In this document: piece by piece, positions 1 through 64,000 of the stretch
How the letters are laid out: every line of letters starts with the position of its first letter
How positions within the stretch are numbered: the first letter of the stretch is position 1
NCBI RefSeq assembly: GCF_963921235.1
Contig: NC_086097.1
Coordinates: forward strand, 30,134,001 to 30,198,000
Reading direction: 5' to 3'
DNA: 64,000 bases
Source of the DNA: Mobula hypostoma
Lineage: Eukaryota
The notes under the pieces: model-generated
Told to the model about the DNA's origin: nothing
The model's input: the letters and a program-made list of their open reading frames with translations, nothing else
Database searches by the model: none
Translations under genes and position numbers: made by a program

Positions 1-2597
1 CTTTTGAATCAGTATGGGTGGAAATCAGGAACAGGAAGGGAGCAGTTACTCTATTGGGAGTATTCTATAGGCCCCCTGGTAGCAGCAGAGATACTGAGGA
101 GCAGCTTGGGAGGCAGATTTTGGAAAGCTGCAAAAATAACAGTGTTGTTATTATAGGTGACTTTAACTTCCCTAATATTGATTGGCACCTGATTAGTTCC
201 AAGGGTTTGGATGGGGCAGAGTTTGTTAAGTGTGTCCAGGACGGATTCCTGTCACAGTATGTTGACAGGCTGACTAAGGGGAATGCCATACTAGATCTAG
301 TATTAGGTAATGAACCGGGTCAGGTCCCAGATCTCTCAGTGGGTGAGCATCTGGGGGACAGTGACCACCGCTCCCTGGCCTTTAGCATTATCATGGAAAA
401 GGATAGAATCAGAGAGGACAGGAAAATTTTTAATTGGGGAAGGGCAAATTATGAGGCTATAAGGCTAGAACTTGCGGGTGTGAATTGGGATGATGTTTTT
501 GCAGGGAAATGTACTATGGACATGTGGTCGATGTTTGGGGATCTCTTGCAGGATGTTAGGGATAAATTTGTCCCGGTGAGGAAGATAAAGAACGGTACAG
601 TGAAGGAACCATGGGTGACAAGTGAGGTGGAAAATCTAGTCAGGTGGAAGAAGGCAGCATACATGAGGTTTAGGAAGCAAGGATCAGATGGATCTATTGA
701 GGAATATAGGGTAGCAAGAAAGAAGCTTAAGAAGGGACTGAGGAGAACAAGAAGGGGACATGAGAAGGCCTGGGCGAGTAGGGTGAAGGAAAACCTCAAG
801 GCATTCTTCAATTATGTGAAGAACAAAAGGATGACAGGAGTGAAGGTAGGACCCATTAGAGTTAAAGGTGGAAAGATGTGCCTGGAGGCTGTGGTAGTGA
901 GCGAGGTCCACAATGAATACATCTCTTTGGTATTCAACAATGAGAGGGAACTTGATGGCAGTGAGGACAATATGAGTGAGGTTGATGTTCTGGAGCATGT
1001 TGATATTAAGGGAGAGGAGATGTTGGAGTTGTTAAAATACATTAGGACGGATAAGTCCCCGGGGCCTGACGGAATATTCCCCAGCTGGTCCACGAGGCGA
1101 GGGAAGAGATTGCTGAGCCTCTGTCTAAGATCTTTATGTCCTCGTTGTCCACAGGAACGGTACCGGAGGTTGGGAGGGAAGCGAATGTTGCCCCTTTGTT
1201 CAAAAAAAGGTAGTAGGGATAGTCCGGGTAATTATAGACCAGTGAGCCTTAGGTCTGTGGTGGGAAAACTATTGGAAAAGATTCCTAGAGATAGGATCTG
1301 TGGGCATTTAGAGAATCATGGTCTGATCAGGGACAGTCAGCATGGCTTTGTGAAGGGTAGATCATGTCTAACAAGCCTGATAGAGTTCTTTGAGGAGGTG
1401 ACCAGGCATATAGATGAGGGTAGGGCAGTAGATGTGATCTACATGGATTTTACTAAGGCATTTGACAAGGTTCCACACGGTAGGCTTATTCAGGAAGTCA
1501 GAGGGCATGGGATCCAGGGAAGTTTGGCCAGGTGGATTCAGAATTGGCTTGCCTGCAGAAAGCAGAGGTCGTGGTGTAGGGAGTACATTTGGATTGGAGG
1601 GTTGTGACTAGTGGGGTCCCACAAGGATCGGTTCTGGGACCTCTACTTTTCGTGATTTTTATTAACCACTTGGATGTCGGGGTAGAAGGGTGGGTTGGCA
1701 AGTTTGCAGATGACACAAAGGTTGGTGGTGGTGTGGATAGTGTAGAGGATTATCGAAGATTGCAGAGAGACATTGATAGGATGCAGAAGTGGGCCGAGAA
1801 GTGGCAGATAGAGTTCAACCCGGAGAAGTGTGAGGTGGTACACTTTGGAAGGACAAACTCCAAGGCAGAGTACAAAGTAAATGGTAGGATACTTGGTAGT
1901 GTGGAGAAGCAGAGGGATCTGGGGTTACATGTCCATAAATCCCTGAAAGTTGCCTCACAGGTAGATAGGGTAGTTAAGAAAGCTTACGGGGTGTTAGCTT
2001 TCATAAGTCGAGGGTTAGAGTTTAAGAGTCGTGAGGTAATGATGCAGCTCTATAAAACTCTGGTTAGGCCACACTTGGAATACTGTGTCCAGTTCTGGTT
2101 GCCTCACTATAGGAAGGATGTGGAAGCATTGGAAAGGGTACAGAAGAGATTTACCAGGATGCTGCCTGGTTTAGAGAGTATGCATTATGATCAAAGATTA
2201 AGGGAGCTAGGGCTTTACTCTTTAGAGAGAAGGAGGATGAGAGGAGACATGATAGAGGTATACAAGATATTAAGAGGAATAGATAGAGTGGACAGCCAGT
2301 GCCTCTTCCCCAGGGCACCACTGCTCAACACAAGAGGACATGGCTTTAAGGAAAGGGGTGGGAAGTTGAAGAGAGATATTGGAGGAAGGTTTTTTACTCA
2401 GAGAGTGGTTGGTGTGTGGAATGCACTGCCTGAGTCAGTGGTGGAGGCAGATACACTAGCGAAATTTAAGAGACTACTAGACAGGTATATGGAGGAATTT
2501 AAGGTGGGGGGTTATACGGGAGGCAGGGTTTAAGGGTCAGCACAACATTGTGGGCTGAAGGGCCTGTGCTGTGCTGTACTATTCTATGTTCTATTCT
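1..2597 (+). mobile_element. CR1 LINE, ORF2 (APE endonuclease + RT) with frameshifts and complete 3' end
   Basis: YRPP, GDFN, LDLV and SDH endonuclease motifs; GVPQGSVLGP and FADD RT motifs; ends in a ttctatgttctatt tail. ORFs 18..1607 and 1589..2533 are offset by frameshifts. Confidence 0.95.
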
Positions 2598-2603
2598 CCA
2601 AAT

Positions 2604-3670
2604 CTAAGTACTTCTGTAGCCTACTTCCTCCAAAGTACCTGTCCCTCCACCTGTCTTCATATTATCTGCAAACTTTACAACAAAGGCATCAATTCCATCA
2701 ACTAAATCATTGACATATAATGCAAAAAGAAATGGTCCCAATACAGACCACTGTGGAACACCACTAGTCAGCAGCAGCCAACCTGTTAAAGCTCCCTTTA
2801 TTCCACCTCTGTGCCTCCTGCCAATCATCCACTGCTTTATCTGTGCTCGAACCTTTCCTGTAATACCATGGGCTCATAAGCTTGTTAAGCAGCCTCATGT
2901 GTGGCACCTTGTCAAAGGCCTTCTGAAAATCCAGGAACACAATATCAACTGATTCTTCGTCTATCCTGCTTGTTTCTTCAGAGAATCCAACAGATTAGAC
3001 AGGCAAGATTTTCCCTTCAGGAAATCATGTTTTCTATGGCCTATTTTACCATGTGCCTCCAAGACCTCATCCTCGATAATCGACTCCAACAGCTTCCCAA
3101 CCACTGAGGTCAGACTAATTGGCTTAGTTTCCTTTCTTCTGCCTCTCTCCCTTCTTGAAAAGTGGAGTGACATTTGCAATTTCCTAGTCTGCAGGAATAA
3201 TTCCAAAATCTGGTGATTCTTGAAAGATCATTACTAATGCCTCCACAATCTCTTCAGCCACCTCTTTCAGAACCCAGGGGTGTACACTATTTGGTCAGAC
3301 CTTTCAGTTTCCCAAGAACCTTCTCTCTAGTAATGGCTAACTTTACACACTTCATGATCCTTGACACCGGGAACTTCCACTATACTGTTAGTGACTTCCA
3401 CATGACCATACACTTCCCTACACTGTATTCCATCTGTCACTTTTGGCCACTTTCCTAATCTGTCATTTTTCAAATGACAGATAGTATGCCAACAGGCTTA
3501 TAGATTCCTTATTTTTTTTTCTTAAGCAGTGGAGTTGCAGTTTTCTCCTCCAGAATCCAGGGAATTTCGGAAGATAACAACCAATGTTTCTATTATTTCT
3601 GCTGCAACTTCCTTTAAGACCCTAAGGTGCAGGCCAACAAGTCTAGACGATTTGCTGGCCCCTAGCACTA
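2604..3670 (-). mobile_element. Degraded CR1 ORF2 fragments
   Basis: TSGVPQWSVLGP, KFADN and PISLTSVVGKLLES motifs on the minus strand. Confidence 0.8.
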
Positions 3671-6600
3671 CTAATTTACTTCATCCTTTTTACAATGGTA
3701 GAGATCATTTTATGTTCCTCTCACCCCTCACAATCTCATGCCCCCGATTATCTATTACTTCACTTGTTTTTAGATTCTTCCACTATAAGGGCTGAAGTGT
3801 GAAGTAAAAAAAAATAGACATTTTATTACATGGAAACAAGAGAATCCAAGTCAGGTAGAGGAGAAATGAGGTCAGGCTGTAAGACATTAACAAATGCAAA
3901 TCTTGTGTTTATTCCAGAGGGACATAATTTTGAAATTATGTTAGACTCATTATACATTTGCTTCATCTACATAGAGCTCTGTATGCAGTCTGGTTGCCAA
4001 ATAAAAGTCAAAATCAAAGTAAATTTATTATCAAAGTAGGCTTATGTCACCATATACTACCTTGAGATTCATTTTCTTGTAGGCATTCACAGTATAACTA
4101 AGAAAATGAAAAACTACACACAAATAAGGAGTGACTAGCAACCAATGTGCAAAACAGGACCGTTTGTTCAAATACAATAATAATAATTATGATGATAAAT
4201 AAGTAAATAAATAATACTGATACATGATTTGTAAAAGTCATTGAAAGTGAATCAGTTTAGAGTTGAACAAGGAGTGAAAAGGCTGAGAGGAACCATAAAA
4301 CCATAACACACAGGAGCAGAATTAGGCCATTTCGCCTACTGGGTCTGCTCCACCATTCAGTTATGGCTGATTTATTTTCCCTCTTTATCCCATTCTCCTG
4401 CTTTCTCCCCATAACATTTGACACCCTTATTAATCAAGAACCTATCAACTTTTGCTTCAAATATACCCAAAGGTTTGGCCTCCACAGCCATCCGTGGCAA
4501 AGAATTCCACAGATTCACCACCCTCTCGCCAACAAGATTGCCATGAATGGCAGGATGATCCATGGCTGGAACTCCCTGCTCTCTCCATCATTGATTACTG
4601 TAGGATGGTCTGTTCACAGTTTGGTTCTTGGGGGAGTGGTGGTGGAGTGTGGTTCAGAATATACCTGGAGCTTTGTTCCAGTCTGCCTCACTCAAAGAAC
4701 AGGCTCTCGAGACATAATTCCAGGCAACAATGCTATTCCATCAGAACCCACTTCCTCAGTCCCTACTAGACCACATCTACTCTGTATTTCCCAGTGAGAC
4801 ACCAGACACACGAACTTATTGCCCACACTGACAATTAGACTGTAGCCAGACGATACCTCAATCCCACACGTTGCTATCTCTAAGGCCATGTCAAATCCAC
4901 TCCCCATAGCTGAGGAATGTGCTCATTAAGCTGAGTGGATTGTGGAACAAGGGCAGAAGGAGAGGGGCTTTATAATTGGCTGACAAGCTCTGAGTTACGT
5001 CACCAGCCTTCTTCATTTGAGTTCCTCCAGCATTTTGTGTGTGTTGCTCAGGATTTCCAGCAAGATCTGAAGAATATCTTGTGTTTATATAAGTACCACA
5101 CCACCAGGTTCAGGAACAGTTACTTCTCTTCAACAATCTTGAACAAACTGGCGCAGCCCTGATCACTACAGTTTACCAACACTATAATCACCTTACAGTA
5201 AAATGGACTTTTGTTCTGCTTGAGTTTTCTTGTAAAAATTGTGTATCATTTATGCTTAATTTATGTTTTTCTGGTGAATGTTGCTTATCTGACGCTGTGT
5301 GTTTGTGATGCTGCTGTAAGTTTGTCATTACACTGTGCATCATACATGGACTTGAGCAAATGATAAATTTAACCTCGTGTTTGCTCTCATCTCATACTCA
5401 AAATTCCAACCAATACACACCCACTCCTAATTTCTCAGCCCCATTCCCAACTCAGTTCCCAATCTCTCAGCTTCAGTTCTAGCACCATTCTCCAACACTA
5501 TTACACTCCCCTCATAACCTCTACCCCACCTCTCCAGACACATGCCTGACAAGGATACATGACCTTAAGGGCACTTTGCTGAATTCTGATGCTAGATGAG
5601 AAGCCAGTTAGATGATTCTATTCCCAGCCTCCAAGGGGACCCAATGATCTTTAACCCCATAGCATACATCTGTAGACTCCATAGCAATTGTCCTACTACA
5701 GATTAATCACTCAATTCAGAAATCACTTGAGTCCAGAGTTTACTTTCTCCCTGCGGGGAAGCAGCGAATCACAAAGCACATTTAACTTTATTTCCTTGAA
5801 TTATTCAGTTAGATGGAAGCCAAGGTTTGCCTGACTGACACTCGTCCAAGGAGAAAGCCAGGACACAGTACTAGATCTACAGAGTGCAGTCCAGAAACTC
5901 CTTTCCACCCCTAGAATCACCGGCTTTTGCTGGGGTTATCTTCCCAGTGCTACCCAAAGAAAGGAGCACGACTGCACACCCCAAACCCTCCTCTTCTGAT
6001 GCCTAACTGTCCCAACTGGGTGGGAGGAGGGACTTACCACCATTACTGGAAGATTCAGATTCAGATTTAGCAGTTAGCACAACACTATTACAGCACCAGT
6101 ACAATTCCTGCCGCTGTTTGTAAGGAGTTTGTACATTCTTCTTATGACCATATCAGTTTCATCCAGTTGCTCTGGTTTTTCCCACATTCCAAAGTCATAC
6201 CAGTTAGTAGGTTAATTGGTCACATGAGTATAATTGGGTAGCTTGGGCTTGTTGAGCTAGAAGGACCTGTACTGTGCTGCATCTCCAAATAAAATAATCA
6301 ATCACATGTACTTTGAAACATACAGTGAAAAGCATCCTTGTTTTAACAACCAACCCACCCAAGGATGTGCTGGGGCACTCTGCAAGTGTCACCACACACT
6401 CTGGCCCAATGTAGCTCACCACCATGTTCAGCAGAACAACACAAGCAGTGACAATAATAAAACAAATTAACAACAGTGAAACAAGCCCAGTTCCCACCCT
6501 CTCCCTCACACACACAGACACCCTTCCATCCCCAGGACAGACAGCCTTGGACTGTTAGATTCACAGACGCTGAGCCTTCAACCTCCAGCCTATGTGGATG

Positions 6601-8089
6601 CGTGTGATGGTGTAATTTATAAGGAGATGGAGGATTATAGTTATGAGGCTAAACCATCATTGAAAGTCAGGCTGTTTAATCTGGAGCAAAGAAGACAGGG
6701 TGAAGATATAACCAAGTTGTGTAAAACGATGGGAAGCTCAGACATGGTGAAGCAATTTTCCTTTCCAGGAATGTCATTAACCCGGGGTTGGGAGACATAG
6801 AAAAGAGAAAAGAGGACAGGTAGTGAAGATTATAAAACCTAATGAGACTGCAGGGAAGTGCAACACCTACAGACTAGTACAGTGAGACATCTCTTTACTC
6901 TGCCTTTTCCTATCACTAAACATCAGCTCATTCAAAGCCAGGAGACTAGAGGCCTGTCTTGGAGGTAGAGGACTATACGTTCATGCAGGTAGGAGGGAGG
7001 AAAGGGATTTATTTTGCTGTTGCTGTTTTGTTGTTAATTGTGTTCTGTTTTGTTGTGTTTTGAGTTGTTTTGCTGAGCATTGTCGACATGCTATGTCAGA
7101 ATGCCAGAATGTGTGGTGATACTTCAGGACTGCCACTTGTAGGAGTGTTGGCTGTTAACACAAATTATGCATTTCACTGTGTGCCTTGATGTACACGTGA
7201 TAAATAAATAAACCTAACTATAACTCTGAACCTGAATATGGAATAACTGCTGTTGAATCAGTAGGAAGTTCTAGAAACGTTATTCCCCTCAACGTGTGAA
7301 GATGTAGAGAGGGAGGGGAGACTTGTTATCAAGTTCACTGCCTGAAGAGGTGGATGATGGTAGATGAACCCTCTTTGTAACTGGATGTGTTGTTAAAGAG
7401 TCATGCTCAGCAAGGCACCAAACGAGCACTGGGAAATGATCGCCTCAGTGAGGGCTTTTCTCACAATCGCCTGAATGGCTTCTCAGTTGTAAATTTCTAT
7501 AATATTAAGATCAGCACTGCCATCATCTTCGAAGGTTTCTCAACAGAGGCAAGTGATTTTGCTCCTGGGCACCATTTATGAACCAGTCACACGGGTGCTC
7601 GAGTCTACTTCAGTAATTTGTGTGCTGGCACTTTAATCCCTGCCCTCCCTCCCCTCTATTTCCCAAATAAGTCCAAATCCCAGCTATTCCACATGTAAGT
7701 AATCATTCCTATGCTGGGATGCTGGGAAGGAATCACAGCTACTATGTACAGCTGACACCCTCTAGGGAAGAGGAGAGTAGAGAGAGACAATCCCAGCTTT
7801 AACACCAGTAGACAACCTGATGGCGGGGCATTAGGGAGGTGGAGGGCCAGAGAGAAATAAGGGTAGAAACATTGGAAAATTCAGGAGCTCTCCACAAACA
7901 TAGGACATTTTCTAAATACAAGATCATCGGATCAGAGACTGGGATCTCAGCAGCCTAAACTGCAAAGAGGTTTGTTGAGTCATTAACCTCCACCTTGCCA
8001 GAGTCTGGACAAGAAAGAAAACATAATTCGCTAAAAACAAAATAGAACACTGACTTTTCTATTTTTGCTGAATTGAAAGTATCTCCCCT

Positions 8090-10905
8090 TCCTTGAGTTC
8101 TCCCATAGCCTCCATATTTCTCTCCCATTCCCTTCCGTCCACATCACCCTCTCCCATTCCCTCCCGTCTGCATCTCTCTCTCCCATTCCTCCCGTCTGCA
8201 TTTTTTTTCCATCCTTCTAACATCTCTCGTTCCCTCCCATCCGCATTTCTCTCTCTCGTTCCCTCCCGTCTGCATTTCTCTCTCTCGTTCCCTCCCATCT
8301 GCATCTCTCTCTCATTCCCTCCCGTCCGCATTTCTCTCTCATCCCCTCCCGTCCGCATCTCTCTCTCATTCCCTCCCATCTGCATCTCCCTCTCTTGCTG
8401 CCTCTATCCACATCTTTTTTCCATCCCTCTAACATCTCTTTCCCTCACACCCGCATCTCTCTCTCCCTTGTTCCCTCCCGTCCACAACTCTCTCTCTCGT
8501 TCCCTCCCATCTGCATCTCCCTCCCATCCGCATCTCCCTCCCTCAATCCCCCCGTCCGCATCTCCCTCCCTCATTCCCTCCCGTCCGCATCTCCCTCCCT
8601 CGTTCCCCCGTCCGCATCTCTCTCTCTCTCATTCCCTCCCGTCCGCATCTCTCTCTCGTTCTCTCCGTCTGCATCTCTCTCTCCCGTTCCCTCCTGTCCG
8701 CATCTCTCTCTCTCTCGTTCCCTCCCGTCCGCATCTCTCTCTCTCTCGTTCCCTCTCGTCCGCATCTCTCTCTCTCTCGTTCCCTCCCGTCCGCATCTCC
8801 CTCTTTCTCTCGTGCCCTCCAGTTCGCACCTCCCTCTGTCTCGTTCCCTCCCGTCCTCATCTCTCTCTCGTTCCATCCCGTCCGCATCTCTCCCTCTCGT
8901 TCCATCCCGTCCGCATCTCTCCCTCTCGTTCCATCCCGTCCGCATCTCTCTCTCTCTATCCCTCCCGTCCGCATCTCTCTCTCTCTCTCTTTCCATCCCG
9001 TCTGCATCTCTCTCTCTCTCTAGTTCCATCCCGTCCGCATCTCTCTCTCTCTCGTTCCCTCCCGTCCGCATCTCTCTCTCTCTCGTTCCCTCCCGTCCCC
9101 ATCTCTCTCTCCCTCTCGTTCCCTCCTGTCCACATCTCTCTCTTGTTCCCTCACGTCCGCATCTCCCTGTCCTGTTCCCTCCCGTCCGCATCTCCCTCTC
9201 CCGTTCTCTCCCGTCCGCAACTCCTTCTCCCGTCTGCAACTCTCTCTCTCGTTCCCTCCTGTCTGCATCTCCTTCTCCCTCTTGTTCCCTCCCATCTTCA
9301 TCTCTCTCTCTTGTTCCCACCTGTCATATCGCTCTCTCATTCCCTCCCGTCCGCAACTCCCTCTCCCGTTCCCTCCCATCCACATCTCCCTCTCTCGTTC
9401 CCTACTGTCCACATCTCACTCTCCCACTTGTTCCCTCCCGTCCTATCTCTCTCTCGTTCCCTCCTATCTTATCTCTCTTTCGTTCCCTCCCGTCCACGTC
9501 GCTCTCTCTCCCTCCTTCCCTCCTGTCCACATCTCTAATTCCCTCCATCCACACCTCTCTGTTACCTCTATCCACATCTTTCTCCCATCCCTCCAACATC
9601 TCTATCATTCTTTCCCGTACGCATCTGTCTCCCTCGATCCCCCCTTCCACATCTCTCCCCCTCGACACCACCACCTCTCTTTCTCTCACTCGTTTCCCTC
9701 CACCCTCCCTCTCCCTCGTTTCCCTCCTCACCTCTCTCTCATTTCCCTCCACACCTCTCTCTCTCTCTCTCGTTTCTCTCCTCACCTCTCTCTCTCTCTC
9801 TCTCGTTTCCCTCCTCACCTCTCTCTCTCTCTCGTTTCCCTCCTCACCTCTCTCTCTCTCTCGTTTCCCTCCACCTCTCTCTCTCTCTCGTTTCCCTCCA
9901 CCTCTCTCTCTCTCGTTTCCCTCCACCTCTCTCTCTATTTCCATCCACACCTCTCTCTCTCGTTTCCATCCACACCTCTCCCTCTCATTTGTCTCCACAC
10001 CTCTCTCTCTCTCTCATTTCCATCCACACCTCTCTCTCATTTCCATCCACACCTCTCTCTCATTTCAACATACAGTGTAGAATGGTACAGCACAGTACAG
10101 GCCCTTCGGCCCACATTATTGTGCTGAACCTCAAACCCTGCCTCCCACATAACCCCCACCTTAAATTCCTCCATATACCTATTTCCCTCCACACCTCTCT
10201 CTCTCTCGTTTCCCTCCACGTCGCTCTGTCTCGTTTCCCTCTACCTCTCTCTTCTTCCCCTACATTTCTCTCTCGTGCCCTCCAACCACATCACTCCTTC
10301 TCTCCCTCGTCCCCTCCATCCACATTTCTCTCTTGTTCCCACCACCCACGTCTCTCTCGTCCCCAACACCCACGTCTCTCTCTCTCGTCCCCTCCATCCA
10401 CGTTTCTTTCTCGTCCCCACCACCTATGTCTCTCTCTCTCTCGACTGCAACTCCCACTTCTCTCTTGTCCCTACCACCCACTTCTGTCTCTCACGTCCCC
10501 TCCATCCACGTCTCTCAGGTCCCCTCCATCCACGTCTCTCTCACGTCCCCTCCATCCACGTCTCTCTAATGTCCCCTCCATCCACGTCTCTCATGTCCTC
10601 TCCATCCTCGCCTCTCTCATTCCCTCCATCCTCGTCTCTCTCTCATTCCCTCCATCCATGTCTCTCTCACATTCCCTCCATCCACGTCTCTCACATTCCC
10701 ACCATCCACTTCTCTCATTCCCATCCTCGTCTCTCATTCCCTCCATCCATGTCTCTCTCACATTCCCTCCATCCACATCACACCCTCTCGTTCCCTCCTC
10801 CCTCTTTGTCGTTCCCTTCATACCCCTCTGTTTCTCGTTCCATTCATTCCACTCTCATTCTCTCCATATCCCCCTCTCGTTCTCTCCATCCCTCTCTCAC
10901 TCCGC
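8090..10905. repeat. Compound CT-rich (GA-rich in the transcript) minisatellite at the start of C14orf132 intron 1
   Basis: Units such as (ct)n-cgttccctcccgtccgcat, (ct)n-cgtttccctccac and cgtcccctccatccacgt(ct)n. It explains the many S/L/P-rich and R/E/G-rich pseudo-ORFs. Confidence 0.95.
10065..10180 (-). mobile_element. 5'-truncated CR1 3' end inserted in the minisatellite
   Basis: Reverse complement matches the 3' end of the CR1 at about 2480-2590 (RYMEEFKVG..., gggccgaagggcctgtactgtgctgtac). Confidence 0.85.
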
Positions 10906-10939
10906 GGTGATCTCCTTATACCTCCCGTCTCCTGCTTAC

Positions 10940-10966
10940 CTGCGCGGCCATGAAGGAGAGATCCAT
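10940..10966 (-). CDS. C14orf132: First coding exon of C14orf132 orthologue (MDLSFMAAQ), phase-0 donor; exon 2 not found in the window (presumably beyond position 1)
   Basis: Minus strand reads ATG GAT CTC TCC TTC ATG GCC GCG CAG|GTAAGC. This is identical to the recalled N-terminus of human C14orf132 (MDLSFMAAQ-LPMMGG...). It lies in a CpG island, downstream of and co-oriented with TUNAR as on human 14q32. Confidence 0.85.
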
Positions 10967-11214
10967 GCTGCCGACCGGTCAGCGGAGAGCGGCTGCTCCC
11001 CGCGGAACTTGGCGGCGACGGCCCTCCGACAAGCAGCCAGCTAGCACCCCGACCCCGCGCGCCGCCGCTCGTGCTCTTGCTCGTGCACGCGCCCTCGCGC
11101 CTGGCACCGCCCCTCCTGGGGTGAGGTGGGGGGGGGGGAAGACACACGCGCGCGCGAGCCCAGCGCTTTCCAGCCCACCACCAGTGTCGTCACGTGGCCC
11201 CGTCTGCCCCCTCT

Positions 11215-11256
11215 GTTGCCAGGGCAACGGTACCTAAGCAACGCTCTCTTAGCAAC
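11215..11256. promoter_or_regulatory. Three abutting 14-bp RFX X-box-like motifs
   Basis: GTTGCCAGGGCAAC (11215-28), GGTACCTAAGCAAC (11229-42) and GCTCTCTTAGCAAC (11243-56). All end in the RGCAAC half-site; the first is a near-perfect palindrome. Confidence 0.75.
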
Positions 11257-13533
11257 GCGGGGCCTGGACTGCAAACCGCTGCCTGCGGTAGAGGTTAGTG
11301 ATTTGGGCTGATTCTCGGGTGGCGGACGGATGCGAGCCGGCTGTTGTTGGGGAGTGGGAGGTTGTTCCCTGGCGCCGGGAGCAATCCCTCCCCGCGTTTC
11401 AACTGGGCTGCAAAAAGATCTATTGAGCTCGGGAGTGGAGGTTCAGCACAGGCACGATGGGCTGAATGGTTGTCTCTGCCTATGTTCTAGTCTGGAAGAG
11501 TCGAGTCCAGTCGTGTTTTCTGTCATATGTACGTGAATGCACAGGTGCAATAAAAATATACTTGCAGCGACATCACAGGCGTGCAGCATGGAGACATTGC
11601 ACATTGGTTGTTTATCAGTCTTTGTTTACGTTTAGGTTTTTTTGTTGTAAAATGCATTGTTTTTCTTTCTGTAAAAGCTTGAAAGAAATCAATCTCAAGG
11701 TAGTATGGTAACATATATGTACTCTGATAATAAATTCGCTTTGACTTTGTCTTTGACACAACATTCACAAGAAAAAATATAACTTTGGTTATCAGTCTTA
11801 TAATAGAAGAACGCCCCTTTAGAATAGAGATGAAGAGGAATTTCTTTATCCAGAGAGTGGTGAATCAGCCATGATTGTGGTGGAGAGCAGATTCACAGAA
11901 TATAGAACAGTCCAGCACAGAACAGATCTTTCCCACAAATTGTGCCAATCCAATTAAATTAGTAGTCAAATGGCTAACTAAACTAATACCCTCTGCCTGC
12001 ACAATGTTAATATCCTTGCATTTTGTTCACATTCATGTGCCTATCTAAACATCTCTTAAAAGTCTCAGAATCACCTTTAATATTATCAGCATATGTCGTG
12101 AAATTTGCTAACTTAGCAGTAGTACAATGCAATACATGATAATTGGATTGAATTGATTTTATTACTTACATCCTTCATATACTGTACATGAGTAAAAATC
12201 TTTACGTTACATCTCTGACTAAATGTGCAACTTATAGTAATTTATAATAAGTATTATGCACAACAGGATAGTCAATATAACATAGAAATACAGTTGTGTC
12301 TGCATGAATTAATCAGTCTGATGGCCTGGTGGAAGAAGCTGTCCCGGAGCCTGTTGGTCCTGGGTTTTATGCTGCGGTACCGTGTACCGGAGGTAGCAGC
12401 TGGAACAGTTTGTGGTTGGGATGACTTGGGTCCCCAGTGATCCTTCAGGCACTTTTTACATACCTATCTGGAATATAGAAAAAAAAGTAAATCAATTGCA
12501 TTAAGTAGATACATGTATATTAAATAGTTAAATTAAAAATAGTACAAAAACAGAAATAATAAAAAAGTGAAGTAGTGTTCATGGGTTCAATGTCCATTTA
12601 GGAGTCGGATGTATTTGCCTCTTCCACCATCTCAGGTCGTGCATTCCAGGCACCCACTATTCTCTCTTAAAAACAAACTGCTCTTCAGATCTGCTTTGAA
12701 ATTACCCCCTCTCACCTTAAATGCTTGCCCTATTGTATTAAATATTTCAATCCAGGGCAAAAGAAAATCTGTCTGACTCCGCTATCTATGCCTCTCATAG
12801 TCTTATAAACCTCTGCAAAAGGTCTTTTAAGAGACTCTTAGATAGTACAGAGAGTTTAGTACATAGAGGTCTATGCAGTAGGGAAATTCTAGGCAGTTTC
12901 TAGAGTAGTTTACATAGTTGGCACAACTTTGGGGGCCGAAGGGACTGTTATGTCCTGTAGATTTCTATGTTTCTATCAGATCTTCCCTCAGCCTTCACTG
13001 CTCCAGAGAAAACAACTCAAGTTTGTCCAGCATCTCGTTATAACATGTGCTCTCTAATCCGGACAGCATCCTGGTAAACTTCTGCACTTTCTCCAAAGCC
13101 TCAACATCCTTCTTATAATGGGATAATCAGAACTCTAGTTAGTCTGCATCTGGAATATTGTATGCAATACTCCAGATGTGGTCTAACTATAGTTTCATAA
13201 AGACACAACGTAACTTCCCGACTTTTGAAGGTCACAGCTAATAAAGGTGAGCATGCCGTATGTCTGCTTAACCACCCTATCAACCTGTGTAGCCACTTTT
13301 AGGGAGCTATGAACTTGGTACCCAAGATCCCTCAGCTTCTCAAGTGTACTGTCTCTTTATATTTGGCCTACCAAATTGCAACACTTCACATTTGGAAGGT
13401 TTAAACTCCGTCTGCCATTTCTCCGCCCACATCTGCAATTGATCTATCTACCACTGTATTCTTTGCCAGTCTTCTACACTATCTGCAACACTACCAATCT
13501 TCGTATCATTTGCAAACTGATCCCACCCATCTA

Positions 13534-15496
13534 CAGTGCCTATAAAAAGTATTCACTCTCCTTGAAAGATTTCATGTTTCATTATTGTACAACGTTGAAT
13601 CACAGTGGATTTAATTTGACTTTTTTGATGCAGATCAAAAGAAAAAGACTCTCCTGTCAAAGTGAAAACAGATCCTTGGGGGTCATTGTCTGGCCGGAAA
13701 ACAAATCGTCTCCCAAGTCGCAGTTCTCTTGCAGATTGCGTCAGGTTTTCCTCCAGGATTTCCCTGTATTTTGCTGCATTCATTTTACCCTCTGCCTTCA
13801 CAAGCCTTCCAGGGCCTGCTGTAGTGAAGCATCCCCACAGCATGATGCAGCCACCGCCATACTTCACAGTAGGGATGATATGTTTTTGATGGTGTGCAGT
13901 GCGTTTAGTCTGATGGCCAGAAGGTTCAATTTTGATTTCAACAGACCATAAAAACTTCTTCCAGCTGACTTCAGAGTCTCCCACATGCCTTGTGGCAAAC
14001 TCTAGCCAGATTTCATATGAGTTTTTTGAACAGCTCTTTGCCACTCTCCCTTAACACCCAGAAGACCAAGGAGATCACTGTGAACTTCAGGCATGCTAAG
14101 AGCCACACTCACATCCCCATCTACATCAACGGAGCTGTAGTGGAGCGTGTATCAAGCTTCAAATTCCTTGGTGTCCACATTTCCGAGAATCTCAGCTGGT
14201 CCCTGAACTCCTCCATCCTGATCAAAAAGGCACAACAGCACCTTTATTTCCTGTGGAGCATCAAGAAAGCTCACCTCTGTCCCAGGATACTGACAGACTT
14301 TTACCGCTGTACCATTGAGAGCATACTCACCAACTTTATCTCAGTGTGGTATGGCAATTGTCCTGTATTGGACCGCAAAGCACTCCAGCGTATGGTGAAA
14401 ACTGACCAGCGGATTATCGGCACCCAATTGCCCACCATTGAGAATATCTACTATAAACGCTGCCTGGGCAGGGCGAAAAGCATTATCAAAGATGCATCTC
14501 ACCCTAACCATGGACTTCATACTCTCCTCCCATCCGGTAGGCGCTACAGGAGCCTCCGTTCCTGCACCAGCAGGCACAGGAAGAGCTTCTTCCCTGAGGC
14601 TGTGACACTGCTGAACCTCACATCACAGCGCTAAGCAGTATTGCCCCTATATTGTACTGTCTCAGTACTTTTATATTTGTGTGCTGTAGTGCTGTGCTTT
14701 TTATTTGCAGTTATTTGTAAATAACACTATTCTTTGCATTTCTGGTTAGTTGCTAATTGCATTTCATTGGCTTTGTATCTGTACTCGGCACAATGACAAT
14801 AAAGTTGAATCTAATCTAATCTAATAAAGCTGCGACTGGTGAAGCACCCAGGCAACAGTTGTTGTATGCGCAGTCTCTCCCATCTCAGCCACTGAAGCTT
14901 GTAACTCCTCCAGAGTTGTCATAGGTCTCTTGTTGGCCTCCCCCACTAGTTCCCTCCTTACACGGTCACTCAGTTTTTAAGGACAGCCTGCTGTAGGCAG
15001 ATTTACAGCTGTGCCATATTATTTCCTTTCCTTGCATCCATCTCCTGACTTGTGCTTTTCAACAACCTTTTCGCGGAGTTGCTTGGAGTGTTTTTTTGTC
15101 TTCATGGTGTAGTTTTTGCTAGGATACTGACTCAGCTGCTGTTGGACCTTCCAGATACAGGTGTATTTTTACTGCAGTCAATTGAAACACCTTGACTGCA
15201 CATGGTGATCTCCATTTAACTAATTATATGACCTCTAACACCAATTGGCTACACCAGTGATGATTTGGTATGCCACATTAAAGGGGTGAATACATATGGA
15301 ATCAATTTTTTTGTGTTTTATATTTATAATTAATTTAGATCACTTTGTAGAGATCTGTTTTCACTTTGACACGAAAGTCTTTTTCTGTTGATCAGTGTCA
15401 AAAACAGACAAATTAAATCCACTGTGATTCAATGTTGTAAAACAATAAAACATGAAAACGTCTGGAGGCAGGGGTGAATACTTTTTATAGGTACTG
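13534..15496 (-). mobile_element. Tc1-family DNA transposon with long TIRs, defective transposase, interrupted by a Rex1 fragment
   Basis: TA|CAGTGCCTATAAAAAGTATTCAC ... GTGAATACTTTTTATAGGTACTG|TA, with inverted similarity over about 140 bp. ORF 13553..14044(-) has the Tc1 motifs TVKYGGGCIMLWGCF and FRPDNDP. Confidence 0.93.
14051..14823 (+). mobile_element. Rex1/Babar non-LTR retrotransposon 3' fragment
   Basis: KTKE...VERVSSFKFLGVHI...KKAQQHLYFL...FYRCTIESIL; AATAAA followed by an (aatct)n tail; splits the Tc1 between ccactctccc and ataaagc. Confidence 0.88.
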
Positions 15497-16450
15497 TACA
15501 TTATCATCGGAGTAATTTATATACATCACAAATAGCAGAGTTTCCAGTACAGATCTATGTAGAACACCACTAATCACAGATCTCCAAATATAATAAGTCC
15601 TTTTGAACACTACCCCTTCTGAGGAAGCCAGTTCTGAACCCAAACAGCCAATTCACCTTGGATCCATGCATCTTAGTCCCATGAGGGACCTTGTCAAACC
15701 CCTTATGTAGCAACATCCACAGCTCTACCTTCATCAATCATTCTTGTCACCTTGTCAAAAAACTCAATCAAGTTAGTAAGACACAATTTGCTCCGCACAA
15801 AGCATGCTGGCTCTCCCTAATTACACCATGGTTTTCCAAATGCTCATAAATCCTAAGAATTCTCTCCAGTAATTTCCCTACCACTGACATAAGACTCACC
15901 GGTCTATACTTTCCAGGATTATCCCTGGTTCCCTTCTTGAATAATGGAACAATATTAGCTACTTGCCAGTCCTCTGGGACCTTGCCTGTGGCTAGAGAGG
16001 TCACAAGGCCCCAGCAGTCTCTTCTCTTGCCTCCCTCAATAACCTGGGGTCTATTCCATCAGGCGCTGGAGACATATCCACCTCAATGCTCTTTAAGAGA
16101 CACAGCACTAGCTCCTCCTTTACTTCGAAATGCCCATCAGTCTGGGCGAGCACAGAGGCTAGTGTGGATAAGGATGAAAGCTTTCCTTCCTGGAACGGAG
16201 GAAGTAGGAGAATTTAGTCCTTCAAGCTTGCAATCAAGATCACGCTTTGTCTTCTATCTCAGCTCCAGGTTCTTGCTCTAGCCGCATATGTCGTTTGAAT
16301 GAACCCAATGAACCTGATGGAATTCAACTCTGAAACTGGAGTTCAACCCAGAAAAGTGTGGAGTGATTCACCTGGAAAGTTGATTCTGAAGGCAGAATAC
16401 AGTGTTAATTGCAGAAGTGTGGAGGAACAGAAGGATCTTGGAGTCTAATC

Positions 16451-16640
16451 AACCTTCAGGCTTTGATATAGACTTCCATGCAACCTTTGGGCTTCAAACT
16501 AGACTTCCAATCGACCTTAAGGCTTCGATCTGAACTTCCACTCAACCTTCGGGCTTCGATTTGGACCTGCACTCGACCTTTGGGCCTCAATCTGAATTTC
16601 CACTTGACCTTGGGGATTCGATCTGGACCTGCACTCAACC
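16451..16640. repeat. 31-bp tandem repeat, about 6 copies
   Basis: Unit approximately aaccttcgggcttcgatctggacttccactc, starting at 16451, 16482, 16513, 16544, 16575 and 16606. Confidence 0.9.
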
Positions 16641-17627
16641 CTCAGTATCGAACTAGGACATGCCGATGATGATAAATGAGGACCCGAAATCCAGGCCTCG
16701 AGCTCCAGACTCTCCAATGATGGGACCCCAAATACCTGGCCTCAAATATGCTTCTCATGATTTGCATACTTAGGGAGTTACCAGCCCTCGTTCTTCCTGC
16801 CTGCATGGAACTCAGATCCCAGAACAGGCTGATGACTCCAGGCTTCATCTCGCTGGTGCGCAGGCTGACTACATCTACGTTACTAACCTTCAAACATGGA
16901 GCAGAGGCTTAGACTTTGTCCTGTCCTCTATTCCTCCACATCCCAGTCCTTCAACCTAGCCTGATCCCTAACTTCTTACAAGCATAAAAGGAGTTTTAAA
17001 AGACAACCAAGTCAGAGCCGTGACCTCAGTGGAGACCACAGCTCAGCACCATCTTGACTGGAGATGTGTTGCCACTGGAAGACAGCCCCCACCACATCCT
17101 TAGGCGGTGTTGTTTGTTAATGCAAATGTGCATTTCACTGTACATTTCATTATAGATGTGATAAATAAATCTGAATCTAAATCTGTGACAACTATTTTTG
17201 TTTTCCCTTCAACTACCTCAATGCACTGTTGTAACAAATTGATTTGTATGAACAGAGTGCAGATTATTTAGAAATACTAATAATTCGGCCTCTAAATTAC
17301 TGGGTGCAGATTGCCATGCTCCCTCTTACAAGCTAAAGAGATTAGTTGTCTTTGTCACATGAACATCAAAACATACAGCGAACCACGTCATTTTGCAGGC
17401 AATCAGATCAGTGAGGATTGTGGTGGGCAGCCCATAAATGTCATCACACTTCTGGCATCAACGTAACCTACCCACAACTTACTAACCCTAACCCATGGAA
17501 TGTGGGAGGAGATTGGAGCACCTGGAGGAAACCAAAGTAGTCGTGGAAATTAGAGCCCTTGCACTCTAACACCAGGCCAGGGTCCTGTTCTGCCTTTACC
17601 ATTGCGGGTTTTCAGTTCCCATTCTTC

Positions 17628-17629
<2 letters not shown>

Positions 17630-17684
<55 letters not shown>

Positions 17685-17697
17685 ACACACTTACACA
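17630..17697. repeat. (CA)n microsatellite
   Basis: Direct reading. Confidence 0.98.
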
Positions 17698-17707
17698 CCA
17701 GGATATC

Positions 17708-20700
17708 AAAACATAAAATAGAGACATAGAAAACCTACAGCACAATGCAGGCCCTTCGGCCCACAAAGCTGTGCCGAACACACACTTACCTTAGAAATTA
17801 CCTCGGGTTACCCATAGCCCTCTATTTTTCTAAGCTCCATATACCTATCCAGGAGTCTCTTAAAAGACCCTATCGTGTCCATCTCTACCATCGTCGCCGG
17901 CAGCCCATTCCATGCACTCACCACTCTGTGCGTAAAAAACTTACGCCTGACATCTCTTCTGTACCTACTTCCAAACGCCTAAAAACTGTGCCCTCCCGTG
18001 CTAGCCATTTCAGCCCTGGGGAAAAGCCTCTGACTATCCACACGATCTATGCCTCTCATCATCTGGTACACCTCTATCAGGTCACCTCTCATCCTCCGTC
18101 GCTCCAAGGGAAAAAGACCGAGTTCACTCATCCTACTCTCATAAGGCATACTCCTCAATCAGGCAACATCTTTGTAAGTCTCCTCTGCACCCTTTCTATG
18201 GTTTCCACATCCATCCTGTAGTGAGGCGACTAGAAATGAGCACAGCACCAAGTGGGGTCTGACCAGGGTCCTATATAGCTACAACATTACCTCTCGACTC
18301 GTAAACTCAGTGGCATGATTGATGAAGGCCAATACACTGTATGCCTTCTTAACCACAGAGTCAACCTGTGCAGCTGCTTTGAGTGTCCTATGGACTCAGA
18401 CCACAAGATTCCTCTGATCCTCCACACTGCCAAGAGTCTTACCATTAATACTATATCCTGCCATCGTATTTGACCTACCAAAATGAACCACCTCACACTT
18501 AACTGGGTTGAACTCCATCTGCCACTTCTCAGCCCAGTTTTGCATCCTATCAATGTCCCACTGTATCCTCTGACAGCCCTCCACACTATCCACAACGCCC
18601 CAATCTTTGTGTCATCAGCAAATTTACTAACCCATCCCTCCACTTCCTCATCCAGGTCATTTAAAAAGTCACAAAGAAAAGAGATCCCAGAACTACTTAC
18701 CAACCACTGAAGTAGGACTCATTGGTCTATAATTTCCTAGGCTATCTCTACTCCCTTTCTTTAATAAGGGAACAACATGCGCAACCCTCCAATCCTCCGA
18801 ACCTCCCCTGTCCCCATTGATGATGCAAAGATCATCGCCAGAGGCTCAGCAATCTCCTCCCTCGCCTCCTACAGTAGCCTGGGGTACATCTCATCCAGTT
18901 CTGGTGACTTATCCAACTTGACGCTTTCCAAAAGCTCTAGCACATCCTCATCCTTAATATCTACATGCTCAAACTTTTCAGTCCGCTATAAGTCATCCCT
19001 ACAATCACCAAGATCCTTTTCTGTAGTGAATACTGAAGCAAAGTATTCATTAAGTACCTCTGCGGATCCTCTGCTATCTCCTCTGGTTCCATACACACTT
19101 TTCCACTGTCACACTTGATTGGTCCTATTCTCTCACGTCTTATCCTCTTGCTCTTCACATGCTTGCAGAATGCCTTGGGGTTTTCTTTAATCCTGTCCGC
19201 CAAGGCCTTCTCATGACCCCTTCCGGCTCTCCTAATTTCATTCTTAAGCTCCTTCCTGCTAGTCTTATAATCTTCTAGATCTCTATCATTATCTAGTTTT
19301 TTGAACCTTTTGTAAGCTCTTCTTTTCTTTTTGACTAGATTTACAACAGCCTTTGTACACCACACTTCCTGTACCCTACCATCCTTTCCGTCTCATTGGA
19401 ACATATCTGTGCAGAACTCCACACAAGTATCTCCTGAACATTTGCCACATTTCTTCCATATGTTTCCCTGAGAACATCTGTTTCCAGTTTATGCTTCTAA
19501 GTTCTTGCCTGATAGCCTCACATTTCCCCTTCTCCAATTAAACGCTTTCCTAACTTGTCTGTTCCTATCCCTTTCCAATGCTATGGTAAAGGAGATAGAA
19601 TTGTGATCACTATCTCCAAAATGCTCTCCCACTGAGAGATCTGTCACCTGACCAGGTTCATTTCCCAATACCAGATCAAGTACAGCCTCTCCTCTTGTAG
19701 GCTTATCTACATATTGTGTCAAGAAATCTTCCTGAACACACCTAGCAAACTCCACCCCATCCAAACCCCTCGCTCTAGGGAGATGCCAATCAATATTTGG
19801 GAAATTAAAATCTCCCACCACAACAACCCTGTTATTATTACACCTTTGCAGAATCTGTCTCCCTATCTGCTCCTCGGTATCCCTGTTACTATTGAGTGGT
19901 CTAGAAAAAACACCCAGTAGAGTTATTGACCCCTTCCTGTTCCTAACTTCCACCCACAAAGACTCTGTAGACAATCCCTCTATCTTCCTCCTTTTCTGCA
20001 ACCGTGACACTCTCTCTGATCAACAGTGCTATGCCTCCACCTCTTTTGCCTCCCTCCCTGTCCTTTCTGAAACATCTAAAACCTGGCATTCAAAGTAACT
20101 ATTCCTGCCCCTGAACCATCATAGCTCCAAGTACTGGCCCACCTCTAAGCTCATCCGCTTTGTTCATAATACTCCTTGCATTAAATAGACACATCTCAAA
20201 TTATCGGTCTGAGCGCGTCCCTTCTCTATCACCTGCCTAGCCTCCATCTCGCGCTGTCTCCAAGCTTTCTCTATTTGTGAGCCAACCGCCTCTTCCTCTG
20301 TCTCTTCAGTTCGGTTCCCACACCCCAGCAATTCTAGTTTAAACTCTCCCCTCTAGCCTTAGCAAACCTCCCAGCCAGGATATTTGTCCCCCTGGGATTC
20401 AAGTGCAACCCATCCTTTTTGTACAGGTCACACCTGCCCCAAAAGAGGTCCCAATGATCCAGAAATCTGAATCCCTGCCCCCTGCTCCAATCCCTCAGCC
20501 ACATATTTATCCTCCACCTCATTCTGTTCCTATACTCACTGTCACATGGCACAGGCAGTAATCCCGAGATGACTACCTTTGTAGTCCTGGTTCTCACCTT
20601 CCTTCCTAACTCCCTGTAGTCTGTTTTCAGGACTTCCTCCTTTTTCCTGCCTGTGTCGTTGGTACCAATATGTCCCACGACCTCTAGCTGTTCTCCTTCC

Positions 20701-21450
20701 CACTTCAGGATACCGTGGATGCAATCAGAAACATCCTGGACCCTGGGACCTGAGAGGCAAACTACCATCTGTGTTTCTTTCCTGCGTCCACAGAATCGCC
20801 TGTCTGACCCCCTAACTATAGAGTCCCCTATTACTGCTGCCATCCCTTTCCTTTCCCTACCCTTCTGAGCCACAGGGCCAGACTCTGTGCCAGAGGTGTG
20901 GCCACTGTTGCTTTCCCCAGGTAGGCTGTCCCCTCCAACAACACTTATTGTTAAGGGGGACAGCCACAGGGGTACTCTCTAGCATCTGCCTTTTGCCTTT
21001 CCCTCTCCAGACTGTTACCCGCTTATCTGTCTCATGAGGTCCCAGTGTGGCTACCTGCCTATAGCTCCGCTCTATCACCTCCTCACTTTCCCTGACCAGA
21101 TGAAGATCATCGAGCTGCATCTCCAGTTCCCTAATGTGGTTCCTAAGGAGCTGCAGCTCGACGTACCTGGCGCAGATGTGGCTATCTGGGAGGCTGGGAG
21201 TCTCCGGGACTTCCCACATCTCATACCGAGCACAGAGCACCGGCCTCACACACATACTTCCTGTCTGTTTTCTACACAGATAACCTACCTCGCCTTGACC
21301 CATTATCCCCGAAGCCCCATTGAGCCAAAGTCTCTCTACTCCGTCGCCCACTCCTCTGACACCCACTCCATAAACAGTCTCCTTTTAAACTCTTCTCACT
21401 GTTCTACCTGGCTGACATCCACGCACTTGCGCAGTCGTGCCCCACGCTGA
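17708..21450 (-). mobile_element. Near full-length, decayed CR1 (ORF1 with SGNH esterase domain + ORF2 with internal deletion)
   Basis: ORF1 pieces 20857..21366 and 20334..20873 (VIGDSIVR, HIGTND, DGLHLN); ORF2 pieces 19489..20010, 18961..19365 and 18396..18593; ttctatg tail near 17725. Confidence 0.92.
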
Positions 21451-22549
21451 AGAAATAACCCTCTGGTTATTATGGTTCCAGTGCTCTGTTTAACTCCCTA
21501 GTTCCCATATTCCATTGAAATTCAGCTGATTCTGTTTCAAGATTCAAAATTTAAGGTTCAAGTTTTTTGTCATGTGTACATCAAAGCATTGAGTGAAATG
21601 CATTGTTTTGATTAACAAATGTTCAAAGACTTAAGGCTGAATTTTATTCACCATGTACATTTACATGTATGAGGAGTTTTCTACAGGTGTGTTGGTCGGG
21701 GCACAACATGCAACAAACAGAAACAACAGTCAACAATTATAAAGAATAAAAACATATAAAAATAAAGAATTATAAATATTATATAAAATAAGCTAGTACA
21801 TTTAGAGTTTAAAGATGGATATAGAAAAAGTCCATAAATAAATAAATACCAGCATATATTTACAATATAAACAGCATTGTAAAGAGTGGTTACCTCCCCC
21901 CACCCCCTCAATCTATTACCTCAGTCACTGCTCTGCACTGTAAACAGTTTAAACTGTTTATAACACTGTTTACATTGTAAGTATCTGTGTACTTATACAT
22001 ATTTTATCCCAAATCTGTCCTTTACCCTCTAATATTATTTTATGTAATTCTTTGATCTTTATCATTGTTGAATGTTTTGTTGCATGTCACGCGAACACAC
22101 CACAGCAAATTCCTAATACATATGAATGTATATGGTGAATAAAGTTCTTTTTGATGACGCAGTAGTCCACTTGCCGATCTTGTGACAGTAGTTATTCTCA
22201 TTCCATTCTTTTACAACCATCAGGTTCTTGAACTGACCTGCTTAACTCTAACCTTACCTCAGCAACAGAACTCTACAGACTTCTCTTTGTGCTACCATGC
22301 ATTTGTTGTTGTTTTTCCCCCAACTATCATCTTGCTTTTGCACAGTCTTTTGACTCTTCACTGATATAATTTGTGTACTGTGTATTGATGTGACTATGTG
22401 CCTGTGATGCTGCTGCAAACAAGTTTTCTATTTCACCAGCACCTCACTGTATTTGTGTATATGACAATAAATTTGTCTCCTCAGTAGGAGAGGTTATATT
22501 GACCCATCACTGCATTGCTGATTGACAGATGTAGGTAAGTTTATGGTCA

Positions 22550-22708
22550 CGCAACACACATCAAAGTTGCTGGTGAACGCAGCAGGCCAGGCAGCATCTC
22601 TAGGAAGAGGTACAGTCGACGTTTCGGGCCGACACCCTACCCGGCTGCGTTCACCAGCAACTTTGATGTGTGTTGCTTGAATTTCCAGCATCTGCAGATT
22701 TCCTCGTG
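22550..22708. mobile_element. Penelope-derived fold-back insertion with a 13-bp target duplication, inside a CR1 fragment
   Basis: Perfect 33-bp inverted repeat 22551-22583 / 22644-22676, flanked by AAGTTTATGGTCA at 22537-49 and 22709-21. Confidence 0.8.
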
Positions 22709-24026
22709 AAGTTTATGGTCATGCACTTTGGTAGAGGAATAGACTATTTTCTAAACGGGAAGCAAATTCAAAAGTTGGTGGTACAGGGTTCCCTCAAGAT
22801 AAACTTGCAGATTGAGTCAGTAGTTAGGAAGGCAAATGCAATGTTAAGATGTCTAGAATATAAAAGCAAGAATATAATGACTAGAATATAATGCTATGGA
22901 AATTATAAGGCATTAGTCAGACTGCATTTGAAGTATGTTGGGCAGTTTTGGGGTCCTTGTCTAAGAAAGGATGTGCTGACATTGAAGAGGGTCCAGAGGA
23001 GATTCTCAAGAATGATCCCAGAAATGAAACGGTTAATGCATGAGGAGCATTTGATCACTGTGGGCATGTACTTGCTGGAGTTTAGAAGAGTGAGGGCGGT
23101 CTCATTGAAACCTATTGAATATTGAAAGGACTAGATAGAGTGGACGTTGAGGAGATGTCTCCAATAATGGGGGAGTTAGCATCAAATCCTGGTCTCTGGT
23201 GCTGTGAGGTAGCAGCTCTACCAACTGTGCTATGGTGTTGCCCTTGACCTTAAAAGCTTTATGTGCATGTATTAACTGCTGCAATTCCCTCATCACAACT
23301 GTAACTATGAAGGATGTAAAGTCCTATGGGGTGTCCCGACCTCATAAAACCAAATGATTTAGGAAGGCCTCTAAGTCTTTTTAATCATTTCAACAAATGG
23401 ACCAATTTTACTGACACTGTATCTTTATAGTTACAGCAGTTGGACGAAGTCCCAAGATAGCGCCAGTAAAAGGCGACTCTTTGCATATAGTTCCGAAGGG
23501 AATCATCGAGGACATCTTCTAAAGGCAATGCCTCAAAATAGCAGCATCCATCATTAAGGACTACCACCACCCAGGACATGTGTGTTCTCTCTCATTACTA
23601 CCATAAGAGAGGAGGTACGAGAGCCTGAAGATACACACATAATGAACAGCTTCTTTTACTCCACCATCAGATTTCCAAATGGACAATGAACCCATGAACA
23701 CTACATCACCATTTTGCTCTCTTTTTGCACTACTTATTTAATTTGTTTATATCATAATAAACACCATGCTGGTGGCATGGTGCGAAGACAATAACCTATC
23801 TCTCAACGTCAGCAAGACGAAGGAATTGGTTGTTGACTTCAGAAGGAGTAGCGGACCGCACAACCCCATTTACATCGGTGGTGTGCAAGTGGAACAGGTC
23901 AAAAGCTTTAAGTTCCTTGGGGTCAATATCACAAATGACCTGACTTGGTCCAACCAAGCAGAGTCCACTGCCAAGAAGGCCCACCAGCACCTTTACTTCC
24001 TGAGAAAGCTAAAGAAATATGGCCTG

Positions 24027-24478
24027 TGCTATGTCCATACATGGACTCCTCTACTGCCATGATGAGGCTAAACTCAGGTTGGAGGAGCAACACCTCATAT
24101 ACCGTCTAGATAGTCTCCAGCCCCTTGGTATGAACATAGAATTCTCCAACTTCCGGTAATTCCCTCCCCCTCCCTTCCTCTATCCCTATTTCACATCACC
24201 TCCCTCATAGTTCCGCCTCCTTCTACTACTGCACATTGTTCTCCTGCCAATCACCTCCCTGCTTCCCCTCCCCCACCCCTTTGTCTTTCAAATTACTGTT
24301 TTTTTCAACTACCAGCATTCTTCAAACCCTCCCCAAAGTTCTTCCTTCAGTCCTGATGAAGGGTTTCGGCCCGAAACGTTGACTAATCTTTTCAACTGAT
24401 GCTGACTGACCTGCTGAGTTCCTCCAGCACATTGTGAGTGTTCCTTTGACAACAGCATCTGCAGATTATTTTGTGGTT
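24027..24478 (+). mobile_element. Penelope-like element 3' end (GIY-YIG C-terminus + 3' region)
   Basis: Encodes ...LRLEEQHLIYRLDSLQPLGMNIEFSNFR*, followed by a hammerhead motif. Confidence 0.8.
24349..24384 (+). ncRNA. Minimal type I hammerhead ribozyme (Penelope-associated)
   Basis: agtc-CTGATGA-a-gggt ttcg gccc-GAAAC-GTT-gact: intact core boxes, stem I agtc/gact, stem II hairpin, palindromic minimal stem III. Confidence 0.75.
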
Positions 24479-27400
24479 ACCCCTAAAACCCTCACCAATT
24501 TTTATAGATGCACTGTAGAAAGCATTCTTCTAGGGTGCATCACAACCTGGTATGGAAGTTGTCCTGTCCAAGACCGGAAGGAGCTGCAGAAGATCGTGAA
24601 CACAGCCCAGCACATCACACAAACCAATCTTCCATCCTTGGACTCATTTTACACCGCACGCTGTCAGAGCAGTGCTGCCAGGATAATCAAGTTCACGACC
24701 CACCCAGCCAACGCACTTTTCGTCCCTCTTCCCTCCTCCCTCTGGGAGAAGGCTCAGGAGTTTGAAGACTCATACGGGTCAGATTTGGGAACAGCTTCTT
24801 TCCAGCTGTGATAAGACTGCTGAACGGATCCTGACCCAGATCTGGGCCGTACCCTCCAAATATCCGGACCTGCCTCTTGGTTTTTTGCACTACCTTATGT
24901 TCCCTTTTCTATTTTCTATTTATGATTTATAATTTAGATTTTTACTATTTACTATTGATTTGTACTCCAGGGAGCGCAAAGCGCAGAATCAAATATCGCT
25001 GTGATGATTGTACGCTCTAGTATCAATTGCTTGGCGTCAATAAAGTAAAGTATAAGTATGTAAGAAATATATATATGTGTGTGTGTATATATATATATAT
25101 TTTTCTCCTATTGTAAATTATAGTACACTTTATTTAATTGTTATTGTAATTTATAATATACTGCTGCTGCAAAACAACAAATTTCGCAACATACGTCAGT
25201 GCTAGTAAGCCTGATTCTGATTCAGTTTACTGAGCATTTCATCTCCACAAGGTTTTCGATTTAGGGTTTGAAGTTCAAAATTCAGAAAGCTTTTCTGATT
25301 GCTGTTGTACAAGAGCCAGGTGGTTTACCTGTTGATTCCCCTGGGACCCGAACTACATTCTTCTTGTTTCAGTCACAGACTGTGTGCAAGGCCTCTGTTT
25401 GTTCCTAGTACATTATGCATGAACATGCTAAATCCTACTTGCCAGTCTTGTCTATCCATTGCCTGCCCACCAACACATTTTATTTGCTATAAAGCAACAA
25501 ATGTTGGAAATGCCTGCAGATCAGGCTGTACCTGTAGAAGAAATTGGTTAGATTCAGAGCAGATTCATATTCAGCTTTATTTATCACATACAATACAGTG
25601 TGTCATTTGTTTTAACAACCAACACAACCGGGGGTGTGCTGGGGGCAGCCCGCAAGTGTTGCCACACATTTCGGTGTCAATGTAACACGCCCACAGTGTT
25701 CAGCAGAACACAACTAGCAACAAAACAACAAAGACAAAGCAAACCCCTTTCCTCCCTTGCAGCCCCCCCGCCACCCACGCACATACACACCAGGTCATCC
25801 AACTCTAGTAAAGCCTCCAGTCTCAAGGCTTTGGCCATTGGGCTTCAACTCCTGGACTTGTAACCAACCTCCGGGCAAATGAATTGGTTATGAATTTCTA
25901 TTATTTTATTCAGAGATAGAGCACAGTAACAGTCCCTTTGAGTCCACACCACCCAATTACACCCATGTGACAAATTAACCTGCTAACCTGTATGTCTTTG
26001 GAAGGAAACTGGAGCACCAAGAGGAAATGCACACAGTCACAGGGAGAACATACAGACCCTTTACAGACAGTGGCAGGAATTGAACCTGGGTCACTGGCAC
26101 TGTAATAGTGGTACGCTATCCGCTATGCTACTCTACCTAGGCACAGTGAACAGCTTACCTTGCATACTATTCTTACAGGTCATATTATTACACAGTGCTT
26201 TGAGGTAGAACAAAGTAAAGCAATAACAGAATGCAGAATAAAATGTAACAGTTACAGACAAAGTGCAGTGCAGGCAGACAATAAGGTGCAAGGCCATAAC
26301 AAAGTACACTGTGAAGTCAAGTGTCCATCTTATTGTACTAGGGAACCATTCAATAGCCTTATAGCAAATTCCTCCCCCCCACCCACCCTGACAGATGCTG
26401 CTAGACCTACTGAGTTCCTCCAGCAGATGGTTTATTGCACCTATTATTGTGATCCAATTCTCTCCCCTCCTAAACCCTAACCTCGTACTACCAGCCAACA
26501 TGAGAGTGAGCACTAGATCCATGAGAGTTAGCAGATCTCCTGGGATTAAGAAGGCACAAGTTCCTACACAATGGTTCCTACACCTGCAGGACCAAATACT
26601 ACTTGAACTCCCAGTTTCCTTCTTCGGTCTTCTAGGATTGTTGCTGAAGGAGATCAAATATTTCATACAGATTATTTCATCACATCTGTGCATTGAGATA
26701 GTACAAAGGTAAACAGTAACAGAATACAGAATAAAGTGTTAAAAGGTGCATGCAGGCAGACGATGAGGTACAAGGCCTTAATGATATAATATATTTCTTC
26801 TAAGGCACATTGGAGATACAAGAGAGCTGAAAAATTAAGTATTTCCCTCCACAGATGCTGCCTGACCTGCTGAGTTCCTACAGCACGTCTTTTGCTTCAT
26901 ATTAATAGTTACACTGCACTGAAGTGAACTGCAAAACAGGTTTTTCCACTGTACCTTGGTGCATGTTACAATAATTAACCAATTTACCAATTTATTTCTT
27001 GATCTCCCTTTGTGGATATCTTGTATTTTATTAATCTACCTGCAAATGCTGTAATTAATAAATTAGTAATTAATTAATTAATTAATTTGGTTGGCGCCAG
27101 AAGCATAGAGACATTTAACGACTGCCCCAGCACATCCTTGTACTGTGTTGATTGTCAACGCAAATGACGCATTTCGATATTTTGATGTACATGTGACAAA
27201 TAAGGGTAATCTCTTTAATCTCTGTCCTGCTGTTATAGGATTATTGAATGGTGTCCTAGTACAATAAGATATATTCTTGACCTCACAATCTACCTCCTTA
27301 TGTCCTTGCACCTTATTGTCTGCCTGCACTGCACCCTCTTTGTAACGATAACATTATATTCTGCATTCTGGTATCATTTTCTGTTGTACTACTTCAGTGC

Positions 27401-27759
27401 ACTGTTGTAATGAAATGATCTGTATAGTGGCATGCAAAACAAACCCATCTCTCTGTACAACGATACATGTGACAATAATAAGCTAATTAGTGATTTCCAA
27501 TCAAAAAATCTTTCGACCTCGAGTGCATAAAGAGACACAAGTCTGTCGTTATTTATCTACTTTCTATTCTGGCCAGACCTTAAACCATAGTGAGAGAATT
27601 GATCTTTTGCCGCTTCATTCTTTTCCAGCTGAAGTCCTGATTATCTATTCTCCTGAAAACATTCAATATTTCAAATTAACATTGCTGTGGCATAAAAAAT
27701 AACAAACTCGCCAAATCGATTTTCAGTTCACCCACACTCCAGTTAAACAAGCAAAAATA

Positions 27760-28318
27760 CACTCAGTGGTCACTTTATTAGATACACCTGTACATTTGGT
27801 CATTAATGCAAATACCTAAACAGCCTTTCATGTGGCAGCAACTCAATGCATAAAAGCAAGCAGGCATGCTCCACAGGTTCAGTTGTTTCTCAGACCAAAC
27901 ATCAGAAGGGGGAAGAAGTGACTTTGACTGTGAAATGATGGTTGGTGCTGGTCAGGGTGGTTTGAGCATCTTAGAAACTGCTGATCTCCAGGGATTTTAA
28001 TGCACAACAGTTTCTAGAGATTACAGGGAATGGTGTGATAAACCAAAAAAAAAACCCAGTGAGTGGAAGTTCTATGGGTGGAATGTATTGTTAATGAGAG
28101 AATTCAGAGGAGAATGGCCAGACTGGTTCAAGTTCACAGAAAAGTGACAGTTACTCAAATAATCACGCATTACAACACTTGTGTTCAGAAGAGCATCTCT
28201 AAGTACACAGCACATCGAACCTTGAAGTGGATGGGCTAGAGCAGCAGAAGACCACAAACATACACTGATTTGCCACTTTTTAGTTATAGGAGGTACCTAA
28301 TAAAGTGGCCACTGAGTG
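27760..28318 (+). mobile_element. Non-autonomous Tc1/mariner-type element
   Basis: TA|CACTCAGTGGTCACTTTATTAG ... CTAATAAAGTGGCCACTGAGTG|TA; decayed transposase N-terminal sequence inside. Confidence 0.88.
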
Positions 28319-30039
28319 TATTTGGAATATTAGGCTCATACACAGTGTTCGTAGGAACTTTTTGTTTCCTATATGTGAACTGTCCCAGACAACACTGCAT
28401 CCATGATATTTTAACAATCTTTCTGAATTTAAGGTTGCAGCAGGTTCCTCAGATTGCTGCAGACTGCACTGATTCTTCACATTTATTCCCAGTATGAGGG
28501 AGTCATAGAGTGATACAACATGGAAACAGATGACGAAGGGTCTTAGTCCAAACATCATCTGTTTATTCCTTTCCAAAGATGCTGCCTGACCTGCTGAGTT
28601 CCTCCAGAATTTTGTATGTGTTACTCAGGATTACAGAATCTCTTATATTTATAATACATAGAACATAGAACACTACAGCACAGTACAAGCCCTTTGGCTC
28701 ACAATGTTGTGCTGACCTTTAAGACTACTCCCAGATTAATTTAACCCTTCCCTCCCACATATAGTAGACTTCCATTTTTCTATCATTCATGTGTGCTTAT
28801 CTAAAAGTCTGTTATATGTTCCTACTATATCTGCCTCTGTCACCCCCTCCCAACCTGGCACGGCGTTGCACACACTTGCTGTGTGAAGAACTTCCCCCTG
28901 ACATACCACTTATATTTTCCTCAATCACCTTAAAATGATGCCCCCTCCCCCTTTGTATTACTGTAGTTATTTCCACCCACGAAAAAATTTCTGGCTGTCC
29001 ACTCTATGCCTGTTATCATCTGGTACACCTCTATCAAGTCTCCTCTCATCCTCCTTCACTCCAAAGAGAAAAGCTTAACATATCTTCGTAAGACATGCCC
29101 TCTAGTCCAGGCAACATCCTGATAAATATCCTCTGCATCTTCTCTAATGCTTCCATATCCTTCCTATAATAAGGCAACCGGAACTGAACACAATATTCCA
29201 AGTGTGGTCTGAACCAGGGTCTTATAGAGCTGCAACATTGCCCTGCCCAACTTATCCATGTTGACCATAGCGCTAATCCCAAGTTAACTTCATTTGCTCA
29301 CATTGGGCCCATATCCCTCTAAACCTCTCCTATCCATGTACCCGTTCATATGTTTTTAAAATGTTATTAATGTACCTGTCTCAACCACATCCTTTGGCAG
29401 GTCATATACCCACCACCTCTGGCAGGTCACGCTGTATACCCACCACCATGAAGAAGTTACTCCTCAGGTCCCTTTTAAATCTTTCACCTCTCACCTTAAA
29501 CCTATGCCCTCATATTTTTAGTTCCCCTTCCTCGGGGGTGGGGGAGGAAACTATTTAAAGATTAGATTAGATTTATTTGTTACATGTACATCGAAACATA
29601 CAGTGGAAAGCTTGGTTTGCGGTGATGACCAGTGCAGTCCAAGGATGTGCTGGGAGCAGCCTGCAGTGTCATCGTGCTTCTGGCGACAACAAAGCATGGC
29701 CACAACCTGCTCACCCTAACTGTATGTCTCTGGAATGTGGGAGGAAACTGGACATGCAAACTCTATAGAGACAGTGGCTGGAATTGAACCCTGATTGCTA
29801 GTGCTGTAAATTGTTATGCAAGTCACTACACTACCGTGCTGCCTCCTATCTATGTGTTCCCTAGCTGTGCACCTCCTATCTACATGTATTCACTCTATCT
29901 ACTGTATACCCCTTATGATTTTATATACAGCTCTGTAAGGTCACCCCACGATACGCTACATTCCAAGGAACAGAGTGCTAGCCTGCCCTCTAACACAGTC
30001 CCTTGTAAATCTTCTCTGCACTTTCTCCAGTTTAACATG

Positions 30040-30545
30040 GACATAGACATAGACATAGACATACTTTATTGATCCCGAAGGAAATTGAGTTTCGTCACAA
30101 CTGCACCAACCAAGAATAGAGCATAAATATAGCAATACAAAAACCACAAACAATCAAACAATAATATGCAAACTATGCCAGATGGAAGTAAGTCCAGGAC
30201 CAGCCTATTGGCTCAGGGTGTCTGACCCTCCACGGGAGGAGCTGCAAAGTTCGATGGACACCGGCAGGAACAACCTCCCATGACGCCCAGTGTTGTATCT
30301 CGGTGGAATATGGCTGGAGTCCGACAGCAAAAAGTTCAATATCCGGCTACAAACACGTTCCTTGATCGTAATATGACCAGGATTGCACATCCGTTGTTAA
30401 CCAGAACAGCAAGCCCCCCACTCCTTTACGCTTACCGCTCTCAGTGCACTTCCGGTCAGCCCGAATGGTCATCTCCATGGAAAAGTTTTGGTCAGGTATG
30501 TCCACGTGCAGCCACGTTTCAGTAGAACACATAACACTGTCTTTC
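30040..30545 (-). mobile_element. Internally deleted Rex1-like element (endonuclease piece fused to the 3' end)
   Basis: VMCSTETWL...RADR...SGKRKGVGG endonuclease motif runs directly into RYNTGRHGRLFLPVSI and an AATAAA/(gtctat)n tail. Confidence 0.65.
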
Positions 30546-30699
30546 AATGTCTTTAACAATGTCTTTCCTATCACAGGGTGACCAAAACTGAACGCCATGC
30601 TCCAAATGCAGCCATACCAACATCCTCTATAACTGCAGCGTAACAATACATCATCAGACCAGTAAATCAGAGTAAGAATCAGGTTCATTATCACTCCTC

Positions 30700-31095
30700 C
30701 AAGAGGATCACAACCTTGTCTCAGGGTTTGAAGGCTTTCGTGCCTCAATGACCCAGAAAGCTACAGTATGTTGACTGGAGTCAGGGCTTCATGCTTTGGC
30801 TCTTGTTGGGTCACCCATGTTCAATGGGTAGAGGCCAGATTAAGAGTGGCCCAGGTTCGGGGGGTTCAGCTCAGGGCCAACAATCCTGACTGGTGAAACA
30901 AAACTGTTATGGATACAGCAATGAAGAATTCTTCTACATCTGTGTGTGACTGTATTCCTGAGTTTTCACCCGGGACTTGCATGACAGACATCAGTGAAAC
31001 CGAGCTACTGACATGAAGAAGGAAGCCCTGAACACTGCCAGAGGTGAAGGAACTTCATTGCTGCCCTAAATGCCAGCGGTGTAATGGCAGTAGAA
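30700..31095 (+). mobile_element. RTE/Rex3-derived bipartite non-autonomous element (second copy at about 58258-58645)
   Basis: Two similar copies. The 5' part resembles an RTE 5' UTR (ggcttNcgtgcctcaRtgaccc...ggtagggtcaccc); the 3' part resembles an RTE ORF end (ttcattgctgccctaaaYRccagc). Confidence 0.6.
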
Positions 31096-33129
31096 TTACC
31101 ATCACTGCCATACATTACAAAATCTGTTCTTTTGTGGCATCAGTACAGTGCAATACATAAAGAGAAAGAGAGAGTGCAGAAACTGGCTCTTCAGTCATCC
31201 TATTCCATGTCAAACTATTGATCTGTCTAGTCCCACCCAGAACAAAGCCCACATACTCCTCCCATCTGTACCTATCCAAGTTTCCCTTAAATGTTGAAAT
31301 CAACCCCACACTCCACTAATGCTGACAGCTCGTTCCACACTCTCACCGCTCTCTGAGTAAAGAAATTCCCCCTCATGTTCCCTTTAAATATTTCACCTTT
31401 AATCCTTAACCCATGACCTCTAGTTCACCTTGTCCAACCTCAGTGGAAAAATCCTGCTTGCATTTATACTATCTATGCCTTTCATAATTTTGTATCCCTC
31501 TATCAAATCTCCTACATTCCAGTAAATAAAGTCCTAACATTTTCAACCTTTCCCTATAATTTAGGACCTCAAGTCCTGGCAACATCTTTGTAAATTTTCT
31601 TTGCACCCTTTCAATCATACTGATACTTTTCCAGTAGGTAGGTGACCAGAACTGCAGATTATACTCAAAATTAAGCCTCACCGTCTTATGCAACTTCAAC
31701 ATAACATCCCTACTCCTGTACTCAGTACTTCAATTTATGAAAGACAATGTGCCGAAAGCTCTCTTTATGATCCTATCTCTCTGTGCCACCACTTTTAAGG
31801 AATTACGGATCTATATTCCCTCTATCCTAACACACGCCTCAGTGCCCTATCACTCACCATGTAATTCGTACCCTGATTCATCCTCTGAAGTGCAACACCT
31901 CATACCTGTCTGCATTAAATTCCATCTGCTATTTTTAACTCATTTTTTCAACTGATGCAGATCCCCTACTGCAAGCTTTGATAGCCTTCCTCACTGTCCA
32001 CTACACCCCTATATATATATATATATGTAGTGCAAAAAAATAGTGAGGCAGTGTTCATGCATTCATGAACATAAATCTGAATCGGAATCTATCTAGTTCT
32101 TTCCACAGCTACTGTTGGATCTGCAGACATTTCCAATATATGTGGTTTTATGGGAAATAAAATGGTTTGGCGGGCAGGCAGTGGTTAGTGGATAGAGAAG
32201 ACTAGCAAGTGAGATTTAGCACATTCATGCGTAATGTACTACTTAATAACAAACAGAAGCCTTGCAGTCATTCTGCGATTGAAAGAGCAAGGACATACAG
32301 TAGTTCAATTCACAGGAGAATCAACAGGCAAACCTCCCAGCTCTTGTACAGCAGCAATCAGAAAAGCCTTCTGAATCTTGAACTCTTGAACTAATAATAG
32401 GCTCTATAATTCTAAATCAAGCCTGAAGGATTTTTGATATTAAAGCAATCATAATATTCCAGGCAATTGTGACATCAATTGCCAGGCAGATGTCTGCATC
32501 AGTCATTATCTATGATGGCTCTGTGGAATCAATATATAAAGCCCCTCACAACAGGGGAGAGGGATTAGGCTGACACCATTCTAGTTGTCTCACAGATGTG
32601 GTTCCAGAAGGATGTGGAGGTGCAAGTCCATAGTTCGCTAAATGTGGCAGTACGGATGGATAGGATGGTCAAGTATATGGTATACTTGCAGTTATCAGCC
32701 AAGGTATTATGTATAAAAATTAGGAAGGCACGATGCCGTTGTATAAATCTTCACCATCCAGGACATGCCCTATTCTCATTACTACTATCAGGGAAGAGGT
32801 ACAGGAGTCTGAAGAAACACAACATCTCTGGAGCAGCTTCTTCCCCTCTGCCATCAGAACATCAGATTTGGGTCCATGAACTTATGAGCACAACCTCCCT
32901 ATTTTGCTGTCTTTTTGCACTAGTATATATATATATCCTTATTGTAATTTATAGCAACTATGTAAACCTTTGTCATTGTCCCTGCATTGTTAATTCTGTT
33001 TTCTTCATCTGGTGCATTTTATGTATCTATTTAGTCTGGCTTTGTATGTACCGTGGACAGTTTTAGTGTATCTATAAATTCAACAATGCTTTATTATTAA
33101 TTTTTTTTCTTAGCTCAAACTGCTAAAAC

Positions 33130-33520
33130 CTTTGGTACAGGCTTAGCCAAACACACGCATTTCTCAATTGCTAGGAACTTTTGGTCTATTCTAGAGGTGT
33201 TTAGTATTGTGGTGTTTAGCTTTCTGGAAAGTTACATAACTATTTCTGTGTAGGCTGAATTGTTTAAAACTATTGTTTAGTGCTTTTGGGATGATACCAG
33301 TTGTAGATATTACTATCGGGACAATGTATACCCTGTTCATGTTCCAAAGACTTTCAATTTCTTCTTTTAATTCAGTGTATTTCTAGTGTTTATCACTTAC
33401 TGATTTCTGTATGTTATGTGTGTTTGGAATGGCTATATCTATTAGGTAAATTGTTCTTGCTTGTTTATTCTAGGGTATCATGGGGTATATTATGTCTGGC
33501 CCGAATGTCTTATCTATCTC
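33130..33520 (-). mobile_element. R4/Dong-clade (restriction-like endonuclease) non-LTR retrotransposon 3' relic
   Basis: Manual translation: (G)PDII...NKQARTIYLIDIAIPNTHNIQKSVSDKH*KYTELKEEIESLWNMNRVYIVPIVISTTGIIPKAL, which fits the PD..D-type RLE C-terminus. Confidence 0.75.
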
Positions 33521-33759
33521 ACTGTGCCAACAATCAGAGATTGGGGCTCAATTCGTGACACTGTCTGTAAGGAGTTTATATGCTCTTCCTATGACCACAT
33601 GGGTTTCCTCCAGGTGCTCTTGTTTTGTCCCACATTTCAAAGACATATGGGTTACAGTTAGTAAGGTGTGGGCATGTTTTATTGGCACTGGAAGTGTGGC
33701 AATACTTGTGGGCTGCCCTGAGCACGTTCTTGGATTTTGTTGATGAAAAAGGATGCCTA

Positions 33760-34885
33760 GAGTTGGGGCTGATATATTAGCATGAATAGAGCATTGGTTA
33801 ACTAATAGAAAGCAGAGAGTTAGGATACATGAGTGTTACTCATGGCAATCAGTGGTGAGCGATGTGCTGCAGGGATCGGTGCTGGGCCCACAACAGTTCA
33901 CAATATACATTAATAATCTGGAAGAGTAGACCGAGTGTAGTGTATCTAAGTTTGCTGATGATACTAAATTGAGTGGGAAAGCAAGTTGTGCAGAAGAGAC
34001 AGAGAGTCTGCAGAGAGATATAGATAGGTTAAGTGAGTGGGCAAGGGTCTGGCAGATGGAGTACAATGTTTGTAAATGCGAGGTCATACACTTTTGAAGG
34101 AAGAATGGAAGAGAAGATTATTATTTAAATGGTAAAAAATCGCAGCGTGCTTCTGTGCAGAGGGACTTGGGAGTGGTTGTGCATGAATCACAAAAGGTTG
34201 GTTTACAGGTGCAGCAGGCTATCAAGAAAGCAAATGGAATGTTGGCCTTCATTGCTAGAGGGATTGAATTTAAGAGCAGGGTGGTTATGCTGCAACTGGA
34301 GAGGGTAAAAGTGAGGCTGCACCTGGAGTACTGTGTGCAGTACTGGTCTCCTTACTTTAGGAAGGATATACTGGTTTTGGAGGTGGTGCAGGGGAGGTTC
34401 ACTAGGTTGATTCCAGAGATGAGGGGGTTAGACTATGAGGAGAGATTGAGTTGCCTGGGACTGTACTCACTGGAATTCAGAAGAATGAGAGGAGATCTTA
34501 TAGAAACATGTAAAATTATGAAAGGGATAGATAAGGTAGAGGCAAGAAAGTTGTTTCCACTGATAGGTGAGACTAGAACTAGGGGACATAGCTTCAGGAT
34601 TCGGGGGAGAAGATTTAGGATAGAGATGAGGAGGAACTGTATCTCCCAGAGAGTGGCGAATCTGTGGAATTCTCTGCCCAATGAAGCAGTGGAGGCTACT
34701 TCAGTAAATATATTTAAGACAAGGTTGGATAGATTTTTGCATAGTAGAGGAATTAAGGGTGATGGGGAAAAGACAGGTAGGTGGAGATGAGTCCATGGCC
34801 AGATCAGCCATGATCTTATTGAATGGCAGAGCAGGCTTGATGGGCCATTTGGCCTACTCCTGTTCCTATTTCTTATGTTCTTATG
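33760..34885 (+). mobile_element. 5'-truncated CR1, decayed
   Basis: QGSVLGP and KFADD motifs, ORF 34155..34790, ttcttatg tail. Confidence 0.9.
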
Positions 34886-36548
34886 ATGCATTTCACTGTA
34901 CATTTCGATGTACGTGTGAAGAATAAACTTAATCTTTTCTTTCTTTTGTTTATAGAATTATAGAGAGCTACAGCATAGAAACAGGCCATTCGACCCATCT
35001 AGTCTGTGCTGAACTGTAATTTTGCCTAGTCCCATCAACCCGCACCTGGACCTTAGCCTGCCATACCCCTCGCATCTGTGTATTTATCCAAACCTCTCGT
35101 AATCGTTCAAATCAAACTGTATCCACCACTTCCTGTGGCAGCTCGTTCCACACTCATACCACCCTCAGAAGTTCCCCCTCAGGTTTCCCTTAAATATGTA
35201 AGCTTTCACCATTAACTTATGACCTCTAGTTCTAGTTTCACCCAACCTATACCCCTCATATATTTCAAAGTATTTTAGAAACTCCAACATTGCTTCTTTC
35301 TTAACCTTGGCATATTCCAATACATGAGTGTGTCATACACTGATCTTACATTTGTCAAGGTTCCTCACCCCGATAAGCATTGAAATAAAGTATTAAGAAC
35401 CTCCCCTACTTTCTCCAAGGCCAGACACATTTCCTCTTTTATCCCTGATCGGTCTGTCCCTACTCTTGTCATCCTCCTCTTCTTCACATATGTGTAGAAC
35501 ATGTTGAGGTTTTCCTTAATTCTACTCACCAAAGCCTCATCATGTCCTTTCTAGCTCTCCTAAGTCCATTTTTAAAATCCTTTCTGGTTACTTTATGACT
35601 CTTAAGATCCCTATCTGATAGTAGATTCCTAAATCTTAAGTATGCTCCTTCTAACTCTTGACTAAATGTTCCAACTATTTTATCATCCATAGTTCCTTCA
35701 CCATCTTTTCCCTGTCTCAGTGGGACAAACCTATCTGAAATATTATGCAAGTCCTCCCTGTACAGCCTCCACGTTTCACTGCGAAAATCCACACTTTCAA
35801 ATCTTGGCATAAAGTTGATTTTTATATCCTGAAGACTGCGAATAACGGTGCACAAATTCTGGTTTGGTGGTGCAGTGATTAGACAATAAGATATTGGAGC
35901 AGAATTTGGCCATTCAGCCCTTTGAATCTGCCCTGCCATTCGGTCGTGATTACTTTTCTCTACCCCATTCACCCACCGTCACCCCATAACCCGTAACCCC
36001 AAATCAATTAAGGACCTATCAATCTCTGCCTCAAATACAGCTTATAACTTGGCTTTCACAACAGTCTGTGGCAAAAAATTCCACAGATTCACCACCCACT
36101 GTCTGAAATATTTAAGGAGAATCTGGGGGGGAGCTTCTTCACTCAGAGGGTGGTTCAAGTGTGGAGTGATCTGCCAGTGGAAGTGGTGGTTCCAGATTCA
36201 ATTACAACATTTAAGAGAGGTTTGCATAAGTACATGGATGAGAGGGGTATGAAAGGCTATGGTCCAGATGCCAGTAGATGGCACTAGGCAGAAAAACACG
36301 TCGGCGTGGATGAGATGGGCAGAAAGTCCTGTTTCTGTGCTGCAGGGCTCTATGACTATGATCCCGGGAATGAAAGGATTAACATATGAGGAGCATTTAA
36401 TGTAGCCCTATGTACATGTACAGATATGCTCTAAAGCATCTTTAGCTAGAGAGTGGTGAATCTCTGGAATTTATGGAATCAGGCAGCTGTGGAGGCTAAG
36501 TCACTGGGTATATTCAAAGCAGAGGTGGATAGGTTCTTGATTCATAAT

Positions 36549-39500
36549 GCAAAGTAGTAATCTCGGGATTACTGCCTGTGCCACGCGACAGTGAGAGTAG
36601 GAATGCGATGAGGTGGAGGATAAATGCGTGGCTGAGGGATTGGAGCAGGGGGCAGGGATTCAAGTTTTTGGATCATTGGGACCTCTTTTGGCGCAGGCGT
36701 GACCTGTACAAAAAGGACGGGTTACACTTGAATCCTAGGGGGACCAATATCCTGGCGGGGAGATTAGCGGGGGCTACTGAGGTGACTTTAAACTAGAATG
36801 GTTGGGGGGTGGGAATCAAATTAAAGAGGCTAGGCGTGAGGAGGTTAGTTCATAACAGACGGATGGGAACCAGTGCAGAGAGACAGAGGGGTGTAAAGTG
36901 AGCATAGAAGCAAAAAGTACAAAGGAGAAAAGTAAAAGTGGCAGGCCGACAAATCCAGGGCAAGCATTAAAAAGGGCCACTTTTCAACATAATTGTACAA
37001 GGGCTAAGAGAATTGTAAAAGAGCTCCTGAAGGCTTTATGTGTCAATGCAAGGAGCATTCGTAATAAGGTGGATGAATTGAAAGTGCAGATTGTTATTAA
37101 TGATTATGATATAGTTGGGATCACAGAGACATGGCTCCAGGGTGACCAGGGATGGGAGCTCAACGTTCAGGGATATTCAATATTCAGGAGGGATAGACAT
37201 GAAGGAAGGGGAGGTGGGGTGGCGTTGCTGGTTAAAGAAGAGATTAACGCAATAGAAAGGAAGGACATAAGCCGGGAAGATGTGGAATCGATATGGGTAG
37301 AGCTGCGTAACACTAAGGGGCAGAAGACGCTGGTGGGAGTTGTGTACAGGCCACCTAACAGTAGTAGTGAGGTCGGAGATGGTATTAAACAGGAAATTAG
37401 AAATGTGTGCAATAAAGGAACAGCAGTTATAATGGGTGACTTCAATCTACATGTAGACTGGGTGAACCAAATTGGTAAAGGTGCTGAGGAAGAGGATTTC
37501 TTGGAATGTATGCGGGATGGTTTTTTGAACCAACATGTCGAGGAACCAACTAGAGAGCAGGCTATTCTGGACTGGGTTTTGAGCAATGAGGAAGGGTTAA
37601 TTAGCGATCTTGTCGTGAGAGGCCCCTTGGGTAAGAGTGACCATAATATGGTGGAATTCTTCATTAATATGGAGAGTGACATTGTTAATTCAGAAACAAA
37701 GGTTCTGAACTTAAAGAGGGGTAACTTTGAAGGTATGAGACGTGAATTAGCTAAGATAGACTGGCAGATGACACTTAAAGGATTGACGGTGGATATGCAA
37801 TGGCAAGCATTTATAGGTTGCATGGATGAACTACAACAATTGTTCATCCCAGTTTGGCAAAAGAATAAATCAAGGAAGGTAGTGCACCCGTGTCTGACAA
37901 GAGAAATTAGGGATAGTATCAATTCCAAAGAAGTAGCATACAAATTAGCCAGAGAAAGTGGCTCACCTGAGGACTGGGAGAAATTCAGAGTTCAGCAGAG
38001 GAGGACAAAGGGCTTAATTAGGAGGGGGAAAAAAGATTATGAGAGAAAACTGGCAGAGAACATAAAAACGGACTGTAAAAGCTTTTATAGATATGTAAAA
38101 AGGAAAAGACTGGTAAAGACAAATGTAGGTCCCCTGCAGACAGAAACAGTTGAATTGATTATGGGGAGCAAGGACATGGCAGACCAATTGAATAATTACT
38201 TTGGTTCTGTCTTCACTAAGGAGGACATAAATAATCTTCCAGAAATAGTAAGGGACAGAGGGTCCAGTGAGATGGAGGAACTGAGTGAAATACATGTTAG
38301 TAGGGAAGTGGTGTTAGGTAAATTGAAGGGATTGAAGGCAGATAAATCCCCAGCGCCAGATGGTCTGCATCCTAGAGTGCTTAAGGAAGTAGCCCAAGAA
38401 ATAGTGGATGCATTAGTGATAATTTTTCAAAACTCGTTAGATTCTGGACTAGTTCCTGAGGATTGGAGGGTGGCTAATGTAACCCCAATTTTTAAAAAAG
38501 GAGGGAGAGAGAAACCGGGGAATTATAGACCGGTTAGCCTAACGTCGGTGGTGGGGAAACTGCTGGAGTCAGTTATCAAGGATGTGATAACAGCACATTT
38601 GGAAAGCGGAGAAATGATCGGACAAAGTCAGCATGGATTTGTGAAAGGAAAATCATGTCTGACGAATCTCATAGAATTTTTTGAGGATGTAGCTAGTAGA
38701 GTGGATAGGGGAGAACCAGTGGATGTGGTATATTTGGATTTTCAAAAGGCTTTTGACAAGGTCCCACACAGGAGATTAGTGTGCAAACTTAAAGCACACG
38801 GTATTGGGGGTAAGGTATTGGTGTGGGTGGAGAATTGGTTAGCAGACAGGAAGCAAAGAGTGGGAATAAACGGGACCTTTTCAGAATGGCAGGCGGTGAC
38901 TAGTGGGGTACCGCAAGGCTCAGTGCTGGGACCCCAGTTGTTTACAATATATATTAATGACTTGGATGAGGGAATTAAATGCAGCATCTCCAAGTTTGCG
39001 GATGACACGAAGCTGGGCGGCAGTGTTAGCAGTGAGGAGGATGCTAAGAGGATGCAGGGTGACTTGGATAGGTTGGGTGAGTGGGCAAACTCATGGCAGA
39101 TGCAATTTAATGTGGACAAATGTGAAGTTATCCACTTTGGTGGCAAAAATAGGAAAACAGATTATTATCTGAATGGTGGCCGATTAGGAAAAGGGGAGGT
39201 GCAACGAGACCTGGGTGTCATTATACACCAGTCATTGAAAGTGGGCATGCAGGTACAGCAGGCGGTGAAAAAGGCGAATGGTATGCTGGCATTTATAGCG
39301 AGAGGATTCGAGTACAGGAGCAGGGAGGTACTACTGCAGTTGTACAAGGCCTTGGTGAGACCACACCTGGAGTATTGTGTGCAGTTTTGGTCCCCTAATC
39401 TGAGGAAAGACATCTTTGCCATAGAGGGAGTACAAAGAAGGTTCACCAGATTGATTCCTGGGATGGCAGGACTTTCATATGAAGAAAGACTGGATGAACT

Positions 39501-39933
39501 GGGCTTGTACTCGTTGGAATTTAGAAGATTGAGGGGGGATCTGATTGAAACGTATAAGATCCGAAAGGGATTGGACAGGCTAGATGCAGGAAGATTGTTC
39601 CCGATGTTGGGGAAGTCCAGAACGAGGGGTCACAGTTTGAGGATAAAGGGGAAGCCTTTTAGGACCGAGATTAGGAAAAACTTCTTCACACGGAGAGTGG
39701 TGAATCTGTGGAATTCTCTGCCACAGCAAACTGTTGAGGCCAGTTCATTGGCTATGTTTAAGAGGGAGTTAGATATGGCCCATGTGGCTACAGGGGTCAG
39801 GGGGTATGGAGGGAAGGCTGGGGCGGGGTTCTGAGTTGGATGATCAGCCATGATCATAATAAATGGCGGTGCAGGCTCGAAGGGCCGAATGGCCTACTCC
39901 TGCACCTATTTTCTATGTTTCTATGTTTCTATG
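36549..39933 (+). mobile_element. Young CR1 LINE, 5'-truncated within ORF1, nested in an older CR1 3' fragment
   Basis: ORF1 C-terminus (DGLHLNPRG), uninterrupted ORF2, 3' hairpin and (ttctatgt)3 tail. The host CR1 sequence resumes at tgtcaaaagttacagggag. Confidence 0.96.
36898..39834 (+). CDS. CR1 ORF2 protein: APE endonuclease + reverse transcriptase, uninterrupted 978 codons
   Basis: NARSI, ITETWL, YRPP, GDFN and SDH (EN); NYRPVSLT, DFQKAFD, GVPQGSVLGP and FADD (RT). True start codon uncertain (track uses GTG). Confidence 0.9.
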   Translation: MSIEAKSTKEKSKSGRPTNPGQALKRATFQHNCTRAKRIVKELLKALCVNARSIRNKVDELKVQIVINDYDIVGITETWLQGDQGWELNVQGYSIFRRDRHEGRGGGVALLVKEEINAIERKDISREDVESIWVELRNTKGQKTLVGVVYRPPNSSSEVGDGIKQEIRNVCNKGTAVIMGDFNLHVDWVNQIGKGAEEEDFLECMRDGFLNQHVEEPTREQAILDWVLSNEEGLISDLVVRGPLGKSDHNMVEFFINMESDIVNSETKVLNLKRGNFEGMRRELAKIDWQMTLKGLTVDMQWQAFIGCMDELQQLFIPVWQKNKSRKVVHPCLTREIRDSINSKEVAYKLARESGSPEDWEKFRVQQRRTKGLIRRGKKDYERKLAENIKTDCKSFYRYVKRKRLVKTNVGPLQTETVELIMGSKDMADQLNNYFGSVFTKEDINNLPEIVRDRGSSEMEELSEIHVSREVVLGKLKGLKADKSPAPDGLHPRVLKEVAQEIVDALVIIFQNSLDSGLVPEDWRVANVTPIFKKGGREKPGNYRPVSLTSVVGKLLESVIKDVITAHLESGEMIGQSQHGFVKGKSCLTNLIEFFEDVASRVDRGEPVDVVYLDFQKAFDKVPHRRLVCKLKAHGIGGKVLVWVENWLADRKQRVGINGTFSEWQAVTSGVPQGSVLGPQLFTIYINDLDEGIKCSISKFADDTKLGGSVSSEEDAKRMQGDLDRLGEWANSWQMQFNVDKCEVIHFGGKNRKTDYYLNGGRLGKGEVQRDLGVIIHQSLKVGMQVQQAVKKANGMLAFIARGFEYRSREVLLQLYKALVRPHLEYCVQFWSPNLRKDIFAIEGVQRRFTRLIPGMAGLSYEERLDELGLYSLEFRRLRGDLIETYKIRKGLDRLDAGRLFPMLGKSRTRGHSLRIKGKPFRTEIRKNFFTRRVVNLWNSLPQQTVEASSLAMFKRELDMAHVATGVRGYGGKAGAGF

Positions 39934-41289
39934 TTGTCAAAAGTTACAGGGAGAAGGCAGGAGAATGGGGTTGAGAGGGAAAATAAATCAGCCTTGATGG
40001 AATAGTCTTCTGAAGATCAGTGGTGCAGAATTTTGCAGCTATGTAAAATTGGGCCACTGTACAATTCTGGTTGCCCCATTACAGGAAGGATGTGGAGAGG
40101 GTGCACAGGAGGTGTATCAAGATGCTGCCTGGATTAGAAGGTATGAACTGTAAGGAGAGGTTGGACAAACTTAAGTTGTGTAGATAGTCAGAATCTTTTT
40201 CCCAGAGTAGGAATGTCGAACACCAGAGGATGTGCATATAAGGTGAGAGGGTAAAAATTTAAAGGTAAGGTGTCAGGCAAATATTTTTAACACAGATTAA
40301 AGATTAAAGGTAAAATACTTGATTTATTTTTCACATGTACAGTACATTCAAATATACGGTGAATCGCATTTTTCATCAAATCAAATCAGCAAGGATTGAG
40401 CAGGGCTTCCTGCAAGTGCTGCCACACTTCTGGTGCCAACATACTAGACCTCACCATATGTCGTTGGAATGTGAAAAGAATCCAGAGCACCTAGAGGAAA
40501 CCCATGTGGTTACAGGCAGTGGTGGGAATCGAAACCCAATCTTACTGCCGGTGCTGTAAAGCATTGTGCTAACAACTATGCGACCGTGCCACCCCATATC
40601 CTAAAGCAGAGAGTGATGGGTGCCTGGAATGAGCTGCCAGAGGTAGCGGTGGAAGCAGTGGTTTTTGAGAAGCTGTCAGACAGATACATTTATATGCAGA
40701 GAATGTAGGGATAGGGATCATGTGCAAGCAGAAAAGGATTTGGTTTAATTTGGCATCATCTTCAGCACAGACGTGATGGGGCAAAGGGCCTATACCTTTG
40801 CTGTTCGAGGAAAGAGGAACATGGGTCCAATCAATGTCCACAATTTATCAACGTTTTATTTTCATTTTTTTCAAGTGCAGGATGTAAAATCTGTAAAATC
40901 TCAGCTGACGCAAGTCTTTGCTGCACAGATTTAATTTCTTGTAGTGACATATTGTTTTCCAAAGGGAACTTTTTTTAATCAGTTTGCCTGTCAGAATTAG
41001 CGATGCTCATACTAGTTAGAAAACTACTTGATTGTGAGGTAATTTTTGGCATGCATTGGTGTGTGTGTGTATGTATGAATTAAGTTCAAAGGAGTATCTG
41101 ATGGAATTCTTCTGTTTATAAACAGCACACAATAGCACACAGTGCTATAGATACAGAGGTGTGCAAAGCGACTTCCGAAGTAGTTGAACCAATGACAGTT
41201 TGCATGCCACTGTTCCTAAGGAGATATTGGATGTGTAGAGGGAAGGAGTTTAAAAGACACGAGCAGGGGCAGTTAGCACAGCACCCGAG

Positions 41290-44200
41290 GAGACATTAAA
41301 TATCACATAATTAGGCACTTTCAAGGTCCAATAAACAGAAACTAGATTTATACGGAGCAGCCATTGTGTGAGTGGGAATTTGAGGCTTTGGCTCATCGAA
41401 GCTTCAGCGAGGAGAGGCATAGGCCACAGGTAGATTTTTTTTGTTATTTATTCATTCTTTCTTTCTTATTGCACATTTAGAGCAGTGGAGATGCCAGGCA
41501 GGATGGTGGAATGCTCCTCCTGCGGGATGTAGGAAGGCAGGGAGAACTCCAGTATCCCTGACAACTACCCCTGCAAGAACTGCATCCAGCTGCAGCTTCT
41601 AACAGACCATGTTAAGGAGTTGGAGCTGGAGCTGGATGAACTCTGGATCATTCGGGCGGCTGAGGGGTTGATAGATGGGACATATAGAGAGGTAGTTACA
41701 CTCAAGGTGCAGGATGCAGGAAACTAGGTGACAGTCAGGAAGGTGAAAGGGGTTAAAAAGTCAGCATAGAGTACCCCTGTGGCCATCCCCCTCAACAACA
41801 GGTATACCACTTTGGATACCGTTGGGGGCTATGACCAAGCAGAGGAAAGTCACAGCGCTAAGGAAAGTCTCTGGCACTAAATCTGACTCTGTGGCTCAGA
41901 ACAGAAAGAGGAGAAGAGGCGAGCCATAGTAATAGGGGATTTGTTGGTTAGGGGAACAGAAAAGAGGTTCTGTGGACAAGCATGAGATTCATGGATGGTA
42001 TGTTCCCACCCCAGTGCCAGGGTTAGGGACATCTCAGATCAAGTCCACAGCATTCTTAAGTGGGGGGAGGGGGTGAGCAGGCAGAGGCTCTGGTCCATAT
42101 CATACCAATGACATGGGTAGGAGGCATGATGAGGACCTGCAAAGTGAATCAAGGGAGTTAGGTGCTAAGTTAAAGGACAGGACTTCCAGGGTTGTGAACT
42201 GAGGTTTGCTACCTGTGCCATGTGCTAGAGGGGACAGAAATGGGAAGGTCATACAGTTTAACATGTAGCTATGGAGATAGTGCAGGAGCGAGGGCTTCAG
42301 ATTATTGGATCATTTGGCTCTCTTCCAGGGAAGGTGGGACCCGTACAGAAGGGATGGTTTACACCTTAAATGGAGAGGGACTAATATCTTAGCAGGAAGG
42401 TTTGCTAGTTTTGTACGGGGGAGTTTGAACTGGAGTTGCTAGGCTATGGGAACCAGAGCACCAGAATAGGTAGTGGAGTGGTTGTGGAGAAAGATGTTGT
42501 TAATTCTACATACCAAGTCCGGAATCAAAGGTTGAGCATGGTGCGACTAGTGTCCTGAACTGCAATATTTCAACACAAGTATTGTTAGAAAGGCGTTTGA
42601 GCGTAGGGCATGGATCAGCATGTAGAATTATGACATTGTAGCCATCAGTGAGAGGTTGGTTGCAGAAGGAGCAAGACTGACAGCTCAGTGTTCTGGGATT
42701 CCATTGTTTTAGATGAGATAGAGCAGGAGGGAGTAAAGGGAGACAGGTGGCATTTCTAGTCTGGGAAAATGGCATGGCAATGCTCAGTCAGAACAGACTG
42801 GAGAGCTCATCTAGTGAGGCTTTATGAGCTGAACTGAGGAATAAGAAAGGAATGATCACGTTAATGGGATTACATTATAGGCCACCCAACAGTCTGCAGG
42901 TTTACAGGAGTTAATTTATAGAGGTTACAGACCGTTAGAAGAAACACAAGGTTGTGATAGTAGGTGATTTTAACTTTCCACATATTGACTGGGACTCCTG
43001 TTCTGTAAAAGGGCTTAATGGGTAAGAGTTTGTCAAATATGTTCAGGGAAGTTTCTTTAATTAATACATTTAAGTCCCAACTAGGGAGACTGCAATACTA
43101 GATCTCCTACTAAGGAATGAGACAGAAGTTTATGTAAGGGAACACTTTACGTCTAGTGATCATAATGCTATTAGTTTCAAGATAAAAGGATCGGTCTGGT
43201 TCCCAGGTTGAGATTTTAAATTGGAGTTAAGTCCAATTTTTGATGGTACCAGAAAGAATCTGGCAAGTGCGGATTGGGACAGGTTGTTTTCAGACAAAGG
43301 TGTACTTGGTGAATGGGAGTCCTTTAAAAGTAAAAATTTGGAAGTACAGAGTTTGTATATTCCTGTCAGAATAAAAGGCAAAGATAACCGGTCTAGGGAA
43401 CCTTGGTTTTCAAGAGATATTGAGGTCCAGGTTAAGAAAAAGAAGGAGATGCATAGCAGGTATTGGCAAGTAGGAACAAATGAGGTGCTTATGGAGTATA
43501 AGAAATCCAAAAGAAAACTTAAAAAGGAAATCAGGGCTAAAAGAAGGCATGAGGTTGCTCTACCAGATAAGATAAAGGGGAATTCTAAGGGCTTCCACAG
43601 ATACACTAAGAGGAAAAGGATAATAAAAGAAAACATTGGCCCTCTGGAAGGTCAAAGTGGTAATCTATGCATAAAGCCGGAAGAGATGGGGGAAATCTTA
43701 AATGTAATTATTGCATTTGTATTTACTCAGGAGATGGACACAGAAGTGAGGCAAAGCAGCAGTAAGGTCACAGACTATAAACAGATTACAGAGGAGGAGG
43801 TGTTTGCTGTCTTGAGGCAGATTAGGGTGGATAAATCCCCAGGCCTGACAAGGTGTTCCCTATGCAAGGCTGGTACAGAAATTGCAAGGGCCTGGGGCTC
43901 TAGCAGAGATATTTAAAACGCTCTTAGCCTTGCGTGAGGTGCTGGAGGATTGGAGGGTAGCTAATGTTGTTCAATTGTTTAAGAAAGGCTCTAAAATGAA
44001 ACCAGGAAACTTAAAGGTTGATGAACCTGACATTAGTACTGGGTAGTTATTGGAAACTATTCTAAAGGACCAGATATATAAGCATTTGAATAGATGGGGT
44101 GATTAGAGGTAGTCAACGTGGCCTAGTAGGTGTAACCAATCTTATAGTTTTTGATGAAGTTACTAGAAAAGTTTATGAAGGCAAGACAGTGGATGTTGTC

Positions 44201-44634
44201 TACATGGATGTTAGCAAGCCCTTTGACAAGGTCCTGCATGGGATGTTGGTCAAAAAGGTTCAGTTGCTTAGCATTCAAAATGAGGTAGTAGATTGGATTA
44301 GACCTTGGTTTTACAGGAGAAGTCAGAGTATGGTAGTAGATGGTTGCCTGTTTCTTACTGGAGGCCTGCGACTAGTAGTGATCAGTGCTGGAACTGTTGT
44401 TGTTTGTCATTTATATCAACAATCTGGATGACAGTGTGGTAAGCTGGATCAGCAAATTTGCAGGTGACACCAAGATGGGGGTGTAGTGGACAGTGAGAAA
44501 GACTATCAAAGCTTGCTATGTGGTTGGTCCTCCCAAAGTGCAACACCTCATACTCTTCTGCATTAAATTCCATCTGTCATTTTTCAACCCATTTTTTCCA
44601 GCTGGTCCAGATCCTTCTGCAAGCTTTGGATAGC
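41290..44634 (+). mobile_element. Old full-length-type CR1 (ORF1 + ORF2), heavily mutated, ending in an inverted segment
   Basis: ORF1 zinc-finger/esterase-like sequence at about 41490-42430; ORF2 fragments 43221..43916 and 44099..44431. Confidence 0.85.
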
Positions 44635-46657
44635 GTTTAATGGCTCTTGGCCTGTACTCACTGGAACTCAGAAGAATGGGCTGGGGTGGGGGGGTGGGAT
44701 CTCATTGAAAAATTTCAAATGTTGAAAAGTCTCAATAGAGTGGATGTGGAGAGGATGTTTCCTATGTTGGGGAGTCTAAGACCAGAGCGCACAGCCTCAG
44801 AATTGAGGGACATTTATTTAGAATGGAAATGAGGAAGATTTCTTTAGCCAGAGAGTGGTGAATATGTGGAATTCATTGCCACAAGTGGGAGTGGAGGCCA
44901 AGTCCTTGGGAATATTTAGTGCAAAGGTTGATAGATTCTTGATTGGTTAGGGCATGAAAGGTTACGGGGAGAAAGCAGGAGAACAGGGCTGAGAGGGAAA
45001 TGGATCAGCCATGATGAAGTGACAGACCAGGCTCGATGGGCCAAGTTGCCTAATTCTGCTCCTGTATGTTATGGTCTTAGGTCACACACAATCTGCATCC
45101 TATCGATATCCAGTTGTAACCTACAACAACTTTTCACACTATCCACAACACCACCAACCTTTGTGTCATCTGCAAACTTACTAACCCACCACTATTCCAG
45201 AATCCCACAATTGGCAGCCTGGGTCAGAGTTACAGTTTTTATCTCTAGAATTCCCTCCCAAAACCTTTATCAATCTTGAAGATATTACTTAAAATCTACC
45301 TCTTTAAACTTAAACACAAGAGAATCTGCAAATGCTGGAAATCTTGAGAACAGACACTAAGTACTGGAAGAACTCAGCAGGTCAGGCAACATCTATGGAT
45401 GGGGATAAGTAGCTGACATTTCATGCTGAGGTTCTTTGTCCAGAGGAACAAAGATTTTTTGTCCAAAGGTTAGTTAAAGTCCACAGCTTGGCAAATCCTG
45501 AGATAAAAAATTCAACGGTCGAAAACTGAGGTCAGTGAGTCTGGAGGTAGAGGCCCAAACAACAAGTCTGCCAGTCTGCTCCAGGGACTGGAACCCGAGG
45601 GGCCCCATGTTTGTGAGTCCCAGAGTCCAAAGCCAAGGACTGGAGGCCCGGAGTCAGTCTGCCCTGTGGTGGGAGGTGTTCCTGTGTGAGTGGGAGGACG
45701 AGTGGCTGGGAAGGCAGGAAAAGATCTTGTTTTGCTGTTGTTGTCTTGTTTTATTCTGTTGTTGTTATTGCTTGTGTCATTGGTGCCACATTGTGTGGCA
45801 TCACTTATGATTGCCCTCAGCACACCCATGGCAAATACAAGCAACACATTTCACCATATGTTTCAATGTGCACGTAATAAGTAAATCTGAAATCTGAAAT
45901 CCTTCATCAAGATACTTAGCAGTCCTGATGAAAGACGTCAGCCCGAAACATCGACTATTTATCTCCCCCCATAGATTCTGCTTGATTTGCTGAGCTCCTC
46001 TTTAACCTTTTGTGAACCCATTAGAACAACTGTAAACAGGCTTGCAATGTTTTCCAGTGTCAGCTGCGCAGTGGCGTTTACTGTTGCCACATAGAAGCTT
46101 GGGGAATGATCTGACAAAATCATGAGGAGCATGGATTGGATGAATGCTCACAATCTTTTTCCCAGGGTTGGGAAATCAAGAGCTAGAGAGCATAAGATTA
46201 AGCAGAGAGGTAAGAGGTTTAATGGGAACCTGAGGGACAACTTTTTCACCTGGACAGCAGTCTATATGTATGGAACGGGGTGACACGATAGCATAGTAGT
46301 TAGTGCAATGCTTTACAGCACCACTTATCAGCGTCTGGGGTACAATTCCTGCTGCTGTCTATAGGGAACTTATATGTCTTCTCTGTGCCTGTATGGGTTT
46401 CCTCCAGGTGCTCTGGTTTCCTCCCACGTTCCAATGACATATAGGTTAGCGTTAGGGTAAGTAAGCTGTAGGCATGCTATGTTGGTGCTGGAAGATTGGT
46501 GACACTTGTGTGCTGCCCCAGTACATCCTCTGGCTGTGATGGCTGTTAACACAAACAATGCATTTCACTATGTTTTGATGTACATGTGGCAAATAAACCT
46601 CATTTTTTTAAAAGGGAAGTGGTTGAGACAGGTACATTGAAAGTCATTTGTACAGAT

Positions 46658-47492
46658 TGTTACGAGAATACACATGAAATTAAGATGTTTGCTGGCCTGG
46701 GCTAGCATCAGTGGCATCAGCAGTTGGTCTGCCACCTGCCCTCAGGGGAAGGAGAGATAAGGAACAATGGAGCAGCGTCTGGAGATGTGTAATGAAGGGA
46801 TGTGGGAGGAAGAGCTGTCTGGAGCGGCTCCCCCCTTTGAAGCCTGAACTGTTTGAAGTGATGGACAGGCGATACCCCAGCAGGGGGATAAAAAGGGACA
46901 GGTTCGCTAAGACAGACACACACGCCACCCGAGGTAACGAGACCCTGGAAGCGGTACGCTTCTCACGAGTGGGTGGAAAGGTACGATCAGCGGGAACCCG
47001 GTGTGTGTCCGCCCTTGCCTGGGTGCCGGGTTCACTGCAGAGGATCGACCGCATCTGGAGGAGGGGTCACAGTCGGTGACCTCAGGTGACATCACCGAGG
47101 ACCCGCCCAAATGCTGTTTTGTGAGCCATCTTGCTGGTCTGTGAGTGAAGCCGTTCTGAATGATGAGTTGTTCCTATTCTATCTCTCTCTTCCCCCACGT
47201 TGTCCACCGCCATGGCAACGATTACTGCGAACTGAACTACTAAACTGGACTGAACTTTGAGTCATTTTGAAATTGGTCATTTACCCCTAGACAACGATAG
47301 AGCTTGATTGATGCTGTTATCTTAATTCTGTGCACATGTGTGTTTATCATCACTGAACTGTTGCATTTATTATCCTTTCGATTACTGTGTTGCTTGTTTC
47401 TGTAATAAAACTTTCTTAGTTCTAGTACTCCAGACTCCAACTGAGTGATCCATTTCTGCTGGTTTGGCAACCCAGTTACGGGGTACGTAACA
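46658..47492 (+). mobile_element. Solo LTR (835 bp) of an LTR retrotransposon or ERV
   Basis: Termini TGTTACG...CGTAACA, 4-bp TSD AGAT, TATA-like gggataaaagg at about 46885 and AATAAA at about 47404; CpG-rich; inserted in a CR1 3' fragment. Confidence 0.88.
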
Positions 47493-49004
47493 AGATACAC
47501 AGACAGGAAATATTGAAAGGATGTGGGTCAAACATGGGCAAATGTGATTAGCTAAGATGAGCATCTTGATTGGCATTAGCCAGTTGAGCCAAAGGGACTG
47601 GTTCTATGATTTGGTTCTGTGAGGATTAATGTTCTGTTACAGCTAATGAAATTTCCATTAAGTTAATAAATCTAAACTGCCCTCATTGCCTCACTCCCTT
47701 CATTCACATCCTCAACAATCTGCTTCAGACAGTACGCCTCTTACAATTCCTTTCTTATCTGACAATCGTCTGGGGAGAATATTGGTGAGTCAGACAGTGA
47801 GGGAGTCATCAGTAAACGGCTGGCACAGTCTGAATGGCATCCCACGAGACCATCTCTGGGTTTAGATCAAGCAGCCAGCATCTGATTTCTTGGACGGAGA
47901 GAGCTGAGCAACGTAAGGGATCAGAAGTGAAGAGAGACTCTGAGATTAGTGGCGTTCCACAGGGATTCGTACTGGGACCTCTGTTGTTTGTGATATATGC
48001 AGATGAGCTGGATGAAAATGTAGGTGGGTGGGTTATTAAGTTTGCAGATGACACGAAATTTGCTGGTGTTGTGGATAACGTAGAAGACTGGCAAAGAATA
48101 CAGCAGAATATAGATCAGTTACAGATATGGGCAAAGAAATAGCAGATGGAGTTAAAGCTGACCAAATATGAAGCCTGTCCACCTTGGTAAGTCAAATGTA
48201 AAGAGACAGTAAGAACCTTTCACTGTCCATGAGCAGAGGGATTTCAGGGTCTAAGTTAATTGCTCCCTAAAAGTGGCTACACAAGTTGATAGGGTGGTTA
48301 AGAAGGCATGTGACACGCTTGCCCTTATTAGTCAAATCACTGAGTTCAAAAATCAGGAAGTTATGTTATAACCATATAACAATTACAGCACGGAAACAGG
48401 CCATCTGGGCCCTTCTAGTCCATGCCGAACGTTTACTCTCACCTAGTCCCACAGACCCGCACTCAGCCCATAACCCTCCATTCCTTTCCTGTCCATGTTG
48501 CAGCTGTATAAAACTCCATTTAGGCCTCGTTTGGGGTATTCCATACAGTTCTGGTCAGACCCATTATAGGAAAGCTGTTGAGGGTTTTCTTTAACACAGC
48601 GGATGGTGGATGCCCTGGGGTGAGGTGGAGGTTGATACGAGACGTTTAGAATAGGCACACAAATGTGAGGGAAATGGAAGGATATTGACATAGTATAGAC
48701 AGAAGAGATTAGTTGGCTATTGATTATTAATTGAATTCGTTTGGCACAACATTGTAGGCTGAAGGGCCTGTTGTTGTACTGTTCTGTTCTATGTTCTGAA
48801 AGGGCACGGTCATTCACCTCAAACAGACTGAGACATCTCTCAAGATGTGAAGCACAGAATTGTTTCATTAATATAGCAGCCCTGAAGCAAATGATCAAAC
48901 CTTCAATGTTTGCTATTTTTATTTACAAAATACTCTCATTTACAAATGTAAGATTCCTTGTTTTAAATAAAGATTGGAAAAGTGGAAATGTTGTTATAAG
49001 ATCT

Positions 49005-49500
49005 TGTGCCACAATGAGGCCATACTCAGGGTGGAGGAGCGACACCTTATATTCCATCTGAGTAGCCTTCAACCTGATGGCATGAATATCGTACTAATCA
49101 TGAACCTATCAACAGTATTTTCCCTTCCCTTCTATTCCCACTCTGGCCTCTTATCTCTTCTTACCTGTCTACTACCTCCCCCTGGTGTCCCTCCTCCTTC
49201 CTTTTCTCCTATAGTCCACTCTCTGCTCCTATAAGATTCCTTCCTCTTCAGCCCTTTACCTTTTCTACCCACATGATTTCACCTATCACCTTCCAGCTAT
49301 TCTCCTTCCCCTCCCCCCACCTTTTTATTCTGGCATCTTCCCCCTTCCCGTCCAGTCCTAAAGAAGGGTCATGGCCCAAAATATTAACTATTCATTTCCA
49401 TGAACACTGCCTGACCTACTGAGTTCCTCCAGCATTTTGTGTGTGTGTGTGTGTGTGTGTGTTGCTTTGGATTTCCAGCACCTGGAGAATTTCTCATGTT
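49005..49500 (+). mobile_element. Penelope-like 3' fragment with degenerate hammerhead and (GT)n
   Basis: CHNEAILRVEERHLIFHLSSLQPDGMNI; 3' region similar to 24027-24478. Confidence 0.75.
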
Positions 49501-52500
49501 TAAAATTTGTCTCATTCAATCTTGCCTCAGATGGGATACAAGTGACAAGACTTCAAACCGAAGCCTGTGAACATTCACATCAGGCTCAAAGACACCTCCT
49601 ACCCCATTGTTATATGAGTCGTGAATGGACATCTTGTACGATAAAGATGAATTCTTGATCTCATAATCTACCTCCTCATGGCCATTGCATCTTGTTTGCT
49701 GAACTGCATTTTCTCATAACACTATATTCTGCATTCTGTTGTTATTTTCCTTTTTGTACTACCTTGATGTATTAACGTTTGGGATGATCTGTATGGGTAG
49801 CAATCAGCAAACAAAAGCTTTTCATCGTACCACAGTACAAATGGGAATAAGAAACCAATTACCAATTAGGCAGGTCATGTACAAACTGTACTTAGTTACG
49901 TGACTACAAGAGCAAGCCATTGGCAGTCATGTGACATCATTTAGTTAGAGGACTGGAGGTCCACATGTCACATGAGTTGTCTTTGTCCATTATCTAGAGA
50001 GGAAGTGTAGCTAGGTATCCAACTGCCCCTGGTGCTAGGGCTGTGTGGCCCCAGGTCTTAGTGAGTAACTGGTTTAATATCTGCAGTGAGAGGCTTTATT
50101 CTGTGTGCCATGCAGATAGATCATTTCACAACTTAAGTACATTGAGGTAGCTTAAAGATCAATACAATAACTGAATTCAGAATAAAGTGTGGAGCAGGTA
50201 GTCAATAAGGCGCAATGCCATGATGAGGTAGATTTTGAGGTCAACAGCCCATTAGAACCGAGTTAAGGAGGAATTTCTTTATCCAGAGGGTGGTGAATCC
50301 GTGGAATTCATTGCCCCAGATGGTTGTGAAGGCCAATTCATTGGGTAAGTTTAAAGTGGAGGTTGATAGGTTCATAATTCATAAGGGCATCAGAGGTTAC
50401 AGGTAAAAGGCAGGAGAATGGGTTGAGAGAGCCATGATCAATTGGCAGGACAGACTCAATGGGCCAAATAGCCTAATTCTGCTCCTATGTCTCATGGTCT
50501 TAACATACTAGGGAACCATATAAGAATAATCTTATAACAGTGGGCTAGAAGCTGTCCTTAAGCCTGGTAATATATGTTTTCAGGTTTTAGTATCATTTGA
50601 CGAATGGGAGGAGTTAGAAGAAAGAACATCTAGGGTCGGTGGGTCTTTGATTATGTTGGGTGCTTTACTGAAGCAGCAAGAAATGGTAAATAGACTCCAT
50701 GGAAGAGAGGCTGGTTTCTGTGACATGCCGAGCTGTGTCCACAACTGTGGTTTCTTGTGGTCACATGCAGAGCAGTTGCCGTATCAAGCTGTCATGCATC
50801 CAGACAGGTGATGCAGTTCTGGTCCTCTCAGAGGAAGCAGGAGGAAGCTTTTGAGAGGGTTCAGAAGAGATTTACTGGGATGCTGCCTGGATGAGAGGGC
50901 ATGTCTTATGAGGATAGGTTGAGTGAGCTAAAGCTTTTCTCTTTGGAGCAAAGAAGGATGAGAAATGACGACAGATGTGCATAAGATGATCAGAGGTATA
51001 GACTGAGTTGATAGTCTGTCCTTTATTCTCAGGGCATCAATGGCTAATACAGGGGTGCATAATTTTGAGGCGATTAGAGGAAAGTGTAGGTGGATGTCAG
51101 AGGTAGGATTATTTACACAGAGAGTGGTGGGTGCATGGAACACACTGCCTGGGGTAGTGGTAGAGGCAGATACATTAAGGGCACTTAAGTGCCTCTTAGA
51201 TAGGCAAATGGATGAAAGAAAAATGGTGAGCTACGTAGGAGGGAAGGGTTAGATTGATCCTGGAGTAGGTTAAAAGGTTGGCAGAACATCATGGGCCATG
51301 GGGCCTGTACTGTGTTCTCCATGCATCTGTGGGAACATGATGAGGTAGGAGCCAGCCCTGGCCCACTGGACCTGTGCCAGTGAAATCCAGAGATTCTGCA
51401 GAGCAACAAACACAAAATGCTGGAGGAGCTCAGCAGGTCAGACAGCATCTATAGGGAGGAATAAATAGCGATGTTTCGGGCTGAAACCTGATGAAGAATC
51501 TTGGCCCAAAGTGTCAACAGTTCATTTCCCTGCATAGAAGCGCCAGACCTGCTGAGCTCCTTTAGCATTATGTTTGTTGCTGTCATGTACCCAGCTGGTC
51601 AATGCTGTCAGACCTTCCTCTATCCCAAGCCATCGGCTCTCCTATAGGAAAATTGCATGAAATAATGGGGAAATGTTGGAGAAAATTGGACTACATGGAT
51701 CCTACCCTGAAGATCAAGTGGCAACAAAACATCCCATCGAGAGGTCATCAAAATATCACCACTGCATTTCTCTTTCCACACACACACTGCCTGACTCACT
51801 GAGCATTCTCTATTTATTTCAGATTTCCAGCATCTGCAGTTTACATGTTTTCCACGTTCGTGAAGTGTGGTTGATGAAGAGTAAACTCAGCCTTGCTCTT
51901 TGGTCTGTCTCGTCACACCTGGTGCAGGGACCTGGCAACTAGGGCATCTATGGAATCACAGAACGATATACATCCCCCTCCCCCACCCCCAACACCACTT
52001 CAGATAAAAGCTGGTTATCCTTCACCAGGATAACCAATACAACCAGGTGTTGTACTTATAAGAAGGTCCTGGACTGATACAACAGTTCCTACACACAAGA
52101 ACTGAGAGAGTAGTGGACACAGCCTGGTCCATCTCAGACACAGTCCTCCCCACCACAGACATCATCTATAGGAAGTTCTGCCCCAAGAAGGTGACATCCA
52201 TTATCAAGGATCCCCACCATCCAGGCCATTCCATCTTCTCTATGGCAAGAAATATAGAAATCTGAGGTTCCCCACCACCAGGTTCTGAAACAGCTACTTT
52301 CCTATAACCATCGTGTTCTTGGACTGCCCTGCACAACCTTAACCCTACCTCAGCAATTGAGCACTATGGACCATGCACTGCCATGGGCTTGGCTTCAGCT
52401 GTTTCTTTTTTATGCATTAATGTTTTATTGCTCAACCTTTTTTGATTGTCTTGTACTATGTATAATTTATGTTCTGTGTGTTGTTTGTACCTACGTGCCT

Positions 52501-52858
52501 ATGATGATGCTGCAAGCAAGTGTTATGGAAACATTAAAACATATAACACTATAAGCATAGTATCACCTATATAAAACTACTCCACGATCAATCTAATCCT
52601 TTCCTCTTATATAGCCCATAACCTCCATTTTTATATCCTGTAACTGTAGCTCACCATATTTGTGTTCATGGCAATAAATTTGATCTCACTCGACTTGAGA
52701 ATGACCCATATCCCAGCTGCAACCTGCGGCTGGCATTTTCAATGGAAGAACTGAGTCCATTAAACATCTTCAATAATAATTGTGGAATGCAGCTACATTG
52801 AATGGACATCCTTGGCTGACAGAGATATCGCACCATAAACTGTTGTAGACAGCCCTGA

Positions 52859-53005
52859 CTACAGTGTCGTACAGATGTACACAAAAATAATAAGCAAAAG
52901 GTTAAGGATTGTGCCAACGATGCCCAGGATGGCTAGAATAATCTCCTCCTTCCTTTCCCTCCTCTGGTCCAATGAGATATCTTCATTGGCCGCAGTGATG
53001 ACCAT
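52859..53005 (-). CDS. TUNAR: TUNAR micropeptide (pTUNAR/BNLN orthologue), 48 aa, single C-terminal transmembrane helix: MVITAANEDISLDQRRERKEEIILAILGIVGTILNLLLIIFVYICTTL
   Basis: C-terminal 48 aa of track ORF 52859..53098(-). ATG at 53005 in a strong Kozak context (aagATGg), stop at 52861-52859. Upstream splice acceptor ttctgtggctttcctctctccag| with the exon starting at 53045. Same length and near-identical TM segment to the recalled human peptide MVITSENDEDRGGQEKESKEESVLAMLGIIGTILNLIVIIFVYIYTTL. Confidence 0.92.
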   Translation of the reverse strand: MVITAANEDISLDQRRERKEEIILAILGIVGTILNLLLIIFVYICTTL

Positions 53006-53609
53006 CTTCAATGCAGATTTTTCCAAAGACAAGTGTGGGGTCAAGCTGGAGAGAGGAAAGCCACAGAACATAAGAACACAGAACATTGCAGCACACAACA
53101 GGCCCTTCAGCCCTTGATATTGTTATGACCTATATAGATCTATTCTAAGATCAATCTAACCATTCCCTCCCACGTAGCCCTCCAATTTTCATTCATCCAT
53201 GTACCAGTTGCTTAAATGTCCCTAACATATCTGCCTCTACTACCACCTTTGGCAGTACATTTCACACATCTACCATTCTCTGTGTAAAAATCTTACCTCT
53301 GGCACCTCCCCTATACTTTCCTCCAATTATTCTGAAGTTATGCCCTCTTGTATTAGATATTTCTGCCCTGGAGAGAATGGTGCTGGCTGTCCACTCTATC
53401 TATGCCTCTTATTTTGTGCACCTCGATCGTTGCCTCTCACCCTCTTTCGCTCAAGAGACAAATGCCCTAGCTCACTCGACCTATTCTCATGCTCTCTAGA
53501 CCAGGCAGCATCCTGTGTAAATCTCCTCTGCACCCTCTGTAAAGCTGCCACATCCTTTGTAGGGTATTTCAGAGGGTTTTTGGAACATGGAAGAAAGAAA
53601 GGTTAGCTT

Positions 53610-53895
53610 CTTTTGTCACATGTACATTGAAACATACAGTGAGATGTGTTGTTTGCATCAATGACCAACACATTCCAAATATTGTGCTGGAGAGCGCCTG
53701 CAAGTGCAAGTTCCAGTGCCAGCAAAGCATGTCACAACTTACTAACTCTAACCCATGCATTTCTGGAAGGTGGAGCACCTGGAGAAAACCTACACAATCA
53801 TAGGGAGAACATACAAACTCCTCACAGACAGTGGTGGGAATTGAACCCCATTCTTCCAATCACTGGTACTGTAAAGCATTGCACCAACCACTACT
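53610..53895 (-). mobile_element. tRNA-derived V-SINE-like element; representative of many copies (e.g. about 6070-6290, 25910-26130, 29570-29840, 40320-40590, 46280-46600, 57935-58240, 62835-63210)
   Basis: Recurrent head tagcgtagtggttag...gggttcaattcc (Pol III A/B boxes) plus the core ctgtaaggagtttgtatgttctcc...gggtttcctccaggtgctcc. Confidence 0.75.
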
Positions 53896-54049
53896 AGCAA
53901 AGGTGAGTGAACAGAAGGACTGGAGGGGGATGAGGAAAATTCATTTGTCACACCTTGTATTGTAATCTTGAATGCATTCCTTGCAAGGGAACAAGGAGCA
54001 GATTCAGCAGGGACCTTCAAAAAGGAAATAAAAGTAGAAAAAATGAAGA

Positions 54050-55360
54050 GCAACACACACAAAAATCTAGAGGAACTCAGCAGGCCAGGCAGCATCTATG
54101 GAAAAGAGTACAGTCGATGTTTCAGGCTGTGACCCTTCATCAGGACTGGAAAGAAAGAGGAGAAGTCAGAATAAGAGGGTGGCGGGAAGCAAGGAAAAAG
54201 TACAAGGAGAGGGGGAAGGGATAAATAAAGAGCTGGAAAGTTGATTGGTGAAAGAGATAAAGGGCTGGAGAAGGGGGAATCTGATAGGAGAGGATAGAAG
54301 ACCATGGGAGAAAAGGAAGGAGGAGGAGCACAAGAGGGAGGTGATGGTCAGGTAAGGAAATAAGGTGGGAGAGGGAAACAGGAATGGAGAATGGGGAAGG
54401 GGGGCAATTAACAGAAGTTCGAGAAATCAAGGTTCGTAGCATCAGGTCGGAGACAGAATATAAGGTGTTGCTCCTCCAGTCTGAGTGTGGCCTCGTGACA
54501 GTACAGAAGGCCTTCAACTAATATGTCAGAATGGGAATTGAAATGGGTGGCTATCGGGAGATCCTGCTTTTTCTGGTGGGCAGAGCATAGATGCTCAGTG
54601 AAGCGGTCTCCCAATCTACATCGGGTCTCACCAATATAAGAAGGCCACACCGGGAGCACCGGACACAGTATATGACTCCAACAGACTCACGCATGAAGTG
54701 TCACCTCACCTAGACGGAGTTTTTGGGGCTCTGAATGGTAGTAAGGGAGGAGGTGTAGGTGCATGTGTGGCACCTGTTCCACTTGCAAGGATAAGTACCA
54801 AGAGAGGGATCAGTGGGGAAGAATGAGTGGACAAGGGAGTCGCGTAGGGAGCGATCCCTGCAGAAAGTGGAAAGTGTGGGGGAGGGAAAGATGTGCTTGG
54901 TGGTGGGATGTCGTTGGAGATGGCAGAAGTACAGAGAATTATGTTCTGGACACAGAAGGTAGTGCAGTGGTAGGTGAGGACAAGAGGAACTCTATCCCTG
55001 GTTTTGCAGCAGCAAGGCAGACATGCATGAAATGGAAAAGATGCAGGTGAGGGCAGTGTTGATAGTAGAGGAAGGGAAGCCCCTTTCTTTGAAGAAGGAG
55101 GCCATCTCAGTAGTTCTGGAATGAAAAGCTTCATCCTGAGAGCAGAAGTGGTGGAGATGGAGGAACTGAGTGAAGGGGATGGCGTTTTACAAGTGACAGA
55201 GTGGGAAGAGGTATGGTCCAGATAGCTGTGAGAATCAGTGGGTTTATTAAAGATATCAGTAGGTAGGCTGTCTCCAGAAATGGAGACAGAGAGATTAAGA
55301 AAGGGGAGGAAGGTGTTAGAAATGGACTAAGTAAATTTGAGGGCAGGGTGGTAGTAGGAG
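54050..55360 (-). mobile_element. Penelope-like element: RT C-terminus/thumb + GIY-YIG endonuclease, decayed
   Basis: ORF 54408..54659: YIGETRCRLGDRFTEHL...HFNS...EEQHLIF; RVPLVLTYH in 54706..55134; hammerhead-like motif at 54111-54148(-). Confidence 0.88.
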
Positions 55361-56959
55361 GCAATGTCTTATACAACTTCAACATAACATTCCAACTCCT
55401 GTGCTCAGTACCTTAATTTATGAAGGCCAGTTGTACCTTCTCCATCTGCTTCTGAAAACTAACTTGTTTTTTTTTTAAACTAGCTCTATTGAAGCATCTT
55501 CAACCTCAAATGTTAACTTCTTCTTTTCCCCAGATGCTGGCCTTCTGAGTGTTACCAGTATTTTCTGTTTTTGTTTTGGGTTTCCAGTGTCTACAGTTTT
55601 CTTTATGTTTATTGGCATATCTCTCCACTTTACTCGCTCACCCCACACCGGGTAATCTTTCTTCACAGGAGTTTAACTAAGCCAAGTAACATCATAAGAA
55701 ACTCATTGCATTTTTGGTCATGTTGAGATGTCTCCCACATGAGTGTCATCAAACAAGGCCCCTTCACTGAACAACAGCATGTTGTCAAGAGCTTGGGGCA
55801 AAGTGGTAGATTTTACAGAATAAGAGCAGAGTTTGCTGAAAATGCGCAGCAAGTCTAACAGTATCTATGGAGAGAGGAACACAGCCAATGCTTCAAGTTG
55901 ATAACATTTCACCAGAACAAAGGAACATAAAGGTTGTGAAATGCAGGGCTGAAGGAGAGAGAGAGAGAAAATAGTAGTAGAGAGAGAGTGTTATAGAAGG
56001 GGTTAAAGAAAATGTTCTTCTTGGTGGTGGAAAGAAAGAAAGAGGAGCACCAAGCTCTAGGGAAAAGGTAGGAGCAACTGTGCAGAATTACAGAGGTACA
56101 AGATACTGCAGATGCTGGAACCTGGAGCAATATACAAACTGCTGGAGGAACTCCGTGGGCCAGGCAGCATTCAGAGGGAAATGGTCAGTCAACGTTTCAG
56201 GTCAAAACTATCTAGACACATCTCATCTGCTGGATCTACCTGTCACCTTGTCTGCCCTATCCATGCCTCTGTCAGGAAACGTAGAGAAGGCTTGATCCAA
56301 ATGCAGAACAGTGGAGACCATTTAGTGGTGGACGATCACTTTAATAATAAACTGTAAAATAACAAGCCATGAGGGGGTGCCACAAAATAACAGAGAACGG
56401 GTACTTAACATGACAAGGCAACTAAAGGCTAGGAGCAACTGGCTGAGGCCGAGTGGTTCGATGGGTGAATGAGGATAGGTTAAAATAGGCTGCAGCTGAT
56501 GAATAGGAAACAAGTGGCAGGTGATTCCTGTTCACTGGATGGAGACTGGGAGGTGCCTGCCTGTGTAGTCCTGACAGCCTTTCAATGTATAACATCTCTC
56601 AAGTCTCCCTTCAGCCTCTGATACTTAAGAGAAAACAACCCAAGTTTTCCAACCTTCCCTTGTAGCTCATACCCACTAATCCAAGCAGTATCCTGAAGAA
56701 GTTCTTCTGTACCCTCTCCAAAGCCTCCACAACCTTCTTGTAATGGGGCAACGAGAACTGCACACAATTCTCTGAGTGTGGCCTAACCAAAGTTTTATAC
56801 AGCTACACTTGTTCCTTCTTTCTCAAACTTCCCCCTTAACTCATGAACTGGAGGACTTTGTTTGCACCCCATTCCATGACAACTCTGAGTTAATCTCATA
56901 ATCACCATTCCCTCTGTCCAATCCATCCTTTTCTTCGGCAACTCAGAACCAATTTTCTC

Positions 56960-57380
56960 TCTCTTCGTGGATGATATGATCAAAAGAGCACACCAGTCCC
57001 TCTTCATCAAAGAGCAGCAGAAATGTGACATGTCCTCGAAGGCCCTAACCAATTTTTACCAATGCATCATCGAAAGCGTGCTGTCTAGATCTATCATGGC
57101 TTGGTACAGTCACTTCACTACCCAGAGCTGTAAGAAACTGCAGAGAATTGTAGACACAGCTCAGCTTATCACAGAAACAAGTCTTCCCTTCACAGATTCT
57201 GTCTACACTTCCCACTGCCTTGGGAAAGGAGCCAGCATAATTAAGGACTCCTTCCACCCTAGTCGCTCTCTCTTCTCCCCCTTCTCCCAGAGCAGAAGAT
57301 ACAGAAGCCAGAAAGTATGAGCCAAGAGGCTCAGGGACAGTTTCTATCTTGTTGTTTTAAGACTCTCAAATGGACCTTTC
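56960..57380 (+). mobile_element. Rex1/Babar 3' fragment
   Basis: LTNFYQCIIESVL...WY...KKLQRIV...SIIKDSFHP...RRYRS. Confidence 0.8.
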
Positions 57381-58689
57381 ACACGAATGAACTCTTGATT
57401 ATTGATCTCTCAATCTACCTGTTCTTGGCCCTTTCAGATTCAGGTTGATCACATGTACATCGAAACATACAGTGAAATGCATCATCTGTGTCAATGACCA
57501 ACACACAAGATGCACTGCAGGCAGCCCCCGAGTACAGTCACGGCCTTTGCACTCCATCTGTCTCCCTCCAACACCCTTTCACTGTAGTTATAACACTGTA
57601 CACTGCATTCTGTTTTCTTTAGTACAAGCTCGACATACTTACCTGTGGCATGCCCTGTCTGGATGGCATGCCAACACATTGCTCTTCTCTATATCTTCAT
57701 ACATGTGACAGTAATAAACCAATACTTTCCCAGATCTGGTGAAGGGTCTGAACACTGTTTCCTTCTCCGCAGACATTGCCAGACCTACTGAGTGTTTCCA
57801 GCATTTTCTGCTTTTAACTTTTATTCGGGTGGATAAGAGTTAAACCGTCTGTGATTTGAAACACTGTTGTATATTAGATTTTGGTGAGGCTGCAACTGGG
57901 ATATTGTGCACAGTTTTAGTCACCTTTTTGTAGGGTGACATGGTAGTGTAGTAGTTGGCGCAATGCTTTACAGTGCCAGTGATCACTGATTAGGGTGCAA
58001 TTCCCGTTGCTTTCTGTAAGGAGTTTTTGTGTTCTCCCCATAACCCTGAGAGTCTCCTCCAAGTGCCTAGGTTTCCTTTCCATTTCAAAGATATTCAAGT
58101 TAGGGTTAGTAAGTTATGGGCATGCTTTGTTGGCATGGCGACACTTGAAGGATGCCCAGCACAATCCTCATTGATTTGATCTGATTCAAAATGGTGTATT
58201 TCACTGTGTTTTTGATGTATATGTGACAAATAAAGCTAATCTTTAAAGATGGTCCTTCTACAGGACCACAATCTTGTCGTAGGGTTTGGAGGCTTACGTG
58301 CCTCAGTGACCCGGAGAGCTGTGTTGGCTGGAGTCGGGGGTTTATGCTTTGGCTCTTGGTAGGGTCACCCCTGCCAGACCAAGAGCGGTCCACAGGTCCT
58401 CCAGGTTCGGGAGTTGAGCTCAGAGCTAAGAAGCTGATTGGTAAAACAAAATTACTACGGAAAAAGTAATGAAGAATCCTTCTACTCTGAGTGTGACGGT
58501 ATTCCTGAGTCTCCACTTGGGACTTGCATGACTGACAGTAGTGAAAACCTGGAAGAAGCTGCAGACATAACGAAGGAAGCCCTGAACACCACCAGAGATG
58601 GAGGACCTTCATTGCTGCCCTAAACACCAGCAATGTAATGGACGGTACATAAGTTAAAGATGTTATTAAATTAGAAAGTAGACAGAATC

Positions 58690-61320
58690 GGATGCACGTT
58701 AGCTGTGACAGGGTTTGCAGGCTATTACTTCCTACAAGGTGAAACTTAACAGCATGAATGACTGTGATGTTTCACTCCCGGATGAGCTCAAAGCCCTTTA
58801 TGCGTGCTTTGAAAGGGAGAATTAAACTATGCCTGGGCAAATCCCTGTAGCATCTGCTAACCCTGTGATCTGTGTCTTGACATCAGAACACCTTTTAAGA
58901 GGGTGAACCCTTGCAAGGCGACAGGCCTCGATGGAGTACGTGGTAGGGCTCTGAAAACTCTGTGGGAGTGTTCAAGGACATCTTTAGTCTCTCACTGCTG
59001 CAGTTGAAGGTTCCCACCTGCTTCAAAAGAGCAACAATCATAGCAGTGCCCGAGGAGAGCAGGGGGAGCAGCCTCAATGACTATCACCCGGTTGTGCTCA
59101 CATCTACTCAAGTAAAGTGCTTTGAGAGATTGGTCATGGCTCAAACCAATTCCTCCTAAGCAAGGACCTGGACCCATTGCAATTCGCCTATCGCTCTACA
59201 GAGGATGCAATCTCACTGTCTCTCCTCCCGCCTTGGGTCACCTGGACAATAGCACTACCTACGTCAGGCTGCTGCTTATTGATTACAGCTCAGCGTTAAG
59301 CATGATCATACCCTCGGTTATAATCAACAAGTGCCAGCACTTGGGCCTCTGTATCTCCCTCTACAACTGGATCGTTGACTTCCTCACTGGGAGACTGCAG
59401 TCAGTTTCATTCAGAAATAACATCTCCTCCTCACTGTCCATCAACACTGGACAGTGACATACTTGACATACACTTAACCTTAAGGATGCCTGCTGTACTC
59501 TTTCTACTCCCATGACTGTGTGTCTAGGCACAGCTCAGATGCATCTACAAATCTGCCAGCAACACGACTCTTTTTAAGCAGACTTTTAGGGTGACGCGGA
59601 CATGTACAGGAGTGAGATAAATGGAGGAGGAGGAGAAGATGGTGGCGCGACACAGTGTGCATGGCCTCTCCAGCAAATGATATCTGTAATCTGTCAAGTA
59701 GGGTACCGTGCACAATTCTGATTTGATGGAGACAGACGTGAGAGTATGGAGGAACATCTGGAGAAACTTTTGAAATGCCCGCTTCGCTGCCACTGTTACT
59801 GTGTGGTAACCGGAACCTCCGGAGCAGAAGGCCCCAAATCCTCATTTTTGCTTGTTTCAGTGGCCAGGGCAAGGTCGAAGGCGCTCGGCCGAGGATGGCG
59901 CTCGGGAGGCGGTATCGGAGGGGCTGGTCGGAGGCTCGAAGTTTTCGGATGGACGGACTCAGTGTCGGCTGTTGTCGAGTGCTTCCAATACATCAGCAGT
60001 TGTCGGTGCCTGGAGGTTTATGGCAGGGAGTTTCTCCTTTTTGCCGGTGCTATCGGGGACTTGGGAGTCGATCGGGACTTTGAGACTTTTTTTTTTACCA
60101 TGCCCATGGTCTGCTCTTCATCAAATTATGGTATTGCTTTGCACTGCTGTAACTATATGTTATAATTATGTGGTTCTGTCAGTGTTAGTCGTTGGAGTTT
60201 GTCCTGTTTTTCTGTGATATCACTCTGGAGGAACATTGTATCATTTCTTAATGCATGTATGCATTTATAAATGACAATAAACGAGGACTGAGTGTCCTCA
60301 TAGTCTAATCAGTTGGTTGAGTGGTGTCTCAACAACAACTTTGCACTCAGGGTCAATAAGATCAATTAACTGATTGTGAACTCCAGCTAGGGGAAGTTGA
60401 GGAAATGTGCACACACCGGTCATCTTCGAGGGATCAGCCGTGGAAAGGGTGAGCAGTTTCAAGTTCCTGGATGTCAATATCTCTGAGGATCTATCCTGGG
60501 CCCCACATATAGATGCAATTACAAAGAAGGCACCACAGCAGCTACAGTTCATCAGGAGTTTGAGGAGACTTGGTATGTCACCAAAGACTCTCAAAAATTT
60601 CTACAGGTTTTCCATGGAGAGCATTCCAACTGGTTGCATCACCATCTGGTATGGAGAGGCCACTACACAGGATCAAACAAACTGCAGTAAACAAACTGAC
60701 AAACAAGAGAAAATCTGCAAATGCTGGAAATCCAAACAACTCACACAAAGTGCTGGGGGAATTCAGTAGGCCTGGCAGCATCTATGGAAAAAGAGTACGG
60801 TTGACGGTTTGGGCCATGACCCCTTAGCAGGACTTCATCCTGATGAAGGGTCTCGGCCCGACACATCGATTGTTTACTCTCTTCCATAAAAAGTAAACTC
60901 AGCCGGCTCCATCATGGGCACCAGCCTCCCCAGCTTCAAGGACAGCTTCAAAAGGCGATGACTCAAAAAGGTGGCATCAATCATTCAGGATCCCCATCAC
61001 CCAGGACATGCCCTCTTCTCATTGCTACCATCAAGGAGGAGGTGCAGGAGCCTGAAGACACACACTCAGTGTTTCAGTAACAGCTTGGTCCCCTCCGCCA
61101 TCAGATTTCTGAACGCACAGTGAGCCCAAGTACACTTTCTCAATATATTTTTCTTTTATTTTTCCTCTCTTTTTGCACTACTTATCATATTTAATTTTTA
61201 CATAATTTCTTATTGTAATGTATAGTTTTTATATTTTTATTTATTGCACTGTACTGCTACTGCAAAACAACAAATTTCATGACAGATGCCAGTGATATTA
61301 AATCTGATTCCGATTCTGAT
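58690..61320 (+). mobile_element. Rex1/Babar RT fragment interrupted by a CpG-rich non-autonomous element (about 59575-60305) and a Penelope-derived insert (about 60695-60890)
   Basis: VPTCFKRATII...LNDYHPVVLTS, VRLLLIDYSSA and VERVSSFKFL motifs in order. Confidence 0.8.
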
Positions 61321-61949
61321 CTTGATTCTGAAAGAGTCAGGAAAAGATTTACCAGAATATTGCTGGGACTTGGGGGCTTGAGTCACTGGGGCAGGTTGCC
61401 AAGACAGGGACTTTATTACCCAGACTGTAGGAGATTGAGAGGTGACCTGATACAGATACGTAAGATCATGAGGGGCATAGACAAGTTTGAAGCACATTGT
61501 CTTCTTCCCAGGGAGGGGATGCTGATAACAAAAGCCACAGATTTCAGGATCAGAGATGAGAGATTTAAATGTGACACAAAATGTGGTGCAAACACGAGGA
61601 ATTCCGCAGATGCTGGAATTTCAAGGAACACACATAAAAATTGCTGGTGAACACAGCAGGCCAGGCAGCATCTATAGAAAGAGGTACAGTCGACGTTTTG
61701 GGCCGAGACCCTTCGTCAGCACTAACTGAAAGAAGATAGTAAGAGATTTGAAAGTGGGAGGGGGAGATCCGAAATGACAGGAGAAGACAGGACAAAATCC
61801 TACAATGTGGTGTGTATTTAGAATATGCTGCCGGAAATGGTGGCATTGTGAACATTGTTAGTAGTGTTTAAACGCATGGAAAAGTTTAGAGAAACAGTCA
61901 GCAGGGGCGAGTTGGGCCGAAGGGCCTGTTTCCGTGCTGTATCGCTCTC

Positions 61950-62720
61950 TGACTACGATATTCCGTCAAGGTAAGGGCTAAACTGTGCAATTCACAACAC
62001 TATTTGTTATTCAACAAAGGGTTACTTACGTTAAGTGTGTGGAGTTTATTTAGCCGGTTCCGTGTACTTCACGCTAGAACTTTGGCTCATTAAACAGGGA
62101 CGAGCTATAGACTGCGAAGAATTCCTCTTAACCGGGTAAGTTTTTTTTATCGCGGTATCTCACTACACCGTACGGGACACAGGGAAGGACTTGAACCCAG
62201 CATCTCTCTCAGTGCACCCCCAGCTCCATCGTAAGGGGCACACTTCCCAATTCAGAACATCCCAACCAGCCATGGAGAGAGTGAGGGAGAATGCCCCTCT
62301 CGCCGTAGCTGTCAGTCGGTATCTTCCGGCTGAGTTCCCCGCGATGGAGCTGGATTGATTAAATATTGAAACCCAGTCCTCTCTCACCAGACGCCCTGCG
62401 TCTGGAAAACACGAAAACGATTATGTGGATGGCCAAAGCAGAAAACGTGTTTGCTTAATTCTCACGGGTAGCCGGGTACATCTCATCTGCTGACCGCACC
62501 TTAATCAGATCGGCACAGTCAACCGTATTGTTTACAAGGGAGCGAGTTACTCGAGCTCCGGTGCAGAGCTGGGGCTTCGGGTCACGTGGTTCTGGACCGA
62601 GTCTTAAATCAGATGTTCGGCCCATTGCTTGTGTGCTAGCTCCCCGAGACGAGGGGATGACGGGTCTCATTGCATGGAGAAACAACCTCGTCGACCCCAC
62701 TCCCTCTGCTTATTCCCCTG
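61950..62720. promoter_or_regulatory. Second CpG-rich unique segment, candidate TUNAR promoter or upstream exon region
   Basis: Non-repetitive with many CpGs and a GTCACGTGG E-box at 62581; minus-strand donor aac|gtaagt near 62030; about 9 kb upstream of the TUNAR coding exon. Confidence 0.4.
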
Positions 62721-64000
62721 TACCCTTCTGGCCGAACCTACCCTCTTTCTCCAGTTACAGCCATGTGACCATTAACCTACTAACCCCCGCATCTCTGCAA
62801 TGTGCGAGGAAACGCGATAATGGGTGCCGCGTTGTGGATAGTGCGGCACTATTGCAGCACGTGTCCCGAGTTAGGAGTTCAATTCCGGTGCCGTTCTGTC
62901 AGGAGTCTCTGTACGTCCGCCCCGTGGAATGTCTGGGTCTTCTGCAGGTCCTCCGGTTTCCTCCCAAAAACCAAAGACGTACCGGGTAGGTTAACTGGTC
63001 ATCGTAAATTGCCCCGTGTAGTTAATCGAGTTTGTTGGGGGTTCCTGGGGTGGTGTGGCTTGAAAGGCCTAATATGCACTGTATCACCAAGTAAAATAAG
63101 AAACCCATGCAATCATGGGGAGAACATACAAGCTCCTTCTCGTCAACGGCAGGAATCGAACCCGGCTCACTTGCATTGTAATATTGTGACGCTAACCCCT
63201 GTGCTACCGTGAAGGATTGTTCACTAATTGTACAGGAGATCTGTTTGCCCATACGAGGGAAGGTACAACCTTCACTCGTGAACAATGAGGTAAAGTTGTA
63301 AACAGACAGACAAAGGAGAGTCAGTGGACGTTGTTTATTTGGATTTTCAGAAGGCCTTTGACAAGGTGTCACACATGGGGTTGCTAAACTAGAGAAGAGC
63401 CCATGGAATTACAGGAAGGAGACTAGCAGGGTTAGAAGATTGGCCAACTGGCAGGAGGCAAAATGTGGGAATAAAGGGACCATTTCTGGTTGGCTGCCAG
63501 CAACCAGTGGTGTTCAAGATTCGAAACTTTAATGTAATTTCCTGTACACAAGTTTAAAGGAGAACAAAATAGTTGTTACTCCAGATCCTTTGCAGCACAA
63601 ATCCACAGGGGACAGTGTTGGGACCGCTTCTTTTCACGTTATATGTCAATGATGTCCCTTCAGAACAGAGCTGAGGTGGAATTTCTTTAGCCAGAGTGTT
63701 GTGAATCTGCAGTATTCATTGCTGTAGGTGGCTGTGGAGCTCAAGTCATTGGGTATATTCGGAGTGTAGCTTGATAGGTTGCTGATCAATGAAGTCATCA
63801 AAAATTACAGGAGAAGGTGAGAGAATGGGGCTGAGAAGGAAAATAAATCAGCCATGATCAAATGGTGGAGCAGGCTTAAACGGCCCAATTCTACTCCTAT
63901 GTTTTATGGTCTTTATAGAAGGATCCTCCTTGGGTCTCTGAATACTTATTGAACTTTAGATCCCTGATGCTCTCAGATGTAACAAATGAACATCAGGCCA

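Follow-up and report, generated by a model that had tools for sequence, protein, structure and literature searches.

TUNAR and C14orf132 as probable tandem paralogues encoding tail-anchored microproteins in jawed vertebrates

The window analysed here is a stretch of 64,000 nt from Mobula hypostoma (NC_086097.1), in which an open reading frame on the minus strand (53005-52859) translates to 48 aa that include the membrane segment which an earlier note on this DNA had quoted for TUNAR. The frame matched Pfam family PF21954 (TUNAR) at positions 1-48 of 48, with E=1.8e-18 and 66.6 bits against a curated cutoff of 27 and, judged from its sequence, it is a full-length member of the TUNAR family. Its identity to P0002, a protein named TUNAR by its sources, is 67%. 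A word-index search with the window TUNAR as the sole query returned 0 relatives, which reflects a limit of sensitivity, because other searches found 103 and 432 relatives. Ahead of the start codon, the acceptor ending at 53046 is probably the one used by TUNAR. In relatives, 13 codons (39 nt) separate the acceptor from the ATG, against 40 nt in the window, so that the long N-terminal form of TUNAR may be out of frame in Mobula hypostoma. A search of the window for a TUNAR upstream exon found none.

At the other end of the pair, an ATG at 10966 on the minus strand opens 27 nt of coding sequence, which is followed by a phase-0 GT donor after 10940. The encoded 9-mer agrees in 9/9 residues with the N-terminal motif of 65 of the 120 listed C14orf132 proteins. 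In three of four runs (3 organisms, 3 studies), a contig spans this exon and breaks off from the window precisely at 10940; the RNA status of the runs is the tool's guess, none being recorded as RNA. Run X7 gave no contig over the window. The loose ends of the contigs past 10940 are 202-255 nt long, and 30 letters of the loose end, read by hand, make up 10 codons identical to the exon-2 start of P0106. The 9 codons at 10966-10940 belong to exon 1 of C14orf132, which is spliced to a matching exon-2 start. Exon 2 itself was looked for and is absent from the window; it lies beyond the left end. The contig from run X8 differs from the window by 31 substitutions and 15 gaps, none of them listed in 10940-10978. 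A 20-aa frame around exon 1 had no match in Pfam; in the copy used, genuine C14orf132 proteins likewise failed to bring up a model of their own family.

Table 1. Features of the two genes and of the sequence around them in the Mobula hypostoma window.
Feature	Position	Strand	Basis or remark
C14orf132 intron 1 start, with LINE fragments and simple repeats	1..10939	-	sequence, contigs, frame scan
Coding part (9 codons) of C14orf132 exon 1, phase-0 donor	10940..10966	-	sequence, contigs, family motif
C14orf132 5' UTR, covered by contigs	10967..11295	-	reach: 11117 in X1, 11295 in X8 (another species)
CpG-rich, GC-rich stretch, C14orf132 first exon and likely promoter	10600..11600	.	GC up to 0.69, CpG o/e ~0.9
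Intergenic stretch, ~41 kb	11600..52400	.	long frames with Pfam matches are retrotransposon-type
Candidate polyadenylation signal, first AATAAA past the TUNAR stop	52424..52429	-	sequence motif
TUNAR CDS, type-A, C-terminal membrane helix	52859..53005	-	48 aa + stop; ORF and Pfam
Pyrimidine tract, AG acceptor and 40 nt exon before the TUNAR ATG	53006..53059	-	AG at 53047-53046; sequence only

Both genes are located as the earlier note had claimed, on the minus strand about 42 kb apart with TUNAR upstream. Among 24 long stop-free frames scanned (16 of them between the genes), the Pfam matches were of LINE type (RT, endonuclease, GDSL esterase) plus one to ALKBH8_N, which we take to be a LINE RT tail, and Rfam gave no match to the window. 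The claim that no other host CDS lies between the two genes stands for the long frames scanned, but short host exons may still be present there.

The two protein families share a hydrophobic C-terminal helix, whose stop codon follows 12-13 residues past an invariant mid-helix Asn (13 residues in 171 of 215 TUNAR proteins and 12 in 118 of 122 C14orf132 proteins). In both families an acidic residue stands 14 positions before the Asn, and a basic residue is almost never found after it. Small or polar residues recur at the same positions, namely G/A at -7 and -4, T at -3, N at 0, Y at +8 and T at +11, and they are gathered on one helix face (R=0.79, P=0.0045). The T-x-x-N-(x6)-VY pattern that had been proposed as common to the two proteins holds in both families; in the six frames of the window it occurs once, in TUNAR. 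With a single hydrophobic helix at the C-terminus and no signal peptide, both predicted proteins are of the tail-anchored type. The AlphaFold model of C14orf132 has one confident helix, the last, and a low-confidence N-terminus, with a mean pLDDT of 65. Both genes appear to encode the helix in a final exon that begins in phase 0, as seen in L001, L002 and the long forms of TUNAR, although phase 0 is the commonest phase and in the window the TUNAR acceptor lies 40 nt from the ATG.

Outside this segment the two families have little in common. The similarity is limited to about 26-37 C-terminal residues, with 7-11 identities of 26, and about 55 conserved N-terminal residues, as well as family-specific Trp and Gly residues in the helix, belong to C14orf132 only. 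Each family is near-invariant on its own across the whole vertebrate span. The first coding exons of both families have Met at -4. Otherwise they are at chance level, a score as high as that of C14orf132 exon 1 on the profile of the TUNAR upstream exon being reached by 31% of random 9-mers, and first-exon similarity was dropped as evidence of homology.

Comparison of the TUNAR profile (57 sequences) with that of C14orf132 (120 sequences) by hhalign gave a probability of 86.4 (P 4.6e-6). The alignment spans 37 columns without a gap and brings the two C-termini into register, which bears out the gapless alignment suggested in the earlier note. Trimmed blocks scored 22.6, a value attained by 1 of 873 shuffles of the core columns; reversal lowered the score to about 7. 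Ungapped profiles were also scored against a TM background, and in each direction the median between the families was higher than the score of every one of 1,131 E. coli TM segments (Z 4.3-4.8); here the natural null consists of bacterial helices rather than eukaryotic tail anchors and the alignment register was picked after seeing it. Composition shuffles reached this median in 15 and 12 of 100,000 trials. The real score was reached by 28 of 200,000 shuffles that kept the helix face, and by 192 and 204 of 200,000 when the Asn was also fixed; none of the 159 E. coli helices that contain Asn attained it. Over the nulls as a whole, P for the median cross-family score lies between about 1e-4 and 2e-3. 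The C14orf132 profile had no match in E. coli K-12.

Among 24,736 Pfam families, TUNAR was the one matched by most C14orf132 members (68 of 120, with 38 for the next family). For P0105 it was the top match, at 15.1 bits and under the cutoff of 27, and P0106 had no TUNAR match. Over the 120 members the best E was 0.015 (~15 bits), and as a member of PF21954 C14orf132 fails the curated cutoff of 27 bits. Unrelated TM families match at least as well, such as HCMV_UL124 (E 0.0028) and, with a TUNAR query, MpPF26 (0.00066). With the C14orf132 HMM, the best TUNAR members reached 20.6 bits, and none of 177,635 PDB sequences scored above 16.6; the median cross scores of 12.6 and 10.0 bits are below those of the best unrelated PDB helices (PsbJ 16.6, cadherin-1 14.6), and the TUNAR of the window scored 10.7 bits. 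BLASTP of P0001 against P0105 or P0106 produced no alignment at E<=100. A TUNAR-C14orf132 heterodimer folded without alignments had a score of 0.07, which counts neither for nor against a contact. In the ESM Atlas, which serves here as a lead only, C14orf132 (PF28562) was the sole named non-TUNAR family shown for the window TUNAR (rank 8, score 0.76), and a query with P0002 against named clusters, TUNAR being skipped, gave no usable match. Neither the Atlas search with the window TUNAR nor the Pfam-wide ranking makes use of the adjacency of the genes. The profile similarity of TUNAR and C14orf132 is borderline: it is under the Pfam cutoff, BLASTP does not see it, and the best unrelated helices in the PDB score close to it. 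The proposed old duplication gains from a profile comparison at 86% that exceeds both natural and shuffled TM controls, but the likeness stays below family thresholds and is marginal beside the best PDB helices.

The ESM Atlas also gave an arthropod cluster at rank 4 (0.84, 133 shared features), likewise as a lead only.

The locus tags of TUNAR and C14orf132 are consecutive in five of six teleost genomes; in the sixth they lie one tag apart. Accession pairs and contig data from tetrapods agree with adjacency. Conservation of the neighbourhood, which the earlier note had named as a check, has support from teleosts, amphibians, reptiles, birds and mammals; this count leaves out as ambiguous Alligator (different assemblies), Equus, Enoplosus and Scomber, together with the clusters whose longest contigs have 152,063,543 and 46,493,224 bases (several species). 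In human 14q32 the two genes presumably stand in the same order and orientation. C14orf132 has been located at 14q32 (PMC5034552). Co-orientation was observed in the window and in one Cynoglossus gene model, in which the TUNAR upstream-exon peptide is joined to C14orf132 exon 2 (E 2.7e-7; 1 of 51 extensions), and therefore the two genes have the same strand and the same order there. The idea of a pair kept linked as a system is weakened, because the second teleost C14orf132 copy is on a contig other than that of the listed type-A TUNAR in 4/4 such species and TUNAR paralogues are present at other loci. The lamprey TUNAR is fully TUNAR-like (20/26 identical to that of the window), and no cyclostome C14orf132 or intermediate peptide was found among the 120 of 299 matches listed.

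Taken together, we consider that TUNAR and C14orf132 are probably tandem paralogues of common ancestry, with a probability of roughly 0.7. It is distinctly unlikely that they are unrelated neighbours, born independently, whose Ile/Val-rich helices with one Asn are alike by composition or chance and which were kept together by general conservation of gene order. The silence of BLASTP, scores near those of the best PDB helices and within the Pfam TM noise, dissimilar N-termini and first exons, and the existence of two Pfam families (PF21954 and PF28562) would all suit such an origin, and most vertebrate neighbour genes are expected to stay on the same chromosome anyway. However, the real score is seldom attained by shuffles in which composition, face and Asn position are retained, and no Asn-containing E. 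coli helix attained it; the nearest family in the whole database is that of the adjacent gene, which is seldom expected by chance. The gathering of the shared residues on one helix face might also reflect separate origins, followed by selection of a small/Thr/Asn/Tyr stripe by the same membrane groove (e.g., that of SERCA) or by the insertion machinery, and some known SERCA micropeptides are described as having no clear mutual sequence similarity (PMC8758570). Such convergence is very unlikely, as it leaves the adjacency, the co-orientation, the apparently matching phase-0 last exon and the stop codons in register unexplained; moreover, face-preserving shuffles are still beaten, and neither profile matched the known SERCA binders in the PDB.

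Within common ancestry, a serious possibility, at somewhat less than even odds overall, is that the paralogues have diverged in their jobs, C14orf132 serving another partner or compartment via its long N-terminus with no role at a Ca2+ pump. The conserved N-terminal residues and the helix Trp and Gly particular to C14orf132, the near-invariance of each family separately, and the second C14orf132 copy of teleosts, on another contig than type-A TUNAR, speak for this divergence. Against it, the residues kept in common make up the polar face expected at a partner contact, and brain is reported as the site of highest expression for both genes (PMC4865363, PMC8758570).

On the preferred reading of tandem paralogy, two single-pass tail-anchored microproteins would have arisen from an old tandem duplication and been neighbours ever since across jawed vertebrates. 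A helix so near the stop codon would be inserted after translation, leaving the N-terminus of both proteins in the cytosol, and the common Thr/Asn/Tyr stripe may be the surface by which each helix docks, within the membrane, on a larger protein there. According to previous studies, the TUNAR microprotein (pTUNAR / BNLN) co-precipitates SERCA2 and SERCA3, the ER calcium pump (PMC8758570, PMC8416971), and both TUNAR and C14orf132 are described as brain-enriched (PMC8758570, PMC4865363). In the most likely working model, C14orf132 would use this face in brain cells to dock on the pump that TUNAR binds or on a related P-type pump, and its longer conserved cytosolic N-terminus would add regulation. 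SERCA binding by C14orf132, proposed by analogy with TUNAR, is nonetheless rather unlikely. It is unlikely, too, that the pair represents a hitherto unrecognised family of calcium-pump regulators in the neural ER, with two branches, unrelated to the regulins and docking by the mid-helix Thr/Asn/Tyr stripe. In such a family C14orf132 would be another modulator of SERCA, with a cytosolic regulatory tail that TUNAR lacks; it would have stayed beside TUNAR from early jawed vertebrates onwards, and read-through splicing would sometimes fuse the two. A literature search found no paper linking TUNAR with C14orf132 and, for C14orf132, no report of localisation, partner or SERCA binding; several papers treat it as a lncRNA (e.g., PMC5034552). 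The Ca2+-pump role envisaged in the earlier note is published for TUNAR (PMC8758570, PMC8416971), and for C14orf132 it is conjectural.

The suggestion of a regulin-like system does not hold as family membership. The regulin motif xLFxxF, as stated in PMC8758570, was found in 0 of 215 TUNAR and 0 of 122 C14orf132 helices, and at E<=10 neither family profile matched a phospholamban or sarcolipin chain in the PDB, nor was any such Pfam family matched; membership fails because the LFxxF motif and any phospholamban or sarcolipin match are absent. The same source describes pTUNAR as without similarity to regulins or DWORF (PMC8758570).

C14orf132 is brain-enriched and near-invariant from fish to mammals with no function assigned, and kinship with TUNAR provides a first testable guess. 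If it is a TUNAR paralogue, C14orf132 is predicted to be located in the ER with a cytosolic N-terminus and to bind SERCA via the Asn face, and PF21954 and PF28562 would merge into one Pfam clan. The zebrafish megamind/TUNA mutant reportedly has no phenotype (PMC6347452, citing another study); C14orf132 would be a possible source of redundancy, for which the paralogues of TUNAR itself are likelier cover. Both genes, as well as tandem microprotein paralogues, are already known, and therefore what is new here is the link between TUNAR and C14orf132, not a new kind of system.

Compared with the TUNAR family (PF21954), C14orf132 is alike in the pattern of the C-terminal helix, the Asn-to-stop distance and apparently the phase of the last exon, and differs in its score (~15 bits against a cutoff of 27), its 9-codon first exon and its conserved N-terminus of about 55 residues. 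Exon 1 of the window is identical to the N-terminal 9-mer of the C14orf132 family (PF28562), from which no difference was seen. Like TUNAR and, by prediction, C14orf132, the SERCA regulins (phospholamban, sarcolipin, myoregulin, endoregulin and another-regulin) and DWORF are small proteins of the ER/SR that cross the membrane once by a C-terminal helix. Phospholamban and sarcolipin carry an Asn near the cytosolic end of the helix; unlike the regulins, TUNAR and C14orf132 lack LFxxF and have the Asn mid-helix. The single-pass regulators FXYD and KCNE, which act on pumps or channels, occur in tandem clusters as well; their adjacent small paralogues regulate a large transporter and are readily alignable. 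The TUNAR-C14orf132 pair, whose likeness lies at the detection limit, resembles these clusters in its adjacency.

The TUNAR reading frame matches the Pfam TUNAR family over its full length (E 1.8e-18, 66.6 bits, cutoff 27), in agreement with the earlier note, and its predicted splice acceptor, an AG ending at 53046, lies 40 nt rather than 39 nt ahead of the ATG (53006-53046, minus strand). No upstream TUNAR coding exon was found anywhere within the 64-kb window, and in this species the long form may lose its reading frame or be spliced in another way. Such an exon, of 12-24 residues and ending M-x-C-x, is kept in teleosts, reptiles and amphibians (sequences P0228-P0330), with Met at -4 in 66/103. 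Conservation is therefore higher for the long form (73-85 aa) than for the 65-aa one treated in PMC8758570. TUNAR is also present in lampreys and sharks, and gnathostome TUNAR divides by motif into at least three subtypes (52/104, 28/104 and 21/104), with a lamprey type in addition; subtype B occurs in snakes, one lizard, sturgeon and teleosts. A single predicted protein of Knipowitschia caucasica (P0015) contains two consecutive TUNAR-type helices, which suggests a younger tandem copy. In the ESM Atlas, rank 4 for the window TUNAR protein is an unnamed arthropod cluster (114 aa, 86 members, score 0.84), above C14orf132, possibly an invertebrate relative or else a chance match.

Coding features of the two genes in the window
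Feature	Coordinates	Strand	Remark
TUNAR coding sequence	53005-52859	minus	48-residue ORF
C14orf132 exon 1, nine codons then GT donor	10966-10940	minus	within CpG-rich stretch

Contigs covering C14orf132 exon 1 were obtained from three of the four sequencing runs aligned to 10900-11400 (three organisms, three studies; their RNA status is the tool's guess), and none from the fourth. All three part from the window precisely at 10940 and continue for 202-255 letters; upstream of the coding part the most distant shows 31 substitutions and 15 gaps, with none listed within it. Exon 2 is absent from the 64-kb window, and C14orf132 sequences were obtained by a pattern scan of metagenome contigs, which gave two loci, followed by alignment of both and a search for relatives. 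At each locus there is an acceptor together with a frame of 74 or 78 codons whose end encodes a hydrophobic helix. The alignment matched 299 relatives; PF28562, the Pfam C14orf132 family, is present in all 120 listed, and the majority of named proteins among these bear the name C14orf132. The nine-residue window peptide is the exon-1 peptide in 65 of the 120 listed, the others having different predicted N-termini, and the hand-translated loose end past 10940 equals the first ten residues of fish-type exon 2. The identities at the exon-1 peptide and the exon-2 start, together with the splice departure, therefore confirm the C14orf132 identification of the earlier note, and both genes are ordinary members of their families (TUNAR, PF21954; C14orf132, PF28562). 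In the C14orf132 alignment, the stretch S-L-F-N-S-S is also almost invariant; it includes an N-glycosylation sequon. Long spurious open frames arise just inside intron 1, from some 2.8 kb of simple repeats with a purine/pyrimidine skew (8072-10900).

TUNAR and C14orf132 form a real, conserved gene pair, as had been proposed. Six genomes have both genes listed under GenBank locus tags. In five of them (Etheostoma, Albula, Synaphobranchus, Crenichthys and Lucifuga) the two tags follow each other directly, and in Takifugu flavidus they are one tag apart; two contigs among these genomes measure just 258 and 488 kb. Accession numbers run consecutively in two turtle pairs; in a frog pair they differ by two, on a single contig. 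The longest contig size, compared by eye, agrees between the two genes in another 21 named species (fish, frogs, turtles, a skink and a rodent among them); this places both on one chromosome or scaffold without showing that they are adjacent. The sizes disagree in four species (Sardina, Danio aesculapii, Symphorus and Lampris), and in 4/4 the C14orf132 record belongs to the second teleost copy. Ambiguous cases were left out of the synteny count (Alligator, with different assemblies, Equus, Enoplosus and Scomber), as were several-species clusters with longest contigs of 152,063,543 and 46,493,224 bases. The second teleost copy (P0223 cluster, P0221, P0225) has Thr at helix position -5, counted from the invariant mid-helix Asn (0), and its contig differs from that of type-A TUNAR, the subtype found in the window. 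Orientation is evidenced by the window, where both genes are on the minus strand, and by one Cynoglossus semilaevis C14orf132 model (UniRef, P0116), whose N-terminus is the TUNAR upstream-exon peptide (17/24 identical to TUNAR relative P0052, E 2.7e-7, one of 51 extensions tested) continuing in frame into C14orf132 exon 2. This model may be a read-through transcript or an annotation artefact; the joined structure requires both genes on the same strand in the same order, which we take to be the arrangement at human 14q32 as well. The absence of other recognisable host CDS between the genes holds for long frames, the Pfam matches among 24 scanned in the window being retrotransposon-type; short host exons may still occur there. 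A LINE between the genes carries an unbroken 992-codon endonuclease and reverse-transcriptase frame (36856-39831, plus strand).

The two genes are probably ancient tandem paralogues. The C-terminal likeness suspected in the earlier note reappeared in a profile-profile comparison, with an hhalign probability of 86.4 (P 4.6e-6) over 37 gapless columns and the C-termini in register, above shuffles and E. coli helices. Anchored on the Asn, both families share the commonest residue at nine positions (-12 I, -6 I, -5 I, -3 T, 0 N, +3 V, +7 V, +8 Y, +11 T), E/D at -14 and G/A at -7 and -4. The real alignment scores 22.6 and the reversed one about 7; 1/873 column shuffles match the real score. In a separate scoring, in which the profiles were set against a background of membrane helices, the median cross-family score was attained by 15/100,000 and 12/100,000 shuffles in the two directions, by 28/200,000 shuffles confined to helix faces and by about 200/200,000 with the Asn also fixed; in both directions it exceeded all 1,131 E. 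coli segments (159 with central Asn). Two rankings made without use of gene adjacency agree: TUNAR is the Pfam family matched by most C14orf132 members (68 of 120 listed from 299; next family 38), and C14orf132 is the sole other named family shown in the ESM Atlas for TUNAR (rank 8, score 0.76). On the C14orf132 HMM, the neighbouring TUNAR subtype has the highest median (14.1 bits; others 11.6, 9.9 and 6.9), a weak hint that the duplication may have arisen at this locus.

These scores beat shuffles and bacterial helices, but BLASTP gave no alignment between window TUNAR and C14orf132 proteins P0105 and P0106, the first coding exons are no more alike than by chance, and C14orf132 reaches only about 15 bits on PF21954 (cutoff 27); the relation claimed is a clan-level link, not PF21954 membership. 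Unrelated membrane families in Pfam give equal or better E-values, and the best unrelated helices among 177,635 PDB sequences score 16.6 and 14.6 bits on the two profiles, where the best cross-family members reach 20.6 and 15.5 (medians 12.6 and 10.0; window TUNAR 10.7). A second Atlas query, with TUNAR relative P0002, returned nothing usable for the link. The register was picked with hindsight, and the natural helix control is bacterial. Since the calibrated probability of such a likeness by chance is, for a single pair, about 1e-4 to 2e-3, and the partner is the immediate neighbour gene, common ancestry is the better reading (probability about 0.7). Literature naming both genes comprised the gene list of a linkage interval and an expression table with both mouse genes; no statement of their relatedness (paralogy, duplication, SERCA) was found in it or in the accessible text of PMC8416971, PMC6886504 and PMC13434451, and subscription papers, supplements or Pfam clan tables may hold one.

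In both families a single helix forms the C-terminus, ending 13 residues after the Asn in 171/215 TUNAR and 12 in 118/122 C14orf132, with a basic residue C-terminal of the Asn in 1/104 and 1/122. From established membrane biology, both proteins would be tail-anchored with a cytosolic N-terminus. Six small/polar positions common to both cluster on one helix face (R 0.79, P 0.0045), and this stripe would pack against a partner helix. TUNAR is reported to reside in the ER and to co-precipitate SERCA2, with faster Ca2+ clearance (PMC8758570), or SERCA3, with lower ER Ca2+ (PMC8416971); the two papers give opposite directions of effect. C14orf132 is described in PMC4865363 as an 83-residue transmembrane protein with highest expression in brain; its predicted model is confident for the C-terminal helix only, and the conserved N-terminus is a putative regulatory tail. 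C14orf132 may dock on SERCA or a related pump through the helix face that it shares with TUNAR, the favoured working model though less likely than not overall, and a joint calcium-pump system is a hypothesis open to testing rather than an established result.

The regulins (phospholamban, sarcolipin, myoregulin, endoregulin and another-regulin) differ in their LFxxF motif, which is missing from the helices of TUNAR (0/215) and C14orf132 (0/122), and neither profile matched the phospholamban or sarcolipin chains among the PDB sequences. Neither protein is thus a regulin by family, contrary to one sense of the earlier proposal, and PMC8758570 likewise sets TUNAR apart from them. In the other sense, that of action, the likeness may extend to C14orf132 and stands for TUNAR, which acts like a regulin on the published SERCA data (PMC8758570 and PMC8416971).
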